Of a stretch of DNA of 64,000 bases, positions 1 through 64,000 are shown one piece after another. The notes beneath the pieces were generated by a model. The model did not search any database. It had not been told where the DNA came from and worked only from the letters and a program-made list of their open reading frames with translations. Source of the DNA: Thalia democratica (taxonomy: Eukaryota); NCBI GenBank assembly GCA_965202585.1, contig OZ241833.1:5952001-6016000 (forward strand). The letters are read 5' to 3'. The translations under genes and the position numbers were made by a program. Numbering within the stretch: the first letter of the stretch is position 1; the number at the start of each line of letters is the position of its first letter.

Positions 1-194
1 AAAAAAATTACTTAGTTTAGAATTTTGAATAGACAACTTTCTCATTAGGTATCAAGTTTATATTTATACTTGTAGCTAATTTTTATTTAACTTACTACCT
101 GTAATAGTGGTTTAAATCATTTATTATAAGAATAGTTTCATTTTTAGTGAAAATTTAATTACTCAAACTTGTAGTTTAAATCTAAGCATCTTAC

Positions 195-1169
195 TTGCTA
201 CGCCGCATGCTTCAGTGCCTTCTTCATTGACTTCTAAATAAGTTTTATGAACAATATCCGACACATGAAGTCCTGTTACATCTGAAATTTTGCTCATATT
301 TGCTTTTTTGAGTGAAAACATGTCAGTCATCCCCAACTTTTCAAAAGTTTCTCGCAAGTTTTTTCGTATTCAAGTTTGAACTTTGGCAGGAGCAGTTTTA
401 TATTTCCTTGGAACTCTGTGCTCCGCTCAATCATGCTTCTCATCTTGCTAACTGTGAGTTTCTGCAAATCATCGTAACTCTTGGTCGGCATGAACAGCCA
501 CATTGAGTACTCCTCTCCTGCGTACGGAATTTCTATACCGTACATTTCATCGTCATAAGCATATTTATAACGAGGCAAGATTTTCGACATCATCGCAATT
601 TGAGTTTGTGTGCCGTCACAATTGTAAAAAGTGGACAGAAACGTGGTTTTCATGTTGAAGCTTAATGACCAAAGACCTTTGAAGTGGACAACGCTGGTTA
701 AGACCATTCTGGTCAGCTCAGTAAGCGACTCGGGAGCGATTGCTCTTTTTATTCTGTTTCCGGTGCTCTCAGCAACATGTTTGTTAATGGCATCTGCACT
801 TCGCTTGCGGTCCGATTTAGTTTTGAATGGCAAGTTTAGCGCCTTGCAACCGAAGCCTTTGAGAAGTTTCAAATAACCACTTTTGACTTTGTACCGGCTT
901 TCAAGGAACAAATTGTTGAAAATTCGGGCCTTGACTGAGGGTTTTTTGGAAGATAACTTTTGAAATTCCTCCAAAACCTCTGTACTTTTATAATTGCCAA
1001 TATAGAGACCAAAGGCTTTCGTTATTTGATCTTCGGTGTTGCCTTCTGATCCGCAATAAATCATGCTAAGGGCCAGGGAGATGCTGAAAGGAGAAAAGAG
1101 AATGTTCTCGTGCGGTGATTTGCTGCTAAACTCAGCGTAGAGGTCATCAATGAACGAATCAAACGACAT
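195..1169 (-). pseudogene. Serpin copy 1, exon 1, with a 1-nt frameshift; RCL exon lies off the left edge
   Basis: Serpin motifs NILFSPFSISLAL, VHFKGLW and EVNEEGTEA, split over ORFs 327-1169 and 163-357. A T6 run at 359-364 is T7 in all other copies. Donor A|GTAAGA at 195/194. The indel could be a homopolymer sequencing error. Confidence 0.8.
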
Positions 1170-2706
1170 TATTCAGATTACTTTTACACTACTACCTAAA
1201 AATGAAAAAAATTAAAGTTGTTGTTTTTAATAGTTTTGGCTGAACTTTGATTGTTAATTTAATGTTAAACTGCTTTTTTGTCATATACTTATGAGCTAAT
1301 ACATCAATATTTAAAAAAAAGATTTTGGATTATGAGTATTTTAAAGATTAATATTACAAGTAAAATATTAATATGCTATATAAAGTCTAATCTTATGCAG
1401 TAGCTAAGATTTTTAAGCAATGTTTTAACGCATTGAGTTGTTTATATATAAAGTAGTAATCAAGCTTTTCATACTGATTATATTTTAAATTATTTTTGTA
1501 AGAAACGGAATATGAAACTTTGTTTATAAAAAACCAGCAACTAGTTTGAGGAAAAATATTTTAAGACGTAGTTTAAACACTACTAATATCTTTACTTGTA
1601 TTTATCTACTTAATTTATAAATCTTAAAAAATAACTTTAAAAAAAGTGTTTCTTACATTTTTGTTATGTAGTTTAGTATAAGGCATAAAAGTAAATTAAG
1701 ATAAAACAGTAATAAAAGTTAATATAACTGTTAGTTAGGAATTAACAAAAGCATTTATACATGTAATTGTATGCAAGTTAGCTGTTTATTTCTACAGCTT
1801 AAAGGTAAATATAATTTTAAAAAAAGCGAAAGAAAATAATTAGGAAATAACTAGAAATAAATATTTATAAAAATAAAAAACCAGGTAATAATACTTAAAC
1901 TCCACAGCTTGATTTTTAGATAAAAAATTTGACATCTTAACGATAAACATTTCAAGTGGACAATTTTGCTCGGCAACTCTTTTGCACGAGCGTCACTTTA
2001 GCATGAAGGGTCACTTTTGCACGAAAGTAAAAAAAATACTAAAAAAAATGAAAAAAAAAAAAGAAAAATATAAAAAGATTAATTAATAATAAAAAAACAC
2101 AAAAAAATACCGACCATGGGTAACGGTTAGTGGTAACAGTGATAGCAAGAAAAAATTACAAAAAATAAAAAACTAGAAAAAATTAAAATAAAATAAACTA
2201 ATAAAAATGCAAAAAATTAAAAAAAAATGCCGAGGGTAAGGGTTAGGAGTAATAGTGATAAACAAAAAACATACGAAATAAAATTATTAATCAAAAAAAT
2301 ACAGGAAAACAAAAAAAAGTATAAAAAATAGATTATAAAAAACCAGAAAAACTAAATAAGAAATTTACGATCGAGGGTAAGGGGTAATAGTGGTAGCAAA
2401 AAAAAGATTAAAATTAATAAAACCAAAAAAAAAATCCTACAGTGCAAAAGTGTCTTCGTGCTAAATTTACCAACCGTGCAAAAGTGTCACCTCGTGCAAA
2501 ATAAATTACCCACCCAATTCAAGTATAAAGATTACATAAAAATAAAATTGTTTAGAAATATACTTTTATAATTAGACAAGCCTTTAATTATTTTTTCACA
2601 TATTGATTATTAGCCAGTTGTTTCAAAACTACGTCATAATAGTTAAAAAATCTATTGAAAAAAATTAAAAACGAATAAAATTTTTTTTGTTTTGTGTGTC
2701 GCTGAA
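1170..2706. promoter_or_regulatory. Divergent intergenic region between serpin and protease (long variant)
   Basis: Start codons point away from each other. A minus-strand acceptor TTTTTAG at 1196 lies 26 nt upstream of the serpin ATG, implying a 5'UTR intron. A conserved AGCCAGTT..CTACGTCATAAT block sits at ~2612-2640. A shared promoter is inferred, not shown. Confidence 0.55.
1958..2514. mobile_element. Non-autonomous foldback/MULE-like DNA element in the divergent promoter
   Basis: Left arm has tandem CACTTTTGCACGA motifs; right arm has inverted (T)CGTGCAAAAGTG motifs. Internal (C)GAGGGTAAGGGTTAG.GGTAA.AGTGATA repeats are separated by A-rich runs. Flanked by a 10-bp direct repeat CATTTCAAGT/CAATTCAAGT, a TSD length typical of Mutator. 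Confidence 0.6.
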
Positions 2707-3534
2707 ATGAAACGTTTCGTAATTTTTTGCTTGCTCTTCCTCCAAGCTTGCACGGGGCAGATGTTGGGAGGAAAACAAGCCAAGGAAGGACAGTTCCCGT
2801 TCGTGGTTCAGATCCGCAATCTGAATTGCCACGGAGTTTGCATTTGTGGAGGCGCAATCGTCGCCCCCCATTGGGTTCTGACGGCGGCGCACTGCGTTCG
2901 AAACAGCAACAACCAAACCACAAAAGTGGCCGTCGTGGCGGGAGACGTTTGGCGGTATCGAAGAGAGGGAGTCACGGGCAGGGTGGAGATCGGGCCGGAG
3001 AAGATACAAGTGTACCCCTACCCCGACTTCGAGCGAGACAGGCTGAACGACGTGGCGCTGCTATTTGTCGAGGAACCGTTCAATTCGAAACCGGAAAATT
3101 CGAAAGTCAAGATGATTGGGTTCGGGTCGGACGATGGTGTCGGGGTGGGCCAGGAGTGCACTGTGATGGGATGGGGATTCACCAGGATCGACTGGAAGAC
3201 CGACCAGAGAAGCAGGCAGTCGCCGGTGCTGAAGTACGGCACGCTGAACATCACGACGATCTACCAGCGCATCATTCATTTCGGAGACCTGAACAGGGAC
3301 GGCCCCTACTTGCTGAACGGGGACTCGGGCGGCCCGCTGGTGTGCAGGGACGCCGAAGACGGGAAGCAGAGGCTGTTCGGGTGGCAGCGAGCGACTGATG
3401 TGGAGAAGAACTCGATTTTTTACGTGAGGTACCGCAGTTTCAAAGGTTGGATCAGAAGGAAGCAAGGCGAGGTGGAAAGAGAAAATGAGGACAAGTTTCA
3501 GAAAGACAAAAGCTACGAAGAATATTCAGTTTAG
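2707..3534 (+). CDS. Secreted S1 (chymotrypsin-fold) serine protease copy 1, 275 aa, intact triad
   Basis: ATG at 2707 (ORF-track start is a TTG). Signal peptide MKRFVIFCLLFLQACTG, then QMLGG, WVLTAAHC (His57), NDVALL (Asp102), GWG and GDSGGPLVC (Ser195). Intronless. AATAAA at ~3581. Confidence 0.9.
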   Translation: MKRFVIFCLLFLQACTGQMLGGKQAKEGQFPFVVQIRNLNCHGVCICGGAIVAPHWVLTAAHCVRNSNNQTTKVAVVAGDVWRYRREGVTGRVEIGPEKIQVYPYPDFERDRLNDVALLFVEEPFNSKPENSKVKMIGFGSDDGVGVGQECTVMGWGFTRIDWKTDQRSRQSPVLKYGTLNITTIYQRIIHFGDLNRDGPYLLNGDSGGPLVCRDAEDGKQRLFGWQRATDVEKNSIFYVRYRSFKGWIRRKQGEVERENEDKFQKDKSYEEYSV

Positions 3535-3712
3535 GAGGGACTCATCGCAATTTTTATTTTGTACCATGTTTTTGCAATGGAATAAATCTTGATTTTCACG
3601 TTAAAAATTTTTTTATTGTTTCAAAACGAACATAAAGTGTTTATTTTAGAATTAATTAAGCTTAATTGTAAAGGTTCTGTTAAGTTAAGTATATCTTGAA
3701 TTCTCTTCTTTT

Positions 3713-3883
3713 GGGACATGTTCAAAATCCACCAAGTCAAATTCGAGAAACGCTAACCGAACGAGGGTAAGGGTTAGGGGTAACAGTGATAAATAAAAAA
3801 TAAATAAAATTCAAAAATATATAAAATAAATTTGTAAATAAAAAAAGTGTAAAAAAAATTGGGTGGATTTTGATAGTATACCC
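3713..3883. mobile_element. ~170-bp MITE downstream of protease 1
   Basis: Inverted ends GGG..TCAAAATCCACC / GGTGGATTTTGA..CCC enclosing one GAGGGTAAGGGTTAGGGGTAACAGTGATA motif. Absent from the homologous site behind proteases 2, 3, 5 and 6. Confidence 0.55.
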
Positions 3884-4336
3884 TTTTTTTCTTCTGTCTC
3901 AAGCCATTTATTTGAGAATTTAAAACTTAAGTTTAAAAAGAATAAAATTATACCTTATAAATAATTAATGGCAACATTTTTTTTGGCGGAGTAGGAGAGG
4001 AAAAAATTTACCTTAAAGATTTTTAATACTTTTGATTCACAAAAATTACTAACGCTTTTTAAACTAACATTTTAAACTAACGTTGTTGTTAATAATAGTT
4101 TATATAATAGTTTTTATAAATATATATCACACCACTTGGATACCTTTTAATTTTTTTTCAACGATAACTTTTAATCTTTATAGTACAAATACTCATTAGA
4201 CTTTAGTCTGCTTTTTTACTTGATTGAAAACAAACAAGATCTTTTACTAAACACAAGTATATTTCAACAAACTTTCATCAGTTTGTTACAGTTGTTACAA
4301 ATAAAGAAACATCGACTCAGATTGAAAAAACATTGA

Positions 4337-4916
<580 letters not shown>

Positions 4917-5157
4917 TAAAAAATATCTTCAGACAAACATTCTTATATAAAATATTTAGATTAATCTACCTAAAGTTTATATTCAGCTGTTTTTCAAGTG
5001 ATATTTTTTATAGCACATTAACTTTCTTTGTTTTATTTATTAGCTATTACAGTTGTGTAATACTTTATTTATTTCTTAAACGTATAACACTGTTATTTAT
5101 TATGTAATTTTAAAGTAAAGTTCCAAAGATATTAAATTTGATAATCAACTCAAAAAA

Positions 5158-6334
5158 GAAATTATGCTAATTTTATGCAAATTTTTATACATATTTTTGA
5201 ACGATTTTATGTCGACTAAAACAGGACATCTGGAAGAGTTAGTGACGTAACATAAATTTTCTGAAATTTTAAAAATAGTTTAAAATACATATTGGATATA
5301 ATTTTTGGGGTAGGAGGGATGGAAAACAACATCAAAAACAGCAGTACGAAAAAGGCTGAAAGCAAGAACGCACAATCGCGCGCAAAGCACGCTGTTGTGC
5401 CCTCTTTGCGAAGCAAAACCGAAAGAAAGCGGAGCTTTCTGAGGTTGGAACGTACAAAGAAAGCGAAGCCTTTAAGGCATGAAAGTTAAAGCAAGATCGC
5501 ACAATCGCGCGCAAAGAGGTTGGGACGCACAAAGAAAGCGAAGCTTTCGAGGCATGGAAGTTAAAGCAAGATCGCGCGCGAAGCGTGCCTTTTTTGCGAA
5601 GCAAAACCGAAAGAAAGCGAGCTTTCTGAGGCAGGAATTTAGGTTAAAGAATTCAGATTTTTTAAAGTTAAAATACTATTTTTTCTTTCTAGTAGAGTAA
5701 TTGTCTTTTAATGCTTAGTTAAAACGGCAGTTTTTAAAGCAGGAATTTAAGTTTTTAAGGCAGGAATTTAGGTTAACGAATTTAGATTTGTTTAAAGTTA
5801 AAATTAGTTGAGTTATTATGTTTTAATACTTAGTTTAAACGGCAGTTTTTAAAAACTTGATGTATTTTTTAAGAGAATTTGAGAAACAGTACAAAATTTA
5901 AAAACCTTATTATTTTTAACACTTTATTTATAATTTTATTTACTTTCTTATCTATTATCGATTATTATTTATTAGTATTTGCTTTATTTGGCTAGCACAA
6001 AAGCGCGCTCTGCGCGCGGTGTGCGATACTTTTAGCTACTTATTACAAACTATTTTCTTACTTATGTAGTTCTTTTTGTTTTGTTTTTAAGTGAATACAT
6101 GTTTAATTTTTTTCTTCGTTTTACATTATCTGTTCGAACTAATTTGTTCTAATAGTTTAAACATAAGTTTACTAAAATTTTAAGAGTTTTTAATAGTATT
6201 TCAAAATTATCATAAATTTGAAAAATTTCTAATTAATATTTTTTTTTTACTTATTATATTATTTATCTGCCTTATTCGGCTAGCACAAAAGCGCGCTTTG
6301 CGCGCGGTGTGCGATGCTCTTGGCTATTTATTAA
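5158..6334. mobile_element. Non-autonomous element with ~128-bp internal tandem repeats and inverted GCGCGC-hairpin motifs (HINE/DINE-1-like, tentative), copy A
   Basis: Shares both boundaries with 13039-14386 but has different flanks. Holds ~2.3 core repeats at ~5350-5635, plus reverse-oriented core-motif copies at ~5990-6030 and ~6280-6320. Confidence 0.5.
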
Positions 6335-6919
6335 TATCTGTTTTCAATTTAAAGTACCTCTTTATTATTTTGTACTTTACTTCATAGATATATTTAACCT
6401 GAAAATCACCACTCCAAGAAAATATATAACTTGCTATCTCAATACTTTTGTTTAACTTTAATAATCTTTTACTTTACGCAATTCAATCACGTACAGTTGC
6501 ATTTCAACGTTTTCTTTAATAAACAATGAACTTCACCGCACGACCAACAACAACAGCATCCAAGACAACCTACGATTGTGCAACTTACACACATCCTGAC
6601 CAACACAAAGTGTTATCAGATGATACTGTAGTTGTAGAGTATTATACATAAGCTACGAGCAACTTTAAAAACCACAGAAAATCCTAAAAATTTCATTTAT
6701 TTACTTTATGTAAACTTAACCATTTATTTAATCAAAAATTCCTTTATTAAAAATCAATAGCAGAATAGAATGCAAACTGTAGTCTCAACTTGGAATATTC
6801 TACTAAAATGTAAAGTTGAGCAGTTTTACTTAAAGTAGGTGTCAATGTTATTAAAAACTACTTTTTTTATTTATTATTTGTGTTTCTTGTATTTCTTTTT
6901 GTTTTGTATGTAAGTGAAT

Positions 6920-7345
6920 AGATATATTAATTTTTTTCTTCGTTTTACATTATCTGTTCGAACTAATTTGTTCTAATAGTTTAAACATAAGTTTACTAAA
7001 ATTTTAAGAGTTTTTAATAGTATTTCAAAATTATCATAAATTTGCAAAATTTCTAATTAATATTTTTTTTTTACTTATTATATTATTTATCTGCCTTATT
7101 CGGCTAGCACAAAAGCGCGCTTTGCGCGCGGTGTGCGATGCTCTTGGCTATTTATTAATATCTGTTTTCAATTTAAAGTACCTCTTTATTGTTTTGTACT
7201 TTACTTTATAGATATATTTAACCTGAAAACCACCACTCCAAGAAAATATATAACTTGCTATCTCAATACTTTTGTTTAACTTTAATAGTCTTTTACTTTA
7301 CGCAATTCAATCACGTACAGTTGCATTTCAACGTTTTCTTTAATA
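6920..7345. repeat. Local direct duplication of ~6095-6520 (offset ~824 bp)
   Basis: TTTCTTCGTTTTACATTATCTGTTCGAACTAAT...GCATTTCAACGTTTT is repeated nearly identically, including the element's right end. Confidence 0.8.
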
Positions 7346-8741
7346 AACGTTGAAATAATAAAATAATAAACGACATCAATTTTTTACATGTCATTTTTTA
7401 TGAAAATCATTATGATAGGTAAGATTATCAAAGTTAGTTCAGCAAAGTATTCACAGAACTGTATTTTATAATACTTAAAAAATGTGTTATAAGTTTATTT
7501 TCACCTTTAAAGTTTTTGTACTGCATAAATACACTTTTCCATTTTAATACCTTTACAATAACTTTCAATTAAGGCTCAGTCGCTCATAATGGTAAGTGTG
7601 ACTAAAGTTTAAAACTTTTTAACCACAAGTTTTCTTCAATTTCTTCTAAAGTCTAACTATATATGGTATGTTTGATAAGGGTTTCCCTAACTGGGCAACA
7701 TCGCCCTTTTAATTTCGCCCTTTAAATTAATCAAAAAAATACAGGAAAAGAAAAAATAATAAAAAATAGATTGTAAAAAACGGGTGGATTTTGATAGTAT
7801 ATTCTTCTGTCTCAAGCAATTTATTTGAGAAGTTAACAATTTGAGTTCAAAAAGAATAAAATAAACAAGAAAAGGCAAGTTTTAATATTTATTATCAACT
7901 GTCCTGGACAAGACGTTTAACTGTGTCAAAATGAAGTACGACTCCATAAGCACTTTTCGTACACTGGTCATTATAACATTTAAGCGCTTTATTTGTCCAA
8001 TTTAAGTTATTTATTATCATATTACTATTAAAGTTTTTACTTTCATGAAATTTTAATTAATACGTCAAAAAACTTTTATAAGTACATAGACTTCATTGAG
8101 TTTAATTTTGCTTGTCTTCAACACAATAAATCGCATTTCAGGTTTCAGTGAGAAAGAATTAGAATAACAATAACTAGTATATAGTAACTAGTTTTATAAA
8201 AAATATCATTTATTTAAAAAAACATTTTAGTATTTCTCAGGATTTGTATAATTCAGATTACAGTCAGTTACAACACTGTAAATATTTTTAAACATTTTTA
8301 CAATTTATTTAACTATTCTACCTTTGTACGGGTCTATTTGAAGTATTTAATTATTATACCTTTACAGCTGCAATTTTCTGTTAAGCGTATTAATACCGCT
8401 GTTAGGTTTTAGCTATTATTTAACATCTTTAAGTTATACAAGTATATATTAATTCATTATACAAAGATACAAATTTATTACAGTCTCAACCAATTAGTTT
8501 CAACAACGTAACAAAGTATAACCAAACAAAAAATTATACGGGTTTTGTACACACCTAACAGCAATAAATTTCTTAAATTTATTTTTTTGAATGAACTCAG
8601 TATTTAAAAATTATATAGTAACTTCAACATATCTCACAAACACAACAAACTAAATACAAGAGCAAACAGAGTTGTATTCAAATTAATGGTTTAAGAATAA
8701 TTACGCAGCAAGTCAAAGCGCTTTATTGCTTTGTCAGCTCT

Positions 8742-10379
8742 TCACAGTTTGCTCACCAACGTTTTTCCATCCTCACGACCTTTACATATCTTTTCAGCAG
8801 TTGTTTCAGCCGCCTTGAGGTCTCCAATTTTGCCGTAGAAAATTATGTTCCCTGTGCTGTTGTGTGTTATCAGCACAACAAACTGGTGATTGCAAATGAA
8901 TTCTGCTGGACGGTCACCGAAAGGTCCACTGAATGATGATGCTAGAAATATGCAAAAAGATTAAAACACTCAAGCCATACTGATGTCAAGGTTGAGATCA
9001 ACATACAGTGTTATAAAATATATTGTATTACATAATGAGAGAATAATGTGCAGACAAGAAGTCTTATGGTTATTTTTAAACAAAAATTATAAAATTATTC
9101 ATTTAGAATTGGTAAACAAGATAACCCAAACTTACAAGCTGAAGTAGTTCTCGCTTTGTTAAGTTAATATAATGTAATTTTTTTATAAGTTCAATTTCAT
9201 AGAATTATTACTTAATTATGCATTTTGAATAGACAACTTTTACATTAGGTATCAAGTTTATATTTATACTTGTAGCTAATTTTCATTGAACTTACTATTA
9301 GTCTTTAATAGTGTTTTAAATCATTTCTTATAAAAATAGTTTCATTTTAATACCAGTAAAAATTTAGTTACTCAAATTTGTAGTTTAAATCTAAGTATCT
9401 TACTTGCTACGCCGCATGCTTCAGTGCCTTCTTCGTTGACTTCTAAATAAGTTTTATGAACAATATCCGACACATGAAGTCCTGTTACATCTGAAATTTT
9501 GCTCAAATTTGCTTTTTTGAGTGAAAACATGTCAGTCATCCCCAACTTTTCAAAAGTTTCTCGCAAGTTTTTTTCGTATTCAAGTTTGAACTTTGGCAGG
9601 AGCAGTTTTATATTTCCTTGAAACTCTGTGCTCCGCTCAATCATACTTCTCATCTTGCTAACTGTGAGTTTCTGCAAATCATCGTAACTCTTGGTCGGCA
9701 TGAACAGCCACATTGAGTACTCCTCTCCTGCGTACGGAATTTCTATACCGTACATTTCATCGTCATAAGCATATTTGTAACGAGGCAAGATTTTCGACAT
9801 CATCGCAATTTGAGTTTGTGTGCCGTCACAATTGTGAAAAGTGGACAGAAACGTGGTTTTCATGTTGAAGCCTAATGACCAAAGACCTTTGAAGTGTACA
9901 ACGCTGGTTAAGACCATTCTGGTCTGCTCAGTAAGCGACTCGGGAGCGATCGCCCTTTTTATTCTGTTTCCGGTGCTCTCAGCAACATGTTTGTTAATGG
10001 CATCTGCGCTTCGCTTGCGGTCCGATTTAGTTTTGAATGGCAAGTTTAGCGCCTTGCAACCGAAGCCTTTGAGAAGTTTCAAATAACCACTTTTGACTTT
10101 GTACCGGCTTTCAAGGAATAAATTGTTGAAAATTCGGGCCTTAACTGATGGAGTTTTGGAAGATAACTTTTGAAATTCCTCCAAAACCTCTGTACTTTTA
10201 TAATTACCAATATAGAGACCAAAGGCTTTCGTTATTTGATCTTCGGTGTTGCCTTCTGATCCGCAATAAATCATGCTGAGGGCCAGGGAGATGCTGAAAG
10301 GAGAAAAGAGAATGTTCTCGTGCGGTGATTTGCTGCTAAACTCAGCGTAGAGATCATCAATAAACGAATCAAACGACAT
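8742..10379 (-). CDS. Serpin copy 2, join(10379..9404, 8941..8742), 391 aa, no signal peptide, ends -SKL
   Basis: 976-nt exon, phase-1 donor A|GTAAGA, 462-nt intron, acceptor TTTCTAG|CA. Exon 2 gives T-SSFSGPFGDRPAEFICNHQF...IIFYGKIGDL...VSKL*. AATAAA at 8722-8727. In-frame TGA two codons upstream of the ATG. Confidence 0.88.
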
Positions 10380-10870
10380 TATTCAGATTACTTGTACACT
10401 ACTATCTAAAAATGAAAAAAAATAAAGTTGAAAGAAATTAAAATTGTTATTTTTCTATAGTTTTGGCTGAACTTTGATTGTTAATTTAATGTTAAACTAC
10501 TTTTTTGTCAAATTCTTATAACATAATACATCAATATTGAAAAAAAGAAGATTTTGGGTAATGAGTATTTTAAAGTTAAATATTACAAGTAAAAAATTAA
10601 TATGCTATATTAAGTCTAATCTTATGCTACAGCTAAGGCTTCTAAGCAATGTTTTAACGCATTGATTTGTTTATATATAAAGTAGTAATCAAGCTTTTCA
10701 TACTGATTATGCTTTAATTATTTTTGTAAGGAACGGAATATGAAACTTTGTTTGTAAAAAACCAGCAACTAGTTTGAGGAAAAACATTTTTTGACGTGGA
10801 AATAATACTTAAACTCCACAGTTTGATTTTTAGATAAAAAATTTGACATACTAAGGATAAATATTCAAGT

Positions 10871-11205
10871 CGAAACGGGTCACTTTTGCACGAAGGGACA
10901 CTTTTGGACGAGCGTCACTTTTGCACGAGAGTAAAAAAGTATTTAAAAAAAAAGAAAAAAAAAATAGAAAAACTAATTAATATTGAAAAAATAAAAAGAA
11001 TTACCGATCGAGGGTAAGGGTTAGCGGTAATAGTGATAGTAAAAAAAGAATTACAAAAAATAAAAAATAAAACCGGCCGAGGGTAAGGGTTAGGGGTAAC
11101 AGTGATAAAAAAAGCATACCAATAAAACTATTAATTAAAAAAATACAGGAAAACTAAATAAATTATAAAAAATCGATCATAAAAAACCAGAAAAGCTAAA
11201 TAAGA
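10871..11205. mobile_element. Truncated foldback/MULE-like element (left arm and internal repeats only)
   Basis: Three CACTTTTG(C/G)ACGA motifs and two GAGGGTAAGGGTTAG motifs; the right inverted arm is deleted relative to 1958-2514. Confidence 0.55.
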
Positions 11206-11309
11206 GATTTATTAGCCAGTTTTCTCAAACCTACGTCATAATGCGTTAAAAAATATATTAAAAAAAAAACGAATGTTTCACATCTTTGTTTGTTTTGTGT
11301 GTGGCTGAA

Positions 11310-12111
11310 ATGAAACGTCTCGTAATTTTTTGCTTGCTCTTCCTCGGAGCTTGCTTAGGGCAGATGTTGGGAGGAAAACAAGCCAAGGAAGGACAGTTCC
11401 CGTTCGTGGTTCAGATCCGTAATCTGAATTGCCACGGAGTTTGCATTTGCGGAGGAGCAATCGTCGCCCCCCATTGGGTTCTGACGGCGGCTCACTGCGT
11501 TCGAAACAGTAACAACCAAACCACAAAAGTGGCCGTCGTGGCGGGAGACGTTTGGCAGTTTCGAAGAGAGGGAGTCACCGGCAGGGTGGAGATCGGGCCG
11601 GAGAAGGTACAAGTGTACCCCTACCCCGACTTCGAGCGAGACAGGCTGAACGACGTGGCTCTGCTGTTCGTCGAGGAACCGTTCAATTCGAAACCGGAAA
11701 ACTCGAAAGTCAAGATGATTGGCTTCGGGTCGGACGAAGGCGTTGGGGTGGGGATTCACCAAGATCAACTGGAAGACCAACCAGAGAAGCAGGCAGTCGC
11801 CGGTGCTCAAGTACGGCACGCTGAACATCACGACGATCTACCAGCGCATCATTCATTTCGGAGACCTGAACAGGGACGGCCCCTACTTGCTGAACGGGGA
11901 CTCGGGCGGTCCGCTGGTGTGCAGGGACGCCGAAGACGGGAAGCAGAGACTGTTCGGGTGGCAGCGAGCAACTGATGTTGAGAAGAACTCGATTTTTTAC
12001 GTGAGGTACCGCAGTTTCAAAGATTGGATCAGAAGAAAGCAAGACGAGGTTGAGAGAAAAAATGAGGACAAGTTTCAGAAAGACAAAAGCTACGAAGAAT
12101 ATTCAGTTTAG
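11310..12111 (+). pseudogene. Serine protease copy 2, frameshifted by a 26-bp deletion
   Basis: 802 nt versus 828 nt. The deletion lies between GGGGTGGG direct repeats at ~11745-11753 and puts Ser195 out of frame (ORFs 11286-11975 and 11719-12111). Confidence 0.9.
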
Positions 12112-13038
12112 GAGGGAGTCATCGCAATGTTTATTTTGTACCTTCTTTTTGCAATGGAATAATTCTTGTTTTTTTACATTTGAAACTTTTTTATTGTTTC
12201 AAAACGAACATAAAGTGTTTATTCTAGAACTTATTAAACTTATTTGTAAAGGTTCTATTAAGTTAAGTACATCTTGAATTCTACTGTCTCAATATATTTG
12301 ACAACTTAACATGAATAAATAAAATTACTTGTCACCTTTCAAATTAGAAATGAAAACATTTTCTTTAGGCGGGTTAGAAAAAAAAAAACTTATTCATTAC
12401 CCTTGAAGATTTCTAATACTTTCAATTCACAAACATTACTCAAACGTCACATTTTAAACTAACGTTGTTTATCGAGCGACAAAAAAAAAGAACTCATAAA
12501 GTCTGTCCTAGGATCTGGTGTACGAAAAAACCTTTCGGTTATCAAGTCGTACCTTTTAATGTCTTGTGCAGGCCGTATTAAGTGTTCGGACTCCGAACTT
12601 CGGAGTTCTTTGTTTTAGATAGCTTTTAGCCGAGCTATAACATATAGAGTTCAACTTTATAGTTTAATTAAGTTAACAATTTTTTAGAAAGTACTTAACA
12701 AAAACTAAAATTAAGTTTTGCTAACTTTGAAAAATAGACTTTCACCAGATAAAAAAAAACTTTTTACAGACTTTTTATTTAATATAAAGTTAAAGCAGAA
12801 ACAAAAGTAATATTAACGTATACTTAAAAGCATTTTTAAATTGTAAAAGCAATATGTTATGCTAAACATAAAAATTTGTTAAGCTCAACATAAAAATAAA
12901 AATTTTAAACACTTAAACAACTGTCAATGCTGATTAATACTAAAATCAAAAACACTTTGATTCTTCTTTCATAAGTTATTGAAATTTACTTTGATTATTT
13001 TTATTTTAGACGGAACTGTTATACTCGTGTGAATTTGT

Positions 13039-14386
13039 GAAATTATGCTAATTTTATGCAAATTTTTATACATATTTTTGAACGATTTTATGTCGACTAA
13101 AACTGGACATCTGGAAGAGTTAGTGACGTAACATAAAATTTCTGAAATTTAAAAAATAGTTGAAAATATATATTGGATATAATTTTGGGGTGGGTGGGAT
13201 GGAAAACAAAATCGAAAACAGCAGCACGAAAAAGGCTGAAAGCAAGGTCGCACAATCGCGCGCAAAGCGCGCTGTTGTGCTTTCTTTGTGAAGCAAAACC
13301 GAAAGAAAGCGGAGCTTTCTGAGGTTGGGACGTACAAAGAAAGCGAAGCCTTTGAGGCATGAAAGCTAAAGCAAGATCGCACAATCGCGCGCGAAGCGCG
13401 CTGTTGTGCCTTTTTGCGAAGCAAAACCGAAAGAAAGCGGGCTTTCTGAGGTTGGGACGTACAAAGAAAGCGAAGCTTTCGAGGCATGGAAGTTAAAGCA
13501 AGATCGCACAATCGCGCGCGAAGCGCGCTGTTGTGCTTTTTTGCGAAGCAAAACCGAAAGAAAGCGGAGCTTTCTGAGGTTGGGACGTACAAAGAAAGCG
13601 AAGCTTTCGAGGCATGGAAGTTAAAGCAAGATCGCGTGCCTTTTTTGCGAAGCAAAACCGAAACAAAGCGAGCTTTCTGAGGCAGGAATTTAGGTTAGAG
13701 AATTCAGATTTGTTAAAGTTAAAAGACTATTTTTTCTTTCTAGTAGAGTAATTGTCTTTTAATGCTTAGTTAAAACATCAGTTTTTAAAGCAGGAATTTA
13801 AGTTTTTAAGGCAGGAATTTAAGTTAACGAATTTAGATTTGTTTGAAGTTAAAATTAGTTGAGATATTATGTTTTAATACTTAGTTTAAACGGCCGTTTT
13901 TAAAAACTTGAAGTATTTTTTAAGAGAATTTGAAAAATAGTACAAAATTTAAAAACCTTATTATTTTTAACACTTTAATTATAATTTTATTTACTTTCTT
14001 ATTTATTATTAATTATTTATTAGTATTTGCTTTATTTTGCTTGCACAAAAGCGCGCTCTGCGCGCGATGTGCGATACTTTTAGCTACTTATTACAAACTA
14101 TTTTCTTACTTATGTAGTTCTTTTTGATTTGTATTTAAGTGAATAGATATATTAACTTTTTTCTTCGTTTTACATTATCTGTTCGAACTAATTTGTTCTA
14201 ATCCTTAGTTTAAACATAAGTTTTCTAAAATTTTAAGAGTTTTTAATAGTATTTCAAAATTATCATAAATTTGAAAATTTTCTAATTAATATTTTTTTTT
14301 TACTTATATATTATTTATCTGCCTTATTCGGCTAGCACAAAAGCGCGCTTTGCGCGCGGTGTGCGATGCTCTTGGCTATTTATTAA
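13039..14386. mobile_element. 128-bp-repeat element, copy B
   Basis: Same termini as 5158-6334; ~3.4 core repeats; inverted core motifs at ~14040-14080 and ~14330-14370. Confidence 0.5.
13235..13680 (+). repeat. GC-rich tandem repeat, ~128-bp unit x ~3.4
   Basis: The AAGCAAG(A/G)TCGC anchor ends at 13251, 13380, 13507 and 13635 (periods 129, 127, 128). Each full unit contains CGCGCGC(G/A)AAGCGCGC. Confidence 0.9.
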
Positions 14387-14402
14387 AATCTTTGTACCTT
14401 TG

Positions 14403-14431
14403 CACTTTTGACTTTGTACCGGCTTTCAAGG
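14403..14431. other. 29-bp exact fragment of serpin coding sequence at a rearrangement junction (also +12,879 and +44,929)
   Basis: CACTTTTGACTTTGTACCGGCTTTCAAGG is identical to serpin 878-906. Confidence 0.85.
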
Positions 14432-14645
14432 TTGTCTTGGAAAAAAAGTTAATTTTTATATAATTGCAAAACGAGCAACAAATATCATAACATTTTAACT
14501 TTGAAATAGGCAAAAACATCAATCTTGGGTTTAAAAAGAACTTATGAAACACAAATATAATTTTAATTTTTGAAAAAAAAACAATGTTCTTAATTTCATT
14601 GTGAGTACACAGTGCTTTTCATGAATTTACTGAAAACGATAAAAA

Positions 14646-15232
14646 ACCAATGTAATGTTAGGCTTATTCGAAAAAGTACAAAAAAGTTATTTATTTCTAA
14701 GAACGCTAAAATTAAAAGATATTACGTAACAATGGATAAGTTTTGTTGTTTTTTGAAGACACTTTTTTATATGGCAGATTTGAATGATAGGGCTGAGTTG
14801 ACATTATATGTATTGAAAGTAACATGTTAAGGCTTCAGAGAACTGCTATCTTGTAAATACTGTTTATCTCTCTTTATTATCTTTAATTGAAGTTTACATT
14901 TCTAATTTGTTTAATAATAAAATTTAGTAAAAATTAGTTGTTTAAAATATACTAGTGATTTATTTAGTATATTAGTGGTAGTTTAAGTTATCTGTATTTA
15001 TATATAATTGTTTAAAATTGTTAGATCCTGTTAAATGTTCATATTATTATTAGTATTTGTTATTGTTATTGATTCCATATATTTATATTCCCTATGTTGA
15101 TATGCATATTTGATATTCTGATATTCTAATATTGCCTAATATTGTAAGTAACAGTATTTTAAGATGATCTCAAGTTACTCAGAGGCAGTATCTGTTCCGT
15201 TGTGGCTGCCAGGCCCCGCAAACGGACACCAA
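14646..15232. other. ~590-bp insertion relative to the homologous region at ~40190-40990 (possible TE relic)
   Basis: Flanks ACGATAAAAA and GATCACAATAGAGTCTAAGG are nearly adjacent at ~40405-40430. Family not identified. Confidence 0.4.
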
Positions 15233-16425
15233 GATCACAATAGAGTCTAAGGACTAGAGTAAGAACTTTTAGCCATGGATTTTCAAATGATAAGTTTTAT
15301 CTAAAATTTGCTTTGAAAAAGTTTTTTTTGAAGTATATAGTAAGTTTCACAAAATTAAGCAGCTAGCAAAGACTTTTTCAGATAAGTATGGCCTGCCGAC
15401 TAAAAAAGCTTCCAATTCATATTCTAACCTAGAGGCATATAGTTTTTAATATTTAAAAAACTAACTTTGTACTCTTAATAAATTTAGAATTTTATTTAAT
15501 ACAATTCAAATCTGAAAACATCGATCGTTTAGTGAAAAAACTGTTTTTGTGGTATAAAGATAAAGTTTTGATTTTTTAGTTTTAGTTGTAAAATACTAAT
15601 TTTAGTTTTTTCTTGAAAATTGATAACTGAAAAAGCTCAAATTTCTATTTGTTATACAACTTCAAAAATAGTTTAAGAAAAGTGCGTTTCTTATTTAACT
15701 TTAGATAAGTAATTCAAAATCTCTTGGTTTGTAAGGGTAGAAACTAAGCTCTTATATATAAACTAAGTCATTTTTTACCTTAGATAAATTTTCTTTTTCT
15801 TTTGAAAAGACTATGTTAATTAGAACAACAATAATTAGTATATAATAATTTATTTTAGAAAAAAATCTTTTGTTAAAAAAAAATATTTTTAGTAATTCTC
15901 AGGGTTTGTATAATTCAGATTACAGTCAGTTACAACACTGTAAATATTTTAAAAATTTTTACAACTTATTTAACTATTCTACCTTTGTACGGGTCTATTT
16001 GAAGTATTTAATTATTATACCTTTACAGCTGCAATTTTCTGTTAAGCGTATTGTTACCACTGTTAGGTTTTAGCTATTGCTTAACATCTTTAAGTTATAC
16101 AAGTATATATTAATTCATTATACAAAGATACAAAAGTAGTGACACAAATTTATTACAGTCTAAACCAAATATTTTCAACAACGTAACAAAGTATAACCAA
16201 ACAAACAATTATACGGGTTTTGTACACACCTAACAGCGATGAACTTCTTAATTTAATTTTTTTGAACGAACTCAGTATTGAAAAATTATATAATAACTTC
16301 AACATATCTCACAAAAACAACAAACTAAATACAAAAGCAAACAGAGTTGCATTCAAATTAATGGTTCAAGAATAATTACGCAACAAGTCGAAGATCTTTA
16401 TTGCTTTACGAAGCAAGTCAGCTCT

Positions 16426-18065
16426 TCACAATTTACTCACCAACGTTTTTCCATCCTCGCGACCTTTACATATCTTTTCAGCAGTTGTTTCAGCCGCCTT
16501 GAGGTCTCCAATTTTGCCGTAGAAAATGATGTTGCCTGTGCTGTTGTGTGTTATCAGCATAACAAATTGGTGATTGCAGATGAATTCTGCTGGTCGGTCA
16601 CCGAAAGGTCCACTGAATGATGATGCTAGAAATATATGCGAAAAGATTAAAACACTCAAGCCATACTGATGTAAAGGTTGAAATCAACATTCAGTATTAT
16701 AAAATATCTTGTATTATATAATGAGAGAATAATGTGCAGACAAGAAGTCTTATAGTTCTTTTCAAACTAAAATTAAGAAAACTTATAAAATTGTTTATTT
16801 AGAATTGGTAAACAAGATAACCCAAACTTACAAGCTGAAGTAGTTCTCGCTTTATTAAGTAAATATAATGTAATTTTTTTATAAGTTCAATTTAAAAAAA
16901 TTATTACTTACTTTTGCAGTTTGAATAAACAACTTTTACATTAGGTATCAAGTTTGTATTTATATTTGTAGCTATTTTTATTTAACTTACTATCTGTAAT
17001 AGTATTTTAAATCTTATAAGAATAGTTTCATTTTAATACTAGTGCAAATTTAGTTACTCAAATTTGTAGTTTAAATCAAAGCATCTTACTTGCTACTCCG
17101 CATGCTTCAGTGCCTTCTTCATTGACTTCTAAATAAGTTTTATGAACGATATCCGACACATGAAGTCCTGTTACATCTGAAATTTTGTTCATATTTGCTT
17201 TTTTGAGTGAAAACATGTCAGTCATCCCCAACTTTTCAAAAGTTTCTCGCAAGTTTTTTTCGTATTCAAGTTTGAACTTTGGTAGGAGCAGTTTTATATT
17301 TCCTTGAAACTCTGTGCTCCGCTCAATCATGCTTCTCATCTTGCTAACTGTGAGTTTCTGGAGATCTTCGTAACTCTTGGTCGGCATGAACAGCCACATT
17401 GAGTACTCCTCTCCTGCGTACGGCATTTCTATACCGTACATTTCATCGTCATAAGCATATTTGTAACGAGGCAAGATTTTCGACATCATCGCAATTTGAG
17501 TTTGTGTGCCGTCACAATTGTAAAAAGTGGACAGAAACGTGGTTTTCATGTTGAAACCTAATGACCAAAAACCTTTGAAGTGTACAACGCTGGTTAAAAC
17601 CATTCTGGTCAGCTCAGTAAGCGACTCGGGAGCGATTGCTCGTTTTATTCTGTTTCCGGTGCTCTCAGCAACAAGTTTGTTAATGGCATCTGCACTTCGC
17701 TTGCGGTCCGATTTAGTTTTGAATGGTAAGTTTAGCGCCTTGCAACCGAAGCCTTTGAGAAGTTTCAAATAATCACTTTTGACTTTGTACCGGCTTTCAA
17801 GGAACAAATTGTTGAAAATTCGGGCCTTAACTGAGGGAAGTTTAGAAGATAACTTTTGAAACTCTTCCAAAACCTCTGTACTTTTATAATTACCAATATA
17901 GAGACCAAAGGCTTTCGTTATTTGATCTTCGGTGTTGCCTTCTGATCCGCAATAAATCATGCTGAGGGCCAGGGAGATGCTGAAAGGAGAAAAGAGAATG
18001 TTCTCGTGCGGTGATTTGCTGCTAAACTCAGCGTAGAGGTCATCAATGAACGAATCAAACGACAT
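16426..18065 (-). CDS. Serpin copy 3, join(18065..17090, 16625..16426), 391 aa; orphan (no adjacent protease)
   Basis: Same exon structure. The TGA ending the 329-aa ORF is intronic. The upstream region is cut by the junction at 18446-18447. Confidence 0.85.
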
Positions 18066-18875
18066 AATTCAGATTACTTGTACACTACTATCTAAAAATG
18101 GAATAAATTAAAATTGTTATTTTTAATAGTTTTGGCTGAACTTTCATTGTTAATTTAATGTTGATATACTTTTTTTGTCATACACTTTTAAGCTTATACA
18201 TCGGTATTAAAAAAAAAAGATTTTGGGTAATGAGTATTTTTAAGTTTAATGTTACAAGTAAAATTTAATATGCTATATTAAGTCTAATCTTATGTTACAG
18301 CTAAGGTTTCTAAGCAATGTTTTAACGCATTGAGTTGCTTATATATAAAGTAGTAATCAAGCTTTTCATGCTGATTATGCTTTGATTATTTTTGTAAGGA
18401 ACGGAATTTAAAATTTTGTTTATAAAAAACCAGCAACTAGTTTGAGGCATTTTGTTTGTGTAAACTTTTAAAAACACAAAATTTAATACTATTAATAAAA
18501 ACGTTTGACAGTAAAAATATAAGGAAATGATAACAAGCACTTTTGTTTACTTAACTGGAAACAAATTTAGTTTAAGTATAGTGGTTTAATTTGTTTTAAT
18601 CAAAACAAAAAATATCAAGCGAGCAGGTCTGGTTTCCTGACCACTAAGTTACAGTGTAATAAATGCTTGTTGTTGAAAAATGAAAGAGGTATTGTAAGAA
18701 TCTTACTAATTTGTTGATAAAGTTTAACAAAAATATAAATTACTATTATTAGCTACATCAGCTTCTTTAATACTAACTAACAATATAAAAAATACTGTTT
18801 ATACATGCATTTATATAAACTATAAGTTTTAATGAATATAATGACACAACTTAAAACTATCTTTACAGCTTAAAC

Positions 18876-19500
18876 TAGGGGTGGGCAACGTTTTTCAATC
18901 AGCGGGCCGGATCCGGAAATATTTAGTCTTTTGCGGGCCGGAGCACTTTCAATTAGTTATTTACTGGATCCAGTGTCCGGATCCAGTCGAATAATGACTT
19001 TTTAGATCCGAATCCGACTAGATACTAATTTTAAGTCGAGATCCGGATCCGGCCGGAATGTAGTTATATTGAGACAGTGGATCCCTTAATTGAATCCTTA
19101 AAATTCACAAATTTTTCTCAAGTCTGACAACTTAATATATATTGAGACATGTCAGATGTTTAAATAATATTTATAAATATAATTGACATTGTAATTGACA
19201 AAGGTACGTATGTAAAATATCGTACTTAAAAAAAAACTTTGATTGTGGTAATTTGACAAAACGATATTCTAACTAACTTAGAATAACACAAAATATTACG
19301 ACAAAATGGTATATTTATTAGTACACATAAATTTACAAAGTCATTTTTTAGCATATTTTTAAAGTCAAATTCTTACAGTTTTGATTTGTAAAAATATGAT
19401 GCAAATTTCTATAAAAAATTTGTAATATTAACCTTTTGCAGGCCTGTAAGTTTGCTTGCGGGCCGGATCCGGCCCGCGGATCGTACGTTGCCCACCCCTA
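18876..19500. mobile_element. hAT-superfamily MITE, 625 bp
   Basis: Perfect 16-bp TIR TAGGGGTGGGCAACGT / ACGTTGCCCACCCCTA; 8-bp TSD GCTTAAAC/ACTTAAAC (7/8 match); subterminal GCGGGCCGGATCCGG motifs. Confidence 0.85.
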
Positions 19501-19900
19501 ACTTAAACCTCTTTATTGTGTAATTATGGCAATATATTCAACATTTGATTAAAAAACTAAAACAAACTTCTTATGTACTAGTAGCTTAATAGTTAGATAG
19601 CTTAGCAATTAAAAGTTTTATATAAGTATCCTAATACAAAATAAGCAGACAAAAAAATACTAATTTAAATAGACAACATGACTAAATTGGTAGTAGTAAA
19701 TAAAGTTATGAAAAGAACTTGTTGAAAGAACTTGTGGAACTTTTGCAAGTCTAATGATAAAGGTAAAGTTAATAACGTAAATAAACAACATAAGTGTAAC
19801 ATAACGTAAAATGTACATTGAAACACTAACTACCTCATTATAACTCACTAGATTTTTTAATAAATAAAAAAATAACTGTTATTATGATCAAATCACTCAC

Positions 19901-20056
19901 AAGGTTAACTGATCGGTTGTGAAGACCGGTTGAAGCGTACAAGTTGTTCTGGTGCTGCTCTGCCTGCCTCAACAGATCGCAATTCTTCTCCAGATCTTTC
20001 CCGAGGAATCCGTACCTTTCCTCGAAGTTGACGTCAAAGTAGTTGTTGTCGGCCAT
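19901..20056 (-). CDS. Probable first coding exon (52 codons) of an unidentified gene
   Basis: ATAATGG start context; MADNNYFDVNFEERYGFLGKDLEKNCDLLRQAEQHQNNLYASTGLHNRSVNL; GC3-rich codons in AT-rich surroundings; ends at donor CTT|GTGAGT. Confidence 0.5.
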
Positions 20057-21672
20057 TATGTTCTTGTATATCACTTGTGAGGTGTGCTTCTGTTGAACAC
20101 ACATATTTATAAAATTGCTCAGACACACACAGTGTTTACCAGAAAAAATCAGTTAATTATCAACTATTATTGGTAGCATATGGAATAATTACCAAACTAT
20201 ATCGCATTTTCAAGTTTAAATGTAGTTGACTTGATAAAGATTTGTTGTACCAAAAGCGACAACCACTAATAAGCCAGGGGCAACAATGAAACATCATATG
20301 AAAGATGCTATTACGTTATTTTTTCTCGTCTCCCACTTTCAATCTTCACTCTAACGTTACTATAGTAGTTACCGGTAGAACGGTAAGAAAAAGTATTTTA
20401 TCAAATCAATTTTGGCCAACTCTCCCGAATTTAATTATAACGGGTAAACAGCGGGTGCATGACCATTCACTTCAAAAATATATATGTTCTTTATTTCAGA
20501 AAGCATTTATCCGAGCTGTAACATATATATAGTTTTACTTAAAAATAATACTAAGTTTATAATTTTTTGGGAAGTACTTAAGAAATACTATAATTTAGTT
20601 TCGACAATTTTAAAAAATAGACTTTTACCAGTTTAAAATAACTTTTTACAATCTTGTTTTTATAATAAAGTTAAAGCAACAACAAAAGTAATATTATTAT
20701 GTATTTAGAAATATTACTAACTTGTAAAAGCAATTTATTAGGCTAAACAGGTATATATAAAAATTTCAAACACATTAACAATTCATATGATGATTTGATA
20801 AATGATGATTAAAACTAAATTCAAAAATACTTTAGTTCTTCTTTCATAAATTATTGAACTTTACTTTAATTTATTTTTGACTATTTTTAGACGGAACTGT
20901 TACACTCATATGAATGTATGAATAAATTAGTTGTTACATTTAGTTTAGTCTCTTGTAAAAAAATTTTTACCAGTATTTACAGCTATTCAAATTCTTATTT
21001 ATTATTTAAGAGAATAAAAACATAACCTTTGCACATTTTAGTTTACAAGGTTTGATCATACCAATTCGATCATCAGACCACAAGTTGTTGTTTGTACATT
21101 TTACAATTAATAGATTAAAATTTCAACAACATAGTTTAAAAGATAAAGTTTCTATTTTAAATTAGGTAATTAAGCACGTTTAGTTTATAAATTTTTCTAA
21201 TGAGTGCTCATTTTCTTTATAAGCTTGTAAGTATTTATAACTAATAAAGTTTTAATTTCTTTGAGCTTTAGCTTTTTTATTTTGCAAATTAATAATATTT
21301 AAATTTGAATTATTTTGATATATTTAAATTTAAATTTGAATATTTAAATATTACCACTTAGGTAAAATTTGATCTAAAACTTATCTTAAAGTAAATTCAT
21401 TTTCTTTGAAAAGCTATAAAGTAAAAAATAGTTCAAATAACACGTAAAATTCAAACATTTTTATTATAGAATACATTAAGTTTTTATTCATACTGTTGTT
21501 TAATTCAAAAACTAAAATGTAATTGTTAAATATTAAAACTTATTATAATACTCAAAAAAATGAATCACTACTTTAAATAAACTTAATTTTGTTGATAGTT
21601 TTAACATTCGCAGTTAAAGGTTATTTTTACAATTATCTGAGGTAGGACTATTTATTGAGTATCTTTTGTGTA

Positions 21673-23258
21673 TCATAAAGTCATTTTATTATAGTGTTTA
21701 AAATATGTTCCGTAGAAAATGATGTTGCCTGTGCTGTTGTGTGTTATCAGCACAACAAATTGGTGATTGCAGATGAATTCGGCTGGTCGGTCACCGAATG
21801 GTCCACTGAATGATGATGCTAAAAATATGCAAAAAGTTTAAAACACTCAAGCCATACTGGTGTCAAGGTTGAAATCTACATAATGTGTTATAAAATATCT
21901 TGTATTACATAAAAAGAGAATAATGTGCAGACAAGAAGTCTTTTATAGTTCTTTTTAAACAAAAATTAATAAAACTTATAAAGTTATTCATTTAGAATTG
22001 GTAAACAAGATAACCCAAACTTACAAGCTGAAGTAGTTCTCGCGTTGTTAGGTAAATATAATGTAATTTTTTTATAAGTTAAATTTAAAAAATTATTACT
22101 CAGTTTTGCATTTTGAATAGACAAGTTTTACATTAGGCATCAAGTTTATATTTATACTTGTAGCTAATTTTTATTTAACTTACTACCATTAATAGTATAT
22201 TAAATCTTATAAGAATAGTTTCATTTTAATACTAATAAAAATTTAGTTACTCAAATCTGTAGTTTAAATTTAAGCATCTTACTTGCTACGCCGCATGCTT
22301 CAGTGCCTTCTTCATTTACTTCAAGATAAGTTTTATGAACAATATCCGACACATGAAGTCCTGTTACATCTGAAATTTTATTCAAATTTGCTTTTTCGAG
22401 TGAAAACATGTCAGTCATCCCCAACTTTTCAAAAGTTTCTCGCAAGTTTTTTTCGTATTCAAGTTTGAACTTTGGCAGGAGCAGTTTTATATTTCCTTGG
22501 AACTCTGTGCTCCGCTCAATCATGCTTCTCATCTTGCTGACTGTGAGTTTCTGCAAATCATCGTAACTCTTGGTCGGCATGAACAGCCACATTGAGTACT
22601 CCTCTCCTGCGTACGGAATTTCTATACCGTACATTTCATCGTCATAAGCATATTTGTAACGAGGCAAGATTTTCGACATCATCGCAATTTGAGTTTGTGT
22701 GCCGTCACAGTTGTAAAAAGTGGACAGAAACGTGGTTTTCATGTTGAAACTTAATGACCAAAGACCTTTGAAGTGGACAACGCTGGTTAAGACCATTCTG
22801 GTCAGCTCAGTAAGCGACTCGGGACCGATTGCTCTTTTTATTCTGTTTCCGGTGCTCTCAGCAACAAGTTTGTTAATGGCGTCTGCACTTCGCTTGCGGT
22901 CCGATTTAGTTTTGAATGGCAAGTTTAGCGCCTTACAACCAAAGCCTTTGAGAAGTTTCAAATAACCACTTTTGACTTTGTACCGGCTTTCAAGGAACAA
23001 ATTGTTGAAAATTCGGGCCTTAACTGAGGGAGTTTTGGAAGATAACTTTTGAAACTCCTCCAATACCTCCGTACTTTTATAATTACCAATATAGAGACCA
23101 AAGGCTTTCGTTATTTGATCTTCGGTGTTGCCTTCTGATCCGCAATAAATCATGCTGAGGGCCAGGGAGATGCTGAAAGGAGAAAAGAGGATGTTCTCGT
23201 GCGGAGATTTGCTGCTAAACTCAGCGTAGAGGTCATCAATGAACGAATCAAACGACAT
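21673..23258 (-). CDS. Serpin copy 4, join(23258..22283, 21818..21673), 373 aa, chimeric C-terminus
   Basis: Exon 2 is homologous only down to 21710 (..NIIFYG), then reads TYFKHYNKMTL* into unrelated sequence. Splice sites intact. Confidence 0.75.
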
Positions 23259-23749
23259 TATTCAGATTACTTGTACACTACTATCTAAAAATGAAAAAAA
23301 ATAAAGTTGAAAGAAATTAAAATTGTTATTTTTCTATAGTTTTGGCTGAACTTTGATTGTTAATTTAATGTTAAACTACTTTTTTGTCAAATTCTTATAA
23401 CATAATACATCAATATTGAAAAAAAGAAGATTTTGGGTAATGAGTATTTTAAAGTTAAATATTACAAGTAAAAAATTAATATGCTATATTAAGTCTAATC
23501 TTATGCTACAGCTAAGGCTTCTAAGCAATGTTTTAACGCATTGATTTGTTTATATATAAAGTAGTAATCAAGCTTTTCATACTGATTATGCTTTAATTAT
23601 TTTTGTAAGGAACGGAATATGAAACTTTGTTTGTAAAAAACCAGCAACTAGTTTGAGGAAAAACATTTTTTGACGTGGAAATAATACTTAAACTCCACAG
23701 TTTGATTTTTAGATAAAAAATTTGACATACTAAGGATAAATATTCAAGT

Positions 23750-24084
23750 CGAAACGGGTCACTTTTGCACGAAGGGACACTTTTGGACGAGCGTCACTTT
23801 TGCACGAGAGTAAAAAAGTATTTAAAAAAAAAGAAAAAAAAAATAGAAAAACTAATTAATATTGAAAAAATAAAAAGAATTACCGATCGAGGGTAAGGGT
23901 TAGCGGTAATAGTGATAGTAAAAAAAGAATTACAAAAAATAAAAAATAAAACCGGCCGAGGGTAAGGGTTAGGGGTAACAGTGATAAAAAAAGCATACCA
24001 ATAAAACTATTAATTAAAAAAATACAGGAAAACTAAATAAATTATAAAAAATCGATCATAAAAAACCAGAAAAGCTAAATAAGA
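23750..24084. mobile_element. Truncated foldback/MULE-like element
   Basis: Copy of 10871-11205 at +12,879. Confidence 0.55.
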
Positions 24085-24188
24085 GATTTATTAGCCAGTT
24101 TTCTCAAACCTACGTCATAATGCGTTAAAAAATATATTAAAAAAAAAACGAATGTTTCACATCTTTGTTTGTTTTGTGTGTGGCTGAA

Positions 24189-24990
24189 ATGAAACGTCTC
24201 GTAATTTTTTGCTTGCTCTTCCTCGGAGCTTGCTTAGGGCAGATGTTGGGAGGAAAACAAGCCAAGGAAGGACAGTTCCCGTTCGTGGTTCAGATCCGTA
24301 ATCTGAATTGCCACGGAGTTTGCATTTGCGGAGGAGCAATCGTCGCCCCCCACTGGGTTCTGACGGCGGCCCACTGCGTCCGAAACAGCAACAACCAAAC
24401 CACAAAAGTGGCCGTCGTGGCGGGAGACGTTTGGCAGTTTCGAAGAGAGGAAGTCACGGGCAGGGTGGAGATCGGGCCGGAGAAGATACAAGTGTACCCC
24501 TACCCCGACTTCGAGCGAGACAGGCTGAACGACGTGGCTCTGCTGTTCGTCGAGGAACCGTTCAATTCGAAACCGGAAAACTCGAAAGTCAAGATGATTG
24601 GCTTCGGGTCGGACGAAGGCGTTGGGGTGGGGATTCACCAAGATCAACTGGAAGACCAACCAGAGAAGCAGGCAGTCGCCGGTGCTCAAGTACGGCACGC
24701 TGAACATCACGACGATCTACCAGCGCATCATTCATTTCGGAGACCTGAACAGGGACGGCCCCTACTTGCTGAACGGGGACTCGGGCGGTCCGCTGGTGTG
24801 CAGGGACGCCGAAGACGGGAAGCAGAGACTGTTCGGGTGGCAGCGAGCAACTGATGTTGAGAAGAACTCGATTTTTTACGTGAGGTACCGCAGTTTCAAA
24901 GATTAGATCAGAAGGAAGCAAGACGAGGTTGAGAGAAAAAATGAGGACAAGTTTCAGAAAGACAAAAGCTACGAAGAATATTCAGTTTAG
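24189..24990 (+). pseudogene. Serine protease copy 3, 26-bp deletion plus TGG->TAG at 24904-24906
   Basis: Same frameshift as copy 2, with an extra nonsense change in the distal frame. Confidence 0.9.
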
Positions 24991-25917
24991 GAGGGAGTCA
25001 TCGCAATGTTTATTTTGTACCTTCTTTTTGCAATGGAATAATTCTTGTTTTTTTACATTTGAAACTTTTTTATTGTTTCAAAACGAACATAAAGTGTTTA
25101 TTCTAGAACTTATTAAACTTATTTGTAAAGGTTCTATTAAGTTAAGTACATCTTGAATTCTACTGTCTCAATATATTTGACAACTTAACATGAATAAATA
25201 AAATTACTTGTCACCTTTCAAATTAGAAATGAAAACATTTTCTTTAGGCGGGTTAGAAAAAAAAAAACTTATTCATTACCCTTGAAGATTTCTAATACTT
25301 TCAATTCACAAACATTACTCAAACGTCACATTTTAAACTAACGTTGTTTATCGAGCGACAAAAAAAAAGAACTCATAAAGTCTGTCCTAGGATCTGGTGT
25401 ACGAAAAAACCTTTCGGTTATCAAGTCGTACCTTTTAATGTCTTGTGCAGGCCGTATTAAGTGTTCGGACTCCGAACTTCGGAGTTCTTTGTTTTAGATA
25501 GCTTTTAGCCGAGCTATAACATATAGAGTTCAACTTTATAGTTTAATTAAGTTAACAATTTTTTAGAAAGTACTTAACAAAAACTAAAATTAAGTTTTGC
25601 TAACTTTGAAAAATAGACTTTCACCAGATAAAAAAAAACTTTTTACAGACTTTTTATTTAATATAAAGTTAAAGCAGAAACAAAAGTAATATTAACGTAT
25701 ACTTAAAAGCATTTTTAAATTGTAAAAGCAATATGTTATGCTAAACATAAAAATTTGTTAAGCTCAACATAAAAATAAAAATTTTAAACACTTAAACAAC
25801 TGTCAATGCTGATTAATACTAAAATCAAAAACACTTTGATTCTTCTTTCATAAGTTATTGAAATTTACTTTGATTATTTTTATTTTAGACGGAACTGTTA
25901 TACTCGTGTGAATTTGT

Positions 25918-27265
25918 GAAATTATGCTAATTTTATGCAAATTTTTATACATATTTTTGAACGATTTTATGTCGACTAAAACTGGACATCTGGAAGAGTT
26001 AGTGACGTAACATAAAATTTCTGAAATTTAAAAAATAGTTGAAAATATATATTGGATATAATTTTGGGGTGGGTGGGATGGAAAACAAAATCGAAAACAG
26101 CAGCACGAAAAAGGCTGAAAGCAAGGTCGCACAATCGCGCGCAAAGCGCGCTGTTGTGCTTTCTTTGTGAAGCAAAACCGAAAGAAAGCGGAGCTTTCTG
26201 AGGTTGGGACGTACAAAGAAAGCGAAGCCTTTGAGGCATGAAAGCTAAAGCAAGATCGCACAATCGCGCGCGAAGCGCGCTGTTGTGCCTTTTTGCGAAG
26301 CAAAACCGAAAGAAAGCGGGCTTTCTGAGGTTGGGACGTACAAAGAAAGCGAAGCTTTCGAGGCATGGAAGTTAAAGCAAGATCGCACAATCGCGCGCGA
26401 AGCGCGCTGTTGTGCTTTTTTGCGAAGCAAAACCGAAAGAAAGCGGAGCTTTCTGAGGTTGGGACGTACAAAGAAAGCGAAGCTTTCGAGGCATGGAAGT
26501 TAAAGCAAGATCGCGTGCCTTTTTTGCGAAGCAAAACCGAAACAAAGCGAGCTTTCTGAGGCAGGAATTTAGGTTAGAGAATTCAGATTTGTTAAAGTTA
26601 AAAGACTATTTTTTCTTTCTAGTAGAGTAATTGTCTTTTAATGCTTAGTTAAAACATCAGTTTTTAAAGCAGGAATTTAAGTTTTTAAGGCAGGAATTTA
26701 AGTTAACGAATTTAGATTTGTTTGAAGTTAAAATTAGTTGAGATATTATGTTTTAATACTTAGTTTAAACGGCCGTTTTTAAAAACTTGAAGTATTTTTT
26801 AAGAGAATTTGAAAAATAGTACAAAATTTAAAAACCTTATTATTTTTAACACTTTAATTATAATTTTATTTACTTTCTTATTTATTATTAATTATTTATT
26901 AGTATTTGCTTTATTTTGCTTGCACAAAAGCGCGCTCTGCGCGCGATGTGCGATACTTTTAGCTACTTATTACAAACTATTTTCTTACTTATGTAGTTCT
27001 TTTTGATTTGTATTTAAGTGAATAGATATATTAACTTTTTTCTTCGTTTTACATTATCTGTTCGAACTAATTTGTTCTAATCCTTAGTTTAAACATAAGT
27101 TTTCTAAAATTTTAAGAGTTTTTAATAGTATTTCAAAATTATCATAAATTTGAAAATTTTCTAATTAATATTTTTTTTTTACTTATATATTATTTATCTG
27201 CCTTATTCGGCTAGCACAAAAGCGCGCTTTGCGCGCGGTGTGCGATGCTCTTGGCTATTTATTAA
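25918..27265. mobile_element. 128-bp-repeat element, copy C
   Basis: Matches 13039-14386 at +12,879. Confidence 0.5.
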
Positions 27266-29304
27266 AATCTTTGTACCTTTGCACTTTTGACTTTGTACCG
27301 GCTTTCAAGGTTGTCTTGGAAAAAAAGTTAATTTTTATATAATTGCAAAACGAGCAACAAATATCATAACATTTTAACTTTGAAATAGGCAAAAACATCA
27401 ATCTTGGGTTTAAAAAGAACTTATGAAACACAAATATAATTTTAATTTTTGAAAAAAAAACAATGTTCTTAATTTCATTGTGAGTACACAGTGCTTTTCA
27501 TGAATTTACTGAAAACGATAAAAAACCAATGTAATGTTAGGCTTATTCGAAAAAGTACAAAAAAGTTATTTATTTCTAAGAACGCTAAAATTAAAAGATA
27601 TTACGTAACAATGGATAAGTTTTGTTGTTTTTTGAAGACACTTTTTTATATGGCAGATTTGAATGATAGGGCTGAGTTGACATTATATGTATTGAAAGTA
27701 ACATGTTAAGGCTTCAGAGAACTGCTATCTTGTAAATACTGTTTATCTCTCTTTATTATCTTTAATTGAAGTTTACATTTCTAATTTGTTTAATAATAAA
27801 ATTTAGTAAAAATTAGTTGTTTAAAATATACTAGTGATTTATTTAGTATATTAGTGGTAGTTTAAGTTATCTGTATTTATATATAATTGTTTAAAATTGT
27901 TAGATCCTGTTAAATGTTCATATTATTATTAGTATTTGTTATTGTTATTGATTCCATATATTTATATTCCCTATGTTGATATGCATATTTGATATTCTGA
28001 TATTCTAATATTGCCTAATATTGTAAGTAACAGTATTTTAAGATGATCTCAAGTTACTCAGAGGCAGTATCTGTTCCGTTGTGGCTGCCAGGCCCCGCAA
28101 ACGGACACCAAGATCACAATAGAGTCTAAGGACTAGAGTAAGAACTTTTAGCCATGGATTTTCAAATGATAAGTTTTATCTAAAATTTGCTTTGAAAAAG
28201 TTTTTTTTGAAGTATATAGTAAGTTTCACAAAATTAAGCAGCTAGCAAAGACTTTTTCAGATAAGTATGGCCTGCCGACTAAAAAAGCTTCCAATTCATA
28301 TTCTAACCTAGAGGCATATAGTTTTTAATATTTAAAAAACTAACTTTGTACTCTTAATAAATTTAGAATTTTATTTAATACAATTCAAATCTGAAAACAT
28401 CGATCGTTTAGTGAAAAAACTGTTTTTGTGGTATAAAGATAAAGTTTTGATTTTTTAGTTTTAGTTGTAAAATACTAATTTTAGTTTTTTCTTGAAAATT
28501 GATAACTGAAAAAGCTCAAATTTCTATTTGTTATACAACTTCAAAAATAGTTTAAGAAAAGTGCGTTTCTTATTTAACTTTAGATAAGTAATTCAAAATC
28601 TCTTGGTTTGTAAGGGTAGAAACTAAGCTCTTATATATAAACTAAGTCATTTTTTACCTTAGATAAATTTTCTTTTTCTTTTGAAAAGACTATGTTAATT
28701 AGAACAACAATAATTAGTATATAATAATTTATTTTAGAAAAAAATCTTTTGTTAAAAAAAAATATTTTTAGTAATTCTCAGGGTTTGTATAATTCAGATT
28801 ACAGTCAGTTACAACACTGTAAATATTTTAAAAATTTTTACAACTTATTTAACTATTCTACCTTTGTACGGGTCTATTTGAAGTATTTAATTATTATACC
28901 TTTACAGCTGCAATTTTCTGTTAAGCGTATTGTTACCACTGTTAGGTTTTAGCTATTGCTTAACATCTTTAAGTTATACAAGTATATATTAATTCATTAT
29001 ACAAAGATACAAAAGTAGTGACACAAATTTATTACAGTCTAAACCAAATATTTTCAACAACGTAACAAAGTATAACCAAACAAACAATTATACGGGTTTT
29101 GTACACACCTAACAGCGATGAACTTCTTAATTTAATTTTTTTGAACGAACTCAGTATTGAAAAATTATATAATAACTTCAACATATCTCACAAAAACAAC
29201 AAACTAAATACAAAAGCAAACAGAGTTGCATTCAAATTAATGGTTCAAGAATAATTACGCAACAAGTCGAAGATCTTTATTGCTTTACGAAGCAAGTCAG
29301 CTCT

Positions 29305-30944
29305 TCACAATTTACTCACCAACGTTTTTCCATCCTCGCGACCTTTACATATCTTTTCAGCAGTTGTTTCAGCCGCCTTGAGGTCTCCAATTTTGCCGTA
29401 GAAAATGATGTTGCCTGTGCTGTTGTGTGTTATCAGCATAACAAATTGGTGATTGCAGATGAATTCTGCTGGTCGGTCACCGAAAGGTTCACTGAATGAT
29501 GATGCTAGAAATATATGCGAAAAGATTAAAACACTCAAGCCATACTGATGTAAAGGTTGAAATCAACATTCAGTATTATAAAATATCTTGTATTATATAA
29601 TGAGAGAATAATGTGCAGACAAGAAGTCTTATAGTTCTTTTCAAACTAAAATTAAGAAAACTTATAAAATTGTTTATTTAGAATTGGTAAACAAGATAAC
29701 CCAAACTTACAAGCTGAAGTAGTTCTCGCTTTATTAAGTAAATATAATGTAATTTTTTTATAAGTTCAATTTAAAAAAATTATTACTTACTTTTGCAGTT
29801 TGAATAAACAACTTTTACATTAGGTATCAAGTTTGTATTTATATTTGTAGCTATTTTTATTTAACTTACTATCTGTAATAGTATTTTAAATCTTATAAGA
29901 ATAGTTTCATTTTAATACTAGTGCAAATTTAGTTACTCAAATTTGTAGTTTAAATCAAAGCATCTTACTTGCTACTCCGCATGCTTCAGTGCCTTCTTCA
30001 TTGACTTCTAAATAAGTTTTATGAACGATATCCGACACATGAAGTCCTGTTACATCTGAAATTTTGTTCATATTTGCTTTTTTGAGTGAAAACATGTCAG
30101 TCATCCCCAACTTTTCAAAAGTTTCTCGCAAGTTTTTTTCGTATTCAAGTTTGAACTTTGGTAGGAGCAGTTTTATATTTCCTTGAAACTCTGTGCTCCG
30201 CTCAATCATGCTTCTCATCTTGCTAACTGTGAGTTTCTGGAGATCTTCGTAACTCTTGGTCGGCATGAACAGCCACATTGAGTACTCCTCTCCTGCGTAC
30301 GGCATTTCTATACCGTACATTTCATCGTCATAAGCATATTTGTAACGAGGCAAGATTTTCGACATCATCGCAATTTGAGTTTGTGTGCCGTCACAATTGT
30401 AAAAAGTGGACAGAAACGTGGTTTTCATGTTGAAACCTAATGACCAAAAACCTTTGAAGTGTACAACGCTGGTTAAAACCATTCTGGTCAGCTCAGTAAG
30501 CGACTCGGGAGCGATTGCTCGTTTTATTCTGTTTCCGGTGCTCTCAGCAACAAGTTTGTTAATGGCATCTGCACTTCGCTTGCGGTCCGATTTAGTTTTG
30601 AATGGTAAGTTTAGCGCCTTGCAACCGAAGCCTTTGAGAAGTTTCAAATAATCACTTTTGACTTTGTACCGGCTTTCAAGGAACAAATTGTTGAAAATTC
30701 GGGCCTTAACTGAGGGAAGTTTAGAAGATAACTTTTGAAACTCTTCCAAAACCTCTGTACTTTTATAATTACCAATATAGAGACCAAAGGCTTTCGTTAT
30801 TTGATCTTCGGTGTTGCCTTCTGATCCGCAATAAATCATGCTGAGGGCCAGGGAGATGCTGAAAGGAGAAAAGAGAATGTTCTCGTGCGGTGATTTGCTG
30901 CTAAACTCAGCGTAGAGGTCATCAATGAACGAATCAAACGACAT
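29305..30944 (-). CDS. Serpin copy 5, join(30944..29969, 29504..29305), 391 aa, RCL Gly->Glu variant
   Basis: Same structure as copy 3; GGA->GAA at 29489 gives SSFSEPF. Confidence 0.85.
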
Positions 30945-31732
30945 AATTCAGATTACTTGTACACTACTATCTAAAAATGGAATAAATTAAAATTGTTATT
31001 TTTAATAGTTTTGGCTGAACTTTCATTGTTAATTTAATGTTGATATACTTTTTTTGTCATACACTTTTAAGCTTATACATCGGTATTAAAAAAAAAAGAT
31101 TTTGGGTAATGAGTATTTTTAAGTTTAATGTTACAAGTAAAATTTAATATGCTATATTAAGTCTAATCTTATGTTACAGCTAAGGTTTCTAAGCAATGTT
31201 TTAACGCATTGAGTTGCTTATATATAAAGTAGTAATCAAGCTTTTCATGCTGATTATGCTTTGATTATTTTTGTAAGGAACGGAATTTAAAATTTTGTTT
31301 ATAAAAAACCAGCAACTAGTTTGAGGAAAAATATTTTAAGACGTAGTTTACAACACTACTAATATCTTTACTTGTATTTATCTACTTAATTTCTACATCT
31401 TTAAAATTAACTTTAAAAAAGTATTTCTTACATTTTTGTTATGTAGCTTAGTATAAGGCATAAAAGTAAATTAAGATAAAACAGTAATAAAAGTTAATAT
31501 AACAGTTGGTTAGGAATTAACAAAATTATTTATACATGTAACTGTATGCAGATTAGCTGTTTATTTCTACAGCTTAAAGGTAAATATAATTTAAAAAAAA
31601 GCGAAAGAAAATAATTAGGAAATAACTAGAAATAAATATTTATAAAAATAAAAAAGAAGGTAATAATACTTAAACTCCACAGTTTGATTTTTAGATAAAA
31701 AATTTGACATCTTAACGATAAACAATTCAAGT

Positions 31733-32277
31733 GGACAATTTTGCTCGGCAACTCTTTTGCACGAGTGTCACTTTAGCATGAAGGGTCACTTTTGCACGAA
31801 AGTAAAATAAATTACTAAAAAAAATGTAAAAAAAAAAAGAAAAATATAAAAAGACTAATTAATAATAAAAAAACACAAAAAAATACCGACCAGGGGTAAC
31901 GGTTAGTGGTAACAGTGATAGCAAGAAAAAATCACAAAAAATAAAAAGTTAGAAAAAATAAAAATAAAATAAACTAATAAAAATGCAAAAAATTTTAAAA
32001 AAATACCGGCCGAGGGTAAGGGTTAGGGGTAAAAGTGATAAACAAAAAACATACGAAATAAAATTATTAAACAAAAAATACAGTAAAACAAAAAAAATAT
32101 AAAAAATAGATTATAAAAACCAGAAAAACTAAATAAGAAATTTACCGATCGAGGGTAATAGGTAATAGTAATAGAAAAAAAAGATTAAGATTAATAAAAC
32201 CAAAAAAAAAAATTACCTACCGTGCAAAAGTGTCACATCGTGTAAAAGTGTTTCTCGTGCAAAATAAATTACCCACC
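31733..32277. mobile_element. Full foldback/MULE-like element in the divergent promoter
   Basis: Homologous to 1958-2514; flanked by CAATTCAAGT (31723-31732) and CAATTCGAGT (32278-32287). Confidence 0.6.
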
Positions 32278-32451
32278 CAATTCGAGTAAAAAGATTACAT
32301 AAAAATAAAATTGTTTAAAAATATACATTTTATTTTTTCAGAAAATGATTATTAGCCAGTTGTTTCAAAACTACGTCATAATGCCTTAAAAAATCTATTG
32401 AAAAAAAAACGAATGAAAAGCTCGATTTTTGTTCGTTTCTGTGTCGCTGAA

Positions 32452-33279
32452 ATGAAACGTCTCGTAATTTTTTGCTTGCTCTTCCTCGAAGCTTGCACGG
32501 GGCAGATGTTGGGAGGAAAACAAGCCAAGGAAGATCAGTTCCCGTTCGTGGTTCAGATCCGCAATCTGAACTGCCACGGAGTTTGCATTTGCGGAGGTGC
32601 AATCGTCGCCCCCCATTGGGTTCTGACGGCGGCCCACTGCGTTCGAAACAGCAACAACCAAACCACAAAAGTGGCCGTCGTGGCGGGAGACGTTTGGCAG
32701 TTTCGAAGAGAGGGAGTCACGGGCAGGGTGGAGATCGGGCCGGAGAAGATACAAGTGTACCCCTACCCCGACTTCGAGCGAGACAGGCTGAACGACGTGG
32801 CTCTGCTGTTCGTCGAGGAACCGTTCGATTCGAAACCGGAAAATTCGAAAGTCAAGATGATTGGGTTCGGGTCGGATGAAGGTGTTGGGGCGGGGCAGGA
32901 GTGCACTGTGATGGGGTGGGGATACACAAGGATTGACTGGAAGACCGACCAGAGAAGCAGGCAGTCGCCGGTGCTGAAGTACGGCACGCTGAACATAACG
33001 ACGATCTACCAGCGCATCATTCACTTCGGAGACCTGAACAGGGACGGCCCCTACTTGCTGAACTGGGACTCGGGCGGCCCGCTGGTGTGCAGGGACGCCA
33101 GTGACGGGAAGCAGAGGCTGTTCGGGTGGCAGCGAGCGACTGATACCGAGAAGAACTCGATTTTTTACGTGAGGTACCGCAGTTTCAAAGATTGGATGAG
33201 AGGAAAGCAAGGCGAGGTGGAAAGAGAAAATGAGGACAAGTTTCAGAAAAACAAAAGCTACGAAGAATATTCAGTTTAG
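32452..33279 (+). CDS. Secreted S1 protease copy 4, 275 aa, Gly193Trp (WDSGG)
   Basis: Open 828-nt frame with signal peptide and triad; TGG at 33064-33066 replaces GGG. Confidence 0.88.
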   Translation: MKRLVIFCLLFLEACTGQMLGGKQAKEDQFPFVVQIRNLNCHGVCICGGAIVAPHWVLTAAHCVRNSNNQTTKVAVVAGDVWQFRREGVTGRVEIGPEKIQVYPYPDFERDRLNDVALLFVEEPFDSKPENSKVKMIGFGSDEGVGAGQECTVMGWGYTRIDWKTDQRSRQSPVLKYGTLNITTIYQRIIHFGDLNRDGPYLLNWDSGGPLVCRDASDGKQRLFGWQRATDTEKNSIFYVRYRSFKDWMRGKQGEVERENEDKFQKNKSYEEYSV

Positions 33280-33458
33280 GAGGGACTCATCGCAATGCTT
33301 ATTTTGAACCTTCTTTTTGCAATGGAATAAATCTTGATTTTTACATTTAAAACTTTTTTATTGTTTCAAAACTAGCATTAAATGTTTGTTTCTAGTATTT
33401 ATTAAGCTTAATTGTAAAGGTTCTATTAAGTTAAATATATTTTGAATTCTCTCATTTT

Positions 33459-33625
33459 GGGACACGTTCAAAATCCACCCAGTCAAGTTTGAGAAACGCT
33501 AACTGAACGAGGGTGAGGGGTAACAGGAAGTAAATAAAAAATAAATAAAATTCAAAAATATATAAAATAAATTAGTAAATAAAAAAAGTTTAAAAAAAAA
33601 GCGGGTGGATTTTGATAGTATACCG
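33459..33625. mobile_element. ~170-bp MITE downstream of protease 4
   Basis: 13-bp inverted repeat TCAAAATCCACCC / GGGTGGATTTTGA; homologous to 3713-3883. Confidence 0.55.
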
Positions 33626-34399
33626 TTTTTTTCTTCTGTCTCAAGCAATTTATTTGAGAACTTAAAACTTAAGTTTGAAATAAATAAAATTATACCTTAT
33701 AAATAATTAATGGCAACATTTTTTTGGCGGAGTAGGAGAGGAAAAAATTTACCTTAAAGATTTCTAATACTTTTGATTCACAAAAATTACTAACGCTTTT
33801 TAAACTAACATTTTAAACTAACGTTGTTGATAATAATAGTTTATATAATAGTTTTTATAAATATATATCACACCACTTGGATACCTTTTAATGTCTTTTC
33901 AACGATAACTTTTAATCTTTCTATAAAAAACAATGGGTTTATATGATCGTTTCGTATATGAGATATATTATCCCATATACTCCTCAGTAAAGCTAAATGG
34001 AATAATATATCTCATACACGAAACAGTCGTATAAATCTATTATCTGTTAAATAATCAAATAAATATTTAGCTCCAGTTTAACTAGTCACGCACTAATAAC
34101 TTAAACTTTTTTTACAACTTTTGATGTATGTATAAATTTATTTACTTTCTAAGCTACTTGGTTGTTTATCTATAATAATAACTACAATACATGTATAAAA
34201 AGAATATTTTCTATAAGTAGTAATAACTACAATAAGCAAAATTATAAGTCCGACAAACTTATTTTGTATAACAAAATTATATTTAGGTTACTACTAAACA
34301 CATTGCTGAACAACAAAAATTAAAAATATTATATATTAATTATGTCATTTTCAGCTTTATAATTTATAAAAACATTAATTTCTCTTATCACCTGTATCA

Positions 34400-34685
34400 C
34401 AATGGTCGTCAAAGTGTGCAGAGAAATCTTTTTTACTGTGCACAGAAAATTTAGTATGGTGAATTTTTTTTTAGTTGATGTGTTTTGTCTATATCTATGG
34501 AAAAAAGAAAATTATAACATAAAATAACAGTTTTTAAACCGTTGTTTATATACTAAGGCACTCTAAACATAAAAAATAGTAGTAAACTTTAAAAAAAAAC
34601 TATAAATTTTTATAGCCTAGTGTGCACAGAATTTATTTTCCTTTAATTTAGTGCGCACAGCTTTTGAAAAGGTTGAAGACCACTG
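34400..34685. mobile_element. Degenerate hAT-like MITE
   Basis: Right end GGTTGAAGACCACTG (reverse complement CAGTGGTCTTCAACC); left end CAATGGTCGTCAA (11/13 match); internal GTGTGCA(C/G)AG motifs; no clear TSD. Confidence 0.45.
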
Positions 34686-37600
34686 ACCTATGAAATATAT
34701 AATTTCAAAGTGAAAGCTTACATAAGATCATTATTTTCTATTAATGCAACTAATCTAAGTGAATACTTTATTGATTATTAAAAGTTTTTAGCAAATATTA
34801 CAAGATATGTTTCTAAACAACTTACTTTTTTTTACATAAATTTGCTTATTTTACAGCTCAAACCTACAATGAATCTACACTGTACTGTACATACCATTTA
34901 AAGAATGAAAAAAGAAATTTTTTTCCGAAAAAATTCATTAAAAAAGTAGTTTTTTGTTTTATATACAAAGCTTAAATAACGTATTTGTACTTAAAGTTAA
35001 ATGTAAATAGCTCAGAGTACGCCTTATCATTATAGTTTTTAGACATCTAAAAAGTACTATTTATTTAGTTAAGTTTCTGCTGTATATTTCTCCTCGGTAG
35101 ATCTGACACGGGGTGTAGTTTACCAATGAATGCTTTAAATATTCAAACTATTGTAATATTTTACTATAATGTTCGCATTTGAACTTATTTAGAATCGTTA
35201 ATTGTTTTAAAACTTTTTGTTTGTTTGTTTTTTATAAAATAATGCTTCTAGATCTCATGTTCGAATATAACACTATATGGTTACTTTACATTCTACATTG
35301 ACAATCTAGAATCTGCTTCATTTTACTGTGTCAAAACTTTTTATCAAGTATTTAAAGGGTTAGAGTTAGTGAAAAGTGAAAATAGCTACGCCTACGTTCT
35401 CACAAAACCACGTTAGTTATTTTTTACGTGATAGTTTTATATTTAATTATTTAACTAAGCATATCTTAAACAGTATACTTACAACTCCTACTCGATTTAT
35501 TTTTTTCTTTTTGATTATCTATTTTTTTACTATCACTTTTACCCTTACGCTTATTCGGTATGTGGTTCTCGGATTTTAGGGTGGGAGTTGTGTTGGAAGG
35601 TTAGAACTAAGCTCCTCCCATATTACAGGTAAATGAAATTAGATATAAATTATTTCAATTTAAAAAATCTAAGAAATAATGTAACTATTTCAAATAGAAT
35701 TGTTTTACCTATAACATTTTAATAAATAGTTTCGCTTTTAATGAACGTTTTTTATTAAAATTTAAATGGTCGTATAACTTATCGTTTAAATGAATAAATG
35801 TTTACTTTTTTTAGTAAAAACTAGCTTTTTTTACTATTAAATTACATTTTGTTTAATAAAAGTTATTAAATAAGTGATCACTTTTCATTTGTTTTTAATC
35901 AACTAAGCGAAAACTTTTTAGCTTATAGATCTGAAAATCAGAAAATAACATTTATTTTTATTTAGTTTGAGATATTTTTCAATTTTATTTAGAATTAAAA
36001 ACAAAAAGTATTTCTCTGTGAAACCTTGATTTAAAGAAAAATCGACATTTTTAATACTTCATATTTTAAAATGTTTTAAGTTTGTTGTAAAATTATTGTA
36101 TTAAAAACATAATTTAAAAGACAATTTTCAAATTCTTATTTCAAATTTACAAATATTTTATTACTTACATGTAGTCCGAACTGTTTTAGTTCTTAAACTT
36201 AAGCAACTTTTTTAGAATTTTACCTTATTTAACTAACACTTTGTTTTTACGTAGACCACACAGTTAAAATATATTTTTGTTTTTGAGTTTAACATTTAAT
36301 TAATATATCAAAGAAAAAGAAAGTTATATTCCTGAGCACTTAGACGTTGTTTTAGTATATATCTTTTTGATTAAAAAACAATTTTTGACAATTTTTATAT
36401 AAGGTTGTTGCAACAATTGGTCAAAAACTTTATTTAAAGCATATATTAAATAATAATTTTTAAACTCCCATTTTGTTCGGTTAGCTTATATAAAAGAAAT
36501 GTTAAACTTTACAAAAGTTTTTAATAAAAACTACTTACGTTAAAACTAAAATATAACATTTTTTATTTGTTTATATTTGTTTTAAAAGTTTAGCTTTTTT
36601 TGTACACGGTATAAAAACTTAAATACAGTTTTACCGATAGATGAACAAAAATTTTAATTTTGAATTTTTTTTTTAAACCTTATTCATCTTTCTAGTTTGT
36701 TAACTTGTTTATTTTCAAACATCACAAAATTTACACGTTAATTTCAATAGTATCTATTTGGTAAAGTCTATAACTTTTTACTATAGCTTTTTACACAAAA
36801 AATACAATAAACTTTATAACTTTGATTTATTATGTAAAATAATAGTTAAATTTTAAAAGCTAGAACGAAAATAAAAACAAAATTTTCAAAAAAGTTTACG
36901 AAATTGTAGGTAAAATAAAGTACAAACTGGTTTCTGTAATAAAATATATTAACTCTTTTTTTAATTTTTTTTACAATTAAATTTAAGAAAATATTTTCAG
37001 CTGTTAACCATCATGAAGTTCTAATACTAACAATCTCTGGAACAGTATTTTGCATTATTTTTATATTTGGATTGAAGTTAATGAAGAGTTACAACAAATT
37101 TAGAAAAATCACAACTGTTGATAAACTAAACAAAGTTTACAAATTGTTTTATATTTATTTGCTGCAACAAAAAAAAAAAACTTTCACATAGATTTTTAGA
37201 ACGATATTATGCTCATTTACTATTTGTAATTATAAAACACCTTTTTTAATTTATGTCTTCATTTAAGTTACATTTATATATACGAATACAAATTTAAACG
37301 TACAAATTAAATTTTGATACTTTGATATAAATACTGATAAAATTAATTCAAAAATATTTCTAAACAAGAAACAACTTTGAAAACTTTTTATTTACTTTCA
37401 GTTTATAGTTAAGATGATACAAAAACTACTTTTACGGCAAAGTAAAGTATTTGTTGTTTTGAAAGTATCAAATTACGCAAACCGTAATAAAACATACATT
37501 TTTTAGAACGAAGGTTTCAACAATCTTCACAGAACTCTTCTACAGTTAGTTTAATTAATAATTTTGTTTAAACGCACCTATATTTATTTTTTTCAACTTA

Positions 37601-38509
37601 CAGACATAATACAAATGGTTTTTTGGACACTAAAACAACGATTAGACACAAGAATACATCGTAAAAATATTCGTTGGAAAAATAAAAGTTAGTTTTTTTA
37701 ATAATCTTTGCCCTTGACTAAATATTTACTAAGTATTATCATATTAAATCACGATATAAAAACGATTTCATATCAGAATTAGCATTTAGTTTAAGAAACA
37801 TATTAAATACTAAGCTACAATAAGTAAACAGTTTTTGAGTTTATTTAAGTTACTTTAATATCAAAAACGACTTTTTTAGCTTTTTAAAAATTTGTAAAAA
37901 CCTTTTTTTTTTAAGTTTAATACTTCATCTACTTTTAACTTTCTAACTTCTTACTTTTTGTGTTCAAACTAATGTATTAAGTTAAAAAACTATTTGTACT
38001 TACTAAAGAGTAAGTTTTTAAGTTATGTATACTGTTGACTCCTCTTTTCAATAAACACTATTATGGATGTCGAATTAAAAAGAAATCTTACTCGATAGAC
38101 TTAAAACATTTATTAAAAAAGATACTTTTGTAAAGTATTTAGCATTAAAAAGATAGTTTTAAAGATAAAAGCTTCATCTAAAATTTATGTAAAAATATTT
38201 TGAATGCAAAAAGAATAAAAAATCTCTCCAGTGTTGAAGTTTTAGAATTGAGTTGGCTCTACAATGATTACAATTACTCAGGATGATCGAAAATGATTTA
38301 AAAAATTTGAGTTTTGATGTTCGCTATTTGTTTTTTAAAATAATTTAAAAAAGTATACTTTCGATTTTTTTTATATTTATCACTCTCCATGTAAAAGCAA
38401 TAATGCAATTCTATTTAAGATTTAAATGATAATTTTGTATGCTTGTTTTTGTGATCATTATTATTTTAAATCAAAATAATAAACACGTTGGTTTCCAGGC
38501 AATCTCTGT

Positions 38510-38675
38510 CAACGTAGGCTTCGCTGGCTCGGTTATGTTTGGGATTTGCTCTATGGGTGAAGAGCAAATCCTAAAGTTGTAAAGAGGTATAGTCGTTGGC
38601 AAACGCAATCGAGGTCGCCAATAACTATGTTTTTAGGACGTATGCAAGCTTTTCCTTAAAAGTTTGAATATAAGA
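38510..38675 (+). mobile_element. Decayed RTE-clade LINE ORF2 3' fragment
   Basis: Translates across frameshifts and stops as RRLRWLGYVW-DLLYG...GKRNRGRQ*LCF*DVCK..LKSLNI, matching the RLRWLGHV...LLYG...GxRxxGRP..RxKD..K..LK tail of RTE-type ORF2. Confidence 0.65.
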
Positions 38676-41600
38676 AAAAAATTTCTTGCAAATGACCGCG
38701 TCAAATGGCAATTTTTTATACACAAAGAATAAAAGAAAAGGAAAAACAATACTTGAATTAACATAAGAAGACGAAGAAATAAAGAACAAAATTAATTTCA
38801 TTTATATACACGTTTTGTTTACTATTTTCTTGTTTTACTTATTCTATCACTGTAATTAAAATTTATCATTATTTCTATTAGTTATTTTTATTGTTTTATG
38901 CAGAAAACTTATAGCCAATTTAAGTCGATTTATAATGTAAATTTACTTTAAATAAGCAACGATTAAACTTCAGTGGTATATAGCTAAACCTTGTTTTTTA
39001 AGACTTTACAAAAATAAGTTGATGTTTTAAAACAACTCTAAAATGGTTTGGAAGATACAATTATCAATAGAATATCAATGCTACGTACTTACTATCACAT
39101 AGTTTAATGTATTTTACTTCAGTCTTTAAATTTAACATATCATGTTCAATAGCATTAAGTTATAAAAACACTATAAATTACATTATAGTCCAGTTTTAAA
39201 AAGTAACAATTATTACAATATTTTCTAGAAATATGTCTAAAAATAGATAAATGTATAGTAAAACAAAAATATTTATAAAACATAACTTTTAGACTTAAAT
39301 GTTTAAATTAGATTTTAGTTACCTTCTAAATTAAAAAATATATTTTACCTTATTTTTAATAAATTTTCAGTTTTTCTTTGGCTTTCTGAAATGCTTAGAC
39401 ATTTATCAATGCAATAAATCGTTAACCTAGACTAAATTAGATTTATAATACACTAGGTATTTGATACAACATACTTTGTATAGCAAAATCTTTTTTTTTA
39501 ACTTTTGTAAAGTTTATAACTTAAAGTTTATTTTAGATATAATTATTTTAAGATTTTTTTTCTCAGTTGTTTTTAGTTTAGAGGCAATCAATATTTTTAG
39601 TCGGGGGACCTGATGTGGAGACATTTAGCAGGTTTTTTAATAAAACCTAAGAAACCTTTACTAGTTATCAACTTCAACTTGTATTGAACAACGTTTGGCT
39701 ATTTCCAACTAAATAAGTTGCAGTTTTTAAATTAAGTAAGTAGTTTGCTTAAAACAACATATATAACTTTGAAAAATTATTCTTAAAGCTGTCATTTTAA
39801 GATTTTAACAGAAAAAAAATTCCAAACTTAAACTATGTTTATAAGTTTGAAAAAAGAAACGTTTTATAAGTCATTAGTTTAAATCGATTTATAGTAGTTC
39901 CCGTTTTTATTTTATAATACGTTTGTAACATTTCTTTAAATATATATTAGCATTAAAAACTTCTTTAACAATATATATTTTATAATTGGTGCTATTTAAC
40001 AATAACGAAATTCAAAAAAACTACTGTTTAAAACAAATTTGAATTTTTCTAACTTACTAACATAAGCTTATAAGAAAAACTAAAATAAGACAAATAGTTT
40101 AAACTGGGCCGTAAAGGTACAGCCAACTATGCAGATATATCCAGCCCGCAAAGTGTGATCTTTTCTCATAAAATATTCGCAAAACTTTAAAGTTGTTTTG
40201 GAAAAAAAAAACAATTTTTATTTAATTGCAAAACGAGCAACAAATATCTTAATACTTTAACTTTGAAATAGGCAAAAACATCAATCTTTGGTTTAAAAAG
40301 AACTTATGAAACACAAATATAATTTTAATTTTTGAAAAAAACAATATTCTTAAATTCATTGTGAGTACACAGTTGTGCTTTTCATGAATTTACTGAAAAC
40401 GATAAAAAGTCAACGATCACAATAGAGTCTAAGGAATAGAATAAGAACTTTTAGCCGTGGACTTTTAAATGATAAGTTTTATCTAAAATTTGCTTTGAAA
40501 AAGTTTTTTTGAAGTATATAGTAAGTTTCACAAAATTAAGCAGCTAGCAAAGACTTTTTCAGATAGGTCTGGCCTGCCGACTAAAATAGTTTCCGATTCA
40601 TATTCTAACCTAGAGGCATATAGTTTTTAATATTTTAAAAACTAACTTTGTACGCTTAATAAATTTAGAATTTTATTTATTAAAATTCAAATCTAAAAAC
40701 ATCGATTGTTTAGTAAAAAAACTGTTTTTGTGGTATAAAGATAAAGTTTTGATTTTTTAGTTTTAGTTGTAAAATACTAATTTTAGTTTTTTTCTGGAAA
40801 ATTGATTGATGAAAGAGCTCAAATTTCTATCTGTAATACAACTTAAAAAAAAGTTTAAGAAAAGTGTGTTTCTTATTTAACTCTAGATAAGTAATTCAAA
40901 ATCTCTTGATTTGTAAGGGTAGAAACTAAGCTTTTAAATATTTATTAAGTCATTTTTTACGTTAGATGAATTTCATTTTTTCTTTTGAAAAGACTATGTT
41001 AGTCTTAAAGATCTCCAACTGAAGTAATAAACTAAACAGGAAATTATATAAATTTTGAATCTTTAGTTTATTAATGTAATCAAGCAAGTTTTTTCATAAA
41101 ACAACCTTATTGTTTCCTTATTTAATACTTTTTATTGTAAAAATGCTTAAAAGTAATCGTTAAAAGAATCAAAATCAAGAAAAATATAGTTTTAAAATAT
41201 ATAAAATTGTATAAAATTTTCTATTCAACTTATTTCTGTGCAAAAGTTGAGTTTATCTTAATAATAAAATGTATTGATTTAGAGTTAGCCTAATCTTTTA
41301 AGTTTTAACTACTAGTTAGATATTAAAACAGTTACAAAATCCTTAAAACAACTTTTAGTATAATTTATTAAAAAATATATTACAACAAACAAAACACTTT
41401 TACAAAAAAAAATAAATAAACAAGCTTATATTACTTTCACAAAGGATCCGCATTCTTAATAATCAGTAAACACTTTATTAAGATTTTTAAGGATAGGCTA
41501 AGTTTACAATTGGAAACTACAAATTCAATCATTTTAAGGTTTTGATAACTCTAAATTAAGCAAGACTTTTTTTTTTTCCTTTTTGACTGTTTATCAAATG

Positions 41601-43134
41601 AAATGAAAAAATAATAAACTTACAACTATCATTATTTTTAACGACAAAAAAAGACGCTAAAAATATTTGGTTCTAGGACCTAATGCACGAACAACACTTT
41701 GGTTATCGAGTCGCACACCACTTGGATACCTTTTAATGTCTTTTCCAGGATAACTTTTATTTTTTTTACTGTAAATACAAAAAAAAAGTCAATTTACATA
41801 AAATTACCTGCTTCTTTCCTAATTTCTTTTTTTTTACCTGACAAATGATAAAAATTCTTAACATGGACATTTAACAAAAGTTTAAGTGAAATAAAGTAAT
41901 ACAAATTGCTACAATCTAGACTTCACCAATAAAATAAGGACTCTTTTCGGTTCAAAATAATTGTCAATATACATTTAAATCACATAAAAATAATATACCA
42001 TTGCAACCTATCTACTTAAAAAGTTGTTTTTTAGTTAAATGTCCATCAGACTTGCCTAGCACTTGTAAAAGTTAACCTAGTTCCTAACTCATTTAGAGTT
42101 TTAGTCCCTCTGTTTCGATCCATGCCTTTACTTTTACAGTTTAGATATTATAAAATGGTTATGTACTTAATTTAGAGTTCTATTTTAAAAGTATGATATA
42201 ACGTTAAGTTTAAGTTCGACATAAATACACTTAACTCATATTAAAACAAATTTTAATATTTATCATTAACTGTCCTGGACAAGACGTTTAACTGTGTCAA
42301 TATGAAGTACGACTCGATAAGCACTTTTCGGACACTGGTCATTAATTGATTTGAGCGCTTTTTTCGTCCAAGTTATTTATTATTATACTATTTTAAAGTT
42401 TTTACTTTCATGATATCTTAAATAATGAATACGTCAAAGAACTTTTTTTATAAGTACATCGACTTTATTGAGTTTATTTTTGCTTGCCTTCAACACAATA
42501 AATCGCAAGTTCAAGTTTCAGTGAGAAGGAATTAGAATAACAATAATTAGTATAAAGTAACTTGTTTTATAAAAAACATAATTTGTTTTAGAAAGAGTAT
42601 TTTTGGTATTTCTCAGGATTTGTATAATTCAGATTACAGTCAGTTACAACACTGTAAATATTTTCAAACATTTTTACAACTTATTTAACTATTCTACCTT
42701 TGTACGGGTCTATTTGAAGTATTTAATTATTATACCATAACAGCTGCAATTTTCTGTTAAGCGTATTGTTACCGCTGTTAGGTTTTAGCTATTACTTAAC
42801 AACTTAAGTTATACAAGTATATATTAATTCATTATACAAAGATACAAAAGTAGTGACACAAATTTATTACAGTTTAAACCAATTAGTTTCAACAACATAA
42901 CAAAGTACAAACAAACAATTATACGGGTTTTGTACACACCTAACTGCAATAAACTTCTTAATTATATTTTTTGAATGAACTCAGTATTAAAAAATTATAT
43001 AATAACTTCAACATATCTCACAAACACAACAAACTAAATACAAGAGCAAACAGAGTTGTATTCAAATTAATGGTTCAAGAATAATTACGCAGCAAGTCAA
43101 AGCTCTTCATTACTTTACGAAGCAAGTTAGCTCT

Positions 43135-44744
43135 TCACAATTTGCTCACCAACGTTTTTCCATCCTCACGACCTTTACATATCTTTTCAGCAGTTGTTTC
43201 AGCCGCCTTGAGGTCTCCAATTTTACCGTAGAAAATGATGTTCCCTGTGCTGTTATGTGTTATCAGCACAACAAATTGGTGATTGCAAATGAATTCTGCT
43301 GGTCGGTCACCGAAAGGTCCACTGAATGATGATGCTAAAATATGCAAAAAGATTAAAACACTCAAGCCATGCTGATGTCAAGGTTGAAATCAACATACAG
43401 TGTTATAAAATATCTTGTATTACATAATGAGAGAATAATGTGCAGACAAGGAGTCTTATAGTTCTATTCATTCAAAATTAATAAAACTTATAAAATTATT
43501 CATTTAGAATTGGTAAACAAGATAACCCAAACTTACAAGCTGAAGTAGTTCTCGCTTTGTTAAGTAAATATGATGTAACTTTTTTATAAGTTCAATTTAA
43601 AAAAATTCAACTTTTACATTAGGTATCAAGTTTATATTTATACTTGTAGCTAATTTTTGTTTAACTTACTACCAGTAATAGTGTTTTAAATCTTGTAAGA
43701 ATAGTTTCATTTTAATACTAGTACAAATTTAGTTACTCAAATCTGTAGTTTAAATCTAAGCATCTTACTTGCTACTCCGCATGCTTCAGTGCCTTCTTCA
43801 TTGACTTCCAAATAAGTTTTATGAACAATATCCGACACATGAAGTCCTGTTACATCTGAAATTTTGCTCAAATTTGCTTTTTTGAGTGAAAACATGTCAG
43901 TCATCCCCAACTTTTCAAAAGTTTCTCGCAAGTTTTTTTCGTATTCAAGTTTGAACTTTGGCAGGAGCAGTTTTATATTTCCTTGAAACTCTGTGCTCCG
44001 CTCAATCATGCTTCTCATCTTGCTAACTGTGAGTTTCTGCAAATCATCGTAACTCTTGGTCGGCATGAACAGCCACATTGAGTACTCCTCTCCTGCGTAC
44101 GGAATTTCTATACCGTACATTTCATCGTCATAAGCATATTTATAACGAGGCAAGATTTTCGACATCATCGCAATTTGAGTTTGTGTGCCGTCAAAATTGT
44201 AAAAAGTGGACAGAAACGTAGTTTTCATGTTGAAACGTAATGACCAAAGACCTTTGAAGTGGACAACGCTGGTTAAGACCATTCTGGTCAGCTCAGTAAG
44301 CGACTCGGGAGCAATCGCTTTTTTTATTTTGTTTCCGGTGCTCTCAGCAACATGTTTGTTAATGGCATCTACGCTTCGCTTGCGGTCCGATTTAGTTTTG
44401 AATGGCAAGTTTAGCGCCTTGCAACCTAAACCTTTGAGAAGTTTCAAATAATCACTTTTGACTTTGTACCGGCTTTCAAGGAATAAATTGTTGAAAATTC
44501 GGGCTTTAACTGAAGGTTTTTTGGAAGATAACTTTTGAAACTCCTCCAAAACCTCTGTACTTTTATAATTACCAATATAGAGACCAAAGGCTTTCGTTAT
44601 TTGATCTTCGGTGTTGCCTTCTGATCCGCAATAAATCATGCTGAGGGCCAGGGAGATGCTGAAAGGAGAAAAGAGAATGTTCTCGTGCGGAGATTTGCTG
44701 CTAAACTCAGCGTAGAGGTCATCAATGAACGAATCAAAAGACAT
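43135..44744 (-). CDS. Serpin copy 6, join(44744..43769, 43334..43135), 391 aa
   Basis: Intact; 434-nt intron; acceptor TTTTAG|CA; ends VSKL*. Confidence 0.88.
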
Positions 44745-45547
44745 TATTCAGATTACTTGTACACTACTATCTAAAAATTAAAAAAAAAAATAAAATTGTT
44801 ATTTTTAATAGTTTTGGCTGAGCTTTGATTGTTTATTTAATGTTAAACTGCTTTTTTGTCATATACTTAAGCTAATACATCGATATTTAAAAAAAAAAGA
44901 TATTGAGTAATGAGTATTTTAAAGTTTAATATTTTAAGCAAAAAATAATATGCTATATTAAGTCTAATCTTATGCTACAGCTAAGGTTTCTAAGCAATGT
45001 TTTAACGCATTGATTTGCTTATATATGAAGTAGTAATCAAGCTTTTCATACTGATTATGCTTTAATTATTTTTGTAAGGAACGGAATATGAAAATTTGTT
45101 TATGAAATAATTAGTATATATAATAACAGTATAATTATAACTAGTATATAGGACTAGTTTAAATAAAAATATTTTAAAACATGGTTTATAACTTGACTAA
45201 TATTTTTACTTGTATATTATCTACTTAGTTTCTACATCTTTAAAATGAACTTTTAAAAAAAGTATTTCCTACATATTTTTTATGTAGCTTAGTATAAGGC
45301 ATAAAAGTAAATTAAGATAAAACAGTAATAAAAGTTAATATAACTGCTAGTTAGGAATTAACAAAAGTAATACGTGTAACGTATTATCGAGGGTAAGGGT
45401 GAATAGTGGTAGCAAAAAAATACTTTTTATTTTTTCAGAAAATTATTATAGCCAGTTGTTTCAAAACTACGTCATAATGCGTTAAAAAATCTATTGAAAA
45501 AAAAAACGAATGTTTCACATCTTTTGTTTGTTTTGTGTGTGGCTGAA

Positions 45548-46375
45548 ATGAAACGTCTCGTAATTTTTTGCTTGCTCTTCCTCGGAGCTTGCACGGGGCA
45601 GATGTTGGGAGGAAAACAAGCCAAGGAAGGACAGTTCCCGTTCGTGGTTCAGATCCGTAATCTGAATTGCCACGGAGTTTGCATTTGCGGAGGAGCAATC
45701 GTCGCCCCCCATTGGGTTCTGACGGCGGCTCACTGCGTTCGAAACAGTAACAACCAAACCACAAAAGTGGCCGTCGTGGCGGGAGACGTTTGGCAGTTTC
45801 GAAGAGAGGGAGTCACGGGCAGGGTGGAGATCGGGCCGGAGAAGATACAAGTGTACCCCTACCCCGACTTCGAGCGAGACAGGCTGAACGACGTGGCGCT
45901 TCTGTTCGTCGAGGAACCGTTCGATTCGAAACCGGAAAACTCGAAAGTCAAGATGATTGGGTTCGGGTCGGATGAAGGTGTCGGGGTGGGTCAGGAATGC
46001 ACTGTGATGGGGTGGGGATTCACCAGGATCAACTGGGAGACCGACCAGAGAAGCAGGCAGTCGCCGGTGCTGAAGTACGGCACGCTGAACATCACGACGA
46101 TCTACCAGCGCATCATTTACTTCGGAGACCTGAACAGGGGCGGCCCCTACTTGCTGAACTGGGACTCGGGTGGTCCGCTGGTGTGCAGGGACGCCAAAGA
46201 CGGGAAGCAGAGGCTGTTCGGGTGGCAGCGAGCGACTGATACCGAGAAGAACTCGATTTTTTACGTGAGATACCGCAGTTTCAAAGATTGGATCAGAAGA
46301 AAGCAAGGCGAGGTGGAAAGAGAAAATGAGGACAAGTTTCAGAAAGACAAAAGCTACGAAGAATATTCAGTTTAG
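45548..46375 (+). CDS. Secreted S1 protease copy 5, 275 aa, Gly193Trp (WDSGG)
   Basis: Open 828-nt frame; TGG at 46160-46162. Confidence 0.88.
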   Translation: MKRLVIFCLLFLGACTGQMLGGKQAKEGQFPFVVQIRNLNCHGVCICGGAIVAPHWVLTAAHCVRNSNNQTTKVAVVAGDVWQFRREGVTGRVEIGPEKIQVYPYPDFERDRLNDVALLFVEEPFDSKPENSKVKMIGFGSDEGVGVGQECTVMGWGFTRINWETDQRSRQSPVLKYGTLNITTIYQRIIYFGDLNRGGPYLLNWDSGGPLVCRDAKDGKQRLFGWQRATDTEKNSIFYVRYRSFKDWIRRKQGEVERENEDKFQKDKSYEEYSV

Positions 46376-46882
46376 GAGGGACCAATGGCAATGTTTATGT
46401 TGTACCTTCTTTTTTCGATGGAATAAATTTTGATTTTCACGTTTGAAACTTTTTTATTGTTTCAAAACGAGCATTAAATGTTCATTCTAGTATTTATTAA
46501 CTTTAATTGTAAAGATTCTGTTAGGTTAAGTGTATATTGAAAGCTTCGTTTTTTTTTTTACTGTCTCAAAAAACTTATTTGAGAACTTGAAAACTTAAGT
46601 TTAAAAGAATAAAATTATACCTTTTAAATAAGAAATGACAATATTTTTGTTTGGCGGAGTATAAAAAGAAAAAATTGTCCTCGAAGATTTCTAACACTTT
46701 CGATTCACAATAATTACTGAAACGTGACATGTTAAACTAACGTTGTTGACAATAATAGTTTATCGAGCGACAAAAGAACTCATAAAGTCTGTCCTAGGAT
46801 CTGGTGGACAAAAAAAACTTTCGGTTATCAAGTCGTACACCACGGATACCTTATAATGTCTTGTCCAGGCCGTATTAAGTGT

Positions 46883-48102
46883 TATATGTTCTTTATTTCA
46901 GAAAGCATTTATCCGAGCTGTAACATATATATAGTTTTACTTAAAAATAATACTAAGTTTATAATTTTTTGGGAAGTACTTAAGAAATACTATAATTTAG
47001 TTTCGACAATTTTAAAAAATAGACTTTTACCAGTTTAAAATAACTTTTTACAATCTTGTTTTTATAATAAAGTTAAAGCAACAACAAAAGTAATATTATT
47101 ATGTATTTAGAAATATTACTAACTTGTAAAAGCAATTTATTAGGCTAAACAGGTATATATAAAAATTTCAAACACATTAACAATTCATATGATGATTTGA
47201 TAAATGATGATTAAAACTAAATTCAAAAATACTTTAGTTCTTCTTTCATAAATTATTGAACTTTACTTTAATTTATTTTTGACTATTTTTAGACGGAACT
47301 GTTACACTCATATGAATGTATGAATAAATTAGTTGTTACATTTAGTTTAGTCTCTTGTAAAAAAATTTTTACCAGTATTTACAGCTATTCAAATTCTTAT
47401 TTATTATTTAAGAGAATAAAAACATAACCTTTGCACATTTTAGTTTACAAGGTTTGATCATACCAATTCGATCATCAGACCACAAGTTGTTGTTTGTACA
47501 TTTTACAATTAATAGATTAAAATTTCAACAACATAGTTTAAAAGATAAAGTTTCTATTTTAAATTAGGTAATTAAGCACGTTTAGTTTATAAATTTTTCT
47601 AATGAGTGCTCATTTTCTTTATAAGCTTGTAAGTATTTATAACTAATAAAGTTTTAATTTCTTTGAGCTTTAGCTTTTTTATTTTGCAAATTAATAATAT
47701 TTAAATTTGAATTATTTTGATATATTTAAATTTAAATTTGAATATTTAAATATTACCACTTAGGTAAAATTTGATCTAAAACTTATCTTAAAGTAAATTC
47801 ATTTTCTTTGAAAAGCTATAAAGTAAAAAATAGTTCAAATAACACGTAAAATTCAAACATTTTTATTATAGAATACATTAAGTTTTTATTCATACTGTTG
47901 TTTAATTCAAAAACTAAAATGTAATTGTTAAATATTAAAACTTATTATAATACTCAAAAAAATGAATCACTACTTTAAATAAACTTAATTTTGTTGATAG
48001 TTTTAACATTCGCAGTTAAAGGTTATTTTTACAATTATCTGAGGTAGGACTATTTATTGAGTATCTTTTGTGTATCATAAAGTCATTTTATTATAGTGTT
48101 TA
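46883..48102. repeat. 1.22-kb segment repeated at 20481-21700 and 52531-53750; older diverged homologue at ~12605-13020
   Basis: ATATGTTCTTTATTTCAGAAAGC...ATTATAGTGTTTA near-identical at offset 26,402. Confidence 0.85.
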
Positions 48103-50925
48103 TTTTCGTTTCATTCAAGGGTCGGTAGCCTGACGTAACTCAATTTCTCAAAAAAAACCGCATGATTAAGGAAAAATCTTCGAAGGCCGCATTTACTTAA
48201 TAATAATTTTAATAATGAGAATAAGACACTGTTTTAAACCAAAATAATGTAAAATAAACAATTTTAAAGCACTAGTAAAGAATATCTATTTACATAAGAA
48301 CCTACTTCTAAATTTATATTGTAAAATATTTTGTTTTTGTAGTTTAAAAAAGCATACTTTTAGTTAAATAAATACTTTAATTAAGTTGCAGATTTTGGTT
48401 TTGAGGGCCAACCTTTTGTATAATTGAAGTAATTTTTCAAAAAAAAAGCTTTGTTAAGTTGAGGACAGCATACTTTATTTCGGGTATTTTTGTATTAAAG
48501 TGTTTATAAAATTACATTAAACAGCTACAAAAATAAGTCACGCTAAAAAAAGACTAAAAAACTTTACATCAAAAATGCTACAACAAATAGCTCCATTAAA
48601 TGTCATATGGCTAGCTTGTGGGACCTTACTTCTGTAAACATAAAAGAAAAAACGTCTCGACCTGTAAGAAATAATATTTTTGTGATTTGTATTTGAAAAC
48701 AGATAAAAACACATGGATAAAAAATCTATTTATCATTTTTTTACAGAGTTAAAACAAAATGTTATTACAATTAAAAAGTGTGTCGTTCTTAACTAATGTG
48801 TAATCTTATTTTAGCTAGGGTACTATCATAATTTTTTTTTGTAATTTATAAATACAGAAGAAAACAAATTTAACTTGTAATTACTAATGGTTTTGAAAAC
48901 TATATTTTTGAAATTTATCTACATTGACACCATAAAAATTTTTCTATAACAAGATCATCTTTTGTGCATATGTTTTTTTAACTAAAAACATATTCCATAA
49001 AATGATAATATTTTTTAAGGGATGTGTTTAGGTAAATAAATATTAACTAAGTTTTATACTAAATTTAAAGAGACCACTCGCATTGTGTTTAAAAACAAAA
49101 AATTAGTAAACTTTTAAATTAATTTACTAAGACCATTTACAAAAAAAAAGTGAACAAATGTAAAGACAACCCTGTCTATGAAAATCACAGATCTTTTTAG
49201 TATAAATTTGTAGTATCACACAATAATGAACTTTAGAACAAACTTTAAATCTGCACTGATTGTCAAAATACAGTTGCATGTGGTAAAAATGTTAAAAATA
49301 TGTTTTGTTTTTTAAATCAAGCTACTGTCTTTTATGAATCTCATTTTTGATATAAACCTAAACGAATTTGTTGTAAAATAATTTATTTATACAGTACTGT
49401 TGTTGTCGTTTGAATTATTAAAGCATGATTTAACTGTGTTAATCTATTAATTTAAACATCAAATAAAGTATATAAATAGTAAACATAGGTATGTAAGCTA
49501 TAGAGTTAGTGTGTAACACTTATAAAGCATTTAGTGCTCTGCTCACAATACCAAAACTATAATTCTTCAAGTAAAAAACATAAAAAGATATTTAAAACCG
49601 TACATTATTTTTAAAAAAAATTCTATTCTACAATTAACTATACTAGTCGTTATTGATTAGTTTTATTTTTTCTATAAAACTACAACACTTTTAACACCAG
49701 ACAAATAGATTAAAATATGTATATTTAAAACTTAATAAATTTTCATGAAATACTAAAAATAAAAAATATGATGATCCACGTGAAAATTAAATAAAAATTA
49801 AAAAACAACTAACATAGAATTTCAAATTAGCATAAAAAATTAAATTCAAATTAAAACATTAAAACTTTTTAATCTAGGTGTTTTTAAATGTAAGGTACAT
49901 AAACTTTTCGAACTGACTCAAAACAAATGTTAACTGTACATCAGAGCAACTTTAAAAAATAAAACCAATAAGGATCATAGAGTCCAAGCGTGAAAACTCA
50001 AATTTTTTTCAACAGTGGAATGTTACTGTGCCTCTTTGTATCCAGCTTATTTCATACTTCATTTCAGTAACTTGGCTGTTAATTGTTTTATATTAATAAA
50101 TTATAAATTTATTTACAAACCTAACAAGACAATACATCAGAGTTGTTAAATAAGTGATACAAATATAGTGTATTTATACAGTATATGTATAATAAAAGTT
50201 TAGAAATGTAATAAATAGAGAAAATAAAACACTCAAACTTCTTTAATTGTGACTAAAACCAAAAACATGAGACAATTGAAGTAAAATGCTTTAAAATGTT
50301 GTTTTGTAGAACTTATTGCTTAAACTAGTAAAATTAAAGCTTTAAAATTAAAAAACTGTTTTTAAAACACATTTAATTTGCAGGATAAATGTTAATATAC
50401 ATTTTATTGCTCTTTAGTTTACAAATATTTTTATAAACAAACTTTTTTTATAATATATATACTATCCTGTTATAAAATAAAAAACAACAGGGGTCGGCAT
50501 TTTGTTTGTGTAAACTTTTAAAAACACAAAATTTAATACTATTAATAAAAACGTTTGACAGTAAAAATATAAGGAAATGATAACAAGCACTTTTGTTTAC
50601 TTAACTGGAAACAAATTTAGTTTAAGTATAGTGGTTTAATTTGTTTTAATCAAAACAAAAAATATCAAGCGAGCAGGTCTGGTTTCCTGACCACTAAGTT
50701 ACAGTGTAATAAATGCTTGTTGTTGAAAAATGAAAGAGGTATTGTAAGAATCTTACTAATTTGTTGATAAAGTTTAACAAAAATATAAATTACTATTATT
50801 AGCTACATCAGCTTCTTTAATACTAACTAACAATATAAAAAATACTGTTTATACATGCATTTATATAAACTATAAGTTTTAATGAATATAATGACACAAC
50901 TTAAAACTATCTTTACAGCTTAAAC

Positions 50926-51550
50926 TAGGGGTGGGCAACGTTTTTCAATCAGCGGGCCGGATCCGGAAATATTTAGTCTTTTGCGGGCCGGAGCACTTTC
51001 AATTAGTTATTTACTGGATCCAGTGTCCGGATCCAGTCGAATAATGACTTTTTAGATCCGAATCCGACTAGATACTAATTTTAAGTCGAGATCCGGATCC
51101 GGCCGGAATGTAGTTATATTGAGACAGTGGATCCCTTAATTGAATCCTTAAAATTCACAAATTTTTCTCAAGTCTGACAACTTAATATATATTGAGACAT
51201 GTCAGATGTTTAAATAATATTTATAAATATAATTGACATTGTAATTGACAAAGGTACGTATGTAAAATATCGTACTTAAAAAAAAACTTTGATTGTGGTA
51301 ATTTGACAAAACGATATTCTAACTAACTTAGAATAACACAAAATATTACGACAAAATGGTATATTTATTAGTACACATAAATTTACAAAGTCATTTTTTA
51401 GCATATTTTTAAAGTCAAATTCTTACAGTTTTGATTTGTAAAAATATGATGCAAATTTCTATAAAAAATTTGTAATATTAACCTTTTGCAGGCCTGTAAG
51501 TTTGCTTGCGGGCCGGATCCGGCCCGCGGATCGTACGTTGCCCACCCCTA
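50926..51550. mobile_element. hAT-superfamily MITE (duplicate of 18876-19500)
   Basis: Same TIRs and TSD at +32,050; copied by segmental duplication, not an independent insertion. Confidence 0.85.
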
Positions 51551-51950
51551 ACTTAAACCTCTTTATTGTGTAATTATGGCAATATATTCAACATTTGATT
51601 AAAAAACTAAAACAAACTTCTTATGTACTAGTAGCTTAATAGTTAGATAGCTTAGCAATTAAAAGTTTTATATAAGTATCCTAATACAAAATAAGCAGAC
51701 AAAAAAATACTAATTTAAATAGACAACATGACTAAATTGGTAGTAGTAAATAAAGTTATGAAAAGAACTTGTTGAAAGAACTTGTGGAACTTTTGCAAGT
51801 CTAATGATAAAGGTAAAGTTAATAACGTAAATAAACAACATAAGTGTAACATAACGTAAAATGTACATTGAAACACTAACTACCTCATTATAACTCACTA
51901 GATTTTTTAATAAATAAAAAAATAACTGTTATTATGATCAAATCACTCAC

Positions 51951-52106
51951 AAGGTTAACTGATCGGTTGTGAAGACCGGTTGAAGCGTACAAGTTGTTCT
52001 GGTGCTGCTCTGCCTGCCTCAACAGATCGCAATTCTTCTCCAGATCTTTCCCGAGGAATCCGTACCTTTCCTCGAAGTTGACGTCAAAGTAGTTGTTGTC
52101 GGCCAT
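51951..52106 (-). CDS. Duplicate of the unidentified 52-codon exon
   Basis: Same translation as 19901-20056. Confidence 0.5.
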
Positions 52107-53722
52107 TATGTTCTTGTATATCACTTGTGAGGTGTGCTTCTGTTGAACACACATATTTATAAAATTGCTCAGACACACACAGTGTTTACCAGAAAAAATC
52201 AGTTAATTATCAACTATTATTGGTAGCATATGGAATAATTACCAAACTATATCGCATTTTCAAGTTTAAATGTAGTTGACTTGATAAAGATTTGTTGTAC
52301 CAAAAGCGACAACCACTAATAAGCCAGGGGCAACAATGAAACATCATATGAAAGATGCTATTACGTTATTTTTTCTCGTCTCCCACTTTCAATCTTCACT
52401 CTAACGTTACTATAGTAGTTACCGGTAGAACGGTAAGAAAAAGTATTTTATCAAATCAATTTTGGCCAACTCTCCCGAATTTAATTATAACGGGTAAACA
52501 GCGGGTGCATGACCATTCACTTCAAAAATATATATGTTCTTTATTTCAGAAAGCATTTATCCGAGCTGTAACATATATATAGTTTTACTTAAAAATAATA
52601 CTAAGTTTATAATTTTTTGGGAAGTACTTAAGAAATACTATAATTTAGTTTCGACAATTTTAAAAAATAGACTTTTACCAGTTTAAAATAACTTTTTACA
52701 ATCTTGTTTTTATAATAAAGTTAAAGCAACAACAAAAGTAATATTATTATGTATTTAGAAATATTACTAACTTGTAAAAGCAATTTATTAGGCTAAACAG
52801 GTATATATAAAAATTTCAAACACATTAACAATTCATATGATGATTTGATAAATGATGATTAAAACTAAATTCAAAAATACTTTAGTTCTTCTTTCATAAA
52901 TTATTGAACTTTACTTTAATTTATTTTTGACTATTTTTAGACGGAACTGTTACACTCATATGAATGTATGAATAAATTAGTTGTTACATTTAGTTTAGTC
53001 TCTTGTAAAAAATTTTTTACCAGTATTTACAGCTATTCAAATTCTTATTTATTATTTAAGAGAATAAAAACATAACCTTTGCACATTTTAGTTTACAAGG
53101 TTTGATCATACCAATTCGATCATCAGACCACAAGTTGTTGTTTGTACATTTTACAATTAATAGATTAAAATTTCAACAACATAGTTTAAAAGATAAAGTT
53201 TCTATTTTAAATTAGGTAATTAAGCACGTTTAGTTTATAAATTTTTCTAATGAGTGCTCATTTTCTTTATAAGCTTGTAAGTATTTATAACTAATAAAGT
53301 TTTAATTTCTTTGAGCTTTAGCTTTTTTATTTTGCAAATTAATAATATTTAAATTTGAATTATTTTGATATATTTAAATTTAAATTTGAATATTTAAATA
53401 TTACCACTTAGGTAAAATTTGATCTAAAACTTATCTTAAAGTAAATTCATTTTCTTTGAAAAGCTATAAAGTAAAAAATAGTTCAAATAACACGTAAAAT
53501 TCAAACATTTTTATTATAGAATACATTAAGTTTTTATTCATACTGTTGTTTAATTCAAAAACTAAAATGTAATTGTTAAATATTAAAACTTATTATAATA
53601 CTCAAAAAAATGAATCACTACTTTAAATAAACTTAATTTTGTTGATAGTTTTAACATTCGCAGTTAAAGGTTATTTTTACAATTATCTGAGGTAGGACTA
53701 TTTATTGAGTATCTTTTGTGTA

Positions 53723-55308
53723 TCATAAAGTCATTTTATTATAGTGTTTAAAATATGTTCCGTAGAAAATGATGTTGCCTGTGCTGTTGTGTGTTATCAG
53801 CACAACAAATTGGTGATTGCAGATGAATTCGGCTGGTCGGTCACCGAATGGTCCACTGAATGATGATGCTAAAAATATGCAAAAAGTTTAAAACACTCAA
53901 GCCATACTGGTGTCAAGGTTGAAATCTACATAATGTGTTATAAAATATCTTGTATTACATAAAAAGAGAATAATGTGCAGACAAGAAGTCTTTTATAGTT
54001 CTTTTTAAACAAAAATTAATAAAACTTATAAAGTTATTCATTTAGAATTGGTAAACAAGATAACCCAAACTTACAAGCTGAAGTAGTTCTCGCGTTGTTA
54101 GGTAAATATAATGTAATTTTTTTATAAGTTAAATTTAAAAAATTATTACTCAGTTTTGCATTTTGAATAGACAAGTTTTACATTAGGCATCAAGTTTATA
54201 TTTATACTTGTAGCTAATTTTTATTTAACTTACTACCATTAATAGTATATTAAATCTTATAAGAATAGTTTCATTTTAATACTAATAAAAATTTAGTTAC
54301 TCAAATCTGTAGTTTAAATTTAAGCATCTTACTTGCTACGCCGCATGCTTCAGTGCCTTCTTCATTTACTTCAAGATAAGTTTTATGAACAATATCCGAC
54401 ACATGAAGTCCTGTTACATCTGAAATTTTATTCAAATTTGCTTTTTCGAGTGAAAACATGTCAGTCATCCCCAACTTTTCAAAAGTTTCTCGCAAGTTTT
54501 TTTCGTATTCAAGTTTGAACTTTGGCAGGAGCAGTTTTATATTTCCTTGGAACTCTGTGCTCCGCTCAATCATGCTTCTCATCTTGCTGACTGTGAGTTT
54601 CTGCAAATCATCGTAACTCTTGGTCAGCATGAACAGCCACATTGAGTACTCCTCTCCTGCGTACGGAATTTCTATACCGTACATTTCATCGTCATAAGCA
54701 TATTTGTAACGAGGCAAGATTTTCGACATCATCGCAATTTGAGTTTGTGTGCCGTCACAGTTGTAAAAAGTGGACAGAAACGTGGTTTTCATGTTGAAAC
54801 TTAATGACCAAAGACCTTTGAAGTGGACAACGCTGGTTAAGACCATTCTGGTCAGCTCAGTAAGCGACTCGGGACCGATTGCTCTTTTTATTCTGTTTCC
54901 GGTGCTCTCAGCAACAAGTTTGTTAATGGCATCTGCACTTCGCTTGCGGTCCGATTTAGTTTTGAATGGTAAGTTTAGCGCCTTACAACCAAAGCCTTTG
55001 AGAAGTTTCAAATAACCACTTTTGACTTTGTACCGGCTTTCAAGGAACAAATTGTTGAAAATTCGGGCCTTAACTGAGGGAGTTTTGGAAGATAACTTTT
55101 GAAACTCCTCCAATACCTCCGTACTTTTATAATTACCAATATAGAGACCAAAGGCTTTCGTTATTTGATCTTCGGTGTTGCCTTCTGATCCGCAATAAAT
55201 CATGCTGAGGGCCAGGGAGATGCTGAAAGGAGAAAAGAGAATGTTCTCGTGCGGTGATTTGCTGCTAAACTCAGCGTAGAGATCATCAATAAACGAATCA
55301 AACGACAT
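53723..55308 (-). CDS. Serpin copy 7, join(55308..54333, 53868..53723), 373 aa, chimeric C-terminus
   Basis: As copy 4, plus Pro->Leu in FMPTK. Confidence 0.75.
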
Positions 55309-55799
55309 TATTCAGATTACTTGTACACTACTATCTAAAAATGAAAAAAAATAAAGTTGAAAGAAATTAAAATTGTTATTTTTCTATAGTTTTGGCTGAA
55401 CTTTGATTGTTAATTTAATGTTAAACTACTTTTTTGTCAAATTCTTATAACATAATACATCAATATTGAAAAAAAGAAGATTTTGGGTAATGAGTATTTT
55501 AAAGTTAAATATTACAAGTAAAAAATTAATATGCTATATTAAGTCTAATCTTATGCTACAGCTAAGGCTTCTAAGCAATGTTTTAACGCATTGATTTGTT
55601 TATATATAAAGTAGTAATCAAGCTTTTCATACTGATTATGCTTTAATTATTTTTGTAAGGAACGGAATATGAAACTTTGTTTGTAAAAAACCAGCAACTA
55701 GTTTGAGGAAAAACATTTTTTGACGTGGAAATAATACTTAAACTCCACAGTTTGATTTTTAGATAAAAAATTTGACATACTAAGGATAAATATTCAAGT

Positions 55800-56134
55800 C
55801 GAAACGGGTCACTTTTGCACGAAGGGACACTTTTGGACGAGCGTCACTTTTGCACGAGAGTAAAAAAGTATTTAAAAAAAAAGAAAAAAAAAATAGAAAA
55901 ACTAATTAATATTGAAAAAATAAAAAGAATTACCGATCGAGGGTAAGGGTTAGCGGTAATAGTGATAGTAAAAAAAGAATTACAAAAAATAAAAAATAAA
56001 ACCGGCCGAGGGTAAGGGTTAGGGGTAACAGTGATAAAAAAAGCATACCAATAAAACTATTAATTAAAAAAATACAGGAAAACTAAATAAATTATAAAAA
56101 ATCGATCATAAAAAACCAGAAAAGCTAAATAAGA
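55800..56134. mobile_element. Truncated foldback/MULE-like element
   Basis: Copy of 23750-24084 at +32,050. Confidence 0.55.
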
Positions 56135-56238
56135 GATTTATTAGCCAGTTTTCTCAAACCTACGTCATAATGCGTTAAAAAATATATTAAAAAAAAAACG
56201 AATGTTTCACATCTTTGTTTGTTTTGTGTGTGGCTGAA

Positions 56239-57040
56239 ATGAAACGTCTCGTAATTTTTTGCTTGCTCTTCCTCGGAGCTTGCTTAGGGCAGATGTTGGG
56301 AGGAAAACAAGCCAAGGAAGGACAGTTCCCGTTCGTGGTTCAGATCCGTAATCTGAATTGCCACGGAGTTTGCATTTGCGGAGGAGCAATCGTCGCCCCC
56401 CATTGGGTTCTGACGGCGGCTCACTGCGTTCGAAACAGTAACAACCAAACCACAAAAGTGGCCGTCGTGGCGGGAGACGTTTGGCAGTTTCGAAGAGAGG
56501 GAGTCACCGGCAGGGTGGAGATCGGGCCGGAGAAGATCCAAGTGTACCCCTACCCCGACTTCGAGCGAGACAGGCTGAACGACGTGGCTCTGCTGTTCGT
56601 CGAGGAACCGTTCAATTCGAAACCGGAAAACTCGAAAGTCAAGATGATTGGCTTCGGGTCGGACGAAGGCGTTGGGGTGGGGATTCACCAAGATCAACTG
56701 GAAGACCAACCAGAGAAGCAGGCAGTCGCCGGTGCTCAAGTACGGCACGCTGAACATCACGACGATCTACCAGCGCATCATTCACTTCGGAGACCTGAAC
56801 AGGGACGGCCCCTACTTGCTGAACGGGGACTCGGGTGGCCCGCTGGTGTGCAGGGACGCCGAAGACGGGAAGCAGAGACTGTTCGGGTGGCAGCGAGCAA
56901 CTGATGTTGAGAAGAACTCGATATTTTACGTGAGGTACCGCAGTTTCAAAGATTGGATCAGAAGAAAGCAAGACGAGGTTGAGAGAAAAAATGAGGACAA
57001 GTTTCAGAAAGACAAAAGCTACGAAGAATATTCAGTTTAG
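56239..57040 (+). pseudogene. Serine protease copy 6, 26-bp deletion frameshift
   Basis: 802 nt; same GGGGTGGG-bounded deletion as copies 2 and 3. Confidence 0.9.
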
Positions 57041-57967
57041 GAGGGAGTCATCGCAATGTTTATTTTGTACCTTCTTTTTGCAATGGAATAATTCTTGTTT
57101 TTTTACATTTGAAACTTTTTTATTGTTTCAAAACGAACATAAAGTGTTTATTCTAGAACTTATTAAACTTATTTGTAAAGGTTCTATTAAGTTAAGTACA
57201 TCTTGAATTCTACTGTCTCAATATATTTGACAACTTAACATGAATAAATAAAATTACTTGTCACCTTTCAAATTAGAAATGAAAACATTTTCTTTAGGCG
57301 GGTTAGAAAAAAAAAAACTTATTCATTACCCTTGAAGATTTCTAATACTTTCAATTCACAAACATTACTCAAACGTCACATTTTAAACTAACGTTGTTTA
57401 TCGAGCGACAAAAAAAAAGAACTCATAAAGTCTGTCCTAGGATCTGGTGTACGAAAAAACCTTTCGGTTATCAAGTCGTACCTTTTAATGTCTTGTGCAG
57501 GCCGTATTAAGTGTTCGGACTCCGAACTTCGGAGTTCTTTGTTTTAGATAGCTTTTAGCCGAGCTATAACATATAGAGTTCAACTTTATAGTTTAATTAA
57601 GTTAACAATTTTTTAGAAAGTACTTAACAAAAACTAAAATTAAGTTTTGCTAACTTTGAAAAATAGACTTTCACCAGATAAAAAAAAACTTTTTACAGAC
57701 TTTTTATTTAATATAAAGTTAAAGCAGAAACAAAAGTAATATTAACGTATACTTAAAAGCATTTTTAAATTGTAAAAGCAATATGTTATGCTAAACATAA
57801 AAATTTGTTAAGCTCAACATAAAAATAAAAATTTTAAACACTTAAACAACTGTCAATGCTGATTAATACTAAAATCAAAAACACTTTGATTCTTCTTTCA
57901 TAAGTTATTGAAATTTACTTTGATTATTTTTATTTTAGACGGAACTGTTATACTCGTGTGAATTTGT

Positions 57968-59315
57968 GAAATTATGCTAATTTTATGCAAATTTTTATAC
58001 ATATTTTTGAACGATTTTATGTCGACTAAAACTGGACATCTGGAAGAGTTAGTGACGTAACATAAAATTTCTGAAATTTAAAAAATAGTTGAAAATATAT
58101 ATTGGATATAATTTTGGGGTGGGTGGGATGGAAAACAAAATCGAAAACAGCAGCACGAAAAAGGCTGAAAGCAAGGTCGCACAATCGCGCGCAAAGCGCG
58201 CTGTTGTGCTTTCTTTGTGAAGCAAAACCGAAAGAAAGCGGAGCTTTCTGAGGTTGGGACGTACAAAGAAAGCGAAGCCTTTGAGGCATGAAAGCTAAAG
58301 CAAGATCGCACAATCGCGCGCGAAGCGCGCTGTTGTGCCTTTTTGCGAAGCAAAACCGAAAGAAAGCGGGCTTTCTGAGGTTGGGACGTACAAAGAAAGC
58401 GAAGCTTTCGAGGCATGGAAGTTAAAGCAAGATCGCACAATCGCGCGCGAAGCGCGCTGTTGTGCTTTTTTGCGAAGCAAAACCGAAAGAAAGCGGAGCT
58501 TTCTGAGGTTGGGACGTACAAAGAAAGCGAAGCTTTCGAGGCATGGAAGTTAAAGCAAGATCGCGTGCCTTTTTTGCGAAGCAAAACCGAAACAAAGCGA
58601 GCTTTCTGAGGCAGGAATTTAGGTTAGAGAATTCAGATTTGTTAAAGTTAAAAGACTATTTTTTCTTTCTAGTAGAGTAATTGTCTTTTAATGCTTAGTT
58701 AAAACATCAGTTTTTAAAGCAGGAATTTAAGTTTTTAAGGCAGGAATTTAAGTTAACGAATTTAGATTTGTTTGAAGTTAAAATTAGTTGAGATATTATG
58801 TTTTAATACTTAGTTTAAACGGCCGTTTTTAAAAACTTGAAGTATTTTTTAAGAGAATTTGAAAAATAGTACAAAATTTAAAAACCTTATTATTTTTAAC
58901 ACTTTAATTATAATTTTATTTACTTTCTTATTTATTATTAATTATTTATTAGTATTTGCTTTATTTTGCTTGCACAAAAGCGCGCTCTGCGCGCGATGTG
59001 CGATACTTTTAGCTACTTATTACAAACTATTTTCTTACTTATGTAGTTCTTTTTGATTTGTATTTAAGTGAATAGATATATTAACTTTTTTCTTCGTTTT
59101 ACATTATCTGTTCGAACTAATTTGTTCTAATCCTTAGTTTAAACATAAGTTTTCTAAAATTTTAAGAGTTTTTAATAGTATTTCAAAATTATCATAAATT
59201 TGAAAATTTTCTAATTAATATTTTTTTTTTACTTATATATTATTTATCTGCCTTATTCGGCTAGCACAAAAGCGCGCTTTGCGCGCGGTGTGCGATGCTC
59301 TTGGCTATTTATTAA
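57968..59315. mobile_element. 128-bp-repeat element, copy D
   Basis: Matches 25918-27265 at +32,050. Confidence 0.5.
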
Positions 59316-61354
59316 AATCTTTGTACCTTTGCACTTTTGACTTTGTACCGGCTTTCAAGGTTGTCTTGGAAAAAAAGTTAATTTTTATATAATTGCAAAA
59401 CGAGCAACAAATATCATAACATTTTAACTTTGAAATAGGCAAAAACATCAATCTTGGGTTTAAAAAGAACTTATGAAACACAAATATAATTTTAATTTTT
59501 GAAAAAAAAACAATGTTCTTAATTTCATTGTGAGTACACAGTGCTTTTCATGAATTTACTGAAAACGATAAAAAACCAATGTAATGTTAGGCTTATTCGA
59601 AAAAGTACAAAAAAGTTATTTATTTCTAAGAACGCTAAAATTAAAAGATATTACGTAACAATGGATAAGTTTTGTTGTTTTTTGAAGACACTTTTTTATA
59701 TGGCAGATTTGAATGATAGGGCTGAGTTGACATTATATGTATTGAAAGTAACATGTTAAGGCTTCAGAGAACTGCTATCTTGTAAATACTGTTTATCTCT
59801 CTTTATTATCTTTAATTGAAGTTTACATTTCTAATTTGTTTAATAATAAAATTTAGTAAAAATTAGTTGTTTAAAATATACTAGTGATTTATTTAGTATA
59901 TTAGTGGTAGTTTAAGTTATCTGTATTTATATATAATTGTTTAAAATTGTTAGATCCTGTTAAATGTTCATATTATTATTAGTATTTGTTATTGTTATTG
60001 ATTCCATATATTTATATTCCCTATGTTGATATGCATATTTGATATTCTGATATTCTAATATTGCCTAATATTGTAAGTAACAGTATTTTAAGATGATCTC
60101 AAGTTACTCAGAGGCAGTATCTGTTCCGTTGTGGCTGCCAGGCCCCGCAAACGGACACCAAGATCACAATAGAGTCTAAGGACTAGAGTAAGAACTTTTA
60201 GCCATGGATTTTCAAATGATAAGTTTTATCTAAAATTTGCTTTGAAAAAGTTTTTTTTGAAGTATATAGTAAGTTTCACAAAATTAAGCAGCTAGCAAAG
60301 ACTTTTTCAGATAAGTATGGCCTGCCGACTAAAAAAGCTTCCAATTCATATTCTAACCTAGAGGCATATAGTTTTTAATATTTAAAAAACTAACTTTGTA
60401 CTCTTAATAAATTTAGAATTTTATTTAATACAATTCAAATCTGAAAACATCGATCGTTTAGTGAAAAAACTGTTTTTGTGGTATAAAGATAAAGTTTTGA
60501 TTTTTTAGTTTTAGTTGTAAAATACTAATTTTAGTTTTTTCTTGAAAATTGATAACTGAAAAAGCTCAAATTTCTATTTGTTATACAACTTCAAAAATAG
60601 TTTAAGAAAAGTGCGTTTCTTATTTAACTTTAGATAAGTAATTCAAAATCTCTTGGTTTGTAAGGGTAGAAACTAAGCTCTTATATATAAACTAAGTCAT
60701 TTTTTACCTTAGATAAATTTTCTTTTTCTTTTGAAAAGACTATGTTAATTAGAACAACAATAATTAGTATATAATAATTTATTTTAGAAAAAAATCTTTT
60801 GTTAAAAAAAAATATTTTTAGTAATTCTCAGGGTTTGTATAATTCAGATTACAGTCAGTTACAACACTGTAAATATTTTAAAAATTTTTACAACTTATTT
60901 AACTATTCTACCTTTGTACGGGTCTATTTGAAGTATTTAATTATTATACCTTTACAGCTGCAATTTTCTGTTAAGCGTATTGTTACCACTGTTAGGTTTT
61001 AGCTATTGCTTAACATCTTTAAGTTATACAAGTATATATTAATTCATTATACAAAGATACAAAAGTAGTGACACAAATTTATTACAGTCTAAACCAAATA
61101 TTTTCAACAACGTAACAAAGTATAACCAAACAAACAATTATACGGGTTTTGTACACACCTAACAGCGATGAACTTCTTAATTTAATTTTTTTGAACGAAC
61201 TCAGTATTGAAAAATTATATAATAACTTCAACATATCTCACAAAAACAACAAACTAAATACAAAAGCAAACAGAGTTGCATTCAAATTAATGGTTCAAGA
61301 ATAATTACGCAACAAGTCGAAGATCTTTATTGCTTTACGAAGCAAGTCAGCTCT

Positions 61355-62994
61355 TCACAATTTACTCACCAACGTTTTTCCATCCTCGCGACCTTTACAT
61401 ATCTTTTCAGCAGTTGTTTCAGCCGCCTTGAGGTCTCCAATTTTGCCGTAGAAAATGATGTTGCCTGTGCTGTTGTGTGTTATCAGCATAACAAATTGGT
61501 GATTGCAGATGAATTCTGCTGGTCGGTCACCGAAAGGTCCACTGAATGATGATGCTAGAAATATATGCGAAAAGATTAAAACACTCAAGCCATACTGATG
61601 TAAAGGTTGAAATCAACATTCAGTATTATAAAATATCTTGTATTATATAATGAGAGAATAATGTGCAGACAAGAAGTCTTATAGTTCTTTTCAAACTAAA
61701 ATTAAGAAAACTTATAAAATTGTTTATTTAGAATTGGTAAACAAGATAACCCAAACTTACAAGCTGAAGTAGTTCTCGCTTTATTAAGTAAATATAATGT
61801 AATTTTTTTATAAGTTCAATTTAAAAAAATTATTACTTACTTTTGCAGTTTGAATAAACAACTTTTACATTAGGTATCAAGTTTGTATTTATATTTGTAG
61901 CTATTTTTATTTAACTTACTATCTGTAATAGTATTTTAAATCTTATAAGAATAGTTTCATTTTAATACTAGTGCAAATTTAGTTACTCAAATTTGTAGTT
62001 TAAATCAAAGCATCTTACTTGCTACTCCGCATGCTTCAGTGCCTTCTTCATTGACTTCTAAATAAGTTTTATGAACGATATCCGACACATGAAGTCCTGT
62101 TACATCTGAAATTTTGTTCATATTTGCTTTTTTGAGTGAAAACATGTCAGTCATCCCCAACTTTTCAAAAGTTTCTCGCAAGTTTTTTTCGTATTCAAGT
62201 TTGAACTTTGGTAGGAGCAGTTTTATATTTCCTTGAAACTCTGTGCTCCGCTCAATCATGCCTCTCATCTTGCTAACTGTGAGTTTCTGGAGATCTTCGT
62301 AACTCTTGGTCGGCATGAACAGCCACATTGAGTACTCCTCTCCTGCGTACGGCATTTCTATACCGTACATTTCATCGTCATAAGCATATTTGTAACGAGG
62401 CAAGATTTTCGACATCATCGCAATTTGAGTTTGTGTGCCGTCACAATTGTAAAAAGTGGACAGAAACGTGGTTTTCATGTTGAAACCTAATGACCAAAAA
62501 CCTTTGAAGTGTACAACGCTGGTTAAAACCATTCTGGTCAGCTCAGTAAGCGACTCGGGAGCGATTGCTCGTTTTATTCTGTTTCCGGTGCTCTCAGCAA
62601 CAAGTTTGTTAATGGCATCTGCACTTCGCTTGCGGTCCGATTTAGTTTTGAATGGTAAGTTTAGCGCCTTGCAACCGAAGCCTTTGAGAAGTTTCAAATA
62701 ACCACTTTTGACTTTGTACCGGCTTTCAAGGAACAAATTGTTGAAAATTCGGGCCTTAACTGAGGGAAGTTTAGAAGATAACTTTTGAAACTCTTCCAAA
62801 ACCTCTGTACTTTTATAATTACCAAAATAGAGACCAAAGGCTTTCGTTATTTGATCTTCGGTGTTGCCTTCTGATCCGCAATAAATCATGCTGAGGGCCA
62901 GGGAGATGCTGAAAGGAGAAAAGAGAATGTTCTCGTGCGGTGATTTGCTGCTAAACTCAGCGTAGAGGTCATCAATGAACGAATCAAACGACAT
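61355..62994 (-). CDS. Serpin copy 8, join(62994..62019, 61554..61355), 391 aa
   Basis: Intact; RCL SSFSGPF; its partner protease is expected at ~64,500, outside the window. Confidence 0.85.
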
Positions 62995-63781
62995 AATTCA
63001 GATTACTTGTACACTACTATCTAAAAATGGAATAAATTAAAATTGTTATTTTTAATAGTTTTGGCTGAACTTTCATTGTTAATTTAATGTTGATATACTT
63101 TTTTTGTCATACACTTTTAAGCTTATACATCGGTATTAAAAAAAAAGATTTTGGGTAATGAGTATTTTTAAGTTTAATGTTACAAGTAAAATTTAATATG
63201 CTATATTAAGTCTAATCTTATGTTACAGCTAAGGTTTCTAAGCAATGTTTTAACGCATTGAGTTGCTTATATATAAAGTAGTAATCAAGCTTTTCATGCT
63301 GATTATGCTTTGATTATTTTTGTAAGGAACGGAATTTAAAATTTTGTTTATAAAAAACCAGCAACTAGTTTGAGGAAAAATATTTTAAGACGTAGTTTAC
63401 AACACTACTAATATCTTTACTTGTATTTATCTACTTAATTTCTACATCTTTAAAATTAACTTTAAAAAAGTATTTCTTACATTTTTGTTATGTAGCTTAG
63501 TATAAGGCATAAAAGTAAATTAAGATAAAACAGTAATAAAAGTTAATATAACAGTTGGTTAGGAATTAACAAAATTATTTATACATGTAACTGTATGCAG
63601 ATTAGCTGTTTATTTCTACAGCTTAAAGGTAAATATAATTTAAAAAAAAGCGAAAGAAAATAATTAGGAAATAACTAGAAATAAATATTTATAAAAATAA
63701 AAAAGAAGGTAATAATACTTAAACTCCACAGTTTGATTTTTAGATAAAAAATTTGACATCTTAACGATAAACAATTCAAGT

Positions 63782-64000
63782 GGACAATTTTGCTCGGCAA
63801 CTCTTTTGCACGAGTGTCACTTTAGCATGAAGGGTCACTTTTGCACGAAAGTAAAATAAATTACTAAAAAAAATGTAAAAAAAAAAAGAAAAATATAAAA
63901 AGACTAATTAATAATAAAAAAACACAAAAAAATACCGACCAGGGGTAACGGTTAGTGGTAACAGTGATAGCAAGAAAAAATTACAAAAAATAAAAAGTTA
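63782..64000. mobile_element. Left part of a foldback/MULE-like element, cut by the window end
   Basis: Matches 31733 onward. Confidence 0.55.

Follow-up and report, generated by a model that had tools for sequence, protein, structure and literature searches.

Granzyme-type proteases are stored in the secretory granules of the killer or secretory cell, and their activation dipeptide is cut by cathepsin C. Intracellular cytoprotective serpins of the clade-B or ov-serpin-like type include SERPINB9, which acts against granzyme B, as well as SERPINB1 and C. elegans SRP-6 (PMC11222584, PMC8630627, PMC8755814). The genes described in this study are neighbours, whereas in mammals the gene of a guard serpin does not lie next to that of its target protease. 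Tandem arrays of digestive or secreted S1 proteases and clusters of serpins are found in invertebrates, such as the Ixodes serpin clusters (PMC13116602). The locus studied here resembles these arrays in its lineage-specific direct tandem duplication, its gene conversion and its mixture of intact and broken copies, but it differs in that its unit places a protease and a serpin head to head, whereas the usual arrays are single-family. With the eukaryotic toxin-antidote elements, such as peel-1/zeel-1, sup-35/pha-1 and wtf, it shares only tight linkage and potentially opposing activities. To our knowledge, a genomically hard-wired unit of a protease and its guard serpin has not been described in animals.

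The stretch of DNA analysed, hereafter the window, comprises 64,000 nucleotides from Thalia democratica, a marine animal with an AT-rich genome. It contains six genes for S1A (trypsin-fold) proteases, all on the plus strand, and eight serpin genes, which are arranged as follows:

195 to 1169, minus strand: serpin S1, exon 1 only, with exon 2 beyond the left edge; one frameshift
1170 to 2706, no strand: spacer of pair 1, 1537 bp, GC 0.23
2707 to 3534, plus strand: protease T1, 275 aa, intronless, canonical
8742 to 10379, minus strand: serpin S2, 391 aa; exon 1 at 10379..9404, exon 2 at 8941..8742
11310 to 12111, plus strand: protease T2, broken by a frameshifting deletion common to T2, T3 and T6
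16426 to 18065, minus strand: serpin S3, 391 aa, intact, unpaired
21673 to 23258, minus strand: serpin S4, 373 aa, C-terminal extension replaced
24189 to 24990, plus strand: protease T3, broken by the common deletion and one premature stop
29305 to 30944, minus strand: serpin S5, 391 aa, intact
32452 to 33279, plus strand: protease T4, frame open, Trp for Gly before Asp-Ser
43135 to 44744, minus strand: serpin S6, 391 aa, intact, intron of 434 nt
45548 to 46375, plus strand: protease T5, frame open, Gly-to-Trp as in T4
53723 to 55308, minus strand: serpin S7, 373 aa, near-identical to S4, tail replaced likewise
56239 to 57040, plus strand: protease T6, broken by the common frameshifting deletion
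61355 to 62994, minus strand: serpin S8, 391 aa, intact

The ATGs at 2707, 11310, 24189, 32452, 45548 and 56239 open trypsin-family frames, and all six proteases have a divergent serpin on the opposite strand, the ATG-to-ATG spacers of T1 to T6 being 1537, 930, 930, 1507, 803 and 930 bp. This confirms a sequence-only reading of the same DNA, which had claimed divergent pairing at 0.8-1.5 kb. Its further claim of tidy pairing holds in one direction, in that every protease has a serpin, but eight serpins stand against six proteases. S8 is expected to have its protease just past base 64000, as predicted from homology with 29774-33929, while S3 has none, owing to a repeat boundary situated at 18447, 382 bp ahead of its start codon.

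We consider it fairly probable, though well short of certain, that the locus is a lineage-specific tandem array that arose by direct segmental duplication of two neighbouring genes together with gene conversion, in which the serpin is a clade-B-like guard and the pairing a matter of common descent. Repeated direct segmental duplication through unequal crossing-over would have built the array from a block that happened to carry two adjacent divergent genes. One encodes an intronless, strongly codon-biased S1A protease that is secreted or granule-stored, and the other a leaderless two-exon serpin of the inhibitory type, which would serve as a suicide-substrate guard against serine proteases reaching the cytosol, possibly including the adjacent protease. 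The uniform pairing would then reflect shared descent from one adjacency rather than repeated selection for a cassette.

The repeats in the array are all direct, with none inverted. Between pairs, homology is continuous across the serpin, the spacer ends and the protease, so the members of a pair were copied together, and the similar dS values of serpins (0.11-0.16) and proteases (0.10-0.16) fit this co-duplication. Thus, the earlier claim that the pair is the duplicated unit stands as far as joint copying is concerned, but the recent units are not single pairs; they measure 12.9 kb (two serpins and one protease) and ~32 kb, and S3 was copied without a protease. The two long repeats are:

8833 to 18447, no strand: direct repeat with a 12.9-kb period (S2-T2-S3), ~98.9% identical to 21710-31326 and 53760-63375
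18446 to 31951, no strand: direct repeat with a ~32-kb period, 99.8% identical to 50496-64000

Further blocks of 99.8-100% identity lie at 20481-21700, 46883-48102 and 52531-53750. In addition to blocks that are 98.9-100% identical, there are four older pair lineages with a noncoding divergence of 7-8%. The six pairs descend from one ancestral adjacency and therefore amount to one observation of linkage, not six, a caution for any genome scan in which uniform pairing within an amplified block might be counted several times. Between 18446-31951 and 50496-64000 we find 27 differences, only 3 of which fall in 8.5 kb of noncoding DNA, while 24 fall in 4.0 kb of serpin and protease genes (exons and introns); another comparison of recent blocks places 101 of 108 differences in genes. 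The array has been homogenised by gene conversion, and with young-duplicate differences almost all genic it is a clear case of concerted evolution.

That part of the array is an assembly artefact, made of uncollapsed haplotypes or mis-joined repeats, appears to us a doubtful but not negligible alternative. It would account for identities of 99.8-100% over 1.2-13.5 kb and for the scarcity of noncoding differences beside the genic ones, which could be polishing mixtures of paralogous reads. The S1 frameshift also fits, since it lies within a homopolymer run and may be an assembly error. However, recent tandem duplication with gene conversion yields an identical picture, and the four older lineages, given their noncoding divergence, cannot be artefacts. 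Artefactual near-identical blocks could alter the copy counts but not these lineages.

The sequence-only reading had instead proposed a cassette of weapon and self-protection, modelled on granzyme B and SERPINB9. In such a cassette an exported protease, whether a weapon or a digestive effector, and a dedicated leaderless guard serpin would be driven by a shared divergent promoter, and the two would have been selected and multiplied together. Its layout, the inhibitory type of the serpin, the co-duplication and a weak motif hint described below survive our analysis, but there is no sign of selection on the pair as a unit, and we regard the cassette as rather unlikely. The make-up of the two proteins bears on it in both directions. 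The protease matches Pfam PF00089 (Trypsin, E 5e-31), and an AF2 model of T1 (pLDDT 85) returns S1A proteases only in Foldseek, with probability 1.0 to thrombin, factor D, PR3 and chymotrypsin. Among solved structures, its best sequence matches include factor D, chymotrypsin, hepsin, PR3, granzyme K and azurocidin, and the named database entries that match it best include granzymes A and K. The gene is intronless and the His, Asp, Ser triad is invariant in a 24-sequence family alignment. As had been claimed, the N-terminus is a classical signal peptide (MKR and a 9-residue hydrophobic core, Kyte-Doolittle maximum 3.4-3.6). It is followed by an invariant Gly-Gln and then by Met/Ile-x-Gly-Gly (Met-Leu-Gly-Gly in T1), which predicts a prosegment of at most one or two residues before the mature N-terminus; from this we infer that a dipeptide propeptide may be removed in the granzyme style. 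The chymotrypsin fold, the triad, the very short prosegment and the missing Cys191-Cys220 disulfide are shared with the group of granzymes, neutrophil serine proteases and factor D. In contrast to this group, the window protease shows only ~25-30% identity, lacks the 168-182 disulfide and has an extra Cys pair near the N-terminus and a conserved, charged C-terminal tail of ~25 aa; residues 189-192 and the 215-226 region align to the group without confidence. Asp189 is absent, and the protease is therefore not tryptic.

For the cassette, the signal peptide on one gene and its lack on the other speak in favour, and so does the very short proregion, which would make an intracellular guard useful. 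The absence of Asp189 is likewise in keeping with the Gly-Pro-Phe in the serpin reactive loop. The number and state of the copies speak against it. Serpins outnumber proteases by eight to six, and one serpin was copied with no protease. Only T1 combines an open frame, the canonical triad and Gly-Asp-Ser-Gly-Gly, and thus has the fold, His57, Asp102, Ser195 and Gly193 of S1A proteases, yet its paired serpin S1 is frame-broken. Three of the six proteases (T2, T3 and T6) are broken, and T4 and T5 carry Trp at the near-invariant oxyanion-hole Gly193 (chymotrypsin numbering), so that these five depart from the S1A pattern. The protease side of the array is already decaying.

The serpin belongs to Pfam PF00079 (MEROPS I4). 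Of the 370 positions in the profile, exon 1 spans 5-327 (E 9e-79) and exon 2 spans 339-367 (E 7e-5), which completes the match, the gap between them being the variable reactive loop. The S2 intron is GT-AG and 462 nt long, and donor and acceptor are conserved in seven window copies; the donor lies after the hinge at the same place in the metagenomic serpin relatives L086, L090 and L091, and the acceptor is confirmed in L091. By sequence, the best solved-structure matches are Drosophila Spn4, neuroserpin, SERPINB1 and tick salivary serpins, and the top matches in the searches of solved structures and named proteins include SERPINB1 (leukocyte elastase inhibitor) and PAI-2, although identity to any named serpin is ~33-36%. 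The earlier claim of a leaderless serpin is borne out: no signal peptide is found at the N-terminus (hydrophobicity maximum 1.3), the profile begins at residue 5, and every copy examined has an in-frame TGA 6 nt before the ATG. Since this TGA is downstream of the only conserved acceptor-like site (T-tract/AG), splicing from an upstream exon into that site cannot supply a leader. Serpins of the inhibitory type trap their target protease in a covalent complex, and they have a Glu-Glu-Gly-Thr-Glu-Ala hinge with small residues at P12-P9 and a loop long enough to insert. The window hinge reads EEGTEA-CGVA, with a small residue at P12, in agreement with this consensus, and the loop from P17 Glu to the conserved Phe is 24 residues long, the mode of 109 homologues (range 22-29). 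S5 differs from the other copies by one loop substitution, Gly to Glu.

These features are those of clade-B serpins and make a clade-B-like guard role plausible by analogy. Unlike ov-serpins, which have no C-terminal extension beyond the serpin fold, the window serpin carries a clade-specific extension of 22-24 aa, so that 52 residues separate the conserved Phe motif from the end, compared with 27-32 in 103 of 112 homologues. The relatives P0241, P0242 and P0244 have this extension as well. S4 retains a complete serpin core, matching the profile up to position 368 of 370, but its tail is replaced at the point where it meets a 1.2-kb repeat; S4 and S7 are the two serpins altered in this way. 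The tripeptide at the extreme C-terminus deserves separate mention. A PTS1 peroxisomal signal is a Ser-Lys-Leu-type tripeptide in this position, and the five full-length window serpins end in -SKL, an ending found in none of the 112 serpin homologues. In the closest relative, P0241, an SKL stands at the corresponding alignment position, but the frame continues for 15 more residues, and P0242 and P0244 end differently. As for the cassette, two properties of the serpin weigh against it: the canonical loop register puts Pro at P1, with Pro-Phe one register on, and a cytosolic serpin would meet a lumenal protease only after leakage.

Gene pairs with a bidirectional promoter are head-to-head, their transcription starts are under 1 kb apart, and they have a single conserved promoter region in common. 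In the window, the conserved flanks are separate, ~370 bp with a TATA box on the serpin side and ~125 bp on the protease side. The spacer of pair 1 has ~400 bp by the serpin and ~120 bp by the protease in common with other pairs, and its middle is variable and repeat-rich. Both kinds of flank contain a 12-mer, AATGCGTTAAAA, examples of which are:

10652 to 10663, minus strand: AATGCGTTAAAA in a serpin flank, ~260-275 bp ahead of the ATG and immediately following a TATATATAA box
11240 to 11251, plus strand: AATGCGTTAAAA in a protease flank, ~60-70 bp upstream of the ATG, by an invariant ACTACGTCAT block

The 12-mer is in the sense orientation in all eight serpin 5' flanks; in the protease 5' flanks it is exact at T2, T3, T5 and T6, has one mismatch at T4 and is degenerate at T1, and it has no other exact occurrence in the window. 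In four pairs, only 465-577 bp lie between the putative TSS-proximal 12-mers. This common element, a weak hint of shared regulation, and the complementarity of a secreted with a leaderless product would also fit a selected functional pair, and together with the head-to-head spacing of 803-1537 bp they count in favour of a cassette. The serpin relative L087, on the other hand, shows no conservation of the 12-mer.

The dN/dS ratios are 0.06-0.20 for serpins and 0.15-0.30 for proteases, so both genes are under purifying selection, which together with their similar age is in line with a cassette. Their codon usage is not. GC3 is 0.70 in the protease and 0.45 in the serpin, against a noncoding GC of ~0.24, and this difference argues against matched expression of the pair. 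The protease relatives likewise have high GC3 (0.60-0.77). The protease is probably very highly expressed and secreted or granule-stored, the level of expression being read from codon bias alone, to which GC-biased gene conversion could contribute.

Conserved pairing in related genomes had been set as a test of the cassette, with unlinked genes in relatives as the outcome that would count against it, and our results come close to that outcome. In a sister species represented in marine metagenomes only (~72% nucleotide identity to the window), contig L001 has no serpin or serpin flank in 1345 bp upstream of the protease, and contig L090 has no protease or protease flank in 1552 bp upstream of the serpin. 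The shortness of the contigs limits this result to distances of up to ~1.6 kb, and in relatives the partner may lie farther off or the linkage be of a larger scale. For more distant protease relatives there is no serpin within 1.8 kb (L084) or 5 kb (L002) upstream, and the partner is also absent from L089 and L091. In the relatives each gene keeps its own flanking sequence. For the protease this amounts to ~125 bp on the 5' side and ~700 bp on the 3' side, and for the serpin to ~320-370 bp on the 5' side. The sizes of the two clades also disfavour a cassette, with ~30 metagenomic members for the protease (31-64% identity) but only four serpin exon 1 relatives above 44% identity. Both the protease clade, previously unnamed, and the serpin clade with the C-terminal extension are known solely from marine plankton metagenomes, and the window documents them together.

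The sequence-only reading had also raised a selfish toxin-antidote module of the peel-1/zeel-1 or wtf type, in which the protease would kill progeny or gametes without the linked serpin and amplification would be drive. Nothing in the evidence indicates such a mechanism, and we hold it to be extremely improbable. Elements of this kind are marked by distorted transmission, by a toxin that the parent or gamete delivers and an antidote made in the zygote, and by presence/absence polymorphism. The close linkage between a gene that may do harm and one that may inhibit it would suit this reading, as would the expansion in copy number, and nothing else does. The window genes have no sequence similarity to known toxin-antidote elements and belong to unrelated protein families of an ordinary, housekeeping type. 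Known eukaryotic elements are not arrays of direct segmental duplicates, as this plain direct-repeat array is; the protease family is large and its members are solitary in relatives; and the putative toxin is broken or altered in five of six copies, with purifying selection in the older lineages like that of normal genes.

A more specific version of the cassette, which we judge quite improbable, would be a true lineage cassette in which a secretory cell makes very large amounts of a protease without a real zymogen stage, and a shared promoter motif co-drives a dedicated leaderless serpin, maybe routed by -SKL, that protects this cell. The array would then be diversifying the protease, the Trp193 copies being resistant to inhibitors. 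If selection on the pair as a unit were proven, the locus would offer a protease with a hard-wired intracellular inhibitor of its own, a rarity among animals, and a natural system in which to study how secretory cells withstand proteases without a zymogen stage. The Trp193 copies have a counterpart in human trypsin-3, mesotrypsin, in which Gly193 to Arg confers resistance to protein inhibitors (PMC8609519). T4 and T5 likewise exchange this near-invariant Gly for a bulky residue, but Trp differs from Arg, the protease background is another one, and the likeness is of sequence alone. With a dN/dS of 0.2 between T4 and T5, these open copies are natural Gly193-to-Trp variants kept under purifying selection.

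The window is AT-rich (about 30% GC overall, 21-28% in noncoding stretches), contains no N runs, and its recognisable genes belong to two families only. Six plus-strand ATG frames encode trypsin-fold proteases (T1-T6; Pfam PF00089, E 5e-31) and eight minus-strand frames encode serpins (S1-S8; Pfam PF00079, E 9e-79); no other genes were found within the 64 kb, and Rfam and tRNA scans of the whole window gave no matches. The protease starts proposed by the sequence-only reading (2707, 11310, 24189, 32452, 45548 and 56239) are exactly the ATGs of the trypsin-fold frames, and each protease does have a divergent serpin at the claimed 0.8-1.5 kb, the ATG-to-ATG distances being 1537, 930, 930, 1507, 803 and 930 bp for the pairs S1-T1, S2-T2, S4-T3, S5-T4, S6-T5 and S7-T6. 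The protease is an intronless gene of 275 aa whose N-terminus is, as that reading held, a textbook signal peptide. In the two-exon serpin gene, exon 1 runs through the hinge (…EEGTEACGVA) to a strong donor, and the intron of 434-464 nt ends in a T-rich acceptor. The remainder of the reactive loop and the final strands come from exon 2, which aligns with the last part of the serpin profile (positions 339-367 of 370). Donor and acceptor are kept in all seven copies lying wholly within the window. Three serpin relatives from metagenomes (contigs L086, L090 and L091) have the post-hinge donor at the matching position, and L091 also confirms the acceptor. The spliced serpin is 391 aa in S2, S3, S5, S6 and S8. 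Alternative reactive-loop exons as in insect serpins were rejected, because each serpin has exactly one exon 2 by tblastn with the C-termini of more than 100 serpins.

The serpin is indeed leaderless, with no hydrophobic N-terminus and a serpin domain that begins at residue 5, and an in-frame TGA 6 nt 5' of the ATG bars an N-terminal extension, as had been claimed. A conserved T-tract followed by AG lies 27 nt 5' of the ATG (10406-10420; present in all serpins and also in the serpin relatives on L086 and L087), which looks like the acceptor of a 5'-UTR intron or of a trans-spliced leader. An extension via an upstream exon was rejected, since the TGA falls between this acceptor-like site and the ATG and would block the extension even if an upstream exon were spliced there. 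The remaining long ORFs were also rejected as genes. Some run antisense through the GC-rich protease genes, and the others are products of a 127-bp tandem repeat, GC-rich and in 3.1 copies, that lies 3' of the broken proteases (13239-13635, 26118-26514 and 58168-58564; a related stretch lies at 5158-5631). Read-through of this repeat yields spurious ORFs of 95-168 aa, among them those at 13097-13655 and their counterparts in the other copies. Between the T4 unit and the S6 unit lies an 8.3-kb stretch (33924-42246), mostly single-copy and 21-24% GC, with no ORF of 70 aa or more.

The reading best supported by our analysis is that two neighbouring genes form a young tandem array. The array would have been made by unequal crossing-over and gene conversion, and its two genes would encode a secreted protease, highly expressed, and an inhibitory-type serpin that lacks a leader. 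All of its repeats are direct and none is inverted. Four older pair lineages can be told apart, S1-T1, S5-T4 (with S3 and S8), S6-T5, and S2/S4/S7 with T2/T3/T6, and these are 7-8% apart in noncoding DNA. On top of them are very recent repeats: one with a 12.9-kb period and 98.9% identity, which holds two serpins and one protease, one with a period of about 32 kb and 99.8% identity, and a 1.2-kb segment in three copies. The claim that the pair is what gets duplicated thus stands in part: the pairs do descend from one adjacency, but the unit of recent copying is not the pair. Since all six pairs come from that single adjacency, the finding that every protease has a serpin is one observation and not six. 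It holds for six of six proteases, but the reverse does not, as there are eight serpins for six proteases. A repeat boundary 382 bp 5' of its ATG leaves S3 without a protease, and the partner of S8 would fall just beyond base 64000. The copies singled out here and below are as follows.

16426-18065, minus strand: serpin S3, without a protease partner
32452-33279, plus strand: protease T4, open frame, Trp at the oxyanion-hole Gly193
45548-46375, plus strand: protease T5, open frame, Trp at the oxyanion-hole Gly193

The unequal copy numbers speak against a self-protection cassette, in which the leaderless serpin guards the producer cell from the neighbouring protease and which we consider rather unlikely. 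The decay of the protease copies also argues against it. T2, T3 and T6 have one frameshifting deletion in common and T3 has a further premature stop, while T4 and T5 replace Gly193, a residue conserved in 90% or more of a family alignment of 24 sequences, where T4 and T5 are the sole exceptions. T1 is the only canonical protease copy in the window. Its neighbour S1 has a single-base frameshift, possibly an assembly error since it falls within a homopolymer run. The serpin core is complete in S4 and S7, but their C-terminal tail is a different one, because their exon 2 runs into the 1.2-kb repeat. This segment is present three times at 99.9-100% identity (20481-21700, 46883-48102 and 52531-53750), and its edge (21710/53760) cuts the last codons of both serpins and gives them a new tail. 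None of the window's pairs has two canonical members; S5-T4 and S6-T5 come closest, each an intact serpin with an open protease frame carrying the Trp substitution, S5 having one reactive-loop substitution. In mesotrypsin, replacement of Gly193 by Arg gives resistance to protein inhibitors (PMC8609519), and the Trp of T4 and T5 resembles it at the level of sequence only. T4 and T5 have a dN/dS of 0.2 between them, which makes the Trp form look unlike a pseudogene in decay.

Compared across the older lineages, the serpins have dS values of 0.11-0.16 and the proteases of 0.10-0.16, a similarity that indicates a similar age, as co-duplication predicts. dN/dS is low in both families (0.06-0.20 and 0.15-0.30, respectively), and both genes have thus been maintained in working order. 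The younger blocks differ mostly within the genes themselves. When 18446-31951 is compared with 50496-64000, 24 of the 27 differences are within serpin and protease genes and 3 are in 8.5 kb of noncoding DNA; between 8833-18447 and 21710-31326, 101 of 108 are within the two genes, 58 of them in one serpin intron. Such clustering in the two gene families is the signature of either gene conversion among paralogues or mix-ups during assembly polishing.

No close named relatives were found for either protein. For the serpin, the best matches are metagenome ORFs at 52-64% identity, and tick serpins come next at about 35%. About 30 proteins related to the protease, with identities of 31-64%, all come from marine metagenomes (Tara Oceans and others), and the next matches, at about 23-30%, are an elastase-like protein of Aplysia, a rodent serine protease and vertebrate granzymes. 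A scan of metagenome contigs with the protease alignment returned only distant proteases (at most 32% identity), none from this clade, and the patterns were generic S1 motifs. Contigs presumed to come from a sister species, with about 72% DNA identity to the window, carry the protease (L001 and L003) or the serpin (L087, L089, L090 and L091). The 1345 bp 5' of the protease on L001 contain neither serpin coding sequence nor its conserved flank, and the 1552 bp 5' of the serpin on L090 contain neither protease sequence nor its flank. The upstream parts of the relatives' serpin and protease contigs do not overlap, as they would with a longer spacer. When flank lengths are allowed for, a head-to-head partner within about 1.6 kb is excluded on these sister-species contigs; all pairs of the window are spaced more tightly. 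No serpin lies within 1.8 kb of the more distant protease relative on L084, nor within 5 kb of the one on L002. The absence of close partners in relatives goes against a conserved tight cassette, while a looser linkage may lie beyond the reach of these short contigs. Nothing beyond the linkage of the two genes in this window points to a selfish toxin-antidote element. In the sister-species serpin, exon 1 is broken up into two or three ORFs on L089, L090 and L091, three independent assemblies, reflecting either a pseudogene there or low-coverage errors. A 3.5-kb contig, L094, has a serpin exon-2-like ORF (P0242, 2832-3074) with no exon 1 detectable in the 2.8 kb upstream, where the window intron is about 0.45 kb.

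The protease has its catalytic His, Asp and Ser. A Gly-Gln is invariant directly N-terminal of the Met/Ile-x-Gly-Gly, leaving at most one or two residues between the end of the signal peptide and the mature N-terminus. Asp at position 189 and the 191-220 and 168-182 disulfides are absent, and a charged C-terminal tail ending in -EYSV is conserved. The AF2 model (pLDDT 85) predicts a generic chymotrypsin fold, and segments 189-192 and 215-226, on which an assignment of S1 specificity would rest, have no reliable alignment with solved proteases. GC3 is 0.70 in the protease versus 0.45 in the serpin, with noncoding GC of about 0.24. It is 0.60-0.77 in protease relatives (L001, L002, L003, L084 and L085), on contigs whose remaining sequence is 22-27% GC, and 0.26 in the serpin relative on L086. 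This extreme bias is specific to the protease family and would reflect translational selection on a very highly expressed gene; its inequality between the two genes is a further point against the self-protection cassette.

The hinge of the serpin is of the inhibitory type and its loop length is the mode among 109 homologues. By analogy, the serpin plausibly works like the intracellular guard serpins (PMC11222584, PMC8630627, PMC8755814). By canonical count P1 is Pro (…FSGP/FGDR…); one register further, P2 is Pro and P1 is Phe, which would suit a chymotrypsin-like enzyme, the register being ambiguous from sequence. The loop is identical across the window copies save for the S5 substitution, indicating that the paralogues are not diversifying their targets, and the sister-species loop differs. 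A C-terminal extension of 22-24 aa is absent from 103 of 112 homologues and is common to three metagenomic relatives (P0241, P0242 and P0244), short sequences that an exhaustive search found where a word-based search with the exon-2 ORF gave no matches. In S2 (8742-8822), S3, S5, S6 and S8 the extension ends in -SKL, a terminus seen in none of the 112 homologues. The -SKL tripeptide is the classical PTS1 peroxisomal signal. It is not terminal in the three relatives, and in the closest, P0241, SKL at the aligned place is followed by 15 more residues, so peroxisomal targeting of the serpin is only putative. A literature search for peroxisomal serpins or head-to-head serpin/protease arrays returned nothing relevant.

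The serpin 5' flank is kept over about 320-370 bp in L087, L089 and L090, with a TATATATAA box about 290 bp 5' of the ATG, and the conserved 5' flank of the protease spans about 125 bp on L001 and L003 and includes an invariant ACTACGTCAT block. The middles of the spacers are variable and contain a short dispersed repeat that is also on L084. Separate conserved flanks around a variable middle suggest that each gene has its own compact promoter. The dispersed repeat, probably a small mobile element, is about 115-175 bp long with 74-88% identity among copies (2231-2342, 3715-3873, 11001-11186, 32004-32119 and 33461-33615) and on L084 (659-832) lies upstream of the protease relative. The 12-mer AATGCGTTAAAA is in sense orientation in all eight serpin flanks, exact in the flanks of T2, T3, T5 and T6, with one mismatch in that of T4, and nowhere else exactly. 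By our rough estimate a chance match of this kind between two flanks has a probability of a few percent, and the 12-mer is not kept in the serpin relative on L087; it hints weakly at shared regulation or at a general start-site motif. About 700 bp 3' of the protease stop (46376-47089, 12112-12806 and copies) is 72-75% identical to the sister-species contigs (L001 2162-2879; L003 1107-1820), with no consistent reading frame. This region has diverged less than the gene's synonymous positions (dS about 0.7-0.8) and could be a 3' UTR or regulatory region under constraint.

Follow-up and report, generated by a model that had tools for sequence, protein, structure and literature searches.

Clade B (ovalbumin-type) serpins are likely to guard the cell that produces them against its own protease. 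Inhibitory serpins are recognizable from the hinge of the reactive-centre loop (RCL), which carries Glu at P17, Gly at P15, Thr or Ser at P14, and small residues from P12 to P9. Some serpins are in addition sorted by address signals at the C-terminus. HSP47 (SERPINH1), a non-inhibitory serpin that ends in RDEL, and neuroserpin, which has a sorting tail, both carry signal peptides and use their C-terminal signals within the secretory pathway. Isoform A of the Drosophila serpin Spn42Da (Spn4) carries the tag HDEL, and the protein is located differently once the stop codon is placed immediately before the tag (PMC3252376). Isoform B of the same serpin is the best-scoring solved structure for the first exon of the gene described below (4p0f, E 1.6e-42), followed by neuroserpin, and SERPINB1 and SERPINB3/B4 are also among the closest solved structures.

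The tripeptide SKL is the canonical and strongest PTS1. The PTS1 cargo recognized by PEX5 includes the peroxisomal proteases Tysnd1 and LONP2. Within peroxisomes, serine proteases both process and degrade the proteins of the matrix. We know of no endogenous protein inhibitor of peroxisomal serine proteases. In the case of LDHB and MDH1, a cryptic PTS1 is exposed by stop-codon readthrough. In the literature searched, neither serpins nor other protein inhibitors of proteases are reported among PTS1 cargo. The original prediction of a possible peroxisomal serpin at the locus analyzed here knew of no PTS1 serpin, and our full-text search likewise found neither a PTS1 serpin nor a peroxisomal one; the matches to 'PTS1' in that search refer to pertussis toxin S1.

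A tandem array of serpin genes

The window (the whole stretch of 64,000 nucleotides that was analyzed) consists of AT-rich eukaryotic DNA with approximately 30% GC and no runs of N, and it does not resemble human sequence. It contains eight serpin genes in tandem, each with two coding exons and all on the minus strand, with the ATG codons of copies 1 to 8 at positions 1169, 10379, 18065, 23258, 30944, 44744, 55308, and 62994. Five of the eight (copies 2, 3, 5, 6, and 8) are intact, and each has a spliced frame of 391 amino acids. Exon 1 of copy 1 is frameshifted, and its exon 2 lies beyond the edge of the window. In copies 4 and 7 the homology stops after NIIFYG and is followed by 11 unrelated residues, and the tail described below is absent. 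The frame of copy 4 exon 2 (21673..21818, minus strand) ends in TYFKHYNKMTL-stop, and exon 2 of copy 7 (53723-53868, minus strand) is identical. Copies 4 and 7 are approximately 100% identical to each other, as are copies 3, 5, and 8. The tailed copies therefore represent only three independent lineages (c2, c6, and c3/5/8). The whole is a birth-and-death array of serpin genes.

Rfam and tRNA scans of the whole window were empty. Reassignment of TGA was considered and ruled out, because Trp is encoded by TGG and no in-frame TGA occurs in approximately 600 serpin and protease codons. Termination of the relatives with TAA or TAG is further evidence against it.

Gene model and serpin domain

The first coding exon of copy 2 (9404..10379, minus strand) is 976 nucleotides long, begins with the ATG at 10379, and ends in GCA A directly before gtaaga. 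It matches the Pfam serpin profile PF00079 with an E-value of 9e-79 over profile positions 5-327 of 370. The intron (8942..9403, minus strand; 462 nucleotides, gtaaga...ttctag, phase 1) splits the reactive-centre loop. Its donor, A|GTAAGA following the hinge, is also found in two relatives (L001 and L003), and the acceptor reads ttctag|CA. The serpin portion of exon 2 (8817..8941, minus strand) encodes the remainder of the RCL and strands s4B and s5B (...AEFICNHQFVVLITHNSTGNIIFYGKIGDL). By itself exon 2 matches profile positions 339-367 with 22.6 bits, which is under the 27-bit cut-off. The spliced coding sequence spans 1176 nucleotides and encodes 391 amino acids. The protein belongs to the serpin superfamily by its match to PF00079 and by matches to serpins in the PDB with E-values down to 1.6e-42.

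The hinge in the spliced coding sequence of copy 2, encoded by exon 1, reads EEGTEACGVA. It follows the inhibitory pattern, although Cys (P11) and Val (P9) are slightly bulky, and thus fits a predicted inhibitory-type serpin. Further along, the motif F-x-x-(D/N)-(H/R)-P-F reads F-I-C-N-H-Q-F in all seven exon-2 copies, with Gln in place of a near-invariant Pro that is retained in SERPINB3 and in the relatives from Tara Oceans. The occurrence of NHQF instead of (D/N)(H/R)PF in every exon-2 copy of the window is a side observation that sits poorly with a peroxisomal role.

The protein begins with an acidic stretch, MSFDSFIDDLYAEF, and from residue 5, at the very start of the serpin domain, it matches the Pfam profile. 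There is an acceptor-like site 26 nucleotides upstream of the ATG. However, an in-frame TGA lies between this site and the ATG, so that no exon encoding a signal peptide could be joined there. Based on these three features the serpin is predicted to have no signal peptide. Between lineages the serpin body shows approximately 11% synonymous and 1.2-1.9% non-synonymous differences. The resulting pN/pS of 0.12-0.18 argues that the body is under purifying selection and that the genes are working.

Paired protease genes

Six of the eight serpins face, head to head, a plus-strand gene encoding a secreted trypsin-like protease. The ATG codons of these genes lie at 2707, 11310, 24189, 32452, 45548, and 56239. 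The gene that faces serpin copy 6 (45548..46375, plus strand) matches Pfam PF00089 with an E-value of 5e-31. Half of the protease copies (three of six) are frameshifted, and identity to named proteases is approximately 30% or lower. No serpin was found beside the protease relatives on contigs L013-L016, and no protease was found within approximately 1.5 kb upstream of the serpin relatives L003-L005. As these contigs have no partner gene, the pairing of serpin and protease is not a conserved feature. Within the window, the serpin has been amplified together with a secreted protease, which suggests a cytoprotective role for it in the cytosol, a role against which import into an organelle would work.

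The C-terminal extension

In copy 2 the serpin domain ends with ...NIIFYGKIGDL and is followed by a tail of 24 residues, KAAETTAEKICKGREDGKTLVSKL (8745..8816, minus strand). The last three codons, 8753-8745, encode SKL. The stop codon TGA (8742..8744, minus strand) is common to all five tailed copies. Translation of the reverse complement of 8742-8945 agrees with the original prediction that the protein extends past GKIGDL and terminates in -SKL. However, the length given there, 25 amino acids, counts the stop codon: tail and stop together occupy 75 nucleotides (8816-8742, minus strand). The tails of the remaining copies with their stop codons lie, also on the minus strand, at 16426..16500 (copy 3, AGT AAA TTG TGA), 29305..29379 (copy 5, AGT-AAA-TTG), 43135..43209 (copy 6, AGC AAA TTG TGA), and 61355..61429 (copy 8, AGT-AAA-TTG). 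Together with AGC-AAA-CTG in copy 2, these are the SKL codons that had been read initially. The window thus contains five matches to the tail pattern compared with 0.04 expected; the excess is due to gene duplication and not to independent recurrence.

When SERPINB3 and SERPINB4 are aligned with exon 2, both stop three residues after the equivalent of GKI. The fold in the window protein ends where clade B serpins end, and the 24 residues are therefore a true extension.

Comparison of c2, c3, and c6 reveals no non-synonymous and three synonymous changes in the tail (CGT/CGC, AGC/AGT, and CTG/TTG). For the c2-c3 pair, approximately six non-synonymous changes would be expected under neutrality over 56 non-synonymous sites and none is observed. 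It had been argued that SKL itself is kept through synonymous changes. This is true, yet the argument is weak. By themselves the three SKL codons, compared across three lineages, should show approximately one non-synonymous change under neutrality, and the absence of any carries no statistical power. Variable positions number 3 of 72 in the tail, compared with 8 of 51 ungapped positions plus a 9-nucleotide indel in the 60 columns following the TGA (Fisher p = 0.05). This rise in variation directly after the TGA indicates that constraint ends at or near the stop codon. By its pattern of substitution, the tail evolves as coding sequence.

Relatives and evolution of the tail

The proteins closest to exon 1 are exon-1 fragments on short contigs from Tara Oceans and other ENA entries, with 98%, 64%, 55%, 52%, and 44% identity. 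Named serpins, from ticks, locusts, molluscs, and fishes, reach at most 36% identity to exon 1, and none of the best 120 serpin matches has a terminal [SAC][KRH][LM]. A word-index protein search gave no match for exon 2 alone and, with exon 1, no full-length or transcript-derived close relatives. A scan of JGI metagenomes with an exon-2 alignment recovered 33 loci with at most 50% identity that match the serpin core only, the tail being present in none.

Exon 2 was searched exhaustively with HMMER against 1.84 billion representatives, which identified three related exon-2 ORFs (P0121, P0122, and P0124), all from marine Tara Oceans contigs with 25-28% GC. In each of them the extension opens in the same way, with K/E-x-A/C-E/K-T/S-T-x-E, and it is therefore a trait of the subfamily. 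The window serpin, by this resemblance, appears to be a member of an uncharacterised subfamily that is otherwise known only from ocean metagenomes. Following the shared start, both sequence and length vary (24 to 41 residues in total). The tail of P0122 ends in ...SSDEKF and that of P0124 in ...KRRRVK, and neither end aligns with the window tails.

The tail of P0121, at locus L005, reads ...DSLSKL and then continues for 15 codons to ...NLNYS-stop. SKL is thus also present at the homologous place in L005, although internal there; of the side observations, this one leans toward import. The window and L005 are colinear, with approximately 71% identity in both exons and the flanks. The SKL of L005 is either in register with that of the window or two codons off, as the MAFFT and amino-acid alignments disagree. 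The P0121 gene (L003-L005) has a 1-nucleotide deletion in exon 1 that is the same in contigs from different samples, and it is therefore a pseudogene.

Downstream of the TGA of copy 2 the frame of the tail remains open to ...LLRNYS-stop (8691..8741, minus strand). This frame is open for 16-19 codons in all three window lineages, and the indel among the copies is in frame. The end of the open stretch, ...LLRNYS-stop, is recognizably homologous to the coding end of L005, ...MLRNLNYS-stop. Either a stop codon arose in the window lineage directly after an SKL that was already there, or one was lost from the P0121 lineage; the alignment is compatible with both. Among the tails found, a C-terminal SKL is confined to the window lineage.

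Putative peroxisomal targeting

In the five tailed copies SKL, which conforms to the PTS1 tripeptide [S/A/C]-[K/R/H]-[L/M], is followed directly by TGA, provided that the exon is terminal. Positions -6 to -4 hold T-L-V, and the closest acidic residues, Asp and Glu, come only at -9 and -10. According to a rule derived from plant data, acidic residues are unfavourable in the -6 to -4 stretch and T-L-V is favourable, by which the upstream context of SKL in the window tail is permissive (PMC9542071). The tail has a mean hydropathy of -0.73 with six basic and four acidic residues. A structural model of the 65-residue exon-2 fragment alone contains the last two strands and a helix at 41-57, with a mean pLDDT of 59.8; the last 12 residues (54-65) have pLDDT below 50. 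This fragment model weakly suggests that the last 12 residues are accessible. The linker is hydrophilic and probably flexible. Since the TGA ends the extension directly after SKL, the predicted protein has everything that is required of PTS1 cargo at the level of sequence. However, PTS1 is not conserved in orthologues, as P0121, P0122, and P0124 have no terminal PTS1.

The proposal of a peroxisomal serpin thus stands with respect to the gene model, the missing signal peptide, the coding tail, and the PTS1 context, and falls short in that none of the three related tails terminates in a PTS1. That the product is a real PEX5 cargo imported into peroxisomes is our tentative reading, and we place it a little below an even chance. 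The folded serpin would be made in the cytosol, the flexible tail would present SKL to the TPR domain of PEX5, and at least part of the pool would be imported into the peroxisomal matrix while the rest stays cytosolic. The position of the stop codon would decide whether SKL is exposed. Inside peroxisomes the serpin might, speculatively, restrain a trypsin-like protease in the matrix, of the Tysnd1/Deg15 type. Against import, a complete absence of peroxisomes has been reported in some marine animals, such as Oikopleura dioica and caligid copepods (PMC4690255; bioRxiv 10.1101/2021.03.15.435234).

A broader proposal is that this is the first serpin of the peroxisomal matrix, created by a stop codon after SKL, in a subfamily whose variable tail sorts paralogues among compartments. 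Under this proposal SKL may direct proteins to peroxisomes, KRRRVK of P0124 to the nucleus, and acidic ends such as ...DEKF elsewhere. We regard the combination as unlikely.

The principal alternative is that SKL is incidental. The end of the tail would drift, the stop codon would represent a neutral shift, and the serpin would act as a cytosolic guard against the co-amplified protease; the extension would have another role or none, and import would be absent or a by-product. Related tails do end differently and range from 24 to 41 residues, and beyond the TGA lies an open frame whose homologue in L005 continues the coding sequence. The head-to-head arrangement with a co-amplified secreted trypsin-like protease also fits a protease and its guard. 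A random C-terminus would be SKL in approximately 4 of 10,000 cases, an estimate from typical residue frequencies, so that chance alone should give any proteome a few such ends. However, canonical SKL exposed on a soluble protein of the cytosol by itself normally leads to import. The protein sequence of the tail is invariant across the three lineages, and a stop codon placed exactly after a pre-existing SKL would be an odd coincidence under neutrality. The scarcity of non-peroxisomal soluble proteins with strong PTS1s also counts against an incidental SKL (PMC9542071). Considering both sides, an incidental SKL is a serious possibility that we nevertheless judge rather improbable. If it is correct, the locus serves as a caution: even where a gene is intact and under selection, a textbook SKL can occur in a single lineage and in none of its nearest relatives.

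The 3' end of the gene

The import reading takes the exon encoding the tail to be terminal. The original prediction carried the caveat that TTG|GTGAG(C/T), just before SKL, is a good splice donor, and by sequence it is indeed one; in copy 2 the donor-like GT of TTG|GTGAGC is at 8755..8756 (minus strand), four codons before the stop. Further downstream is a conserved block (8611..8672, minus strand) in which a pyrimidine-rich run leads to TATTTAG, with the AG at 8651-8650, and is followed by a GU-rich run. Of 60 sites in this block only 3 vary between the lineages of the window, and L005 retains the block as well. It may be an element of the UTR or may provide the GTGAG donor with a candidate acceptor.

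If the donor is spliced to the pyrimidine tract and AG located approximately 107-116 nucleotides downstream, the PTS1 would be lost in some or all transcripts. In copy 2 the predicted splice from 8756 to 8650 would remove 107 nucleotides and replace VSKL with a hydrophobic stretch of 12 residues, FVVFVRYVEV-T/I-I, followed by a stop. The GTGAGT of copies 3, 5, and 8 is a consensus donor, the start of the block is a good acceptor-like sequence, retained in L005 as well, and variation in the 3' flank is highest between donor and AG, where there is also a 9-nucleotide indel, whereas the block after the AG is conserved. However, at the homologous place L005 reads TTG TCA AAA CTG, with no GT, and continues straight on. 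The absence of GTGAG from L005, together with the colinearity of the ORF and the 3' flank, argues that the tail exon is terminal. In L005 the would-be exon also meets a stop after six codons. GTGAG is, moreover, simply the codon pair Val-Ser. The block combines its GU-rich run with an ATTTA, and would thus also suit a 3' UTR stability element. Loss of SKL by splicing is in our estimation quite unlikely.

A polyadenylation signal had also been noted after the stop codon. AATAAA is present 14-23 nucleotides after the stop in copies 2, 3, 5, and 8 (at 8727-8722 in copy 2) and AATGAA in copy 6. However, the signal is not conserved, its position being coding sequence in L005, and it lies upstream of the conserved 3' block. 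Additional AATAAA/ATTAAA motifs occur at about +265 and +400 in all three lineages.

It is very improbable that the array is decaying or in part an assembly artefact, with tailed copies that are not expressed and an ending without biological meaning: three of eight serpins are broken or truncated, three of six proteases are frameshifted, copies 3/5/8 and 4/7 are approximately 100% identical, and several metagenomic relatives are pseudogenes, but five copies retain the full frame of 391 codons, and the pN/pS of 0.12-0.18 at approximately 11% synonymous divergence shows selection on the protein.

Comparison with known systems

The window serpin resembles the clade B serpins SERPINB1, SERPINB3/B4, and SERPINB9 in that it is predicted to have no signal peptide, starts at the serpin domain, and has an inhibitory-type hinge. 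It therefore shares with clade B the absence of an N-terminal signal or extension, but not the absence of a C-terminal extension. Clade B proteins end two to three residues after s5B, whereas the window serpin adds 24 residues. It also differs in having at most 36% identity to any named serpin and in the Gln that replaces the conserved Pro of (D/N)(H/R)PF.

A near parallel is Spn4A, in which a short C-terminal tag sets the location of a serpin, as is proposed for the window serpin. We see no similarity between Spn4A and the window tail. In addition, HDEL is recognized by the KDEL receptor on a protein that has already entered the secretory pathway, whereas SKL would be recognized by PEX5 on a cytosolic protein. 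HSP47 and neuroserpin are likewise tagged at the C-terminus, but the window serpin differs from both in its predicted lack of a signal peptide. If the import reading is correct, the address tags of serpins extend beyond the ER signals HDEL and RDEL.

The predicted protein would resemble PTS1 cargo in being soluble and made in the cytosol, with a C-terminal SKL and favourable residues at -6 to -4. As such cargo, a protease inhibitor would gain access to peroxisomal proteases, for example those of the Tysnd1 type. Import would also make the locus a simple case of a targeting signal gained or lost by a shift of the stop codon. In LDHB and MDH1, readthrough lengthens the product of a single gene until it includes the signal; in contrast, the relatives here have a fixed difference in the position of the stop codon, and the sequence after the TGA is without coding constraint. 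Nevertheless, as in LDHB and MDH1, it is the position of termination that decides whether the PTS1 tripeptide is terminal.

Near-identical copies in the array

Several serpin genes of the array are nearly indistinguishable. Copies 3, 5 and 8 share approximately 100% identity with one another, introns and flanks included, and the same is true of the tail-less copies 4 and 7. The offsets between such copies are 12,879 and 32,050 nt (for example, positions 16000-31000 versus 48000-63000 of the window). This near-identity stems from a segmental duplication that happened very recently or else from an artefact of the assembly. The repeat unit of the array also contains relatively GC-rich 127-nt tandem repeats (3.1 copies each; 13239-13635, 26118-26514 and 58168-58564), which lie 3' of some of the protease genes.

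The neighboring protease genes

Six copies of a gene for a secreted trypsin-like protease lie on the plus strand (2707-3534, 11310-12111, 24189-25040, 32452-33279, 45548-46375 and 56239-57040), with TAAHC, NDVAL and DSGGP supplying the His, Asp and Ser motifs. In three of the six (those starting at 11310, 24189 and 56239), a frameshift separates the Asp motif from the Ser motif. Among the unbroken copies, two (32452 and 45548) read NWDSGGP whereas the others read NGDSGGP, thus a tryptophan replaces the oxyanion-hole glycine in these two copies. All relatives of the protease come from marine metagenomes, and their identity to it is 36-62%.

Approximately 70-80 nt 5' of each protease start codon in the window is the sequence CTACGTCATAATGC, which includes ACGTCA. 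It is also retained upstream of the protease genes on four metagenomic contigs carrying distant relatives (L013, L014, L015 and L016), and is probably a promoter element.

Conserved sequences flanking the serpin genes

An acceptor-like site (TTTTTAG, TCTACAG or ATTTCAG) occurs 26-36 nt 5' of the serpin start codon both in the window (10380-10420, minus strand, and equivalents in other copies) and in metagenomic relatives (L005, ~1490-1528; L001, ~40-86). The site suggests a 5' UTR intron or a trans-splice site. On the 3' side, a variable 60-nt stretch precedes a conserved block (8611-8672, minus strand; L005, 3290-3350) consisting of a pyrimidine tract ending in TATTTAG followed by TTTGTTGTGTTTGTGAGATATGTTGAAG. 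The block is ~90% conserved in L005, a relative that is elsewhere ~71% identical, and may serve as a UTR element or as an acceptor.

Divergence among the serpin relatives

Several metagenomic serpin relatives are pseudogenes (L003, 802-1799; L005, 1529-2526; and the protein P0005, which appears frameshifted). A 1-nt deletion is common to L003-L005, and L003 and L004 carry an additional in-frame stop. The evolution of the serpin family is one of birth and death. Among the related tails, that of P0124 (L012, 102-305) terminates in KRRRVK, resembling a basic nuclear localization signal, and that of P0122 is long and acidic, terminating in DEKF.

The reactive-centre loop, compared from the start of exon 2 (8900-8941, minus strand; L005, 3041-3080; L008, 2832-2870; L012, 102-140), is hypervariable across relatives, with examples including SSFSGPFGDRPAEF, ACYGGGEFQTEF, QMTGGGRCDSF and RGGGHCEIVEF. 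Within the window, copy 5 carries a glycine to glutamate change in this loop. The near-invariant serpin motif (D/N)(H/R)PF is retained by the Tara Oceans relatives and by SERPINB3, while all seven exon-2 copies in the window read CNHQF (copy 2: 8880-8895, minus strand). In human alpha-1-antitrypsin, changes at the proline of this motif result in deficiency.
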